Of a stretch of DNA of 64,000 bases, positions 1 to 64,000 are shown one piece after another. The notes under the pieces were generated by a model. That model searched no databases, was not told the origin of the DNA, and saw only the letters and a program-made list of their open reading frames with translations. The position numbers and the translations under genes were made by a program. The first letter of the stretch is position 1, and every line of letters begins with the position of its first letter. Source of the DNA: Trichoplax sp. H2 (Eukaryota); assembly GCA_003344405.1 (NCBI GenBank), contig NOWV01000151.1:1-64000 (forward strand), given 5' to 3'.

Positions 1-835
1 GAATTATGCACTATGCAGTCTTATTGATAATATTTTCGATTACCGTGAAGCATTTATCTATTATAATTATACGTAAGTAGCTATTATTGTAATGATACAA
101 AGGATAACTTAAAACAACAGCAATTAAATTTTTGCATTTCTTTATTCCATCAAAAATTAATTAAGTGAGTAATAGTATCGCGTTGAAAGTGTCTCAAAAA
201 TGATGTGCGTGATTTTATTCTTGCCACTCTACTAATGTCTAGTATTCTTTTATGGTCGAGTTAAGAAAATTTGTCAAGTACATTGGCGTCAACAAGCGTT
301 GCGTACAAGCGTTGCATAAGAATTAAAAAGTTTATGCTACTTGTCCTTGGATGAATTCTTCTGCAATTACCATTGTGGCAATCCCTATAACATTTGCAAG
401 ATATTGTATTAATCTTCACTTTTCGCTAGCATTACAGCTCAATAAACCACTTAATTTAAATATGTAACTAATAAAGCAATAGAAAACAAAACAAAATCTC
501 GTACAATTAAATAATGTCAACTCATATGTTATTCCTAACATGTATTTATCACTCCTATGTATACCGCCCATTGATCGGTAATTACTTTTACACAAAATTA
601 GATATAATACAATTAATCATTTCAAACCTAACTCAAACTGTCTTTCTATTCAAGTATCTCTTCATTAATTGTTAATGCTGCAATTCGTATAAACAGTATA
701 GGGTATTTACTCGCGCATATAGATAGATTGGATAATATGAATATTTATGCTACTACAAAGAATCTTCATTTAACGATTGGAATTGCATACATGAAATACG
801 TAAATCTATTGATAATTTAGAAAAAATTTCTTAGC

Positions 836-1849
836 ATGGCATCGTCATTCCTTCAGAATAATGAAGCAGCTAGAATTCTCGCTTGGTCCATTGGTATAGC
901 GGGAATTTTATGCAATTTTGCTATTTTATGGTATAATTATAAATACAAACTTCTTAAAATCAATATCCAAAACCCATTAGCAAATCATCGCCAACAATCT
1001 GCACGAAAAACATCAACTGTAACTAATCATTTAATCTGTCAATTGGCAATAGCGAATCTTCTCGGTTCCATTTATCTTATTATTATTCTTTCTGCTGATC
1101 TTTACTACGGTTATCATTATCCAAATCTCTATCGAAACCCTAATCGTAAAAATGTCACAAACCCATGGCTTCTTAGTCCTTTCTGCCATCTTAGTCGCTT
1201 CTTATATTTCACTTCTTCTGTCATGTCTATTTTGCTACCTTCAGTTATTGTTATAGATCGCTTTATTGCTATTATATTTCCTTACAGCAAATTTCGATTT
1301 AACATTTATCGTTGCCGTTTAATTACCTTGATGTGTTGGCTTGTCGTAATAGCCTATGCTCTCATCCCAACTATTCGTAATATCGCCTTTCGATTAACGA
1401 AAGCATTCGATACAAACGCTAACCTTTGCTTATATCGTGATATAGTGCTTATATACAGTACCAATCACCGACTCTCTAGGCAAATCATATATTTTATACT
1501 AACCGGAATGATTGCCATATTGTATGTTATAATTTTTATTTATATCAAATTTAAAGGGCGTAACATGCAATCTCGAACGAACAGACTTGAAAGAAAAGTG
1601 CTCATCATAATGATCATTATTACTATTTCTAACATTTGCACTTTGTTTCCTGCATTTTTTGCAAGGGCTGTATTTAGAAATCCGGCATTTAATATCCCCA
1701 GACAAACATTTCAGCGAGCATTGCCAATCTTAATATTTGCTTCGTTCGCCAGTGGTGTCATCAATCCAATTGCATATTTTATATTAAGCGTTCTAGGTAA
1801 ATGTAATGCTAACCTTCTAGCATGTTGTAAGGCTCAAAAGACACTATAA
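836..1849 (+). CDS. Intronless rhodopsin-family GPCR, LGR/RXFP-like 7TM without ectodomain (array member 1)
   Basis: 337-aa ORF with seven hydrophobic segments; TM2 LAIANLLGSIYLIII, ECL1 WLLSPFC, TM3 IDRF, TM7 INPIAY. Confidence 0.9.
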   Translation: MASSFLQNNEAARILAWSIGIAGILCNFAILWYNYKYKLLKINIQNPLANHRQQSARKTSTVTNHLICQLAIANLLGSIYLIIILSADLYYGYHYPNLYRNPNRKNVTNPWLLSPFCHLSRFLYFTSSVMSILLPSVIVIDRFIAIIFPYSKFRFNIYRCRLITLMCWLVVIAYALIPTIRNIAFRLTKAFDTNANLCLYRDIVLIYSTNHRLSRQIIYFILTGMIAILYVIIFIYIKFKGRNMQSRTNRLERKVLIIMIIITISNICTLFPAFFARAVFRNPAFNIPRQTFQRALPILIFASFASGVINPIAYFILSVLGKCNANLLACCKAQKTL

Positions 1850-4800
1850 CACTATCATACACACACAACAGTACTTTGCATAAATAAAACTTATATATCA
1901 ATATAATTTCCTTGTATTAGCTATTGCCAAACATTTACATGCAATACGGATACTGTAATGCAGCATGTAACTACTGCAATTATCTGAAATTATTATACGT
2001 AGTAAAGGCAACACTCATGCCATATAAAGCTGCAAAAAAGTAAGTAAAAAGGAAAAAAAGTGACTTTAAGTAACTAAATTCTACGGCTGGGCAAAATAAG
2101 ATTGCCAGACTATAGCGACGTATAATATGATTGTATTTCTTATTTATGACAGTGCCTTATTGTTCAGTATATAAAGTTCAAGCCTATCATATTATTAATG
2201 GATAATTGATGCTTAGTATATCTATAGCCGACAACTTTTTCTGAAAAAAAACTATGCTGTTAACAGATCTTTCTCATCAAGCCATTGCTCACAAATCATG
2301 TTTTAACCCAACTAACCCTATACTATGCCGGTAAAAATTCGTAAACGCATTCATGGATACATAAAATTTAATTCCCTACAGTCATTTGATGCAATTCGAT
2401 CTTATTAACAATCTGCTAATAAATCCTGTTAATAAAGTTGTACGCAAAATAAAAAAACGAGAAACCTATATCTTTAGCACTTATCGTATTCCAGATAGAC
2501 GATGTACTCCAGTTGTCGATGTACATTTCTTGTAGTATTGAAAAAATATTTCGCTTGTTCGTAGATACTGTACTTATAACTTCAAAGAAAGAGTATGCAG
2601 CAATCATTTCTAACAGCATAAACTATTGAAAAATTACATCTCAACGTTAAGATGAATTTTACAATATTGACGAATAAATTAAATACACGTTAGATTCGAC
2701 AGCCGCTGCATCACAGAATTTGCCGTACTTTTGTTGCAAGGGTGAAATTTTAGCTAATTTAAGAATGATAACAACAATTAAGGAATTAATTAACAGTATG
2801 TCACTTAATCAACGATACAGCATAGTAAGGGATGGTTAGGTCACTCAGGTACGTAAGCCTTCGTGATTACTATGTTGATATCTAAAATTCCACCACAGAA
2901 ATTTGATCTAGTGCATCGAATTTTAACAGCCATTGATTAATATAGATTTCTATATACTGTTCACCATAATTCTCGTGCGCCTCAGCGCTTCAAATAACAT
3001 GTCTATGATTACCTTGTTTCAGGTACGAATCCACAAAAGTATCTTCGGACGGAATAGCCAAGTGAACAAAATTTTTTGATCTTTAAGAACACTTATTGTG
3101 TTGTTGCTAGAAATCAGGTGCCATTGCAAATCAGTTTGTGATTCATACTATGCCCTGTAATAAGTAGGAGATTACAGCGAATAGAAAAGGTCTGATAATG
3201 TGCCCTCCACCGCTCATAGTAAGAGATAGGAACTACAACGTTTAGGATCAACTTTCATGAGAGAGTCATAGCCATCATATATAATTTTAGACTTAAGAGC
3301 CTAGTAATTTCATTTTGTTTTAAGCCTCTTGCACAGGTTAATTAACGTACGTAAAGTAGACGTCAATTGAACCAATATAGATAATGCATCCCCTTGCTAA
3401 CTGACTGAAGTTCACATAATTAGTAAAATGAAATTTGAACTATCTATAGGTACAACATATAATTACTTCAGTCTTAATTGTGAATAAATAAGGGGTAGTT
3501 TGATAAACACGAATACTTTACATCATATTTAAAAAAAGAAAACTAGCACAACATCTTTCGAATACTAAACCAAAAAATTATAGAGAATTACAAAATGGTC
3601 ATATTGAGTACCTGTAAAGTTACAGATGCTCGAGGCATTTAATTTAAAAATAAACCTATCGTATTGTTAATAGATTGCTTCGTAGAGTTATGCTAAAGCA
3701 TTTATGGTCCTTTAAAGGCAACTGAAAACTATATAGAAAATCTCGAAATTGACTTCTTTACGATTTGGTTTAAGAATGAAAAAATTCTCTTTATCCAATT
3801 AGATAATACAGTCCTGAAAATAAGTAGTGAATGAGAAAATACTAAATCCTGCTGTAATAGCTGAATATAACAGCAAAATGAATTCTTCTGACTATAATAC
3901 TAATATTGCTAAGAGATGCAAGATCACAATTGTAGCGATTTCAGCTAATTACAGTAGTAAGTTGAAGAAAGCTTCACTGTGTGACGTAGATTAGTCTATA
4001 AGAGGTTATTAAACTCATTCACTTGTAACAGCCAACTCTAGGCATTGTAATCGGTAAATAACTTAGGACGAATTAGAGCTGTATATCGATGAATTAAGTA
4101 TTGGTAGCTACTATGATGAGAAACTTAATCATAAGAATGTCACAAACCAGCTTCGTGAAAAAGATAGCGTAAAACAAATCTCTAAATTACAGTAGCCTTT
4201 GGGATTCAGCATCCCTTAACTATCTCACAAGAAATTAGACGCCTTTGCTTCTACTTTAAACAACTATAGAATTCCTCTTTATTCAACTATCTGCCGAGCT
4301 TAAATACCCTTCGGCAGCTGCTATCATGTATGAGTCATAGCATTTCATGCAATTTAGTGCGTATTGGATAGCTAAATTAATACAGAAATTGTTCATAATC
4401 TTAGACATGTACTGAATGATTCTAAATAATTAGATTACAGTATATCCATACAAAGAATTATTTATAGCGTCATCTATAATTGAATATTTTCAGGCTATTC
4501 ATCAGAAGCATTACAAGATATAACACTATAATGAATTAATTTTTAGTATTAGTTATCGTATAAGAACTCTTACTACAGCAGAGCATAATTTACTAAATCA
4601 AAATAATAACTACCGTAGTTCTTATTGTAAGTTATTACTAGTTATCTCCATATATAAATGTTAACCACTAAATTTAGTCGTTAGTCTTCACGACGGTTCG
4701 TATCGTTACAAGGAAATAATTGTATCCGTGCATTCGACTAAACCAAATCAAAGCAATAATATGTATCAACGTATTATTCTATTGACAAGCTATTATATCG

Positions 4801-4919
4801 TTACCATATTGTAAACTATAGCATTAAGAAATAATGACGCACTTATTCTAAATGCGATACTGAATTTGATAGTTTCTGCAACAAAATAGATAATTTCCCA
4901 ATGACTTACAGTAAGTTAT
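1315..4919 (+). repeat. Segmental duplication, copy A (paralogous to 5899-10079)
   Basis: Colinear high identity from ccgtttaattaccttgatg to atgacttacagtaagt, covering the 3' half of the GPCR and ~3 kb of flank. Confidence 0.95.
4138..4710 (-). mobile_element. Solo LTR (573 bp), 5-bp TSD AAGAA/AGGAA
   Basis: TGTCAC...GTTACA ends. The left end is the reverse complement of the family 3' end (aagctggtttgtgaca). The paralogous copy at 8745-9870 has a perfect AGGAA TSD. The older paralogous unit appears to have an empty site near 16130. Confidence 0.8.
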
Positions 4920-5878
4920 TGTAATGAAATGACAAAAGTAGAGATCAAGCTATAAAACTTTAATAAACTTTGATTCTACTTTCGTTGCACTCCGGTCGAC
5001 TTAACGCTAATTCTTTGACACCAAATAAAATTTGGGGAAATAACCGAACAACAATTTATTACAAAACAAAAATGGAGAGAAGTATAAACCGAAAAACCTT
5101 ACAAATACTTAGCTTTAAGCATTATTAAAATAAATGACAGACTTAAAAACTGTCAACGACCAAGCAACCTTTCAAAAAAGAAGAACGTTTTAACTTACGA
5201 CAATTCGACCCCGAAGGCCTTTTAAATTCAACAAGTTCTTCAAATAAAATCTTCTTCTACTCTCCCTCTAAATTTTCTAATTGCACTATCATTTATAGGC
5301 TTCGTAGAGCCGTCAGATATATTTAAAACTAAACATTTGCTAACCAATCGCTCTTAAGATCCGTTTTAGAAAACTAAATTTGCACCATTTAAGAAAACAA
5401 AAATCATTCAAAGTTCAGACGCAATTTACCCTACGATTCCCTTACAAAACACTATAAAACTAACAAGCTAACTATAAAAATACATCAAACTTCATTTCTA
5501 GCTTGATTTCTATCATTAATACACTATAAAAGTATAAAAATCAACCTTTAAACATCAAGATTTAGTCATAAAAACAACATTCTAACTACCTAACAATCAA
5601 CACAACCTCTGCCAATTTCCATCTTATTTTCTATTTTCCTAACTAAATCTCCTAATATGACTTCAAGTCACGTCATAAAATTCCAAAGTTTCAAATTCAT
5701 AACAAAAAGTCCAAATCTCAAAAATCAATTCTTACGATATTATTCATGAACAAAAATCCAAAAATTAAAACAGAAAAATTATAATTCAGATATAAATTAA
5801 AAATAAACCCGACCGGTTCCAAAACAGGAAAATTATATCGGACACAAACCCGACCGGTCCCAGAATCCGAAAACTATA
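4920..5878 (+). mobile_element. Interspersed element (LTR-like, begins TGTAATG) running into the assembly gap
   Basis: Absent from duplicate copy B at 10079. Homologous in inverse orientation to ~33794-34732 (e.g. ttcgaccccgaaggcc versus ggccttcggggtcgaa). Ends in a ~41-bp tandem repeat (aaacccgaccggt) at the gap. Confidence 0.7.
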
Positions 5879-5898
5879 NNNNNNNNNNNNNNNNNNNN
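5879..5898. other. Assembly gap (20 N)
   Basis: Run of n characters. Confidence 1.
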
Positions 5899-6472
5899 CC
5901 GTTTAATTACCTTGATGTGTTGGCTTGTCGTAATAGCCTATGCTCTCATCCCAACTATTCGTAATATCGCCTTTCGATTAACGAAAGCATTCGATACAAA
6001 CGCTAACCTTTGCTTATATCGTGATATAGTGCTTATATACAGTGCCAATCACCGACTCTCTAGGCAAATCATATATTTTATACTAACCGGAATGATTGCC
6101 ATATTGTATGTTATAATTTTTATTTATATCAAATTTAAAGGGCGTAACATGCAGTCTCGAATGAACAGAGTTGAAAGAAAAGTGCTCATCATAATGATCA
6201 TTATTACTATTTCTAACATTTGCACATTGCTTCCTGCATTTCTTGCAAGGGCTGTATTTAGAAATCCGGCATTTAATATCCCTAGACAAACATTTCAGCA
6301 AGCATTGCCAATCTTAATATTTTCTTCGTTCGCCAGTGGTGTCATCAATCCAATTGCATACTTTACATTAAGCGCTCGAAGTAAATGTGAAGCTAACCTT
6401 CTAGCGTATTGTAAAGCTCAAAAAGACACTATAACGCCATCAAACACACACAACAGTTCTTTGCATAAATAA
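5899..6472 (+). CDS. GPCR array member 2, TM4-TM7 only (5' part lost in the gap)
   Basis: Near-identical to member 1 from TM4 onward; the reading frame is open up to the gap. Confidence 0.85.
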
Positions 6473-8744
6473 AACTTATATATCAATATAATTTCCTTGT
6501 ATTAGCTATTGCCATACATTTACAAACAATATGGATACTGTAATGCAGCACGTAACTACTGCAATTAGCTGAAATTATTATATGTAGTAAAGACAACACT
6601 CGTGCCATATAAAGCTGCAAAGAAGGAAGTAATAAGGAAAAAAGTGACTTAAGTAACTAAATTCTACGGTTGGGCAAAATAAGATTGCCAGACTAAAGCG
6701 ACGTATAATATGGTCGTATTTCTTATTTATGACAGTGCCTTATTGTTCAGTATATAAAGTTCAAGCCTATCATATTATTAATGGATAATTGATGCTTAGT
6801 ATATCTATAGCCGAAAACTTTTTCTGATAAAAACTATGCTGTTAACTGATCTTTCTCATCAAGCCATTGCTCATAAATCATGTTTTAACCCAACTAGCCC
6901 TATACTATACCGGTAAAAATTCGTAAACGCATTCATGGATACATAAAATTTAATTCCTTACAGTCATTTGATGCAATTCTATCTTATTAACAATCTGCTG
7001 ATAAATCCTATTAATAAAGTTGTACGCAAGATAATAAATCGATAAACCTATATCTTTAGCACTTATCGTATTCTAGTTAGGCTATGTACTCCAGTTTTCC
7101 ATGTACATTTCTTGTAGTATTGAAAATATATTTCGCTTGCTCGTATATACTGTACTTATAGCTTCAAAGAAAGAGTCTGTAGCAATCATTTCGAACAGCA
7201 TAAACTATTGAAAAATTAGACTTCATCGTTAACAAAAATTTTATAATATTGACGAATAAATTAAATAGGCATTAAATTCGGTAGCTGTTGCATCATAGAA
7301 TTTGCCGTACTTTTGCAAGGGTGAGATTTTAGCTAATTTAAGAATGATAACAGCAATTAAAGAACTAATTTACAGTATGATACTTAATCAACGGTAAAGC
7401 GTAGCAAAGGACGGTTAGATCACTCAGGTACGTAAGCGTTCGTGATTACTATGTTGATATCTAAAATTTCACCAAAGAAATTTGATCTAGTGCATCGAAT
7501 TTTAACAGTCATTGATTAATATAGATTTCTATATACTGCTCTCCATAATTCTCGTGCGCCTCAGATGTTCAAATAACATGTCTATGATTACCTTGATTAC
7601 CTTGTTTCAGGTATGAATCCACAAAAGTATCTCTGGACTGAATAGCCAAGTAAAAAAATTTTTTTAATCTTTAAGAACACTTATTGCGTTGCTGCTAGAA
7701 TCAGGTACCATTGCAAAATCAGTTTGTGATTCATACTATGCCCTGTAATAAGTAAGAGATTACAGCGAGTAGAAAAGGAGTCTGATAATGTGCCCTCCGC
7801 CGCTCATGATAAGAGATAGGAACTTCAACGTTGAGGATCAATTTTCATGAATGAGTCATAGCCATCATATATAATTTTAGACTTTAGAGCCTAGTAATTT
7901 CATTTTGTTTTAAGCCTCTTGCACAGGTTGATTACCGCACGTAAAGTAGACTTTAATTGAACTAATATAGAGAATGCAACCCCTTGCTAACTGAATAAAG
8001 TCCACATAATTAGTAAAACGAAATATGAACTATCTATAGCTACAACATATAATTACTTCAGTCTTAATTGCGAATAAACAAGGGGTAGTTGATAAACACG
8101 AGTACTCTACATCATATTTAAAAAAAGAAAACTAGAATAACATCTTTCGGATACTAAACCAAAAAATTATAGAAAATAACAAAATGGTCATATTGAGTAC
8201 CTGTAAAGTTACAGTTACTTGAGGCATCTAATTTAATAATAAATCTATCGTATTGTTAATAGATTGCTTCGTAAAGCTATGCTAAAGCATTTATGGTCCT
8301 TTAAAGGCAACTGAAAACTATACAGAAAATCTTGAAGTTGATTTCTTTACGATTTGGTTTAAGAATGAAAAAATTCTGTTTATCCAATTAGATAATACAG
8401 TCCTGGAAATAAGTAGTGAATGAGAAAATACTAAGTCCTGCTGTAATAGCTGAATCTAACAGCAAAATGAATTCTTCTGACTATAATACTAATATTGCTT
8501 CTTAGAATCGTTCAGATGCATGATGTAAGATCACAATTGTAGCGATTTCAGCTAATTACAGTAGTAAGTTGAAGAAAGCTTCACTGTGTGACGTAGATTA
8601 GTCTATGAGGGGTTAATAAACTCATTCACTTGTAATAGCCAACTCTAGACATTGTAATCGGTAAATAACTTAGGACGAATTAGAGCTGTATATCGATGGA
8701 CTAAGTATTGGTAGCTACTATGATGAGAAACTTAATCATAGGAA

Positions 8745-9870
8745 TATCACAAACCAGCTTCGTGACAAAGATAGCGTAAAACAAATCTCTAAATTACAGT
8801 AGCCTCCGGGATTCAGTATCCCTTAACTATCTCACAAGAATTTAAACGCCTTTGCTTCTACGTTAAACAACTGTAGAACTCCTCTTTATTCAACTATCTG
8901 CCGAGCTTAAATACCCTTCGGCAGCTGCTATCATGCACGAGTCATAACAGTTCATGCAATTTAGTGCATATTGGATAGCTAAATTAATACAGAAATTGTT
9001 CATAATCTTAGACATGTACTGAATGATTCTAAATAATTAGATTACAGTATATCCATACAAAAAATTATTTACAGTGTCATCTATTATTGAATATCTTCAG
9101 GATATTCATCACAAGCGTTACAAGATATAACGCTATAATTAATTAATTTTTAGCATTAGTGTTACGGAGCTAGTAGCTCCGTGTTTACGATTAATAATTG
9201 TTTACAATCGTGTATGACCATGCTGACTAGCACCTAGTAGTAGAAAATAGCTATCATGTAATTGAAGTAAGTATTATTAGTGTGGAATTGCTATACGCAG
9301 TATTAAGGCAGTTAGCAATCAATAATTGTTGGTCGCTTAATATTATTATTGCTACTGATTATTAATCGTGTATTATTATGGTCTAACAAATAGGACATAA
9401 ATATTGTTCTCTGTTGTTGTGTGTGATAATTAGACTTGCTAACTGGAGTAACTAATATTATTGGCGACAAGTATAGTGACTGTAAATAAGAAAGGGTATT
9501 TAAGTTCTCCTGAGACTAGTGTAAAGGAGAAGTCCTTAGTGTAGCTAGAAGTTAATAAAGTTATTAACCTAGATCTATCGTTTGACTCAGTCTCTTTACT
9601 ATTGGAATAAGTTAGTTTTCCTTATAGAGGATTGCCTGAAGTTAGTCGGTGATCGGATAGAGTAGATAGAATAGACTAGGCCCGATCACGAAAGCTGTTT
9701 TGTGACAATTAGTTACCATATAAGAACTCTTACTACCGCAGAGAATAATTTACTAAAACAAAATAATAACTGCCATAGTTCTTATTGTAAGTTATTACTA
9801 GTTATCTCCATATATAAATATTAACCACTAAATTTAGTCATTAGTCTACACGATGGTTCGTACCGTGACA
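8745..9870 (-). mobile_element. Solo LTR (copy of 4138-4710) interrupted by a nested LTR; TSD AGGAA
   Basis: aggaa|tatcac...gtgaca|aggaa; length 1126 = 573 + 548 + 5. Confidence 0.85.
9160..9707 (+). mobile_element. Solo LTR (548 bp), perfect 5-bp TSD ATTAG, nested in another LTR
   Basis: attag|TGTTAC...GTGACA|attag. The empty site (single attag) is at 4548-4552 in copy A. Internal TATA-like gggtatttaag and an aataaa. Confidence 0.9.
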
Positions 9871-10963
9871 AGGAAACAATTGTATCTGTGTATTCAACTA
9901 AACCAAATCAAGGCAATAATATGTATCACCATATTATTCTATTGACAAGCTATTATATCGCTACCGTATTGTAAACTATAGCATTAAGAAACAATGACGC
10001 ACTTATTCTAAATGCGATATTGAATTTAATAGTTTTTGCTACAAAATAGATAATTTCCCAATGACTTACAGTAAGTCATGGTAAAATATAAATTATATGT
10101 AGCAGAATATAAAGAATCCTTAAGATTGTTATTTATCGATTATTTTTGTCTGATGCTATCTGATTTAAGCTTATTTAATTTTCTTAACGTTGCAATATTG
10201 TTAGTAATAATAACTTTAATTATCATAAATTATTTATTGATCACAGTATCATGTACAACGGTACAACGATATTTTAGTAACAACATAAGTTAATTCAGTA
10301 GTTAAAAACATGTTCTACTTCTTCTTCTATAGAAAAAGTTACTTGATCTATAAAGAATCCTATTGTCAAATGTTATCGTCTCCGTTACCTTTACCACTTA
10401 TATAGCTTCTATTCTTCTGTAAATTTGATAAATAATATTCATATGCAGGTTATCTTTGTGTAGCAGTAATTTCTATATGTTTACAGTTACTAGATATTTG
10501 ATAATTTCAATTGTAGTCAATCAATTACTAATTTCAAGGAAAAATTATTTTTAATTATTTTCTTTTCATTTAGTTCATTACCTTTTAAAAACCAACTCGA
10601 TTAAAGAGAACAAAAAGTTCATATGCCGTTGAATTAGATCAGATAATACCAATTCACAAAGTTTATGGCTAAAAGCAATCTAGCGTCGATACATTATAGA
10701 TATTCTGTAATCAATCATGTATGGCATTATTATTATAAGCCATTTTGTGCAATCATTATCATACACTCTACTGTACAGTGTATCAGCCATTCAGATTATT
10801 ATAAACATGTTCGTATGTTTATTTAAGAGCTTTGCATTACATTTATACAGCAATATCATAAAAGCAATTATACAAGACGCCCATCGAAGTAAACTTGATT
10901 CAGTATATTAAAGATCCAGTTATATTCATACTTGTACTAAGATCTAAAGATCACATTTTTGGC

Positions 10964-12004
10964 ATGCCTTTTTCGTTCTTACAAGATCATCATGCAGCTC
11001 GAATCTTCGCTTGGTCTATTGGTATATTCGGTATTTTAAGCAATCTTACAGTTTTATGGTGTAACAATAAGCACAAACTTGTTAAAGCTTTCAGTGGCAA
11101 ATCATTGGATAATTATGATCGTCGCAATCAAACTACAAGGAAGGTATCAAAGGTATCCAATCTTTTAATCTGTCATTTGGCAGCTGCTGATCTCCTGGGC
11201 GCCTCTTATCTAATTATTATTGCTTCTGCTGATATTTACTATGGCTATTATCATCCAAATATGTTTCGAAACCCCATTTCTGGAAATAGTACGAATTTGT
11301 GGCTTCTTAGTCCTTTTTGTCATATAAGTCGCTTCTTATTTTTTTGCTCTTCTATGATATCTATTCTGATAACATTGGTGATTGCAATAGACCGCTTCAT
11401 TACTGTCATTTTCTCGCACAGTAAATTAAGATTAAGCATCTTTCGCTGTCAAATAATCACTTCAGCATGTTGGCTTTTCAGTATAGGCTATGCTCTTATT
11501 CCAACTATCCTTAATATTATTGTAATACACACAATATCGAAGTATCGATTTGATATGAGTTCTAATCTTTGCCTATTTTTCAATGTAGTACCATTCTCCT
11601 ACTCAGTTTATTTCCTATCCAGGGAAATTATTTACTTTACGTTAATCGGACTGATTATAATTTTTTATCTATTAATTATAATTTATGTCAAAATTAAAAG
11701 AAGTAATTTAGGATCTCAAATGAACAGAGTTGAAAGAAGAATATCTCTTATTATGATCATTTTAACTATCTCAAATATTTGCAGTCTCCTCCCTTCATTC
11801 TTCATATATTCATTAACCCAAGACGATTATTCCTTGATCGCTATGCAAACTTATCAGCGTACTATCACTATGTTCATATTTGCTATATTCGCAAATACTG
11901 CAATCAATCCAATTGTATATTTTAAATTAACTGCTTCCATTGAAATTAGAACGTCTTTCTCGTGGTTTAAAACTAAAAGAGTATCTGTAGTGCCAGCAAA
12001 TTAA
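10964..12004 (+). CDS. GPCR array member 3
   Basis: ATG at 10964 (MPFSFLQ) aligns with the paralog starts; LAAADLLGASYLIII, IDRF, INPIVY. Confidence 0.9.
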   Translation: MPFSFLQDHHAARIFAWSIGIFGILSNLTVLWCNNKHKLVKAFSGKSLDNYDRRNQTTRKVSKVSNLLICHLAAADLLGASYLIIIASADIYYGYYHPNMFRNPISGNSTNLWLLSPFCHISRFLFFCSSMISILITLVIAIDRFITVIFSHSKLRLSIFRCQIITSACWLFSIGYALIPTILNIIVIHTISKYRFDMSSNLCLFFNVVPFSYSVYFLSREIIYFTLIGLIIIFYLLIIIYVKIKRSNLGSQMNRVERRISLIMIILTISNICSLLPSFFIYSLTQDDYSLIAMQTYQRTITMFIFAIFANTAINPIVYFKLTASIEIRTSFSWFKTKRVSVVPAN

Positions 12005-15000
12005 TCTGTAAATTTTAGCTCGAAACTTTTTTTCTGATAGATATCATCGTTCCCCGAGGCGAACCAAATAATATATTGATATCCAATATGTTAACGTTAA
12101 ATTCGCAAGAATTTTCAGCGATGATTTAAAGTGCTACATAATCGATGAAGCAATTGCAAATAAGCAATTGCTACGCGTATAGGGCTATAAGTAGGATTTA
12201 TTATTGCTAACTCTATCGTTCTGTATTCTAGTTTCCTTAAGATTTTTAGAACTAAAGATTATATCTAGCAATATGTGTATGTAGATATTAAACGATAACT
12301 GAAATAGCCTAGTACTAATGGTTTTAAAGTATGGTACACTACTCAAAATTGTAGAATGTACTACGTACTGAAATCATTATCGATTTAGTTAACAATCAGT
12401 TTTCATGATTGATACTCTGTTTTCTTGATTATCGTTTTTGAAGCTATCATTCCAATAAGCTAATATCATCAGATTTATCTACTGGCATTTACTATTATTC
12501 TGTGATGGTTTCAATTAATAGTATGCAATGCCAATGAGTTCATAAGAGTAAATTAAAATATTATCCTAAAATTGTTTATTGAAAACCAAGCGTTAGCATG
12601 GAAATCGATTTAATTATCCAAGCTGATATTTGATATTCGTATATTGTATCTTATTACCAATGAACTTAACCTAGACTTGACATTTATAAATAACGACGAT
12701 CATTTATAAAGAATGTTTATTTAATACTATATAAAATTTCCCGTTTTTTTCAGAAATGTTCAATACTTTTTTTTATCAGCACTACCGAATTTATTGTCAA
12801 TCATCAATTAGCCAATATAGCCAATATTTCCTTTTTTTAGCAGCCCTGAGCAGAGACTTCCAAGAAAAATTTCTCATAGCAGTCTCTACTTCAACCATTC
12901 CCTGAAAGTACTATTAGCAAAAGGCAGAGATTAAGAATATATTACTAGTACAATATTTAACTTAATTACTGATAAATTGCCGTAGATCAGTTAATAGGCG
13001 TACTACCTATAATGATATGCTGTTGCATCTCCGAACGTTAAACCTACATCAATCAAATGCATGCTATTTGAGAGCTTCGAAGTTATTTCAAGAATTTGTC
13101 ATAAACTGACTTAGGCTATCTCTGAATATCTGTGTCTGAACATAGCTGCTTCACTCTAAATTGAAAAAGAATTGAACATAAGGGAGTAAAAGCGGCATAT
13201 TACAACAGAATTTAGAATACGATTTAAGCATATTAACACGTTTCTTGTTCCAGCCATATAATACTTGATTAAGACATAATTGGGCTTGAAGAACTGGTTC
13301 TAAAATGTTCGCCTGTTTTGGCCAACTAAGTAAGTTTGATGTATCATCAATTGGAACGATTGCTAGCGTAGCGGTAGATAAAATCTCATGTCCTATAATC
13401 GAATAAAACTATTTGCGAATTTTATTTTATTTATTGCATATACTTAGTTTATTATTAGTATCAAAGGTAACTTTAAATTACAATAAACAAGTAGTCCAAA
13501 ATATTTGACATTCATGGATGATCTCATCCGTAAATCTCTCACATTAATGATCAATCAAGTCTATGAATTAAAATGGATACGAAAGCTACATACTTTTGTC
13601 TATTTATGGTATATAAAATAAAGTCTACTTTAAATCATGATAGCTTTCTATTTCGAATCACCCATTCTTTCTTATTTCTTACTTCACAGTAACTTTACAA
13701 CCAAAGGAATAAATAACGATTTATTTTGTTGTACTTCAAGTAATGAATTTGTGCAAAGTACTAACGCCGACTGTTACTACAAAACTAGGAATCATCAAAA
13801 GAAAAAATTCATCCTTTATATTATGGTCGACAGATTGGGCTAATTATTAATTTCTTACTGGTACTTCCATTAAAAATGCATCCATAACTTGTAAATCAGC
13901 TAATACATGTTCAGCTCTGTACACGAGACGTTATACTATCATGATATTATGATTTCTTTGAGATCGACTAAATCTGCATGTGGGAAAACGGTAGCCGTGA
14001 TAGATTAAGGGTATTAAATAAGTGAGAAATCAGAGAGAAGGATAGCAACAGAGGGTTTAAAGAGGTTTTATTTGACCAGCGATCGCGCGTATTAAAAGAT
14101 TAGATGAACCGTGAGTTTAAGATACTAAAGTATTTGATGCACAATGCCAACGTAAAATGTTCAGGGTTTCGAATTACATTCCTTTATGGACCTTATTTTC
14201 TATCTGCAAGAATACTCAACAGTATCCCATAGCAGAACGGTTAAAATGTAATAAGAAATTTACGGATCTTTACTTACACTATTGCGTTATTAGAAATCAG
14301 GGCCATTGTAAATTAAGTCTATGAATAAAATGCACACTGTAATAGATCGAAGTTTACAGCTGGTAGAAAGGAGTCTAAATAACATGCTCTACCTCTCGTA
14401 ATAAGAGATATAAACCGCAATATTGACGATCAAGTTTTAATGAGAAGACCATAGCCGTCATACGTCATTGTAGATTTTAGAGCCAAATAATACTATTCTG
14501 TTTTCAGTCTCTGCCATTGGTTGACTACCGTACATGCATTTCCAGTAAATTATTATTGATAACCCATCTCTCCCTAATTGAATAAAGCCCATATATTTGA
14601 CAGTATGAAAATATGCATTATCTGCAGTCAAAACAGATATTACTTGGATATAAAATTACGAGTAAATAAGAAGCAGTTTTTGTAGTTACGAACAATCTAG
14701 ATTATACTCGTGTACATATCTTAAATCAAAATTAAGTGAAATAATAAAATACTCTAATTGATTAAAAACAATGTTACAGTTGCTTGCGATATCTGATCTA
14801 GACTAGTCCATAACATTTTCACAATGATGTTCCTGAGATAATTATAGTCTCATTTAACGCATTATTTGAAAGCTATGTACAATGCACAATTCTTCTATAT
14901 TGCTGCATTGTGACTAATTAATGTAAATACGGTATGATAGCTTTGCATCACTATTATTGATCGATACTTATACTCTATGTGCATCCTCTTCAATTCACTG

Positions 15001-17165
15001 TTACCACAGTTACTTTGAAGATATCTACATATTAGACATGAGAAAGGTTCGGCTCAGCTTTATCATCAAAAGTTATCTAGTAACAATTAGGATGCTTGCA
15101 TGCCAAATTCATGAATAGAATCCTTTATTTTCACAATATAACTTGATGTGGTAGGATCGCATGCCTTGTTATGCACTATTTCTAATTATCACGTGCCATC
15201 ATTGGATATGCTTTTTATTTTCGCTTTAGAAACGAGTATAAGCAGGTTAAGTAATAAAACAACAAAATTGTCATGGCAATAAAATAATATATATCGGAAA
15301 TAGGTACACTGCTGACGTTAGCTCTATCGAAATATACAAGTAAATTCAAAGCAGCAATTATCAGGATCTTCTTCGTAGTTAATAGTAGGAAATCTAATAT
15401 ATTATTTCTAACGTGCAGTATTACAAATGACAACTTAATATCTATACTGAACATGAACTGTACCCAATAGCATATCCGAATATTAAAATTATTGGTATAA
15501 AAGAATAAAATAAAAGAAAACAAAAATGCGTCCTTAAAAAAATCTCGCTTTTAATATATACTATTTAGCGCTACCGCAGGTACAAAAACAGTCAATCACT
15601 TGTGCACAAGAATCGATCATTGTCGATTCTAGGTAAAAAATTCTAACCATTGAAATAACTATACTAGGTAGTGATATAAATATAATATAGCACTATTTGC
15701 TTTAAACTCAGCTAGAAATAAATGACTAATCATAAATTTTATTATTAATTAATTACTTCGTAGAATTGTACTCAAGCATCCATGGTCCTTTAATGGCAAC
15801 TGGAAACTATATCGGAAAATATGAAATTTCCTTCTTAACAAATGGGCCTACGTATAAACTAATTTATTACATTTCATTAGAGAATATGGTCTCGAAAATA
15901 ATTAGTAAAGAAGAAAATATTAAATTCCGGTTGTTATGTGTGTTATACATATAGCAGTAAAGAATAAATATGTATGATAATAATACTGATACTACTTTTT
16001 AAAATATTTAGGTGCATTGTAAAAATTTGCAATTAACTCAAGACATTTTGTCGTCAAAATTTTTGATGATTAGAATTTTATATCAATGCAATAGTTTTTT
16101 GTGGCTAACATGACAAAGTGTTCAATCTTAGAAAACAATTGAATATATACAATTTACTAACCTAAAGTAAAGAACAATATATATCATATTATAATTCTTT
16201 TGAAAGGCTATTATACCGCTTGCACTTTATGAAATATAGCAGTAAGTAAAGTATTGATACTAGATCTTATATTGAGTTTTATAGTTGCTACAGCAATACA
16301 AATAAGAATTCGTAAAATTTACACTATGTCGTAGTAAAAGATGACTTATATACAGTAGGAATGCAAAGAATATGTAAAGTAGTTCTTTATTATTTTAGCA
16401 ACATATGCTACGTAAAGGTACTGTATCAACTGCTATTCCATAGCTAAAACGATCTTCTTAATGTTGTAATATAACTATTAATGGCGATAGTATCATGGAA
16501 ATAAAATTTAATAGCAAAAGAAATTAAATCAGAAATTAATGACATAAACTTTCTTTCATCGAATGAAATTTTGGTCTATATTAGTTTCTTGGTGACGAAT
16601 CCTATCCTCTCTATTGCATTCACAACTTTCATAACTTCTATTCTTCGGTAAATTTGATAATTAATGGTTACAGATCGCCAGAGTGTAACTGAAATTTTTT
16701 TAATTTAAAGTAATTAATGTTTATTGACTTCAATTTTGGGAAATTAATAACCAATTCAATAAAGGAGATCATTATTATTTAACTATTTTCCTCACAGGAC
16801 GTTTATTACTTGAACAAACGACCTGATCATAGAAAAGAAGATGCTCATCAAATAATACCGATTCGTAAGGCTTATATCTGAAAAAGAATCTATAGAATCA
16901 ACACATAATAGATATTTAGCAGTTAATTATCTGGTCAATACATTATTATAGGCTATTTTAAAATAATCATTATAAATCTATTTCAATCATCGTAATATTC
17001 ATAAACCTATTTATACTTTAAGTGTATTAGAACATCCTTTATTACTTATATGATATCATAAGTACAGCTATAAAGAGCGCCATCGAAGTGAACCTGATTC
17101 AGTATATTAAAGATTCAGCTACATTCATATTAATACTAGACATCTAGCAGTCCACATATTTAACC

Positions 17166-18224
17166 ATGCCTTTCTCGTTCCTACAAGATCATCACGCAGC
17201 TCGAATCATTGCCTGGTCTATTGGCATATTCGGTGTTTTAAGCAATCTTGCAATTTTATGGCGTAACAATAAATATAAATTCGTTAAAACTTTTAATAGC
17301 AATCCATTGGATAATCGCCGTAATCAACCTGCAAAGAAAGTGTCTACGATTATTAATTATTTAATCTGTCACTTGGCAACTGCTGATCTCCTAGGCGCCT
17401 CTTATCTAATTATTATTGCTTCTGCTGATCTTTACTATGGCTATCATCATCCAAATATGTTTCAAAATCCTAGTCCTGGAAATAGTACGAATCTCTGGCT
17501 TCTTAGTCCTTTTTGTCATCTTAGTCGTTTCTTAATTTTCTGTACTTCTATAGTATCTATTCTGATAACATTTGTGATTGCAATAGATCGCTTTATTACT
17601 GTTATTTTCCTCCGTTATAGATTACGATTAAATATCTTTCGTTGTCAAATGATCATTTTAGCATGTTGGCTTTTCAGTATAGGCTATGCTCTCATTCCAA
17701 CTATCCGTAATATTATTGTAATGCACCCGGTATCGAAGTATCGATTTGATATGGTTTCGAATCTTTGCCTATATCTCGATGTAGTACCATATTACTCCGC
17801 AGCTTACATCCTATCCAGGCAAATTATTTACTTTACGTTAATCGGACTGATTGCAATGATGTATCTATTAATTATAATTTATATTAAAGCTAGAGGACGC
17901 AATTTAGGATCTCGAAAGAACAGAGTTGAAAAAAGGATATTTCTTATTATGATCATTATAACTATCTCCAATATTTGCAGTCTCCTACCTTCATTCCTTG
18001 TGTTTACGCTAGCCCGAGATGAATCTTCCTTGGTCGCTATTCAATCTTTTCAGCGTACTTTCACAATATTCATAGTTGCTGTATTCGCAAATACTGCAAT
18101 CAATCCAATTGTATATTTTGCATTAACCACTTCAATTAAAAATAGAGCCCCTTTCTTGAGGTTTAGTACTAAAAAAAATAAGGTAAGACCTGTAAATAAA
18201 CCCGAAAATTTCAAGCCAAAATGA
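17166..18224 (+). CDS. GPCR array member 4
   Basis: 352-aa ORF, close paralog of member 3. Confidence 0.9.
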   Translation: MPFSFLQDHHAARIIAWSIGIFGVLSNLAILWRNNKYKFVKTFNSNPLDNRRNQPAKKVSTIINYLICHLATADLLGASYLIIIASADLYYGYHHPNMFQNPSPGNSTNLWLLSPFCHLSRFLIFCTSIVSILITFVIAIDRFITVIFLRYRLRLNIFRCQMIILACWLFSIGYALIPTIRNIIVMHPVSKYRFDMVSNLCLYLDVVPYYSAAYILSRQIIYFTLIGLIAMMYLLIIIYIKARGRNLGSRKNRVEKRIFLIMIIITISNICSLLPSFLVFTLARDESSLVAIQSFQRTFTIFIVAVFANTAINPIVYFALTTSIKNRAPFLRFSTKKNKVRPVNKPENFKPK

Positions 18225-21200
18225 AATATTTCAGCTATATGCCATCGTTTCTTGATGTACACCAAGTTCTATATTAATATTCAATATGTTAATTTATAAC
18301 TGGCATGGAATTTTACAGATGATTTACAATGCTGTGCAATCTTTGGAGCAACTGCAAATAAACAATTATCGTATTTCTGTATGCAGGATTGTTAGTTCTA
18401 ACTGTATTTATCTACGTTCTTGTTTCGCTAACATTTTTTTAGTACTTGAGACTATATCTTGCAGTGTATATAGATATTAAACTATAAATGAAACAGCCCA
18501 GTATTAAGAGACTTTGAAATACGTTGCTAAGAATTATGGAATGTACTAAGTAATCATTATTAATTTTAATAATTAGGTTTCATGGTTGTTGCTATGTTTT
18601 CTTGATATTATCTTTAAGCAATTATTCCAATAGCATAATATCATAAGTTTTCTGCCAGTATTTATTATCATTCTAAGATAATTTCCAATAGTATACAGTA
18701 CCAATGAGTTCGTAAGTACTTATCAAAATGCTAATCTGTGATTATTTATAATTGTCAAGGGTGTAAGGAAGTTGACTTAATTATTCAAGTTGGTCCCTGA
18801 TATACGTATTGTGTCTTATATTACCAATAAACTTTACGGAGGCTTAAAATTCAAAAATATTGACAATCAACAGTATAGATCGTTACTTTAATACTTTGCA
18901 ACTTAAAAATTGTTCTTTCTGAAATATTTGATAGTTTTGTCATTAGCGCTATCGAATTTTTTTGCTGAACATCCAATGGTCTACGTCTCCTTTTATTCAC
19001 CAATCTCAAGTAGAACTTTCTAGAGAATTTCTATTAGAAGTACCTGCTTCAGTCATACTCTAAAGGGACTATTGTAATTGCAATAGTCAGAGATTAAAAT
19101 ATTGTTCTGGTATAAATTTTAACTTAGTTATTGATAAATGGCCATTGATAAGTTAATACTGCAGTCATACTGTCTATAATAATATGCTGTTACATCTCCA
19201 AAATACCGATTCTACGCTGATCAAATACTTGTTATTTTAAAGCTCCTAAGGTTATTGAAGAATTTATTATAATCCTGCTTAAGCCATCTTAGAATTTCAG
19301 AGCCTTAACATACTAGTATTATTCTAAATTGAAAGCAATTAAACACATGGCGTAAAAAGCGGCATACACTAAAAGAATTTAGAATAAGATCTTAGAACAT
19401 TAACTCATTTCTCGTTCCAGTCAGGTAATAATTTGGTTGTAATAAAATTGAAAGCAGCTGGTTTTAAAATGATACACCTGTTTTGGCCTACTTAGGAAAT
19501 TTACTGTGCCATTGATAGGAAATTTCCTGCCGTAGTAATAAACAAAATTTTGTGTTATTACTCCGAATGAAACGGTGTACATATTTTATCTGATTAATTA
19601 AGTATATTATAGTTTTTCGTCGATATCGAAGGTAGCTTAAATTACAATTCACAAGCGGTTCATAATGTTTGACATATATGAATAACCTCATCCGTAAATC
19701 TCTAACATTAATAGCAGAAATTACTCAGTCTTTGGAATATTGGTGTTGAAGTAAGCCTGAATTAAAATGAATGCCAAAGCCAGTTACTTTCATCAACATA
19801 TAGGATATAATTAAGGTCTCTTTTAAATCCAAATACAGTTTCCTATTTATATTATCTATCATTTCTTAGCTTCCTACTTCACAATCACTACACATCTGAA
19901 TGAATAAATAACAAAGTACCCTAATGTACTTCTAGATGATAATGCTATTCAAAGTACAAACTCCGGTTGTAACATAGAATAACAAAAAGAAAATATTTTC
20001 ATAAATTATATCATGGTCGGCAGATTTGGCTAATTAATAATCTATTAATGTTTAAATTGGTAAAGTAAATATTCAATTATGTATACAGTACACAATAACC
20101 AACGAAAACATCCAACAGGTCAAGAAAAAAATATTCTATTACTGTTCCTGTAAAAATTTCTTCATTGATCAACTATCCATCCTAATCATTAAAAAATTAA
20201 CTTGACGGCTTTGAGCCCCAATATATGGAAAAGCAATTTCATAAAGGTTTGCTTATAAGCGATTAATGAAGTGTGATATAGTGTACATTAGGTGGCTAAC
20301 GTCAAATGCATAGTAAGAGAGTTTAAAATGGTGTTAATTATGTTCTCATCAGGTTTCTTTTTGAGTTCTTTTCTTGACTACTTTAAATATTTATAAATGT
20401 CTAGCATTAACTTTATTAATTCTACGGTATTCAACCGGAAACAACATTTTTTCCTAAACATACCAACATAAATCGTTTGTTTTTTGCAAAAAATGTTTTT
20501 AATTTTAAGAATATTATTAAAATTTCTCAACTTTCGTATGAATTAAAATCACCAATTTCTTTCTTCTCTCTTAGTTAGCAGCTAGCTCAATTTAAAAAAG
20601 TAAAGGTAGCGCAGAAAAACAAATAATAATCTTTATTAACACTATCACCACAGTTAAAGCCTCAAGTTACGCAAAATTTTCATCTATTTGTAGTTATTTT
20701 TATATATCGCTAACCCTCTTTTACAAATACATCAAATATCTATTTATTATATAATTTAAAAAACAATTTAAATTACTTCCAAAGTAATCGTTTATTAATT
20801 GATACTAAATACTAAACATTTTTGTTTATGGGTATTGAATAATTCAGCCACACCGCAGGCATATTTGAGTACATTGTTCATACAATGAAATAAATTCTAA
20901 ATTTTCTTCGATCAATGCTAAGCAAAACGAGTTCGGTCAGTTGAAATATTTAGAAATTTTTATTCGTCCGTAAAATATCTTACTTTAAGGAATTATCGGC
21001 GATTATTGAAAGAACTAGGTAAAATGTGATAGCGGTACAATCGAGTAGTGGACAATGTCAACTATCCAACTGGTCCTCTATTGTAGCTCTTGTATAATAT
21101 AAAGCAATGCTATATAACTGATTAAAAATTAATAAATACTTAGATAAGAAAATAATTGCTTTTACTAAATATTTTTCTTAGTTTTTCTATTACTCATTAT

Positions 21201-21789
21201 TATTTATAACCTTTAGACCTTACGTAAGCTGAAGACTTCCACATATTCGCCTAGTCTAATTCTCCTTACAAGCAGCACCTTCATTTAGAGAAAATATACT
21301 CATTTTCTTATTATATTACCAATACAACAGTTTGAAACAAGGCAATCGTGCAACATGGAGATCTTTATTAAGCGAGAATAATAGACTAACAGGCTTAAAT
21401 ATAATTTAAAGCAATTCAAGACTAAAAACATATACCAATCAAATATTAGTAAGATTCCAATTTATTAGTCCAAAAATACCTCTTCTAAAATATTTAAGCT
21501 TGATCTATGAACCGTATGAAAGTTAGCCACTAGATGGTTTATCAGATACCAATAAATAAGTCATCAAAAAAGCAGCGCTGTAATCAGGGTTGAAGTATTT
21601 AAAGCCACATAATACTGAACAGTGAAGCGTATAGTCATAGCAGTAAACTCGCGCTAATTTGATGTGATTGTTAGTATCGATAACAGTTATTTATTAATGT
21701 CTAGAATCTTCGCTTTTCTTTGATTTTTTGCATCTTGGGCATGATCAAGTTAAATCAATACGTAATAAGTTTATTTTAAACTTATATCA

Positions 21790-22736
21790 GCATACATCCA
21801 TTATTTCGGCATAAATTTTAGGACTAATTGGATTTATAGCCAATGTGGTCTACTCCTAACTGCTACAAAACGTTGTTATATGAATAGTAATGATGCTATT
21901 CTTAGCCGCCCTAAATGCAGACGAGTACATCCAACGGCTCGAATACTACTGATCAATCTAATGATCGTCGATTTTTTGGCGCAGTTTATCTTACCATTGT
22001 TGCTATTGCTACTACTGTTTACAACGTTCATCCTCACATCGGAGGGAATCATTCTCTACTAGATGGGGATGTCAACTGCAGTAATAGTCTTTTTGTCATG
22101 TTGTGGGCAATTAATCCATTTTGTAGCCTTGCTAGATTCCTTTACTTTCTCTCGATGACTACGTCAATTTTATTAATACTTTTAATAGCGATTGAACGGT
22201 ACTTGGTATTAATTCGATCGCTTCGGTCAACAACAGCAAATGTTAGTGGTTTTAAGATCATTTTAGTATTATGTTGGCTATTTTGTATCGCTAGAGCTCT
22301 CTATTCTACAATACGAGCTCTATTAATTTCACATCTGGTAAAAAATCAGACACAAATCAATTTAATGTTATGCTTACTGGCTGATACTGACATTTGAAAT
22401 ACGATATTTAAATATACTTAATGTAAGTATATTTTATGTTGGATTTATCCTGACCGTTATTATTCATACAGCATTATTGATCCGGCTACACCAAATTAAA
22501 GGCTTAGTTTAATATAATCAAGTAAAGTCGGAAATACCCTTAGCTAAGACACTCATTTATATAACTCTTAGCAATTTTATATCCATGATTCCAATTACTG
22601 TTATCATTATGTGCCACATATAGCGTTACCTATTATTATGAGTTCAACTTTTATGCACACCAGCCCAATTTATGTCGTATTCATGTATATCATCTCAATA
22701 GGCAATCCTCTAATCTATTTAAAGCCAACAAATTAA
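21790..22736 (+). pseudogene. Disabled GPCR paralog
   Basis: Fragments GLIGFIAN, ILLINLMIVDF/FGAVYLTIV (frameshift), WAINPFC, IERY, ITLSNFISMIP and GNPLIY, broken by stops and frameshifts. Confidence 0.85.
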
Positions 22737-23263
22737 ACGGAAAACATCGATACCAAGCCATTCGTATTAATTTTAAATAACGACAATAACGTATCCTGCA
22801 TGTTCAGATGCAAAATTTGTACGATATTAAATTACTAGCTGGTCTGCTACAACTACTATAGCCACATATAAAATCTATTAATGAATTATGTTTAGCATAG
22901 TTTTATATACGTACGCTTATTAAGTTTACGGCAACTGTATAATAGTCCAGCTAATGTTCTTAAATCTATCACTATTTTAAAATTATCTTCAACAGGCCAA
23001 TTCCATCATGACTTAGATATCATAAAATCAAACACTTTCTCTTTGGCTTTTTCATCCACCTTCATCTTTTATTTCCGTCAGAACTTGTACTCCTAATGAC
23101 GCACAGTACGAAACACAGTATGCGTATATTAAAGAATCTTTAAAAATTTTTTAAATTTGTCCTTTGTAGCAATGACTCTTATACTTCATCGCCAGTCAGC
23201 TAATCTAATGGAGGTATATTGTGTTATTATATTGGACATTAGTAATCCTAAAAATTAACGGAG

Positions 23264-23864
23264 TGTGACAGAGTACAGACTCCGTAAATTAATCGTAGCG
23301 TTAGTTTTAGTAACAAAGATTTTAATAGTTTGTTAATAACCTTTATTTATTAGGTACTCGTTAATGGTAATTTTATTAGTAGTCTAGTCATACTTGTTGT
23401 AGACTCTGAGCAGAATAGTGTACTTACAGAGGTGACAACTAATATTCACACATAGTAATTTCTGTTACTTTGTTGCGAGCCTTTGATTGTTAATTGGCTC
23501 TTAATTAGTTCGTAACTCATTAGTGTTGTTTACGCCGTCTGCCATGCTGAACCATATAAGACAGCCGGCTATACAAAACTTTATATTTTTAGGGTTATTC
23601 ACCTAAGCTGTGTACAGAGTGCAGCCGAACTAGGGTATATAAAGCCCGGTGCTCTCATTAATTAGTTAGTCGACGATTGACCGTGTAGTGCACGCGTGTA
23701 GTTAGAGTAGTCTTGGATGTCAAGACTACCCTGGTTTAATAACCTAATTTAAAAGCCTAAGTCTAGTCTACTCTTAGCCCGTTGGGGCACATTTGGCTAT
23801 TGTAGCCTTAGTATTTATGCAAATTCAAAGACTCAGGATTTCTTGTCGTGAGCTGAACACGACA
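23264..23864 (+). mobile_element. Solo LTR (~601 bp), TSD CGGAG/CCGAG (1 mismatch)
   Basis: TGTGAC...ACGACA ends. The 5' end (gag...ctccgt) resembles the 9160 LTR. Internal gggtatataaagc. Confidence 0.65.
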
Positions 23865-26800
23865 CCGAGCAATGTCGAAAAGTTTTCAAACGCGTTAAGT
23901 AATGAATAAAATGAAATATGCTTAATTTACTTCACTCTATACTGTATAAAGCTTTTAAAGCAATAATCTTAACAAATCCTGCAAACACGGATAAAAATCA
24001 CGTGTATGCTGACATTTAAATTTACCAGAATAATTCTAAAACTATCATTTAACTACATTTTAATACTAAATTATTTTATCATTTGCACTTCAATTAAATT
24101 ATAGAAATTAATACAGTATCATACTCGAATAAGGTCCAATCACATAATTAGATAAAAATAATATAAAAATCTGTTCTTATTATATCATTAGTAGCTAGAA
24201 TTTCAGTAATTCGTTACAGTTTTACTCTAAATATTAATAATAATATTTTATTGTCGCCTTTTTGGATTCATAAGCTCAATGCTATCTCGATTAGAAATCA
24301 CGATAGAAAAGTTAAAACCAAAGCCATTTTTGTTGTTACTAGCGTCTATGCTTAACTCCCTCATTGAAATATTCTTGGCTATTTTCTTGAGTAATCTATT
24401 TGACTAATCTGTATTTAGGATTTCTATAGTTAGATTTTAATTTCACCATCTACTTCTGGTCTTGCAGTTATGAAGAAAACTGACTAATCAAAACATCATA
24501 CATTGAAGATAGAGGATGAACTTTGGCATATTTATTCTCAGGATATAGATGAATTCATTTTCGACTAAAATTTGTCTCATTAAACAGAATTTATTTTTCT
24601 AACTTTTTACTTTCAAATATTTTCGCTGCCATGAATTAATGGACAATGAACAGAATTAGAATATTCTGTACCTAAATTAATCTCTTACTGAGATCTAAAA
24701 GAGTTTAAAATCATATATTAACCGATTTTTAACTCAAACATTTTCTTGCTTATAGAAAGTATGATCTTTACAACCGCGCTTTAGATTTACAGATCACATT
24801 AAAATACTTCGGTAAAATATTGATTAGTAAATAATTTCATAGAATTTTCTATTATTACGAAGAATAATTCTTAATTTACCAATTTTGGGTCAAATCACAC
24901 CTCATAATTCAGTTAACAACAATCATGCTATAAGCACGTTCTTAAATTTCATCACACTGTTATAAATGAGCCCTGCCGAAAAGTATCTTAAATCACGATT
25001 CAATTTATCATTTACTGTTGATACATAACAATTTTAGAAGTATCAACATAAATCTTCATTAGGTCTGAGAACAAAAATAGTATTCATAAATTATCAAAAT
25101 ATATAATACTAAATAGTTATAGTCGTTGACATTCTCATTATCATGTTATGGAATCAAATCATTTTAATTCTTACAATATTAAATCATCAAAACTACTAGC
25201 CAAGTTACAATAAATGGATGTTAAAGGCTCTAGATCGATATGAAAGAGTAAAGAATATTATAACGGTCTTATGATGACCTTCGTAGCTGAACCTAGAAAT
25301 AGAGTCTATTAAATACTACGGACCTATTTTTTAACACAAACTGGGATGTAGGTGCTGCATAATTTCAACATACAGGAATTTAGGCAAAATAAAATCTTCC
25401 AATTTACAAAATAACCTATGAAAGATATTTATAGAATATAGCTATAAATAATACGCGCAAGAAAGTTTTATTCTTAGATTGGCTTCTGCAAACATCTTAT
25501 TGAAATGTAAATGATATATTTTGTTGAACACCGAATTAAACCCAGCATTTAAGTACTTATCATTCTTCATCATATATTGCTGTATCATATTGTTACCATA
25601 TCACTTACTAAAGTGGATGCAGTATGTATTTGTTTACCAATGTCATGCACATATGTTATAACAATTAATCGATAATTTAATAGCTCCAATATAGTACATC
25701 AGTAATAATACTACTCTCGATAATAAAATGTTTCAATTTTGGGCTGATGGAATTCTTTCCCTTGATTGAAGATTTTATTACGATACTGATTTCACTGTTA
25801 CAGTAAATAAGATCGACCATTTCTATCCTAATTTGATTGATAATCAATATCTACTAACAACTACTGGAAAATACAAATGAAAGATGCCCATAGTCTTAAA
25901 ACTATTAGCCTGCACATATAATTGATGAGTGATTTGCAATTAAGATATACGACTATTATTATGTCATTGTGTGATACAAAATAGCAATTTTTCGTAGCAG
26001 CATAAGCACGTACGCATTGGGAATATTTTTGTTGCGACACACTTGTATATTAGTAAATTGTCCATTGCAGCGTTCAGTAGTAATGATTTGGTTACAGTGT
26101 AAAAATTTTATGGCAAATTTTTAACTATCATTTTAAGCTTATCGGTGATTAATATTTCGGATCACATTAATCACTCTTTTAACTAATCCATTTAAATATA
26201 TTTCACACGAATACAAATTCATGCCTGCTGACACAACCAATACGTATTGTTTATTGACATTAATTGTACGTATAGGCGCTGTAGTTGCACGAAATTATAG
26301 ACAGAACGTATAAAAGCGAGTAAGTTTTCATAGTAAAATGAGTTCGTCAATCAATCGTTTACGCATAAAGAGACGATCTATATTGTTTCTGTCGTGAAAC
26401 TTAATAAAGAAATTTATAGTTTTGACGGAGAAGTGATCATAATAAGCTGTTTGAGATAGGAGAAGATCCAGGAATATCTCCGATTTATCTTTGTCACAAT
26501 ACCTAATTACTATCCAGGCATAAACTGACGTGATTGCAGCTGGAGGTCAAAATAGTCATTTTAAATGACTTTTATTGCATTACAGAATAGAAATTTGTGA
26601 ACAAAGTGTGTTTGCAGGGATTATAAATTCGTAACATATTTACCCTAAACTGCGTAGAAATTGTTAAAGGGTTAAGGCAGTTATTAAACTTTCCCTTGAA
26701 ATTTCACTCTATCATTTCTATTCTGTTCTAATTGTGTATTGAATACTTTTTGCTTATACATTAAAAATACGTTTAAGTACTAAAATCAATTTGCTTAATT

Positions 26801-28937
26801 GTTTATGGTAATCAAAAATTTCTAAAGCATTATCGGGGTTAATAGAGAAAAAATATTTTATTAACGGGTCAATTGAGCTGTATAAGTATTTTTGAAAATG
26901 AAGTAAATCTTTTATTTTGTGTCCGTATTATAAGCGATAGACTTATTTCTTTACTAAAATAGCACCAATACTATGTCGTATAAAATTAACACTAGTCTTT
27001 CCTCATCTGCAATAGCAATAAAGCCTTAACCTGCGTATACATAGTTTCTGTTACAACGGATAATAATCCATCTATACCAAATATAATTTACGTGGAATAA
27101 TTGCACATGATTGTAAGTTTGGAAATAAGATCATTTTCGGCACCATATTATCTAGAATTGATACCGGAGATTACTTTCAGAGCCCAGCTTATAGATTTCA
27201 GATGCTACTTTATCCATATCTGCAATCAGAATTAGTACAGGTACCTTTTTGGTGTAAATTATAATAGCCGATAAACTTAGATGAAGAAGCATTCTATGTT
27301 TTCATTTGCTCAGTCTTGATTTATATTCGGTTGTTCGACATCAGAATCAAGGCAGTCATACTTTTATGCTACAAAGTTTAGAACATTACTTTCTTTTCAG
27401 TCTTTCTCAAATTATTTCTATCCTTGACAGGGCAATGTAACCGTTAAGCAGTCACTATTACTAGTTCCAACTTTAGATATTGAAGATAACCAATATTAGG
27501 GTATTCTCTTCTATAATACGAATCTCTTTACATTGTAGATTCTCAAACTTAAACATGCATAAATCTAGAGTATGAAGGAATCACACCATTTCTAGTAGAT
27601 TTTGAAGAATGAGCGCTAAACAGTCATACGACAACAGGATAAACAGCATTTAAATATGATCGTAACTTAAAAGCGACTTGAAGATAATATTCAAGCAAAA
27701 AGATATAATTTTAGCTTTATGATGGAACTGAACCTTATTTGCATAAGTGGTATAATTAGAGTTATAGAAACAAATTTTCATTTATAAATATGTTGAAAAT
27801 TTGATGTTGCGCAATACTCCTATTAATCATTACTCCCATGGACCAGACCTATTTTGCTCACGCTTAATTGATGTTGCCTTTTCTGGATAAATAAATATTG
27901 TAGTTGTAAACAATGCGATTCAAAAGACCAGGTAATGATAAAAACAAATTTATAAAAGTCTATATGCCTGTTTTTTATTTAAATAATATTTATTTTCTAA
28001 TGGCAGTAATTTGTAATTTCTAGGTTGAAATAATGCAAACATGAGCTTAATCAGAATAGGCCTCGTAAATTAAAAAAAGGGACATCAATTTCATTTCCAT
28101 AAATGCAATACTTTTAGCAAATTGTGTCTTTTATGAATTGATCTATAAATTACGGGAACTAATTTAAGGGTTATGGAACATAATAGAATGATAATTAGTT
28201 TCTTCACAAATAATCGAATGCATATATGAGTTCGTATCTTAAGTTACATCCAAGATGATAAACTTTAACTATCTACAAAATTGCATTATTTGAAATGCTG
28301 GCATGGAGCTGTAATGTGTAATCAATCTTTCAAGTTCCTATACGTAATTTCAATAACATAACTGTAAGTAAGTCAGATGACATTTATCGCGCATTCAATT
28401 CCTATATTTAAATGCAATTTAATCTTGAATTTGTCTAGTTTTCCCTACTTTCGCAACCAAATTCAGTCCCATTTGTGTAAAATCATTAGAATAGGCAATA
28501 TATAATCAGTTCGAACTTATTTTAAGAAAGCTAGAACAACAATAAATTGTCTGTAGATTATTATATGAAGACCTCCCATAATTATAAAGCTTCACTCATT
28601 AACAATGACGTATGATAAATATATTTAAATTGTCTTTTGAAAATTTAATTCTATGAATAAAATAACTAGTTTAATTGCTGAATAGAAAATCTTTCATCAT
28701 TAATAATTGATTTTGGTTTATGATGTTTCACTAATTGTAATCAATTGCCTACAATAACTAAGAAAATAGCAGAAAAGTCGGTCTCGCCTTCTTGTAAAAC
28801 CAGCACGTCTAGATTCCCATCATTACATTTCACAGGAATACTAAAGTACATTTAGTTTAGTAAGTCGAAATTGAGTAGATCTTCGTATATTAATCTAGTT
28901 CCAGTAATTTATTCCAGCTGCCCATCAAATTTCAATC

Positions 28938-29993
28938 ATGTTCTATTCCCTACTACAGGGCAATGAACCATCTAGGATATTGGGATGGATAATAGGAATT
29001 GTTGGTTTATTGGCCAATTCTAGCCTTCTTCTGTATCATTTTAAACGCAAATTGTTTAAATCATCCAAAACTAATCATCACAAAATTATTACGTCAAAGT
29101 CACGCTCTATCACCAAATTTTTAATTCGTCAGTTAGCCCTAGCTGACTTACTTGGTTCCCTTTACGTTATTATTATCAGTTCAGCCGATAGTTATTATGG
29201 TTATCGTTACCCTGAAATTTATCAAATACCCAATCCTTCAAATCAGACTAATATATGGACGTTAAACCCGCTCTGCCATATAGCACGATTTTGTTTTTCC
29301 ACTTCATCAGTACTCTCTATTGCCATTACACTGGTCATTGCCTATGATCGACTTGTCGCTGTCATATTCCCGCACAGTAAAGCAAGGTTAAATTTATTTA
29401 AAAGCCGGATTGTGATATCTGTTTGCTGGCTAATTTGTTGTGCTTTTGGTCTTATTCCAACAATACGAGGAATAATATCAGCTCCGTACTTTGCCCAAAG
29501 TTTTAATTGGCGCTTAAACATTTGCATGTATACTGACATCGTAAAAATCATTTTGACTATTTTCTTTAGAACTAGGGCTGCAATATACTTTGGCTGCTGT
29601 AGCTCAATTGCATTAATTTATGTTGTCATCATTGTCTATGTTAGAAATAAACGACGCAGAATAGCATCCGGAATGAATCAAATTGAACGACGTATCTTCA
29701 TAGTCATGATGATCATCACAGCTGTAAATGTTTGTAGCTTGCTCCCTTCAACAATTATATATGGGATGCCTTATAATATCAGACAGCTCCCTCATGTTGT
29801 TTACGCAACGTCTATCACAATTATGTTTACCTTTTCTAACGCTGCTATCAATCCGTTCATTTACATATTTTTATCATCCTCACGAAAGCGTTATATTGTA
29901 TGCTGTGGAAATTCTTCTAAAGTAGCTGTTAAGAACATCGCTGTTAGCGAAAACAAACCTAAATCAACAGAAGTTGCGGTGTTTTCTAAGTAG
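28938..29993 (+). CDS. GPCR array member 6
   Basis: 351-aa ORF; MFYSLLQG start, LALADLLGSLYVIII, YDRL, INPFIY. Confidence 0.9.
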   Translation: MFYSLLQGNEPSRILGWIIGIVGLLANSSLLLYHFKRKLFKSSKTNHHKIITSKSRSITKFLIRQLALADLLGSLYVIIISSADSYYGYRYPEIYQIPNPSNQTNIWTLNPLCHIARFCFSTSSVLSIAITLVIAYDRLVAVIFPHSKARLNLFKSRIVISVCWLICCAFGLIPTIRGIISAPYFAQSFNWRLNICMYTDIVKIILTIFFRTRAAIYFGCCSSIALIYVVIIVYVRNKRRRIASGMNQIERRIFIVMMIITAVNVCSLLPSTIIYGMPYNIRQLPHVVYATSITIMFTFSNAAINPFIYIFLSSSRKRYIVCCGNSSKVAVKNIAVSENKPKSTEVAVFSK

Positions 29994-30522
29994 CAGCCGC
30001 AGAATTGGAAGATGAAATTCCTGATATTACTAAATACTGCTATACTCGTGCAGTAGGTTTTACCTTATTCTCATTCCACTCCTTCCTATTTATTTTAACC
30101 AGCATAAAATGGACTTGAATCACCTAATTAGCAATAATAAAAATTACTAAACAAATATGGTACAAAGATATTGATGAAAGCAGACCGATTGACAGTTAAA
30201 CATTTGTCAGAAACGATCAATTTATCCGTTGTATTCACTTGAAAATATCGTATTATATCTGAATTAAAATATCCAAAATGTAATTTTTTCTTTTAGATAT
30301 CAACTGAACGTACTTTAATTGATATCACATACTTCTCGATCGAATATTTAAGCTATAAGCTTATACCCTGCTAATTACTGTTCATTCCTGTGACTAAATT
30401 TTTAATTACAAATCTGTTACATTAACCTCTATTCTACTAACATTTCGCAATAAACTTAATACCATTAGAAATCAATGAATTCGACAAAATTGTGAAATTT
30501 TAATGAAAGCAGTGTTCACACG

Positions 30523-31151
30523 TGTGACAGTGTTAAATACTGTATTACAGTAGAAATATCTATGTTAGGATAATTCTATTAGACTATCCTTATTTAGTTA
30601 ACTTCTAATTTGGATATACTGTGTTGTAATATAGCACTAACTTTTTATGACAGCGACATTTATTCACATACTGAAATTAATAGTTATAATAGGGAATGCA
30701 AATCATCTACTTACAGTTCGAATCATTGTGATTGCAATTTACTTATGGTAGATTGTAAATTATCGTGGAAATGTTCCGTATAGGACATATCGTAATCTGC
30801 TTATTCTGTATTAGTCGTTACATGTCTATGTTCGTAAATACTGTTGTCTGCATTAAGGGAGCAGTAGCTAAAATTAATATCTAATTCAGTAAATGATTCC
30901 AATGTTAATTGTATTAACTATGACTCATGAACTATTGAGGAATAGTATATAAATGCATTATATCGTGTAATAAAGTGGATTCTCAAACTTAGTGTTTAAC
31001 GTAAAATACAAGGCGTTTAAGTCTTTGTGTAGTCTGCTAGTAGAGCAAAAGTGTTTGTGATAGTGTAGCTATCGTTCCTTGATACGTGGTTCAAGGAATT
31101 GACTTATTGATCGTACATTACGTTATCTTGTTGCAAAGCTGTTTTGTGACA
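30523..31151 (+). mobile_element. Solo LTR (629 bp), perfect TSD ACACG
   Basis: acacg|TGTGAC...aaagctgttttGTGACA|acacg. The last 17 bp are identical to those of the 9160-9707 LTR. Internal gtatataaa followed by aataaa. Confidence 0.85.
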
Positions 31152-33793
31152 ACACGACAGCACAATTATGTTAAAGTTAAAAGGAAAAAACACAATGGAT
31201 GCGAATAGGTAGGAAGTATTTTCTGATCATATCGATTTTCTCATGCTAATGCAGCATAAATTGATAGCCATTTACCTAAGGTTACGGCAGATTTAGTTCA
31301 TAGGACGGATTTAAAATAGCTAATTAATATGAAATTACTCGGAAGCGAACTATTTCGGAATACAGAAGTGTCAATCGTACAAATGCATTAATTGCTATGC
31401 AGGTACTGTAATCGATGGCAAAAAGTAGAATACTAGCTAAACTTTGTTTAACAGCATCATATACTAAGAAATGTAATTTGATTCTAATTACTAAATTTAT
31501 TGTCCAGACATGCCTAAATATAACCCATAAGAATATATAAGGTTTTAGAAATAATTTTCCATTTACATTTATCACTCGTTAGTAAAATGATAGTAGGATC
31601 CAATAAAAATGAGGAAAGATCCGCTTTACAAATGAGTAAATGAAATGAAATGCCAATTGTATTTAGACGGTAAGAAAATTTAAAGTCCTAGGCACTCTAC
31701 CGATCGGATAAGTCTTATCCTAAGACAAACAATAGCAGAAGATACAGCGTTTAAGTAGACAATGTGGATCGCAACTTGAGTCAGAAATGACCATCTGGAT
31801 GTGGAATAAAAATGAAGTGATTTTGAAATGTTAATAATTGCACCACTGTTTAGGTAGCCGGTAAGCAATAACAGTTCCAGGTTTCCTACAAAAATAGAAT
31901 GACCAATTCTTGCCTTGAGACAACAGCCATAGATTACTAATTGCCATTTCCTGTCATTTCTATTTCAAAATACACTGCTAGAAAATTTCTAACATGATGA
32001 ACCTTTAGAATTTGAAGGGGTACAATTATGGAACACCAAATAATTAATCTTTAGATTTACTACTTTTAAATATTTTTTTGGACGAAAGAATCTTTTCTAG
32101 CTAGAACGCTAAATAGAAAATCGAATATTCAATCAAAATTCTCATTGCAATCCGTTAAGGGTACTGCTGTATCTTTTAAATACAAATATATTTCAATTGA
32201 CTTCAAAACCATCACACCTACACTCCTACAGTATTTACCCGATTTCATTTACTGTATACTGAATGGTTAGAAAATCGTGGACTTTTATGATCAACATCCG
32301 TGAAGAAACCACAGGAGTAGCTAAAATATGAGCATAATATCTATCGTTAAGGTTGCAATAGTGCTTGTTATATTTGCTAGTAAAATGCAAATTTAGTGAT
32401 AGCGTGGCAAAGTATCCGTGTCCGTTTTTTAATTTTGACAAAAATCAATTGCTTAAAGTTTTAAATTATAGTGTCAAGGTGATTCATATACTATAGATAT
32501 ATTATAATGTAATTTGTATAGTTCCCATAAATTACTAAAGCCTTCTTTTACAATGCATCTTTAACACATTAACCTCAACATAGTTTTCATCAGATAGTTT
32601 AACCCTAATATTGCGATACTCATTTATCCGTTCTTGTGCATATTCAAGTATCATGATGCTCACATACAGTAAATAATCGATATTTATCTACCCAAAGTAT
32701 ATTTTAGTCAATACTTCACTTAGTTCGAATTTGAAAATTTTAATCTAGTGAAAACGCGTGTTGCTAAGGATTTTTGACGTTAGAACGTCGTCAAGAGTTT
32801 TTGAATAGCGCTGTAGGCAAATGGTAAGGAGAGTAAGCCAAGGAATAGGCTCGAAATTTTAGATTTTGGTTGCAAAATTTAGATTGTAATGTCTTCTAAT
32901 TTTCTGTAAATCAATCATCGTAATGCAAAACTTAATCAACAAACTGAAGCAGTTTAACTTTTATAAGTTTATAATATCTAAAGCATATAATGTTATCTTT
33001 CGAAAGAGGTTTTAATCGGTTACGGTATCAACGGTACAATCTATACTAGTTTTGCAGTACGGTATAATAGCTACAATATCTGTATTTAGTACACTTGGTA
33101 TTAACCATTAAATAGCTATTGCTTTAATCAAATAGAGATTAAATGTTCATTTTTTTCAGGTTTAAATCAGTTCAAGCTTACAAATTGTCCGGTACCACAA
33201 TAATTTGTTATTATATGTGAGTACAAGTACTTTTACGACTATACAGTATACGGATTGCCCTAATCGTTTATTTTGAATTTTTTACTTAATTAATGATAAC
33301 ATTTTCGACGCAAGAAACTTTTTAAATATTGATAAGACTAGACGATTTGCTTTGTGCGTATCTATAACAAACTCAAAGATAGGAACTAACATGTGTAGTA
33401 AAGGACAGAAAGCAGAGTCCTTTATAGCTTTTAGTATGTAGCTATTATTGCTTTACTATAGAAAATACCTAGAAAGTGATAGTATCTTTAAGTTTTACCT
33501 GCCAAATCATCATGTCGCCATCTTTTCTTCTTCATTATTTTACAAAATATTGTATAAATTACTATAGAAATAACCTAGGAGCAAACGCCTAATCTAAAGA
33601 AAGGGCCTTTGATAGTCTATTGGGATTGTAAATGAATTTGACTTAGTAACAAAGCCCTATCCATCCAGAAAGGGGACTTATAATATGACAGTGAAGTACT
33701 GTAATGTAGGTTATAATCGTACAGTTACCGTATAACTTCATACTAAAACATCAACTGTCAATAGTAATGTCAGAAAAGTAGTCATCGTTGTCA

Positions 33794-34732
33794 TGTAAAA
33801 TCTTTTGATAAATGAATATGTGATCTTTATAAAATTCGGATTTTTTGCATTCAGATTCCGGAACCAGTCATATCTGTGTCCTATTTAATTTCTGGATTTT
33901 AATTTTTGGAAAATATTGCAAGAGTTGATTTTTGAAATTTGAACTATTCGTTGTTAATTTGAAATTTGGGAATTTTATGACAAGACATAAATGTTACATT
34001 AGGAAAGTTTAGTTAAGAAAATGGATAATAAGATGGCAAATAGCAGAGATTGTGTTGATTCTTAAGTAGTTAGGCTGTTATTTTTATGACTAAATCTTCA
34101 TGTTTAAAGATTAATTTTTAGACTTTTATAATGTATTAATGATTAGAAATTATATCGGAAGTGAAGATTGATGTATTTTATAGTTAGTTTGTTGGTTTTA
34201 TAGTGTTGTTTTGTAAGGGAATCATAAGGTAACTTATTTCTGAACTTTGAATGATTTTTGTTTTCTTAAGTGGTGCAAAGCAGTTTTCTGAAATGAATCT
34301 TAAGAGCGATTGGTTAATAAGTGTTTAGTTTTAAATACCACTGACAGCTCCGTGAAGTCTATAAATGATAGTGCAATCAGAAAATTTAGAGAAGAGAGTA
34401 AAAGAAGATTTTGAAGAACTTGTTGAATTCTAAAGGCCTTCGGGGTCGAACTCTTGCAGTAAAAATGTTCTTCTTTTTGTCAGGTTGTTTGGTTGTTGAC
34501 AGTTTCAGTTCTGTCCTTTTCTTTATTTCTTTACTATAATACTTAGAATTAAGAATTAAGTATTTGGAAGGTTGTTTGATTTGGCTCTCTGAAGTTTTCT
34601 TAATAAATTGTTGATTGATTGTTTACCCAATTTTTATTTGGTGTCAAAGTTGTGTAACGTTGACCAGAGTGTAAAGAAAGTACAAAGTTAGAAGTTTTGT
34701 AGCTTGATTTCTACACATTGTATTTCATAACA
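33794..34732 (-). mobile_element. Inverted copy of the 4920-5878 element
   Basis: Reverse complement starts tgttatgaaat...gtagaaatcaagcta and is colinear with 4920 onward. The left boundary is approximate and no TSD was found. Confidence 0.7.
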
Positions 34733-35613
34733 CAAGACAATATTTACCTCTATTTAAGCCCTCCATCGACACTTCTGAATCATTACTTTTAAATTTAATC
34801 TACCAAAAACAGAAATTTAAACATTAAGGCCTGTACAATAAATACACAGTACAAATTTCAACTTTACTCAAAGGTCGCGAGTCTGTTTATTAGCAACATT
34901 ACTTTGATATAGTATTCCTAATTTTTTTGCTATTTTAAAAGATGTAATATGATAGCTAAAGACATTATTTTTAATTCAAGAAGTAATAATGTTTATTGGC
35001 GATAGAACCAGTTCTATTGCACTGTTTCTTTGAAACGGAAATTGTTTAATAGTATCGTTGACTTTTCGAACTGTAACTTAGCTATCTGAGGCTAATTTGT
35101 TAACTATAGTGTCACACTTGCGAATGAATATCGCTTCTGTATTGTACTAGCTAAAGTGGTGAACTTTTAGTAAAGAGATGTCTCAAAATGAAATAGTTGA
35201 TCATTACATGACGCTATTATTTGCAGAAATTAATTTGGCTTGCATGTCGCATAGAGAACGACTGATAACAGAATTTGAGTTATCGACCTATTAATTTTAG
35301 TGGTAATAGCGTTCCAGTTTCATTATTAAATGTAGAAAAATATCCTTATTAATGAAAAGCTCTACTTGTATTATCAAATATTTACCATACTATTTTTACA
35401 TAATTGAAGAAATAGTATTCATAATTTAATTCAATATACAATAGAGTCGATGTTTGTGAAAGTTAAAGCAGTGTCTGTGTAACGGTTTAAGATAGTGAAT
35501 GAGATAATGTAACAGATTTAGAAATAGACAGTTGTAAATATTATGGTAAAATGTAATATTCAACCGATAATAGATTTCCGTTAAACGATTGTGTAGATTT
35601 AGGTTAAGTGCTA

Positions 35614-36025
35614 TGTAAAATGCGTGTAATAATCAAAATGGCGGTTGTCACACTTTCATACAATCTGTTAGGTACTGAGCGGATTTGAGTTGGCACATAA
35701 TGTATTAATTAAGACATGTATATGCTCTAGAATAATTAATGTAATTACATGTGTATAGAAAAAGACTATATTATAATATAGGAAATAATTAACAGATTGT
35801 ACAGGTCCAGTTTGGCCCAAGTATATAAGGAAGCACATTTGTACTTAAAAAAGGGAAAAGAGTAATTTAAGCTGTGGAGTGGAACGACAGTTGAATAAAG
35901 ATAGCTTTGTAATATTACCTAGTAAACTTCTAGACTGACTGTTACTTTTGACTAAGGTCCTTCACGAAGGTAGTGAAAGTAGTGACGCATGGTAGCAGAT
36001 TTATAATACGGTAGCAGGCTTTACA
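35614..36025 (+). mobile_element. LTR-like remnant with putative tRNA-iMet primer-binding site
   Basis: gtatataagg and aataaa, then CA followed by TGGTAGCAGA (35990-35999), the complement of the metazoan iMet tRNA 3' end. Boundaries are uncertain and there is no TSD. Confidence 0.45.
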
Positions 36026-36519
36026 GGTAATCATAAAAGGAGAATTCACTGAAACAAACGAAATTTATGACAGTCTGTTATAATTAAAGTTCCCGTATTT
36101 TATGTAAATACTGAAATAAGAATGCTGGCTAATTAATATCCTGTTTTTAAATAAAAGAAATATCGTAGTTTATTATTTATAAGAAAGCTAAATTTTTGCA
36201 AATAAATTCCTCGAAAATGGATGCCTGAATCGCTGTCTTTCAATTTCAATTACGGCAGTTTCTAATGTAATTCCAAATTCTTACTTAAAAATTCGCTTTA
36301 AAACTCAGCCTAGGTAGATTTAATCATTGTACTGAAAGCTAAAGAATACTGTCTGTGCTTAGGAAGTTAATAAACTATCACGTAGTATTACCTAGAATCC
36401 CTGTATACATATAAATACACCATCAATCAGATAAATATTGTTAAATTTAGTTTTGTAATAGGGTACCTGCAATTCACAGACTGATAGGATGTCAGGGTCA
36501 TATCTCCGTAAATTTAGGC

Positions 36520-37243
36520 TGTCACAATTTAGGGTATACTTACTGGCTAAGTCTTTGCGTAAAATATCTCATATAGAATCTATCAAGTACGGCGAATTAA
36601 GCTGTTAATCACTTACATCACAATAACGTAAAATAAGAACCAAGAAAGAAGTTATGAAGTAAGAAGACAACTTAAGGTGTACTTTAATCTTCGCTAATCT
36701 AGTAAATTCACTTCGTAACTAACAATTAATAGGAAAAATCTTTTTACTAGTATTTTTGTGATAAAAACCGATCACGAATATTTTAAGTTGTAAAAAGTTA
36801 AAACTTTATTAGATCTAATGCAAAGACTAGCTACACACAGCTCTACTCTAGCCGGATACAACTACTGAAAGACCCCTAGAAAGAACAACAAGGTAATTTA
36901 ATAATCTAATGTCTCCAGCTTTTATACTCTCTGTAGCCTTCAATCTAGCATAATTTACATTTAGTCAAATTACTATTAGTAACAACTTTTTACTGCGGAT
37001 CATCATGATCCGTTTATGCAATTAAACAAATATTATCATTGAAGTACGGTAAGAAATATTAAATCTTACAAAATAATAACAATGCTATCTTTATATAGCA
37101 TTCAATAAAATAGAATCCTTCCTAAATTAATGGTAAAGTTGAACTATCGACTTTTCTTAATAATTATCAACACTATTTAATACAATTAAAGCTATCGGAA
37201 GTATTACTTGCCATACTATGTCAAGGACTTAAGAATCCCTGAC
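36520..37243 (-). mobile_element. Degenerate solo LTR, possible TSD TAGGC/TATGC
   Basis: Begins tgtcaca (reverse complement of the family end tgtgaca). Reverse TATA ttttatac at ~36921. Terminal hairpin gtcaagga...tccctgac. Confidence 0.45.
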
Positions 37244-37625
37244 TATGCATAATTTCGTTGTAAAAACTGAAAATTATATCTCCTAAAATTATGTAGGGTA
37301 ATTTTGCATTTTGTTTAGCTTCGAAATAATACTAGTATCGAAGGCGTACTTCTTTACGTCATACTACTTCCTGCTAATAGTAAACTTAACTAAGACATAT
37401 TATCTCCCATGGTAACTAAAGCATTAAAGATAAAGATTTTGTATCCCCAAAAATCGCTATTCTCGAAGATTATTCATCATTCTCATAACCAGTATAAACT
37501 GGTTACACTTTAAGAAAGTAATTATGTAATTAAAATTATATCATAGCAATGAATAAGATGTCAAGAAATAGAGTGAAACTTACTCCTTTTGAATTATGAC
37601 GATTAATTTTAAATTATATTTTATA

Positions 37626-38530
37626 GCTTTAAGCTAAAAACTTCGCCTCGTATTTCTTCAAAGCTTAGCATAGTAAAATAGAGTATGCCTTTAAAATATC
37701 ATAGTTCAAAGTGGTAGTACCGATGATAAAATTATTCTATGTGGATCACGTTCGTATACAGATACCAATATCCGAAGATGCTTTTCCATATTTTTTTACC
37801 GTAATTATTATTCATTATATCAAATATAAGACCATTTGAAATAATACTAAAATTAGCGATTCAATTAAATTATTCTCTTTATTACTGAAAATCAAATTCA
37901 ACTTATATTATTGCTATTGCTTTTCTACCCTTATCAAATAGATTAAATGCCCAAAATAGCAACTTTTATATAAGTAACGTATATAAAACAAACTAACCAC
38001 TATAACATTTTTTTTTTACTTCTGTGCAATAATAATATAATTTAGGACTGAAATTTTTCAACCAAGACCAGATTTACTCTTATGTTTCATTGCTTTAAGC
38101 TGTAAATTTTATCTTGTATTTCTTCTTACTTTAGCATAGTAAAACAGAGTATGCCATTAAAATATCACTGTTCAAACCGATAGTATTGACGACAAAGTTA
38201 TTCCGTATGGATCATTGCTAGTATGCAGATACCAATTTCCCAAAGTACTTTTCCATATTTATTTACCGTATTTATTGTTTATCATATCAAATATAAAGAC
38301 CATTTGAAATAATAATACAAATAGTGATTTAATCAAATATATCTTTCACTCTGAAAACTTAGCCCAATTTATAGCAATAGTTACTTCTCTGCTCTTATTA
38401 AATAGATTAAATGTCCTAAATATATTTTATCCAAAGCAAAGTATATGAAACAGACCAACCACTATGAAATTTCTCTGTTACATTTTTGCGTTATCAATAT
38501 AGTTTAGGACTGAAATTCTTCAGCCATGGG
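37626..38530 (+). repeat. Diverged tandem duplication, two ~460-bp units
   Basis: gctttaagct..ttagcatagtaaaa.agagtatgcc and tttaggactgaaatt each occur twice, ~460 bp apart. Confidence 0.85.
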
Positions 38531-39562
38531 CAAACACACACTTGATAAAAGTGGTTATCTTGTGAATAACTTTAGTATTATTATGCTTGTCATTATCTAA
38601 TAAGATACTAGAATCACTAGACAATTAATAATAGTTATCGTCGTAAAATGTAAAAATATTAATACAAATAATAATAATTATTGATCGTTTGCATGCAATC
38701 AATTTTCTCAGCAAAAGTTTTATTATCAATTATCCACAATAGAATGTAAAATATTAACTACCGTACCCTGCGCCTTATAAATATAATATGACCTGTATCG
38801 TATTACCGCTAAAAATAACTAAAGCAGATCTGTGATAAAATATCAAATCACTCATCAATAAGCAATTCTGTCCTGCAAAGTATAAAGTATAAATCAATTC
38901 ATCAGCATAGAGTTAGCTATAGCTATCTGAGGGTCCTGAAAGGCAATCAGTTATCACCAATCGACAATAAAATGTTGGTTATTATTTATTAAAATTTAAT
39001 GAGCATATAAAGTAAATCAAAATAGAGTCCAACTCGATAGTAATTAACGAACGAATTGATTTATTGTCAAACTACGAAAGGCTGTGAGGCTAGATATAGA
39101 CTTCATTCTACTTTTCGTTGAGCCTGTATCTAGACGCAAATGCATATACCGAGAAAGCAGTATCTATTTTGTAATTGTTTTTAAACACATCTAAATAAGT
39201 TATTATAACTGCATCCAAATTTTCTACAAGATCGACAGATGTACATATCATATCTATTAATTATTACTAATGCTTTGAAAGATTAAAATGAAACTGACCT
39301 GCAAAACAAACTAGTTACATGATAATAAGCGCCCATAATTTACGATTATCTAATTTAAATTTATAAGCAATAAATTGAATAAAAAATTTTAGTTTAACCT
39401 ATGCAGCTGAATAGATAGAGAAGACTCTATCTCTGAATAAACGTCCACAATATCTATACGAATTTGTCATTGCATCAAATCACTGTAAAGAAGATCTAAT
39501 AATCGTCAAGATAAGTTTAAAGTTAACAATTTTTTGCTCAATCCCGAATTGATTTGATGATT

Positions 39563-40936
39563 ATGTCTTACTCGCTTTTTCAAGGCAACGACTTTGCAAG
39601 ATATTTCTGTTGGATATTCGCAATTATTGGGATCTTTGGTAATGCCTACATTATAATTTCCTGTTGCACTAAAAAAATAAGTAAAATAGCTCCTAAAAAG
39701 AATTCAACACATCAAAGCAATTCAATTTCAGAGAAATCGACCAAAGTAACGCACTTGTTAGTTTGTCAGCTAGCCATAGCAGATCTTCTAGGTTGTTTAT
39801 ATCTTTTAATCATAGCATGTGCCGATATTTATTATAGTTATCAATATCCGGCTATTTATCAAGTTCACCAACCTAAAAATTTCACTAACATATGGGTACT
39901 GAGTCCATTTTGTTACATTGCCAAATATTGTTTCTTTACATCATCTATTGCATCCATTTCCATTACGCTCTTAATCACTTTTGATCGCTTTATGGCCGTT
40001 ATTTTCCCTTACAGTAGATTCAGATTAGACAAATACAAGTGTTACTTTATAATTCCAACATTGTGGTGCTTGCTTTGCTGTTATGGTTGTATACCACTCG
40101 TAATAGGGACAAAAGCGATTGACCAAGCAACAAAGACATTTAATTTTGCCAGTAATTTGTGTATTTATAAACAAAATACTTCAGGCTATAAGCTATTTCT
40201 TTATTTCAGAGTAGGGATCTATTTTACGTTTTGTACTTTAATCACTTTAGGTTATATTTGCATTATCATTAACGTTCGAGCTAAGAGCAGCAAAGTTTCC
40301 ACTCAAATAAATCGAATTGAACGTCGAATCTTAGCTATGATGATCATCATTACCGCAAGCAATATTGCCAGCTTACTACCATCCACAATTTTATTTACAA
40401 GTCCAGATTTTAAGAAATTTAGTTCTTATAGATCTTTTGAACAGAATAGATCATCAGAAATAAATGGAACTTCAGGTCGGAACGGATTGATGGATGGAAA
40501 TGAGTTATTAGATTGGATTGGATTGCCTAATACGAATAAGTCATTTACTTTGAACGCAACATCTGGATGGCATCTATTGTCTAGAACCAATGAATCATCT
40601 AGCTGGAATGGAAAGCAGGGACTGAATAATTCAACACGATGGAACATCTTATCAAGAAGCAATAATTTTAATAATTTAACAAGGACTAAAGAAGGCTCCA
40701 AAAGCCACGAAAGTTCGTCACAAATGCAGCAATTAAAGGGATGGTACCAAATTTCGCTGGCCTTAGTCAGTGCTACAGTTTTTACCTTTGTTAACGCTGC
40801 AATAAACCCAGTGATTTTTGCATACTTCTCATGGTCCACTAGCCATCGTAAATGGTTCTGCTGTAATATAAATCTAAGTTCAAAGCAAAACGTCATGAAT
40901 GCAATTTGGTCTAAACATTTACCCTATAAGAAATGA
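39563..40936 (+). CDS. GPCR array member 7 with a large ECL3 insertion
   Basis: MSYSLFQG start (alternative ATG at 39557); LAIADLLGCLYLLII, FDRF, INPVIF; ~105 extra aa between TM6 and TM7. Confidence 0.9.
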   Translation: MSYSLFQGNDFARYFCWIFAIIGIFGNAYIIISCCTKKISKIAPKKNSTHQSNSISEKSTKVTHLLVCQLAIADLLGCLYLLIIACADIYYSYQYPAIYQVHQPKNFTNIWVLSPFCYIAKYCFFTSSIASISITLLITFDRFMAVIFPYSRFRLDKYKCYFIIPTLWCLLCCYGCIPLVIGTKAIDQATKTFNFASNLCIYKQNTSGYKLFLYFRVGIYFTFCTLITLGYICIIINVRAKSSKVSTQINRIERRILAMMIIITASNIASLLPSTILFTSPDFKKFSSYRSFEQNRSSEINGTSGRNGLMDGNELLDWIGLPNTNKSFTLNATSGWHLLSRTNESSSWNGKQGLNNSTRWNILSRSNNFNNLTRTKEGSKSHESSSQMQQLKGWYQISLALVSATVFTFVNAAINPVIFAYFSWSTSHRKWFCCNINLSSKQNVMNAIWSKHLPYKK

Positions 40937-41923
40937 GTGCTCATCAAGGCAGGATAAGAAAAATAAATCTTATAGCAGCTAAATTTATTTTATCATAGAC
41001 GGATAGTTAAAAGTCTGTTTGATGCTATAGCCTAAGTTATAAGAATCCGTAATATGAGTTAAACTGTCAATTTTAACAGTATTAAATCTATCTAAGCATG
41101 AGAACTGTTAAAGGTCAATTAGTTTCAAAGATGGCTAACGGTTACGCAAATAAGCTAACACATTTTTCGATTATGTTATAAATCCCTTAAAGAAAGCCCT
41201 AATAAACTTCATCTAAGTCGATCATGAAAGTGAAATGCTATAAATAATTTTTTCAATAACTTCAATGTTTGAAGGTCTAAAATTATCAAGTATTACATTA
41301 ACTCTACGCTAAAAATATCTAGACCAATTAGAAAAATAGGAAGAATCAAATTTTTACTCCTGCTAATAATTTAATAAAAACTAGTGTGGCCCAGTAAAAA
41401 TTTCACTTTTTCTTTCACAGGGTTTATTCAATTTTATTGGCCTAATGAACGAACGAATAAGAATTATAATAAAATCCTTGCATTTTGACCCCTTATAGGC
41501 TAGAATAATTAGATTGTTTTGGATACTCTTCTAATTATATATACTATCTCTATCATCATTTACTGTAGACTGAGTGTACAGTTAATATGGCATTCAACAC
41601 TTCTCTTATCATACTCATAAATTAGTCCAATACTAAGTGGCTATTAATTCGATTATGACGGTGTGATAAAGTGTCTTCTTATAAATAAAACAAGAAGTAA
41701 AGTTTCTTGTGAACTTGACTTCATTACATAAGTTAGGTTCGTCTAAGTACTACCAACGACTATCTCTGGTCTATCTAAATTGCTACAACAATATTCACCA
41801 TTGATATACGGTACTATTAGTTACAGAATGATTTTCCTTTAAATGCAATCATATCTTACCAATTAAGTCACAAGATCATATTGAAATTTTCCTATTGTGC
41901 TTTCAGTTCATAATTCACGCTTT

Positions 41924-42432
41924 TAATTAAAGTGTTAAAATAGAAACCTCGTTTACTAACATAATTAGCGCAATTTATTGGTTATCTTGGTATCTTATTA
42001 TAAACATCTCTACGGATTTAAAACAATATGTACTATAATCTGCTTCTACAAATAGACACTTATACAATCCAACAACCTTAGTCTTAGATACTTAATAAGC
42101 CTGTAATACTGTACAGTATTAATGCCTAGAATATTTAATTTAATTTTTGATTAACTTCGGGGCTTTGATATGACAAAGGATTCAATTCTATAAAGGCTTG
42201 ATTATTAATTCTCAATCTCAGTTCCACCGAGGCTAACATAGAGTACACTGGTACTAACGTAAAGTAGCTAGAAGCATGTAAATTATTTAACCTAAATTCA
42301 CGTCGTTCGAATCAGTTCTTTAGTATTAGAACATGTTAGCTTTCATATAGAGGATCTCTCGAAGTTAATCGCAGATTAAGTAGAGCACATAGACTAGTTT
42401 AATAACTCCGACTACAAAACTGGTTTGTGACA
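41924..42432 (+). mobile_element. Degenerate solo LTR, possible TSD GCTTT
   Basis: The 3' end aaactggtttgtgaca matches the family end. gcttt flanks both sides, but the left terminus lacks TG. Confidence 0.45.
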
Positions 42433-43279
42433 GCTTTTCATAAAGTAAACATATTATTTTAAAGTAATTATTCAGTTAAGAACAAATCTTAATCTGAATT
42501 ACTTTTATTGGTACTCCTAAGCATGGTGTAACTGTAACCGTAGGTAGCGAATTCTAATTGAACAAGAAATGAGTATTACTTTAAGGTTAGTTTAATGATA
42601 CAGTTGTCCATCACTTTTAACTATGACCCTATTTATGATTATGTTGAAGAGCTAGCTTTTCGATAATAATTCTGAGCTACCGAAATTACATTAATTATAA
42701 TTATATTAGTTAAAGTTTTATAGGAAACTGACTAATCAAGAATTGATAAACATAAATCTCGTAAGGTAAAAAGAGACTAATTTGGATATTATCCGGGTAA
42801 GAAAACATGTATAAAAGTTTCGTTGTCATGGGATTTCAAATTTTTGGCTAGCTCTATCATAGCCCTCTAACCAGCCATATAGCTGTACTGTATATAATAT
42901 CTGCCACGATACACGATATCGTAGTATCCGTCCATACTGGTATGTGTACATTAGAGACCTTCTATTCTTCAAAGTCTGCGAATAAGAAATGTCATGCCCG
43001 GTAATTTAATTGCAATAGTCAGTGGAGCGCTTGAGGTCCGCAGTACGGCCATGGTGGGGTTTTGTGCTACCGTACTGTCGTAAGAAGGATTCATGCTACT
43101 AGTAGTACAGCGGGATTGACTAGGGTGGCACTAAGGAAAATAAACTATGTAGGCTAAATCAAGCCCAAAGTAGATAAAATCTTATATGTACCTGTACATA
43201 TAGATTTTGAACATGAGTGTTGAAAAATTGCAACTTTAAATTTTCGACGCCATCTTGCCATCGAAGTCCATCGTGCGGC

Positions 43280-43374
43280 TGTACAGTACAGTATGTACAG
43301 TATTACAGTACGTACAGTGTACAATGTACAGTACTGTGCACCGTAGTACTGTACTGTACTATATTGTATAAAAA
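43280..43374 (+). promoter_or_regulatory. Upstream region of RNase MRP gene: TACAG/TACTG repeats and TATA box (43367-43374)
   Basis: TATAAAAA ~30 bp upstream of the RNA 5' end, as in type-3 Pol III promoters. Confidence 0.7.
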
Positions 43375-43397
43375 CCGTTGCGAGTTACTCTTACCCC

Positions 43398-43681
43398 GAG
43401 ACATAGCGAAGGTTCGCCGGCAAAGCTACACACGGGAAAGGAGATTGTCTAATCTCGAGATTTTCCAACTCGCTTTGGGGAAAGTCCCCGGACAAACTTT
43501 GCAGAAAGTGCTGACCATAAAGGTCAATCGGCAATTGGGCAAGATTTAGCCAAGAAGCTTTGCAGCTGAGCATACAAATTTTGCCCATTCTGCCAAGTTG
43601 TCGAAGCACAGTCATGCGAACGAGCGTGCACTCATCTCGAGTCCATGCTTAACACAACGGGGCTTATTCTCGTTATGTCTC
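43398..43681 (+). ncRNA. RMRP: RNase MRP RNA
   Basis: P1 gagacatagcga pairs with tcgttatgtctc. CR-I ggggaaagtccccggac, P8 GARAR loop gcaGAAAGtgc, gccaagaagc...gctgagc and CR-V acacaacggggcttatt all match my recollection of human RMRP. Confidence 0.95.
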
Positions 43682-43683
43682 CG

Positions 43684-43689
43684 TTTTTT
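43684..43689 (+). terminator. Pol III oligo-T terminator
   Basis: TTTTTT immediately after the P1 3' strand. Confidence 0.8.
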
Positions 43690-43958
43690 CTTCAATTTAA
43701 GAAAGGATCTGAAAACTTGGATAATCATAATGGTATCATTATCATGTTTCTATATGCTACAGTACAGTACAGTAGCATAAAATGAGTGGATAGGAAATGA
43801 AATTGAAATAGTTTTGACTTGATATTCAGCTGCAATGGCTGAATCTTACCGCACTAATCCGCTTACTTTCCGTTTAGGCCATGTGCCATTTGTAAATACA
43901 GTATAGTACAGTACTGTAATTAACATTGATTGCTGTACTAGTGACGTCGGGTTGTACC

Positions 43959-45051
43959 ATGGGCTTGTCTGGTGGGGTGGTACTCAATTGTACTGTACAC
44001 TGTGCACTGTACAGTACGTTATTGCACTACCCATTCGCAATTCCAGTGACCACACCATAGTAATCGCTGTCCTAACCACTTCTATGAGCAAGTTTCTCCT
44101 GCCGTAGCATGGACTTGTACTGTACACTGTAGCGTAATACACTCAGTGATGTCAAGCGTTTGGTTCGAATCGGCTTCAAGGGGACCACTAAGGTAGACCA
44201 AACACTACCTAATCAGTGGACAGTAGCCTAGTGTCGACCACAGCCAACGTATCTGCTGTCGGCTGTGGTAGAGTATTCCGTTATAATAAATCGATTGACG
44301 GCCCTGATCGATCCATTCGATGAACTTTTCTCTGGATCTTAGCACCACATCGACTTAAACCTTCAAAAAGAGATTGAAGAATCGGTTAGTAGAGCATTTT
44401 AATATTTCTACGGTATATTCAATTCAATGCCATACACATGATATAGACAAACGTATGAGTATTGATCATTTGCTGGAGAAAATATTACCCTTTACAGCAG
44501 ATATAACAGGTAATAAAGTGAAAATAGTACAAGGATAACTTAATCATTCTAATCACACGGTAGTGAATACAACTTTGATCCACTAAAATGTGTTTGGTTA
44601 CTGTCAGTGGATGATATTGACAGGTGTTGTGAATATCTTGGAAAGGTAGATAGATATTTTCTTACCTGCCAGCAGTAGAAAAAGAGTGGTTCAATGAACG
44701 AGCGAGTAATCTGTGTTTGATATCGTTGACTCAGCGGGTGATAACTTTGCCAACTTTCTTTGCTAGGCTTTGTTACTCAATAGCGTTCCGTTACTCTTTT
44801 ACTATATTCTGTAAGCAAGCAAATGGCAATCATTGCGTACCGTTATAGTTAGCACAACAGTAAGAAAGCATACTACAAATCTAATACAGGATAGATTGAC
44901 TTGTTAAGATGAACAAATACTATTAGAGAATACAGTCATTGTAGTCCTTGATGACGATGGACATTGCATTCCATTTTGTCGTTATTTCAACGCTGATTTC
45001 GGTCATGTCTCATTGCTATTCGATTGGACAGCCGATTTATCCTCCCTTTGA
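43959..45051 (+). CDS. Candidate 7-exon small orphan gene (hypothetical, ~140-150 aa, or two overlapping ORFs)
   Basis: Phase-compatible GT-AG exons 43959-43979, 44133-44192, 44343-44384/44388, 44447-44509, 44608-44645, 44735-44810 and 44909/44936-45051. No homolog recognised. Confidence 0.4.
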
Positions 45052-46313
45052 CGGCTCGATGTAAAGTAATGGACGTTGTTGCGTGTTGCAATATCGATGT
45101 TTAGACAGCTAACCGTGGGCGACTAGATTCTGAAACACTTAATAAATGTCTACGTCGTGTATACTGTATTTGAGCAAGCCAGCCATTTTTTAACGTCAAA
45201 GTATTGCAAGACTATTGAATCCGTATTAATGCGTTTTATCATTGGTGAATCTAAACCAAAATCTGTTATTACTCATCAACTGGAACTGGAAACATGACGT
45301 CAGACTTGCACATGGATGATAAAACGTTGTCACCTCCAGCATAGCTGCTTATGAGATCGAACTATATTAGTCTACCAGTCACAGATTGAATACTAGAGTA
45401 GTTTTACCCATTCTGTTGACAGATTAATTTCATATAATTATACGCGCTAACATTAAGCCACATGTTAGGAAGTAAAAAAGTGATCTTCCAATCGAGCTCA
45501 ACTGTTTTTGTAATAATCAAACGCTAAAGGTAATATTGAGTTAAGGTTTGTTTGCTACAACAACTGTAATTACTGTAATAAATTTCAAATTTTATAAATT
45601 AAATCTCTTTACTAAATCGTTTGCCAATCATATTGTTTGCTCAATAGACGTACAGATTAAACTAATATTACGGTCGTATGCGTTTATAATCTCGAACGGT
45701 AATGACGCATTTAGTCGATATGCTAATGTGATGTAGTAACTAATGCATCGCAAGGTAATTTATTCGACGAAAGAACACAATTTATGACGCAATTAATTTA
45801 TTTGAAAGTGCAGCAATACTACTAAATTTTGGTCTTGCTGTTTATGATTTCCGTTAAATCACATATTACTAGCTCTTTGATTTCTACTATTTCGTGATTT
45901 CGGCAATCAAAGTACTGTATTCGGGTATTTTCAATGTTGTGATCCATGGCCGTGTATAGAGTAATCATAGATTTAAAGAGGATTGATTGATTGATAGTTT
46001 CAAATCTTAGCTAATCGAATCAGAAATTAAGAAATTATCCTATATGGCTATATCACATCACTATACATTATATAAGTAATTATAGGTTTGGTATTATACA
46101 TTGTAATACATTTCAGTAACGACCAAATTAAAAAATTTATGGATACCATCTATTGAAATGGCGAGATCCTCAGTGTAGATAGTACATTTAATGATTTTTG
46201 TTGCCTCGACAGTAATGTACACCTACATACGAGTACATGGGTAACCATCCTCGGTATTCGAGTATGTTTTCCATGCACAGATAATAATGCATATTATTTT
46301 GTCATGCTCAGCA

Positions 46314-47440
46314 ATGTCAGGTAGATTTCAAGTAAAATTGGACGTGACGAAGATCGTCCATAGGGCAAAGCCGACATCGATGTCGCTTCATGATCGGTAA
46401 GCTAGCTATTTTAAGTTTTTACTCTATACTTATTCACTATTGCATGTTACTGACCCACGTATAAATTCTGTTATACTGGATATACAAGCTGATACTTGTT
46501 AATTGTAATATGATACTGCAATATTTAAATTAGATCTCTCAGATATTAGTTGCTGTGGCAGAACACTGCGTTCTTGTAATGCCGCTGTTACAGATTATGT
46601 CACTTAATGATTATCTCACACTGCACTGTATGATTACAAACCGTTATCAGATTTACGAAGATAAAAGCTGCAAGCTCCATGGAGACTGGAGTCACGAAGC
46701 GGGTAAATGACCGTGTCGCAAGTGCAAAAAATCGTCGGCTGGCGCTGCAGCTATCAAAGCGAACAGGTGCTCAGGTCGCAGTCAGATCAACTGGCAACTT
46801 GTCTAATCGATTCGGTGCAATAAACAAGAATGTAGGTGCTGCTACCAACACCAGGGATGCTAGATATAGGCTTAATGAACGTACAAATCGCTCCAGCAGG
46901 CCATCAAGTCAAGGTGACGTAAAGTCGCGCTTAGGATATCCGAGCAATAGACGTGGAAGTCCTACTAAGCGTGGAAGTGGCGGACGTGGCATGCGTGGCA
47001 ACTGGGTTAGACGTGGTCGTCAAGGACGAATTGGTGGCCGAGGACTTGGAAGAGGTGCTTATCAGAACGATTGGAATCCCACAAACAATAATTCTCATTA
47101 TAATGAAAACAGTGCTGGTTATCAAAAGCAGCGTGGCAATAAAAGCAATAGTAATAGAGCAGAATATCCATCCAGGAATCGAGGCAGACGTGGTAGAGGT
47201 GGAAGGAATCGTCGTGGACGAAGAAATGGTAGAGATACTAGAAATAACTTCGAGAGTAAGGACAACAACGGTGGCGATATCAGCATTCAGATCTCAAATG
47301 ATCGTAGCGAGGAGCAAGATGATAAAGCACGAATAGAAGATGATTTAGATGACTACAGGAATGATGAAGAAGTAGTTGGTGATGATAATGAAGAAGATGA
47401 AGCCCCCTTGGAGGAAGAAATGGAGACCGAGATTGACTAA
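46314..47440 (+). CDS. CHTOP: Chromatin target of PRMT1-like (RG-rich mRNA export factor); exons 46314-46396, 46651-47440
   Basis: Spliced N-terminus TSMSLHDRFT (CHTOP MSLNERFT), SAKNRRLA, VKSRLG, RG/RGG region and C-terminal IEDDLDDY UAP56-binding-like motif. Confidence 0.8.
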
Positions 47441-49075
47441 TTTTCGTTGAGATCTTTTGTTCTTGTACAAATTTATTCGTAGGGTATAAATCGTTATCAA
47501 TTGCACGTTCTCTTTTTATTTTATAATCACAGGCTCCATAATAGTTATACTTGCGTATAGATAGCTACCACTACACTACCGGCATACTATTGTAATGAAG
47601 TTACGGTGGATAAGGCAAAAATGGATAAATAGAACATACTTTTCAGAGTCGCACACATAAGTGTAATTTACTCGGTACAGTTATAAACTGTATCATACTT
47701 GTATCAGTTAGGACATGGACCTGAGTTGATAATGTGAAACAGCTATCATAACAATTAAAGAATTAATATACTCGTACTTGTCAGCAGCACAGCCATCCTT
47801 ATAGCGTTTACGGTAACCATTCAATCATGTGTCTTGATACACACTTTTAAAATCGGGTTAAATTATTAGTTATTATTAGCTATTAATAGATAAAAAGTAG
47901 GCGGTTAAAATGTAACATTCCAGATGTTGTTTCGCAATTCTTGTTGCAAAGTATATGTTCTTAACTCTGCAAGATCGTGTTTATGTTAATTTAATTTTTA
48001 TTTTGAATATTCAATGTACAGCGCTACGGTTTTCTGTTAATTTAAACGTATTTATATGTAAACTCATGGGCAAATTACTGCGACTTTTCTACTGTGATAC
48101 TGTATTGATATCGATGTTACTGTTAGTCGTATGGCTGCAGTTAATTGTTAGACAAAATACTGGATTCGTAACTGTTAAAACTATTGATCTTTGATCTGTT
48201 TTAACAATTTTTACTACTTAGCGTTTACTCATAATTTTATAATAAAATTTAGTTAGGAGTATTAAGTTGATCGAAGTTGTTTGCAGTCCATATCTCGGAC
48301 ATTAACTATACACATACGCCTTAAAAGATGAGCTTACTAATTAATTGATAACATTATTTCCACAGTTATCAGCAAATACTAAGACGACATTGGAAGTTAT
48401 TCAACCATTTCAAATACCTCTACAACAACAATGACGACAAATGTGCATTTATTCAATCCCAGTAAATGTCTTTTAATTGAATCTTTCGTGCTAATATATA
48501 ACACTACTTCTCATGTCTCATACAAATAATAATACACTGAGCCGAATGGGAATCGGTCGTATGCAATTCTCTCTCACAGGGTACAATTAATTTCACCATT
48601 AGATAATTGTAAATTATGATGATATCGAGAAAATACAATAACATCTCAATAATCTCGAACCAGCGCTTTACGTAGCTTATCCAATGAGCGCTGTATCCGC
48701 TAAAGCATTATTAGAATTTTTATTGAAAATTGTTCAAGTTTCTAACTACAATCACATCAAACGAGTTTAAATACTACACGCTACAAAGTGTCTTTATAAT
48801 CAATCTTTCCAATAAAAAAGTTCCATAGCGATATCATGCACCGCTCTAGAGAGTCAATTGTAATTAATTAATATTACAAAGTACCATGACTAAGTCTAAT
48901 GTACTAGTGTGATCAAGCTTGTTATCACCATCCAGTTAGTCGATGGATTTCATCACTTGCTTTCTCTCATAGTTAGCTGATAACAAAACTTTTTTCATTT
49001 TATTGTTCCCTAGCTGATTTAAAAATTTCCTCCTATCGCACTTCTTCAAGACTAACATTGAAATGGAACATAACC

Positions 49076-52000
49076 TTAAAAGAACTTCTTAGCAGAAGCT
49101 TCCTGCCGTTGCCTATAAGCATTGTAACCAATAACGAGGAAGAGCTGAAGAAGCATTAAAACTGACATCCCGAACATTCCAACGCAACTAACTGTCGGAC
49201 AATCGCCACCTTGTTGGCTCTTGTTCTCCAACTGTAATTATATGGCAGAGCGATAATGCAAATTAGCAATTAAAATTACCTCTTATTCTATTCAAAACTT
49301 TGAGGTACAGCAAAATTTATTCAATAAAAGTAAATTCTATTCACGTCAAACGTTAGCCAAAAGGGCAATTTTGAAAGTCTAGCAATTTACCATAAGTTTA
49401 ATAGCTGCAACCTCCTGCATAACGCTCTGCAGATTATCTATTGCTTCCCCTCCTTGACCTCCATTTTTGCTTCCAACTTTATTATTTATGTTATCTATGG
49501 TTGTTCTAAACAAAATCGTATTTTACGTAAAAGTATAAGAATTAAATGGCTATTAACAATCATGGGATAAACTCGATAGCTATACCGTAATGTGTACCTC
49601 AGATTCTTTACGTCAGTTACAAGATCTTTTTGCATTTGTGATACTGATTGTAAGGCATTTCCCTGATTTGCACCCGAAGAACCTTTCATAATCTCACTGA
49701 AGCCATCAAACTTTTTTTGCAATGTCCTAAAAGCAATATAAAAAAAAATATCGTATTATCATCCAAAAATCAAATACAGCATATCTATAATTTCCGCTAA
49801 CGTTATTCTTGAACCAATTTCGTGATTAGCCGCAAGCAGTTGCATGAAACTGCGTTCCACATGTCCTTGCATCTATTTACAATGTCATTTAGCAAGTAAA
49901 AAATGTCAATAGTATTGCAAAGGCTAGTCTTCAGTTTGCTATGCTCGTATACTTAACAAGCATAATTTGTACCAAAATATCATCCAAACATTTAATCCTA
50001 CCGAATCTTCTTCATCTGTGAATTTCTCCGGATGCTCTTTCTTATATCTATATATAAAATTTGAATTTATGCACTAATTGCATGGATCTATTAACCGTAA
50101 ATGATCGTTACTTCTCTCTGCGTTTTTCGAATTCTTCACTAAATTCCGTGTACTGCTTCTTAGATTTATCACCTTCCACAACATCAGCAGCTTTAGGCGC
50201 TTCCTAATTTAATAGTATCAGCATTAGTAAATTCATAAAAGTTACACTTTCTCATTACTAAATGTAATGCAACAAAAATAGAAGCACATACAGCTTGTGT
50301 CCTCAAAGACCACGTTAAAAAGGATATAATATCATGATCATCTAAAGAATAGGAAGTACAAGGTAATTCGAAAAATGGAAGATATAATTATATTTAAAAC
50401 AAATTATAGCCTAAAACTACAGTATAATTGTTATAGTAAAGTATAAATAATTATAGCAGACTTAACGTTACCTGCTAATCCACCAGTTGCTGCTGACGCA
50501 CCAAAATAACCATTAGGTGCGATATCAACATTATCAACTTTAAAACACACCTCCAAATCATTGTCTTCATCGCTTAATCCGTTGTTGATTAGTAACTATT
50601 CAGAGGGTCCAGTTGAAGAAATTGTTAAATTAAAACTATAAACTGACATATACATGTAACTCACCGAAAGAGTTGATTTTTCATATCTAATAATAGTTTT
50701 AATCGGAAAAGGTCGATTTCGATAATCTCTCATACAACCACCTATTGCTTGTGAAGACCCATCACTATTTGAAAGATAAAAGAATTATTGCCTTAAACAC
50801 TTTATTACTATATAATTTTCTAAACAAGCATTAATTTCACTCGGTTATGCTACAGGTAGTAATCACAATCGTAACAATTATCACACTATCGATCGTAATA
50901 GAAATTAGGTCCAAGTCTTGTACCTGGCATGATCAAAAGATTTTGTCCCATCATTCACGACAGCCATGATATACGGATTATTATGCTAATGAAAATGTAC
51001 AGTGTTAATCTTATATCGGCTGAATATCATCAAAGCTATAGAAAATTCTGTAATAGTTTATAGTAATTATCCATGCAGCAAAAAATTTTAAAGTTTGCCA
51101 ACTAGTTATCGAACTATAGGATAACTTTTAAATTAATTCCAGTCATTCCATCTAACCTGTCCATCGTTATCAAATGAATCGAAAAATATACCAAGTCCTT
51201 TCCATTTATCTTCACTTCCGAATACGGACCCTACATTGCCTGGTTTTTCTGTAAACCACAGAGCCTGAAAATTTAACAGAATACAAGCATTTCACTCATG
51301 ATCAGCACAATAAGGTTATAATGAAATCTACAGTATATAACCACATTAATAACTACTTCCCGAACAAGTAGTAAACGAAAAGATAAAGGTTAGCTACGGT
51401 AAGGTGTACATCAGTACCCCTAAACCTATAATATAGCAGCATATAATACTGCGAGGTATATTGATATATATACGTGTAAACCTATAGATAACTGAAGATT
51501 TGCCTTCCGTCGGTAACACATAGTTGTGCACCACACTGATACCTCATTAGAATACAATTCGTACGCAATGTTCAAGTAATATACGTATATAATTTATTTC
51601 TTGAGTGATGCAGTTACTTTGTAGCACTACAGCAATACGATTTAGATGAAGGGTACTATATTCCGGTTAAAAACGATAAAGTAACCCAGTAACGATCAAT
51701 TTGATATTATAAATATTCAAAAATTATCCATACAATATTCCGTAGGCAATCAATTTTATGCGTCTTTCATTATGATGGTACTGTAACAACTTCAATTTAA
51801 TAACATACCAGACCATCAGCACCAACGCGACCACGTCCAGTAATTCTGAAGTTTACTTGTACTTCCCAAGATTTCGAAGAAAAGGCGTTTTTGGTCCATA
51901 CAACTCCTATAAAATACATATCATCACAATAATAAGTAGCTAATTGACCAAACATCGTGGTGGCATGCTGTGATGCAAGTATCATCGAGGTACGACACTG

Positions 52001-53654
52001 ACATAGGATCTGAACATATTTGTACTGTGGCGGATCAAAAATTCAAGTAGAAGTGATAAGAAGTCCATGAAAGCTACAAGTACCTCTTTTACTACGAATT
52101 GAGGGAACCAATCTTAACTGTTCTTTACTCGGTATGGCATCTGATAAAGGAATGGAAGAAATTTGTCAAAATATTATTCATTTTTCAATAGCTAAGACAA
52201 CAGGACTTACAGGCTATCTGAATAAAACAATTTCAAAATAATAACAATTAATAATTATAATTATCATAAACTGGAGTGCGGTACTGTCTTTAGAAAGGTA
52301 TTTTTTATCGAGATCTTGTGTAGGCTATGTCCATGATGGACAATGTTCGATCCATACACCATAGAAAAGCCTGGATTGTAGCTTACGTATTTTAAAGGTA
52401 AGTATGTGAGAAATCATCTACTTTATCATAACCTAATCTATACACTATAAAATCATTGTGGCCGAATCTTGTTTTCCCTATACAGTACAGCAGGTAGTCT
52501 AATCGTAAGATAGAATCTAATTGATTGTAACAAGGAAACGTAGAGTCAGCAGCAAATCTGTTGAAATTAATTGTCTTGAACTATTTACTACAGTATTACG
52601 GTCTTTGGGCATAATTAATGTATCTTTGGAACTGACTTGAAATAATTACTGACAAATTCTTCGAGAATCTAAATCTTATAAGAACCATATTAAATAACTA
52701 TTTTCACTGATCCTTCTTTGTCCTTATTTTCCATACAAGGATTTAACTGGCGCACGGCTGCTATCACGGCGTCTACGGTTCACGACTGTATGCGTTAGGT
52801 ACTAACATTTTGTTACAGACCTATACAGTACAAAACAGTATTGTCCCTTGAGCTCATGAGTTAAATCATAGTTAATAAACCATGGTTTACGATAGTTTAC
52901 GGTAGACTTTAGTATGATGCCTACTGTGCGTCGCGGACTTGTATTTCTATAACTAAAAATGTCTGGCAAGTTCTTAAGCCATCAATTACTAAATCCCATG
53001 TAGAGTTATTTATTTATACCGATATCATCTTATCAAATCAACTCGATAGTTCGTTATTAACGCGTTACACTAACAAATGAGAATGCCGATACACTGTACT
53101 GTACATTGTACAAGTGTACAAGTACCAGTAGTGTACTGAATGTTCACATGGATATCATTACACTGCATGCACTAGACTAAGCGAGGACTATGATAGTCTT
53201 GCCAAGATGAAAAACGCTACCAATCGTCTAAATTTACATAAAGATTTCAATTCGATTTGCTCTAGTAAATTAGGGCAACGTAAGCCAATTTTAGATATTT
53301 TGTTGTAAACCATTTCTACTAATAGTACATGTGTTCCAATTCTTGTACAAATGCCTTAAAGTATAACTTGTGTAGCGAACGTCAGTCTGTTAACGCGTAA
53401 CATTACTGTAGAGTAGCCTTACAGTTCTGATTAAAGAATAGGTTTACCAATTCGATATCAATTTCTATATTCTCATACATACCTCCGGAGAAAGACCAGA
53501 ATGGAATTAATCCTTTAGGAGTGATTAAATTCGGTCCTTTAAAGCTATATTTATACTCGAATCGCTTAATTTGAAATTCGGCTACACTAACGTGAATCAA
53601 GAAAGCTGAAACTACGATAATTGATAGAAGTAACTTATGATTTATATCAATCAT
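49076..53654 (-). CDS. LMAN1: ERGIC-53 / L-type lectin, 14 exons: 53483-53654, 52084-52140, 51809-51906, 51157-51264, 50924-50985, 50665-50764, 50472-50595, 50292-50341, 50112-50203, 50002-50047, 49802-49872, 49598-49726, 49391-49505, 49076-49231
   Basis: Signal peptide, RFEYKYSFKGP, GRVGADGLALW, FFDSFDND, SAATGGLADDHD, stalk, TM segment and C-terminal KKFF. Confidence 0.96.
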
Positions 53655-53784
53655 TTTTGTGACCAATATTTCATACGAATACAATGCTTCTTTTCTTTGG
53701 CTGAAACTAACTCTAATATACGCTATTAAGACTTAAAATGAAATAGGATCAAAGAAGGCAACAGCTCAATTAATAGTATCCAAC

Positions 53785-54395
53785 TAAAGTACAGTATACT
53801 ACGGATTACTGCTGCACTATGTGCAACTACACCAGCTAAATGATTAGAACTCTGGGTTATTCAATGAAATTATTGAAATAATGGATATTGTTTGACTGGT
53901 TTTGTTTTTTGTCATGTATCGTACAGTAGCGTACCTTTGGAAAGGGATAGTACAGAACTCTACAGTACGGCTGTTGTTACTTGTACTACTGTACACTGTA
54001 CAGTATACCAGTGTTGCATGTACGGTACTGTACAATACTTTCCACTCTGTACTACAGTTTACAGTACAGTAGCACATTGTGCAGTTTGCACTTGACGCTT
54101 GAGTGTTGGTTGATTCCTGTGTCACTATGAAGTATGAACAGTGCACTGTACACTGAACTGTTATTTTCGATGGCACCCCTTCGCTTGTATTCCGTTGAGA
54201 TTCCTGTATAATAATATTTATATACTGTATACCCGTAGAAGGATATGTCCACATTAGGCTACAACTGCATATACTGTAGAATTGATCTAGTTTGGGCTTG
54301 ATTTAACTTCCACAATTACAGTACAGTATATCTTTTCAGGGTGCCATCGAAACTAATCAGACTCTGTACTGTACAGTGTACAGTACTGTACCGTA
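53785..54395. repeat. TACAG/TACTG pentamer-rich cluster upstream of LMAN1
   Basis: Many tacagta / tactgta / tgtaca units. Confidence 0.85.
54165..54352. mobile_element. MITE-like element with 14-bp perfect terminal inverted repeats
   Basis: tttcgatggcaccc (54165-54178) / gggtgccatcgaaa (54339-54352). An internal segment is shared in inverse orientation with ~43125-43200. Confidence 0.5.
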
Positions 54396-55459
54396 CGAGA
54401 AGTGATGTGGCGAATGGTGATTGGTCCAATCTAGTCGAATCCGTACACGTCTTTTCACTCATTCATACGAATAATATCAACCATTGAAGTTTGTGGTCGT
54501 CTGTGTGTCAAATTCATACAGTATATCAACTTGTCAATATGACCCCCATTTACTCTGCTAAATCACCTAATCTCTTCCCCTGCTCCACTTGAGTTTCAAT
54601 CATGATCCGAATCGAACCTACTGTAAAAGCTCAAAGCCAGCACTTACCATCTACACCAAATATAAATTGTAGAAAAATACACAAGTATTTTAACGACTGA
54701 ACCATGGAGGCTTGGACTACCTTTCTGTCGTAAAGCAGTGCTGTAGTTCGTTTTTAGTAGTCCATGACTGTCCTGTCATAAATCAAGTACGCATCCATTT
54801 AAATCAACAATAGGATTGTATCGAGCACTGCTTTACAGTACGTCTGCGAACATTATTGTACTGTGAATCGGTGCTGTGTCCAGGATTCATTGAATCAAAG
54901 TTGCTATCATCTAGCCTGTTTGTGTAAGCGATAATACTAGCCATTGAATCAAAGTTACCATTCAGTATAATTTAGTTAGTTTCTGGACGCCATAATACCA
55001 CGATAAAATTTTTAATTTATAACGGAACAAGATTAGAAGAATAATAACATGTACTGTAAATTAGGGATCAATTCTATTTCACTGGATCCGCTGAATCCGC
55101 AGAGCTTAGTAACAGCCAATGGAATACAATATACAGTACTATAATTGCTTCATTTAGAAAAAAATCAGTCCATTCAGAATCGACTATCTGCTTACTAGTG
55201 TAAAGTGCTGTCATAATGAAGCGTTTGACACAATTTGTTAACCAAAGTAGGCTAAATGTCTGTCCGTCCAAAGGAGTGTCCAATCCAGGTATTTTTTCAA
55301 AGTAAGTGTACAGTACTGTGTACATTGTACAACTTAACATACTCTACTGTACACTGTGTACTGCACATAACCTACAGGACACTCTTTGCTCGTTGCGATA
55401 TAGTGATGATGGACACTTGACACTTTCCAAATGGATTATAGTTTCCAGATATTCAAAGA

Positions 55460-57351
55460 ATGATGGCTGCAGCTTCCGAACTTCGTTTGAAGGTTAGTAC
55501 GGAAAAATGACTTAACAAAATGAAATGTAACCATCTCAATTCCGATCTGATTTATGTAATAAAGTCACTGCAACTTTCTGACAGCAGACTATCCACATTG
55601 CAGAAATACCAGTACACTTCCTTACGAGATCAAATTTGCAAAGAAAGACTTCAGCAGTATACACTATGTTCAATTTATATGCGAGTATGTTATACATTGT
55701 AGTAATTATACAGTACATCACTACGCTCAGTGTTCTGTTGGCGCTTTTTGTATTTCGTGGATGATTTATTGTACATGTACGTTGTACAGCATGGGCAATT
55801 GTTTATGATATGGTCATGGGTTACTACTGCATATTTAGTGATCAATGATTACTGTACTTAGCTGTAAAGCGATGAAATTCCCTTTTGACTAGAGCGCCTC
55901 AAATCCTTCTGCTACCACTGATGCAAAACACTTTATATGTGTGTTTAGTCTTGTTAACACTGACATCACATGAGATATTTTAAGTACTCAAGGATGCATT
56001 CGAAAGATAGTGATTGTATTATACCATTAGGGTTCCCTTGTAATACTTCGTCTACTAAATACCACATCTGTTACAATGATTGAAATTAAAACCTATATTC
56101 ATTTTAATTTTTTCAGGTAGTAGGCCTATATCGGTCACTATATCGCACTAGACAAGAATTATTCCATGGTGATCAAGTAGCACTTACAGGTGAGCAATAA
56201 CGATTTCAATTATTGTACATACTTACTGTACGTGCACGTTCACTATTGTACTCGTATATACTGCAACACACATTAAATCCTTCCTGTACTTGAGCTGTTA
56301 CTTTACCTACAGTAGAGAATACAGTATCGAAATAATATTTTATTTTATTGTCAATAGAACTAATGAAACTGCTAGTACACTCACTATTCTATTTTCAACC
56401 TCTACTACTGCATAGTATAGTATATTTAAAAACTCATCAGGCAATGACTATTTTTGTTCTATCTTTGTTACCTCCCAATTAGTTTCCTTGCAGAAATTGA
56501 GACATGGATTTTTAGAGAACAAAAATGAAGCTGACCTCGAAAAGATTAAAAATGTTAGTAAAAATATAACTTATTCTATATTCTTTCATCATCTGTAGCC
56601 AATTTTTAATTTCTTATATAAGCTGCTTCACAACCAGGTAATAACTAATACATAATTTACAATTATAATTGCTCTCCCTTTCTAAAGGCGATATACGCGT
56701 ATTACAAGTATAAAAGGCAAACTTATATCATCTAAATGACATATAGGATTTGCTAGCAAAGCTTAAATGCTTATCATCGGCAGAAAAAGAATTTAAATAT
56801 AATATATATTCTATTCTATTCATATCTGCATAGCTAATCAAGCTTGGAGAAGAAGTAAATTACTTACTGAAACATAAGACTGTCCAATGTCAACTAAACA
56901 ATACAGGAAACTATGGTAAATTTACTTTAAGTACAATTAGTGTAAATCTAAATTTTGACGAAATATAGCATGCTTCTCATGTACACTATCTTTACGTTGA
57001 AAGCAAAAATTATATCCTTCCATCGTAGGATTGATATTTCCACTGCATTCTGTAAACATAATTGCTTTAAATCTAAAGTTTTGCAATTTAATGCTTGCTT
57101 ACATTTATAATATATCGAAAGTAACCGTAGTCTTTATTACTTTATTTCAAATGCCCAATCTTCATGAATACTGTACATTAGAATTAACGACCACGTTTTA
57201 TTTGATAAATTTTACTACAGTGCCAACTCACAATGTTACAAAGAGAATGAGATAAAATAATATTAATTTCATTATTTCTATTTTAGAAATGAAAATCAGA
57301 AAGGACACGACACTTTTGGATAATGCTGTCTATCCGAATGACAAAAGATGA
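55460..57351 (+). CDS. LYRM7: LYR-motif complex III assembly factor (MZM1-like); exons 55460-55492, 56117-56189, 56483-56553, 56834-56915, 57287-57351
   Basis: Spliced product MMAAASELRLKVVGLYRSLYRTRQELFHGDQVALTVSLQKLRHGFLENKNEADLEKIKNLIKLGEEVNYLLK...; all exon phases are consistent. Confidence 0.9.
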
Positions 57352-57978
57352 TGCTTACAGCTGTTTTTCGGAACGTGATAATTAAACTAACAAAATATTA
57401 TTCATACTATGGGCATGAATTAAGCTGGCATATACAATATAGAAAATGCCGATAAGATCATAATTACTTTAGGTTGCGTGGTGATGTGTTGAAATATTTT
57501 TGTCACGGCTTAACCATAACTGCATGTAATATATTATTACCAATAGTAAATAGTAGGTCGCTAGGTAGAAATGGAACTATAAGTACGGAACTACCGACTA
57601 GTAATAGAATTATGAAGTTATTAACGTCCATTCTACTTTACAAAGCCAATAGTATTGTATACATGATGCCGTAACAACCATGTATGTACAGTATATGTAT
57701 GACTGTATGTATATACGTACGTTGATGTAATAATTACTACGCAAGCTACTATGTTATTTTAGCATGTTATTTATGAAATTATTAAAGCCAAAATCAGGCG
57801 CATTGATAAAAACCAAACGAATGACTGCTATTGATTTATGTACATTGCACAGTCTAAACTTTTATCTACCTTCCTATGCAATCGATTGTTGGTATTTTCA
57901 CTTCGAATATACACATGGCTATGCTATTTACAATGTAGTCGGTGCATAAAGAACACACGAACAATAGCCAAATAGACA

Positions 57979-60599
57979 TTAAACCGACCTCGGAAAATCA
58001 ATTTTGCTAATAGTATCTCGAATTAATCCTAAAAGCTCCGAATGCTGATGAGGACTTTCGAGTATGACTTCATGTAATTTGCTCATATATGCATCAATTG
58101 TATTAATTGATGGAGGGCTATCGATCCCAGGAATTTCAATATTAGTGAAGCAATGTACTAGAGATGACCGTAAATCTTCCAAATGATTTTCCAGTAATAT
58201 ATTATGATTTCTCTGCTGCTCCGCTTCACTTTCTAATTTTTGCAAGGCATCTTTCATTTGTTCGATATGCTTACTCAAGATAGCGTTACGCTCCTCATAG
58301 TCAGCATTAGATTTTCGTAATTGACGTAATTCAACTTCCCGTGCTACATTTTAAAAGCAGAAACTAGATTACAGCTTGAAAATTATAGGTTAACCTTAGC
58401 TGAATATATCTGAGTACCTTTATTCTCGTCTAGGAATTCTTCAGTAAAAATTGGAGTACCAATATTAAGTCCACTGTTATCCTCTCTTTTGTCAGATTGA
58501 TAATTCCCTTCCCTTCGTCCTTGATACTGTTTATAATCATGAAGTGAGAGATTCCCCCAGTTACATTAAACTAAGACAATAAGCTATATGCTAACTCTTA
58601 TATCATGTTTTAGGCAACAAGAATATAATTGATACAGTAAGTTGATAAATAACTTACCGAATGTTCAGAAAGTCCTGGTTCTCTGCTATCACTATCTGTT
58701 GTCAAAAATATTACACATTATTCCAAATATCACTAGGCATAGACTTGCTACTACACAGCTGCAAGCTAAAGCTAACCAACCTCGATGCCTCTTATAGGAA
58801 TTCTTCTTAACAAATGTCTTATAAGTCTCACTTTTTTCATAGTCCTCTAATTCTTTAAGGTATCTCTCTTTATCTTTTTCAGCTTCGTCTAAATACCTCT
58901 GTGCAAATAAGAAAATGATGCGTAATCAAAATATCGCACTAAAATTAAAGACAACAACAAATACAATTTACAAACACACCAAAACATATAAGACATCATA
59001 AAAGATGACCGGTCGGTTTAAGCAGACTAACATGAGCTATTTTATAAAAGCAATAGTAAGACGAACTAGAGTATAATAAGAATTTGCTTAAACCTGTTTT
59101 TCACTTATCGGTAGCGAGCTCCATTTTGTACCAAGTATTTTAGTAATTTCAGAAAATGGCAGATCGGGATTTTCTGCTCTTACTTTTTCACGACTATCAT
59201 TTAGAAATCTGACGTATCCAGTATGTGGAGCCTTAGGTGCATTTGAGTCTTTACTAGAAAATCTCTTACGCTTACGACCTTTCGGCCAACCACCCCGTTT
59301 GACCTTAGCCTGACAAAATATTATCCATCAAACAAGGAGAAACTCTGACCATTTACAATACCATGCATATAAAAGATTACCATTGATTAACTGATATTGT
59401 ACCTTATCATCTGATCGGTCCTCTTGCGAAGAAAGTTGATTATTGTCTAGATGGTTATTACTATCATTATCGTAATGCGAATCTAAGACAAAACGTTAAA
59501 AAGTTCAATTGCAACAACCTTTAGCCTTAAGCAATAGAACAACGTTCCTGTATCTAAATGTTATAAAAGCACACTAAAATGTTCGACAGTATACTTCAAA
59601 TGACAAGCGCTACCAAGTAAACATATCTCGATCGTTAACCTAACATTTCGAACGTGTCCTTTATTCCAGTATCTCTGTATGATGATTACTGTCAGCAACT
59701 ACCTTACAGTAATGATATACAAGTGTGATACTCTAATTCAAAATTTTACGAGAATGATGATACCTTGAATAGTATACGATTCTCCAGGAACCAGCTCTTG
59801 CCCTTCTCGACTCGCAAAATTGATGTTATCGTTATCACCGTTATACCTTAAACTGTGAAAACAGAAGATTTTCAAAAATTACTTTTAAGGTAAATAATGT
59901 CAATTACCAAGGATGCCTGTATACAGTATGAAAGTATAAAAGGAATGGTACAAGGACATTTACTCAACTAGAATAAAATGTCAACTGTAAAAAAAGGCTA
60001 ATCCGTGAAGCATGTCCAGTATATTCCATATATAGAATTTGTAAATCTAGAGTACTAGGGGACATACCCATGTAAATTCTGCCCCTTAGCCACATCTTGC
60101 GTCAAATCAGATATATATTCTAGGCTAGTATTATTGGGTGGAACTTCCTCTGAAAATTATATGATCGTTTGAGTTTGGATTACCCTTACAATATAAAACA
60201 AATTAGGCATGCGAATATTCACTCGTCCGTGCACTAGATTCAATTGCGAATTGTTTCATTGACGACTTTCTAACATGTAATCAGTGTAGAATAAATGCTA
60301 CGCTACAGGCAATTCAGAGTAAAGCATGTCTTATCATTGTTACCGGCAGTACTTCTACTATCGGAATTAGTACCGGTGCTATTGGCACGATTGAATATAG
60401 CAGTAGACGATGTTGCGCTTGCTTCGACATCGGGTAAATTATTTCCGCTTGTAATTATTCTACCGCCTTCATTGGTGGTACTACGACGGATATTATTTAC
60501 TTGTTCCATACCATGAGCACGATCTGTTGGGGTATCACTAGTTGACGTATCACTGGCGATAGAGCCATCTTGAGGTAATAATGGCTTGTTATTTGACAT
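57979..60599 (-). CDS. HMG20: HMG20A/B (iBRAF/BRAF35)-like; exons 60344-60599, 60068-60149, 59764-59852, 59403-59482, 59094-59309, 58781-58898, 58658-58695, 58418-58526, 57979-58343
   Basis: [13 protein letters not shown] box [18 protein letters not shown]...[36 protein letters not shown] coiled coil. Confidence 0.93.
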
Positions 60600-60789
60600 T
60601 GCTAGTCAATGAAGTTATTAGCAAGAGCAGTCAAATAATATCCAAAAATTATTTCCTACAGCTGAAAATATTCAATTCCTTAGGCCAGTGATCGAAAGAG
60701 TCGACGTCGACACTCAAACAAGGCAATCATAACTACCGACTACAGTAGTGACCAGCGCTAAAAGACTGCAATTGCATCCGTTGGCGTCG

Positions 60790-61695
60790 TGCTGTACAGT
60801 GTACAGTACCCTGGACACAGTGTACAGTACTTGGCTTTACTGTACAGTACAAAGAGTGCCCATGTACTGTACACTGTACACTGGTCCTGTGACCATTAAG
60901 ATATCACATGTCCACTGGTCCAGTCCGGTACCGATACTGTACTGGACTGGAACTTAGTTAAACCCGCTTTAGTCTATTACTGTACCAATCATCCAGTACA
61001 GTATGTACACTGTTATACTGTACAATTATTGTACTGTACAGTATAACGCAGCTTAAGCCATATCATGGGTGTGGCGAGCTCTGTATGCTGAATTGCTGAT
61101 TGAGCGTAGCCCTTTACCTTCATTCGATTTGAAGTTATCAAGGACTAACATTCAATTTGAATAGCACATACACGTCAGCAGATCCTTACCACTTTGAGTC
61201 ATTGGCATTTGATGTTTTTTATTTTATTTCTTGGCGTAGTACTATATTTAGTTATTGAATCATCTTTCAAATTTCCAATACAAACCATCAGTCACCAGTA
61301 AACTGTACTGTACAGTGTACAGTATACTGTACTATATACTGTACTGTATATACAGTACAGTACACTACTGAACGTGCGCAGGTCAGCACGTGCACCCACC
61401 GTGAAATTTCCCGGACTGTACAGTACTGTACAGTACAGTACAGTACAGTACAGTACTGTACAGTACAGTCTGTAAGTGTCTAATTGCACCGTACCATACT
61501 GTACTGTACAGTACAGTACAGTACTGTACACTAGAAATACTGTACAGTAGTACAGTACTGTACACTGTACACTGTACAGTACAGTACATCGGGAACTTGT
61601 TACGGATTACTGGAAAGAAGGAAGCCTCTTGACTGTAGTACAGCATATACTGTAGTGCAAGTAGGAAATTCGCAATACAGTACAGTGTACGGTAC
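60790..61695. repeat. (ACAGT)n / TACTG repeat clusters upstream of HMG20 (densest 61415-61590)
   Basis: Tandem cagta x6 and mixed-orientation units. Confidence 0.9.
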
Positions 61696-62231
61696 TCGAT
61701 TTTTTGGATGTAGGAATATCTCTCTGGTCGCATATTGCCAAGCGAATTGTGTAATTGATAAGTACGTCTCTGACAATTTATGGACAGGCAAATTTGCACC
61801 GTCAAAATACAGTAAAAGTATGGGTACAGTCTAGAAGAGAGAGCGAACTATTCTTTATTAGGTCCCTTTTTGTAGGCTGTACTAGACGGTAATCTGCCTT
61901 TAGATTATTAAAAGTACTTCTGTACTCAATAGGAAAGTAGCTACTGTAATATTGACTCCGTTCGTAAGAGTAAGATCTTGACACCGCACTGTTCAATCTG
62001 ATGCAGAAAAATAGCCGCACTATAGTATACGAATACCAAGAACTACACCGATATTAATGTAATCCATTCAATGACCTGTACATATTATATATGCATGCAT
62101 TATAGACTGTAATTACCAGCGTCCTATGTCTACGGACTGGAGCATTGACCAAAATAATTTTAAAATAGTACTACAGACAATGATAGCGTAATCCATCCAA
62201 TGAGCTGTACGTATTATATAATATATATATA

Positions 62232-62318
62232 CTAGTACAAACTCCCGTCGCTTTGCTGACGGTTTACGATAATGTGCTCATTTAACAGATAGTATTACCA
62301 TTTGATAGACCTGTCAGA
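62232..62318 (-). mobile_element. Possible miniature Helitron-like fragment
   Basis: Minus strand reads A|TC...ccgtcagcaaagcgacgg hairpin, ~9 nt, CTAG|T, with a (TA)n flank. Confidence 0.4.
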
Positions 62319-62403
62319 TACGGACTGGAGCATCGACCAAATAATTTTAAAATAGTACTACATAATCCATTATAGCGATATGAAGATTCAATTTTTATTG
62401 CCA

Positions 62404-63426
62404 TTAATCGCATACAGCTGGTTTACGTAATCGATGGAAGTAATACATAATTTTGGGAGACATTGGATTGGTACAACAGTTCCAAGATGGTAAATACATA
62501 AAATAGGCTTGACGAAAAGCGCTACAGTAATAATTATAAATCAAGGGATTAATAATAGTGGAAATAAGATAGAGAATGATACCTAAACGTATCATAAAGA
62601 GACCAGTCCCTTTATTTTCTGTCGTAATCTTATCTCGAGCTGCTAGCATAGTTGGTACATAAATAACAACAGCGGTAAAAATCATAAAGGTCATAGTACT
62701 GACTATTAACATTTTAAAAATATGCTTCCGACGATTTCGAACGGATAAGGCTATGCTATTATTGCTAATGATTAAATTAGCAATCGTGAATCGTGTAATA
62801 TACATCCATATTCGAATGTAAGCAGTGATAATCATTATTAACGGTAAAAGATAAACAATAATACTGTAGATAATTAAATAATATCGAAATTGTTGAATAT
62901 TGAAACTATATAATTCACATCGACAAGGTTCGCGAGGATACATTCGAAATAAATATAAATACGGAAAAGATAAACCAAAAGAGAGGGTCCATAACGAAAA
63001 GATCATTATAATTAGATTCCATTTTTTTCTGGCCAAGTTGTTATCTTTTTTTCTCAAGACCATAATTCTAAATCGTTCTATGCTAATTGCCGCCAGCGTA
63101 TAGATACCGACCGTGATACCACCGACAATGGTAACACCAGAAATTCTACAATAAGTATCAACATTAAAGGCCGTCCAATTAGGCTTTAAGACAAATAGTG
63201 AAATTCCAGAATGAAAAGATAAAGCAATGGCGGTGACAACATCGCCAAGAGCTAAATTGAAAATTAATACAAATAGCATTTTGTGGAGATCATTACATCG
63301 AATAATTGCAAAACATGAAATGCTATTTAGTATTAATGAAAGTACAACCAGTGGCAATAAATAGTAAAAAAATTTATTTTCTGAAGTATGGTCTCTAGCA
63401 TGATCGATATTAGTTAAATTATCCAT
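62404..63426 (-). CDS. Intronless rhodopsin-family GPCR (peptide-receptor-like, not part of the array family)
   Basis: 340 aa; N-terminal NLT sequon, NLALGD, AISIERF, YLLPL, INPLIY. Confidence 0.9.
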   Translation of the reverse strand: MDNLTNIDHARDHTSENKFFYYLLPLVVLSLILNSISCFAIIRCNDLHKMLFVLIFNLALGDVVTAIALSFHSGISLFVLKPNWTAFNVDTYCRISGVTIVGGITVGIYTLAAISIERFRIMVLRKKDNNLARKKWNLIIMIFSLWTLSFGLSFPYLYLFRMYPREPCRCELYSFNIQQFRYYLIIYSIIVYLLPLIMIITAYIRIWMYITRFTIANLIISNNSIALSVRNRRKHIFKMLIVSTMTFMIFTAVVIYVPTMLAARDKITTENKGTGLFMIRLGIILYLISTIINPLIYNYYCSAFRQAYFMYLPSWNCCTNPMSPKIMYYFHRLRKPAVCD

Positions 63427-64000
63427 GACCTTCTATAAACTAGAATATCTGTCTTCAATTTCGTAACTTGAAAAGTAACCTTTTATCCTAAAGCATAAAC
63501 GCCAGTTTAGAGACCATTCAACCAATCATATGTCATTACCATTAAGACGAACTCGATCATAAATGATTTAATCAGAAATATAGCTGAATATATTCTAGCA
63601 TCAAATCAACATCTAAATCATAATCTATGTATAATTAATACATAGCCAAAACTTAACTCGACATAAACACGAATACAGTAGCTACCGTTATCTGAACGAA
63701 ATATAATTAGTAGAATATCTAATATGCACAACTGTATGACTGATCTAATGATGCCAAACAATAAGGGAATGTAACGCCATTAACAATAGTAGCGTCATAA
63801 ATTGATAATAAGTATTGATATCATTCACCGAGATTTTATAAGTATCTCAATGTATCTGAAATGACTTAGGTCACTTGAGTTTTGTAGAGATGGCGAAATC
63901 AATCTTGTTGAAGCTTGTTATATTTTATGATCGGTTTAAGTACATTAGAGCAATTCAGAGGAAAGCAATAAAAATAATAGCTTGATAAATAGTTAATCGC

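Follow-up and report, generated by a model that had tools for sequence, protein, structure and literature searches.

The ectodomain is what defines LGRs, and the way in which hinge and internal agonist act on the core is a central question for the receptors of TSH, FSH, LH and relaxin. In TSHR the hinge is described as inhibitory, the ectodomain changes from tethered inverse agonist to agonist, and Asp633 is a switch residue of the core (PMC5401882). LRR-bearing LGRs are present in sponges and ctenophores (PMC4079206), and 41 of the 46 LGRs of Trichoplax adhaerens are placozoan-specific (PMC9545775; published ids, from another id system). Going by structure titles, complexes of type A receptors have been solved with the small-molecule agonists ML109, Org43553 and compound 716340. 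The type A core can thus be driven by small molecules. ML109, Org43553 and compound 716340 sit in the membrane pocket. Vertebrate olfactory receptors and the odorant-receptor-like GPCRs of echinoderms have a single coding exon, a short N-terminus, a 5'-UTR intron, tandem arrays, pseudogenes and a variable pocket.

The window analysed here is a stretch of 64,000 nucleotides from Trichoplax sp. H2 (contig NOWV01000151.1). On its + strand, between 836 and 40936, lie seven 7tm_1 copies, five intact, one cut by a gap and one a pseudogene, and PF00001 scored above cut-off in all five intact copies. They belong to a set of receptors that start just ahead of TM1, here called headless. The features of the array are as follows.

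836-1849, + strand: g1, intact class A GPCR of LGR type that lacks the ectodomain, 337 aa, with N at 2.50
5900-6472, + strand: g2, recent duplicate of g1, present from TM4 onward (3' half)
10964-12004, + strand: g3, intact, 346 aa
16648-16739, + strand: probable 5'-UTR intron of g4, 92 nt; contigs from two runs (X4, X5) show the joint 16646-16739
16740-17165, + strand: g4 leader, 426 nt, with nine in-frame stops and two upstream ATGs
17166-18224, + strand: g4, intact, 352 aa
about 21767-22757, + strand: g5, pseudogene of full length, disrupted by several frameshifts and stops
28938-29993, + strand: g6, intact, 351 aa
39563-40936, + strand: g7, intact, 457 aa; a second in-frame ATG at 39557 gives 459 aa

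The preliminary description listed seven same-strand paralogs, a count that is right for this interval, and the array continues upstream with three further copies (G000:C241, loci L002 and L003). Its reading of the array as a product of birth-and-death is supported by recent duplicates, old duplicates and a pseudogene. The g2 unit is 92.6% identical to that of g1 across 3.27 kb, and the duplicate unit of g3 (9871-13860) is 70.7% identical to 16130-20050. Copy 5 is indeed a full-length pseudogene, nearest to the upstream copy at L002:2008-3105. Copy 2 is cut by the assembly at the N gap 5879-5898, where its 5' half is missing, which does not imply that the gene itself is broken; an orphan contig (G000:C1032, L004) carries a g1-like 5' half (96.5%). 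In g1 the TM2 Asp of the motif quoted earlier is replaced by Asn. The g6 relative P0030 (43% identity) has an equivalent start Met. In g7 the ECL3 is 141 residues long, with an insertion at about 40421-40748 that holds seven sequons, and its relative P0031 (454 aa, 44% identity) retains a long ECL3. By gene order g4 would correspond to the public model TrispH2_000888, and the structure model of g4 (pLDDT 85, pTM 0.84) has its predicted TM1 helix starting at residue 10.

The paralogs had also been called intronless, which holds for the coding region but not for g4 as a whole, given its probable 5'-UTR intron. The GT donor block is conserved upstream of g3 in the alignment and an AG stands at the matching acceptor place there, but the g4 of the window has GG. 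We consider the joint 16646-16739 to be probably an intron, the alternative being a genomic deletion in another strain. None of the six listed joints in the run contigs falls on a coding start. The recorded RNA run X8 covers g3 at 10992-11472 and coding parts of g6, and reaches no start codon. Run depth was not used for gene ranking, and uncovered stretches were not counted as evidence.

All five intact copies have the proposed equivalent start Met and fit M-x-[S/F/Y]-S-[F/L]-[L/F]-Q, with the TM1 Trp 16 residues past the Met and an in-frame stop 5-34 codons upstream. A Met 13-24 residues ahead of this Trp was found in 53 of 55 headless receptors and in 8 of 36 paralogs that carry a hinge; the upstream copy L002:2008 has no Met. 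The Met, whose position is conserved among paralogs of 20-30% identity, sits where LGRs have hinge and tethered agonist. The headless N-terminus aligns residue for residue with the hinge end, and the tethered-agonist Cys of the hinge is seen in 1 of 52 headless receptors versus 60 of 61 LRR-type LGRs. In other assemblies 30 of 31 relatives start 15-24 residues before the Trp and have no Cys, and hinge-type gene calls on comparable contigs start within the hinge. Public models of headless genes consist of 7tm_1 alone.

The claimed absence of an ectodomain also agrees with the searches for repeats. In the window, a regular expression for LDLa had no match in six frames, loose LRR patterns matched at few and scattered places, and the LRR profile stayed at background level. 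Since a tblastn of 44 ectodomains against the upstream regions was insensitive (9 of 20 controls recovered) and contaminated (one query contained a second 7TM), we used an LRR-unit profile instead, built partly from two Trichoplax ectodomains. At 8 bits it scored in 19 of 20 regions upstream of hinge-bearing genes (70 units in 162 kb; antisense 9) and in 7 of 25 upstream of headless genes (9 units in 148 kb; antisense 5); at 10 bits the counts were 16 of 20 versus 3 of 25. Contigs of X4, X5 and X7, which are RNA by guess only and about 3% divergent from g4, span its in-frame stop (17145-17147) and ATG without a joint.

The top profile match in the array (11.7 bits) lies within the g3 coding sequence, in a different frame. 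Loose ends before 16976 and 16179 were considered as upstream exons and rejected, as both 30-mers have exact copies at other places in the genome and only 18-19 bases in common with the window. The window does not contain the loose end behind 18113/11917.

The class A hallmarks are largely intact among 52 headless receptors (N1.50 in 50, D2.50 in 47, the C3.25-ECL2 Cys in 52, R3.50 in 51, W4.50 in 50 and P7.50 in 52). The DR[FY], Y5.58 and NP motifs are conserved; P6.50 is missing in 14 and Y7.53 in 20. D6.44 is present in 55 of 61 LRR-type LGRs versus 0-1 of 52 headless receptors, 44 of which have Asn, and the TM7 Pro of the LP-x-NS motif in 60 of 61 versus 3 of 52. The headless ECL1 spans 18-50 residues (median 24.5) versus 13-15 in LGRs. 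The sequon reported there for every complete array member was found as N-x-T in 5 of 5, and the doubled, predicted glycosylated ECL1 extends to the whole clade (51 of 52). This loop might, as first suggested, make up for the missing ectodomain.

Pocket positions were assigned without coordinates, by counting from the conserved residues of each helix, and the sites are non-independent. Their entropy in headless receptors was 2.54 bits versus 2.24 at other TM sites (2.28 at outer-half non-pocket sites), and in LRR-type LGRs 1.70 versus 1.98 bits. A matched-site null gave p=0.0001, and p=0.0046 with TM5 left out. By this count the canonical pocket positions have shifted from conserved to variable in the headless clade (p about 1e-4 to 5e-3). 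This shift, the doubled and predicted glycosylated ECL1 and the change of D6.44 to N appear to be new here.

The headless clade comprises at least 55 receptors in a Trichoplax genome (55 of 111 ORFs examined; support 99-100). Its orthogroups are present in other placozoans, the small OG_5787, OG_7353 and OG_9610 are common to three or four placozoan genomes, and copy numbers are lineage-specific. The suggested lineage-specific expansion therefore stands as birth-and-death but not in its local or species-level scope, the clade being genome-wide and phylum-level. A word-based homolog search returned 4 proteins only, and the named headless proteins found were all from Trichoplax. A metagenome scan for headless relatives gave 484 pattern matches with 0 confirmed, and an Atlas feature search returned unrelated class A clusters at 0.95-0.97. 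We found no account of ectodomain-less LGR relatives in the literature covered, which lies outside subscription papers.

Several searches point to an LGR origin. TSHR and FSHR were the top matches in a profile search of PDB and took ranks 1-6 in a fold search, GRL101 was top in the Atlas structure search (TM 0.73), and all six longer homologs combine LRR and 7tm_1 at 23-25% identity. A single query matched two peptide receptors best in PDB, SSTR5 and GALR1, which scored about 2 bits over TSHR. The TM1 Trp is present in 48 and the TM2 Tyr in 50 of 52 headless receptors, and neither occurs in any of 18 further class A receptors from the same genome. In the 7TM phylogeny that had been called for, the headless domains fall with LGRs rather than with the other class A receptors (0.976; SH-aLRT 100), in line with the ancestry first proposed.

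An ingroup tree rooted on type A/B recovered the headless receptors (100/100) as sister to the placozoan-specific many-LRR LGRs (100/94), two placozoan nodes deep within type C (97/87, 100/94), and a grouping with type A/B was rejected (p-AU 0.019). In free trees with distant outgroups (18 and 14 receptors from the same genome) all LRR-bearing LGRs together formed their sister group (0.934; 58 with the mixture model). The nested tree is 3.41 lnL higher than the free arrangement, an insignificant difference (p-AU 0.607). Headless and placozoan-specific LGRs are both long-branched and may attract. With the ingroup tree we favour the loss stated earlier over an ectodomain that was never present, a preference that depends on the root.

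All 11 pairs with an estimate had dN/dS <1. The outer loops gave pairwise values of 0.14-0.68 with no sign of positive selection. Among the g4 variant codons listed in run contigs, 17 in number, 8 were silent and 9 not. In published single-cell tables, 9 of the 11 members with a module row fall in peptidergic modules, and the other two are split between the fibre module and unknown cells (PMC10580291). The g4 model (TrispH2_000888, by gene order) has 0.958 in the peptidergic-delta module (PMC10580291 supplements); a module row is missing for 8 of the 9 gene ids of the array. These modules do not by themselves argue for a sensory role, since peptidergic expression is the norm among placozoan GPCRs, and the paper does not decide which peptidergic cells are sensory (PMC10580291).

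From the anatomy, the clade, the residue changes and the purifying selection, all seen directly, we infer loss, pocket binding and G-protein coupling in an account that we regard as somewhat probable as a whole: functional class A GPCRs from placozoan type-C-like LGRs that lost the ectodomain and take their ligand in the pocket. One ancestral type-C-like LGR gene would have kept only the last few residues of the hinge ahead of the 7TM core, dropping signal peptide, LRRs and hinge cysteines, and a new start codon would have arisen at the tethered-agonist position. The single-exon 7TM core may then have multiplied in tandem before the sampled placozoan genera separated, with TM1 serving as signal anchor for membrane insertion. 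The outer transmembrane pocket would itself be the binding site of a small molecule or short peptide, with the long glycosylated ECL1 and the conserved pair of D2.64 and a basic or polar 3.29 as its frame, and variable pocket walls could make each paralog specific in its own way. The LGR switch would be retuned by D6.44N and the loss of P4.60 and P7.43, and the DR[FY], Y5.58 and NP motifs would relay the signal to G protein in particular peptidergic cell types. A shed ectodomain with a variable membrane pocket suggests direct detection of small molecules, for which the clade may have been retooled in neuron-like secretory cells. It is possible, though we put it forward tentatively, that placozoans decapitated a hormone-type LGR into more than 50 chemoreceptors by which distinct peptidergic cells sense distinct environmental chemicals; the latent pocket of the LGR core would then have become the true ligand site, while the sister clade went to ectodomains of dozens of LRRs.

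Two alternatives concern the missing ectodomain itself. The ORFs might be last exons onto which LRR micro-exons are spliced from upstream, given that hinge-bearing paralogs carry the 7TM on a single last exon, that an AG stands five codons ahead of the g4 Met right behind the in-frame stop, that short exons such as those of LRRs easily escape detection, as the tblastn controls illustrate, and that L002:2008 has no Met. We consider such an annotation artefact very improbable in view of the Met position kept across distant paralogs, the absent hinge cysteines, the background LRR signal, the nine stops in the g4 leader, the contigs unspliced through the start, and the relatives and public models elsewhere. 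Improbable, but less so, is an old LGR sister lineage that never had an ectodomain and is retained only in placozoans. It is the arrangement of the free trees and was not rejected; against it stand its mixture-model support, the higher likelihood of the nested tree, the ingroup placement within type C, the match of the N-terminus to the hinge end and the confinement of named headless proteins to Trichoplax. LRR-bearing LGRs in sponges and ctenophores would moreover require losses in all other phyla.

The remaining question is what drives the core. Within the favoured account, environmental cues, a doubtful but possible source, are placed slightly above the animal's own short secreted peptides, a rather unlikely one, the two together making up the whole. 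A paracrine peptide network would fit the marking of different peptidergic cell types by different members, the small shared orthogroups, loops under purifying selection and the SSTR5 and GALR1 matches. It fits less well with the make-up of the clade (tandem arrays, pseudogenes, recent duplicates, copy numbers that differ by lineage), which is commoner in receptors of outside cues, or with the published dockings of one member, where the 29 listed, out of 60, have pDockQ <=0.154 against the authors' cut-off of 0.23. Improbable, and outside the favoured account, are cores that need no ligand and set G-protein tone by basal activity, or that are driven in trans by an LRR protein or by dimerisation with giant LRR-bearing LGRs. 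The Asn at the position of TSHR Asp633 in 44 of 52 receptors could speak for them, as could nine LRR proteins with a single TM reported in the species (PMC6321704). However, a constitutive core gives no reason for pocket diversification or for more than 50 copies kept under purifying selection, and the internal agonist has lost its Cys and acidic residues. Asp-to-Asn at the 6.44 site is also the least activating substitution in human receptors, which counts against a ligand-independent core.

More than 50 natural ectodomain-less cores under purifying selection are ready test cases for which residues are altered once ectodomain control is gone (internal-agonist Cys, D6.44, P4.60, P7.43, ECL1). 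They are compact, single-exon receptors that are easy to express, and with such a set in the neuron-like cells of an animal without nerves, what these cells sense becomes directly testable. The database names 'GRL101-like', 'TSHR' and 'RXFP2' on headless genes mislead, and LRR-based LGR counts probably overlook a clade of similar size.

Among known systems the placozoan-specific LGRs are closest, being sister in the ingroup tree (100/94), in the same genome, in tandem arrays and with a one-exon 7TM, and sharing the TM1 Trp, TM2 Tyr, D2.64, ECL1 Trp and Cys, and N7.45. They differ in their signal-bearing many-LRR ectodomain (34 in one example, PMC9545775) and Cys-rich hinge, neither of which headless receptors have, in an ECL1 of 13-15 (headless median 24.5) and an ICL1 span of 29 (headless 45), and in conserving D6.44, P4.60, P7.43, W5.39 and Y6.52. 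With RXFP1, RXFP2 and GRL101 (type C) the headless receptors share 7TM ancestry and D-R at 3.49-3.50, and public models are named 'GRL101-like' by similarity; unlike these they lack LDLa, LRR and hinge, identity is 23-25%, and nothing points to relaxin- or insulin-like ligands. TSHR, FSHR and LHCGR (type A) give the best PDB profile and fold matches, and the headless N-terminus aligns to their FNPCEDIMG internal-agonist segment, but the start codon falls inside this segment, its Cys and Asp are lost and the hormone-binding surface is absent. The gene anatomy is that of tandem chemoreceptor families, whereas descent is from LGRs, with no sequence membership in those families, and the sequon lies in ECL1 rather than in the N-terminus.

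The window has a G+C content of 32% and a single N gap at 5879-5898, and it carries the seven plus-strand 7tm_1 copies, g1 to g7, claimed in the preliminary description; five are intact, g2 is cut by the gap and g5 is a pseudogene.

Features of the window (coordinates, strand, description)
836-1849, +, g1, intact single reading frame, 7tm_1
5900-6472, +, g2, duplicate of the g1 unit (92.6% identical across 3.27 kb), 5' half inside the N gap
10964-12004, +, g3, intact single reading frame, 7tm_1
17166-18224, +, g4, intact single reading frame, 7tm_1
about 21767-22757, +, g5, full-length pseudogene
28938-29993, +, g6, intact single reading frame, 7tm_1
39563-40936, +, g7, intact single reading frame, 7tm_1
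46634-47437, +, RGG-rich frame without Pfam match
53406-53732, -, legume-lectin-like exon (E 0.052)
57982-58350, -, coiled-coil exon, presumably HMG20-like (judged in part by gene order)
62407-63432, -, single-exon class A GPCR, unrelated to the array

A recent duplicate (g2), older duplicates (g3 and g4, a 4-kb unit, 70.7% identical) and a pseudogene are all present, in agreement with the proposed birth-and-death turnover. The start motif M-x-[S/F/Y]-S-[F/L]-[L/F]-Q fits all five intact copies; in each the TM1 Trp lies 16 residues past the Met, and an in-frame stop is found 5-34 codons 5' of it. The AlphaFold model of g4 (pLDDT 85) has seven long helices, the first beginning at residue 10.

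Three more copies lie upstream of the array on contig G000:C241, and the nearest named protein, the 355 aa 'GRL101-like protein [Trichoplax sp. H2]', is encoded just 5' of the array. The final 42.9 kb of that contig (1616998-1659863) repeat window positions 1-42866 with identical genes; this is an assembly overlap, here counted once, which results in duplicate gene models and may mask expression through multi-mapping. In the published tables a Hoilungia cluster, g07235-g07239, is flanked by neighbours similar to the non-array genes listed above for the window. An orphan contig of 2617 bases (G000:C1032, locus L004) carries, at 96.5% identity, a 5' half like that of g1 together with the preceding 1 kb; it represents either the half that g2 lacks or a second haplotype of g1. 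Dispersed repeat pairs occur at 4920-5769/33884-34732 (79.6%, inverted, the first element just before the gap at g2) and 4548-4924/9708-10084 (92.3%, direct), a 450-base tandem duplicate (37614-38064/38080-38526, 76%) lies inside the array, and degenerate TACAG/GTACA simple-repeat tracts at 43285-43333 and 61296-61588 produce spurious long frames.

Three genome searches returned at least 116, at least 95 and at least 119 matches, and one outgroup search was added. From 120 stretches, a subset of these matches, we obtained 111 distinct profile-matching frames of at least 280 aa, a small number of near-identical pairs among which may be haplotypes. Of these frames, 55 are headless receptors and 37 are last exons that encode a hinge, one of the latter being broken; the remainder are one LGR of type A/B and 18 class A receptors of other kinds. 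The type A/B LGR (L057:955-3045, minus strand) is a 697-aa open frame with a long hinge and the 7TM on one exon, its closest named relatives being TSHR and FSHR. Headless labels were assigned by anatomy and afterwards compared with the trees, in which the set forms a single clade (0.811 with FastTree; 99; 100/100 in a careful ingroup tree). When 1.84 billion proteins were searched with a profile, 52 of the first 53 matches were 265-459 aa in length and the remaining one was a long receptor with LRRs; many were 32-77% identical to genes of this genome and lay on ENA or Logan contigs. According to the accessible supplements of PMC10580291, the orthogroups of four headless T. adhaerens models include Hoilungia hongkongensis in three cases and HoiH23 in all four, and OG_4397, assigned to the window array by gene order, is represented in each of the four genomes (27 of its 29 rows examined).

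We consider the array receptors very probably truly headless. A Met stands 13-24 residues ahead of the TM1 Trp in 53 of the 55 headless genes (52 intact, one frameshifted) vs 8 of 36 hinge-bearing paralogs. The two members without it, L002:2008-3105 and L102:1943-2806, have open frames, and P0054, a relative of the former, does have the Met. The array Met aligns to the second residue of the TSHR segment FNPCEDIMG, whose Cys is kept by 60/61 LRR-type LGRs vs 1/52 headless receptors. At 8 bits an LRR-unit profile scored in the upstream regions of 19/20 hinge-bearing genes, with 70 units across 162 kb against 9 in antisense, and of 7/25 headless genes, with 9 units across 148 kb against 5 in antisense, the latter regions being shorter and mutually overlapping; at 10 bits the counts were 16/20 and 3/25. 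The 71-kb array itself gave six sense and two antisense units, a background level; the preliminary description had likewise noticed no LRR-coding sequence upstream.

That upstream exons are nevertheless spliced onto these frames seems very improbable. Contigs from runs X4, X5 and X7, which we guess to be RNA and which diverge from g4 by about 3%, pass both its in-frame stop and its start codon with no joint. Those of X4 and X5 skip 92 bases at 16647-16738, 5' of g4, which fits a probable 5'-UTR intron and may otherwise be a strain deletion. The block with the GT donor has a conserved counterpart upstream of g3, though the acceptor reads GG in the g4 of the window and one X7 contig is unspliced across the region. 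The g4 leader behind the skip has nine in-frame stops. The term 'intronless' thus holds for the coding part, a single frame in all five intact copies, and is put in question for the 5'-UTR of g4. Run X8, the sole one recorded as RNA, overlaps portions of the g3 and g6 coding regions and reaches no start. An identical loose end follows TM7 of g4 (18113) and g3 (11917) in run contigs and is absent from the window.

As a single query g4 scored SSTR5 and GALR1 slightly above TSHR; with a 32-member profile TSHR and FSHR ranked first, as they did in the fold search, and all six longer homologs are LRR plus 7tm_1. The LGR features TM1 Trp (48/52) and TM2 Tyr (50/52) are lacking in 18/18 outgroup receptors, and in the 7TM phylogeny suggested earlier the clade groups with LGRs against other class A receptors (0.976 and 100). 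From sequence trees, its position inside the LGRs is less sure. Free trees with distant outgroups make it sister to all LRR-bearing LGRs (0.934 FastTree; 58 LG+C20), an arrangement expected if the clade never had an ectodomain, which we find improbable; constraining it with the placozoan-specific LGRs gave a likelihood 3.41 higher (p-AU 0.607). The careful tree, from which the 14 outgroups were dropped together with 15 rows that were long or redundant, and whose type A/B root follows our interpretation of the text of PMC4079206 section 7, places it inside type C, sister to the placozoan-specific LGRs (100/94), the next branch being a further placozoan receptor (97/87). Joining it to type A/B was rejected (p-AU 0.019). 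To our knowledge the trees contain no human RXFP, sponge or ctenophore sequences. The ectodomain was likely lost rather than never present.

ECL1 (D2.64 to Trp) spans 13-15 residues in 61/61 LRR-type LGRs, against 18-50 with a median of 24.5 in the 52 headless ones; a sequon is present in 6/61 vs 51/52, so the long sequon-bearing loop noticed in the array is clade-wide. It may conceivably make up for the missing ectodomain, as the preliminary description proposed. ICL1 is also lengthened. Seven of 52 members have two ECL1 cysteines (subclade L010-L014, L020 and L038), possibly forming an extra disulfide loop. The ECL3 of g7 (40421-40748) has a ~105-residue Asn/Ser-rich insertion with seven sequons, possibly a second extracellular add-on; P0031, a relative, has one of comparable length but unrelated sequence and few sequons. 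D6.44, present in 55/61 LRR-type LGRs, is Asn in 44/52 headless receptors, P4.60 and P7.43 are gone from most, and position 3.29, next to a D2.64 retained in 51/52, has changed to Arg (in 37), Gln, His or Lys. Entropy at 22 pocket positions canonical for class A, located by counting from conserved helix residues, is lower than at remaining TM sites in LRR-type LGRs (1.70 vs 1.98 bits) and higher in headless receptors (2.54 vs 2.24; outer-half non-pocket sites 2.28). A comparison with non-pocket sites of matched LGR entropy gave p=0.0001 (0.0046 with TM5 excluded). Pairwise dN/dS was 0.04-0.63 in 11 pairs, a twelfth being saturated, and values below one indicate functional genes. The outer loops, for which the preliminary description had proposed a dN/dS check, gave 0.14-0.68 (eight pairs with an estimate); no positive selection was seen by this weak method.

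We lean towards an LGR core that would have been released from ectodomain and tethered agonist, would bind small ligands directly inside the membrane pocket, and would act via G proteins within certain peptidergic cells. Within this reading environmental ligands are slightly favoured over the animal's own peptides, each by itself being less likely than not. In TSHR the hinge exerts inhibition and the internal agonist beside TM1 lies between the loops (available text of PMC5401882), so the chief rival mechanism is a core that is constitutive or gated by a partner, one we hold to be unlikely; pocket diversification speaks against it.

Expression was taken from the accessible parts of PMC10580291 (supplements 3, 4 and 5), with rows found by accession, orthogroup or gene order. 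Eleven members were placed. Four were found by accession: three in the peptidergic modules mu (0.985), theta (0.763) and omicron (0.663), and one in the fibre-cell module (0.585). Six more came through their orthogroup, one each in delta (TrispH2_000888, 0.958), mu and epsilon, two in eta and one in an unannotated module; the last, located by gene order, falls in iota. In total, 9 of the 11 lie in peptidergic modules. By order TrispH2_000888 is g4, nine consecutive ids (883-891) facing ten loci; this is supported by ids 883 and 889 having their own common orthogroup, as L002:2008 and g5 are mutual closest relatives. A module row is absent for eight of these nine ids. According to its available text, most GPCRs are expressed by peptidergic cells and are for the most part specific to placozoans; the words LGR and LRR do not occur there. 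That study leaves the sensory identity of the cells undecided and labels one headless gene HG34.2:NA, separate from the RXFP group HG16.

The genes already stand in public annotations under LGR-derived names. No description of LGR relatives that lack an ectodomain turned up in the literature searched, though one may exist in subscription papers, in figures or in further supplements. PMC9545775, as far as available, lists 46 LGRs in T. adhaerens, the 41 specific ones being described with hinges and many LRRs; the accessible part of PMC6067683 reports GPCRs duplicated independently in two placozoans. By membership the array receptors count as class A GPCRs and, lacking both LRR and hinge, not as LGRs, although they descend from the LGR line. 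They resemble chemoreceptor arrays in gene anatomy. The GRL101 receptors for which chemosensory roles have been suggested (available text of PMC6267866 and PMC13403566) keep their LRRs.
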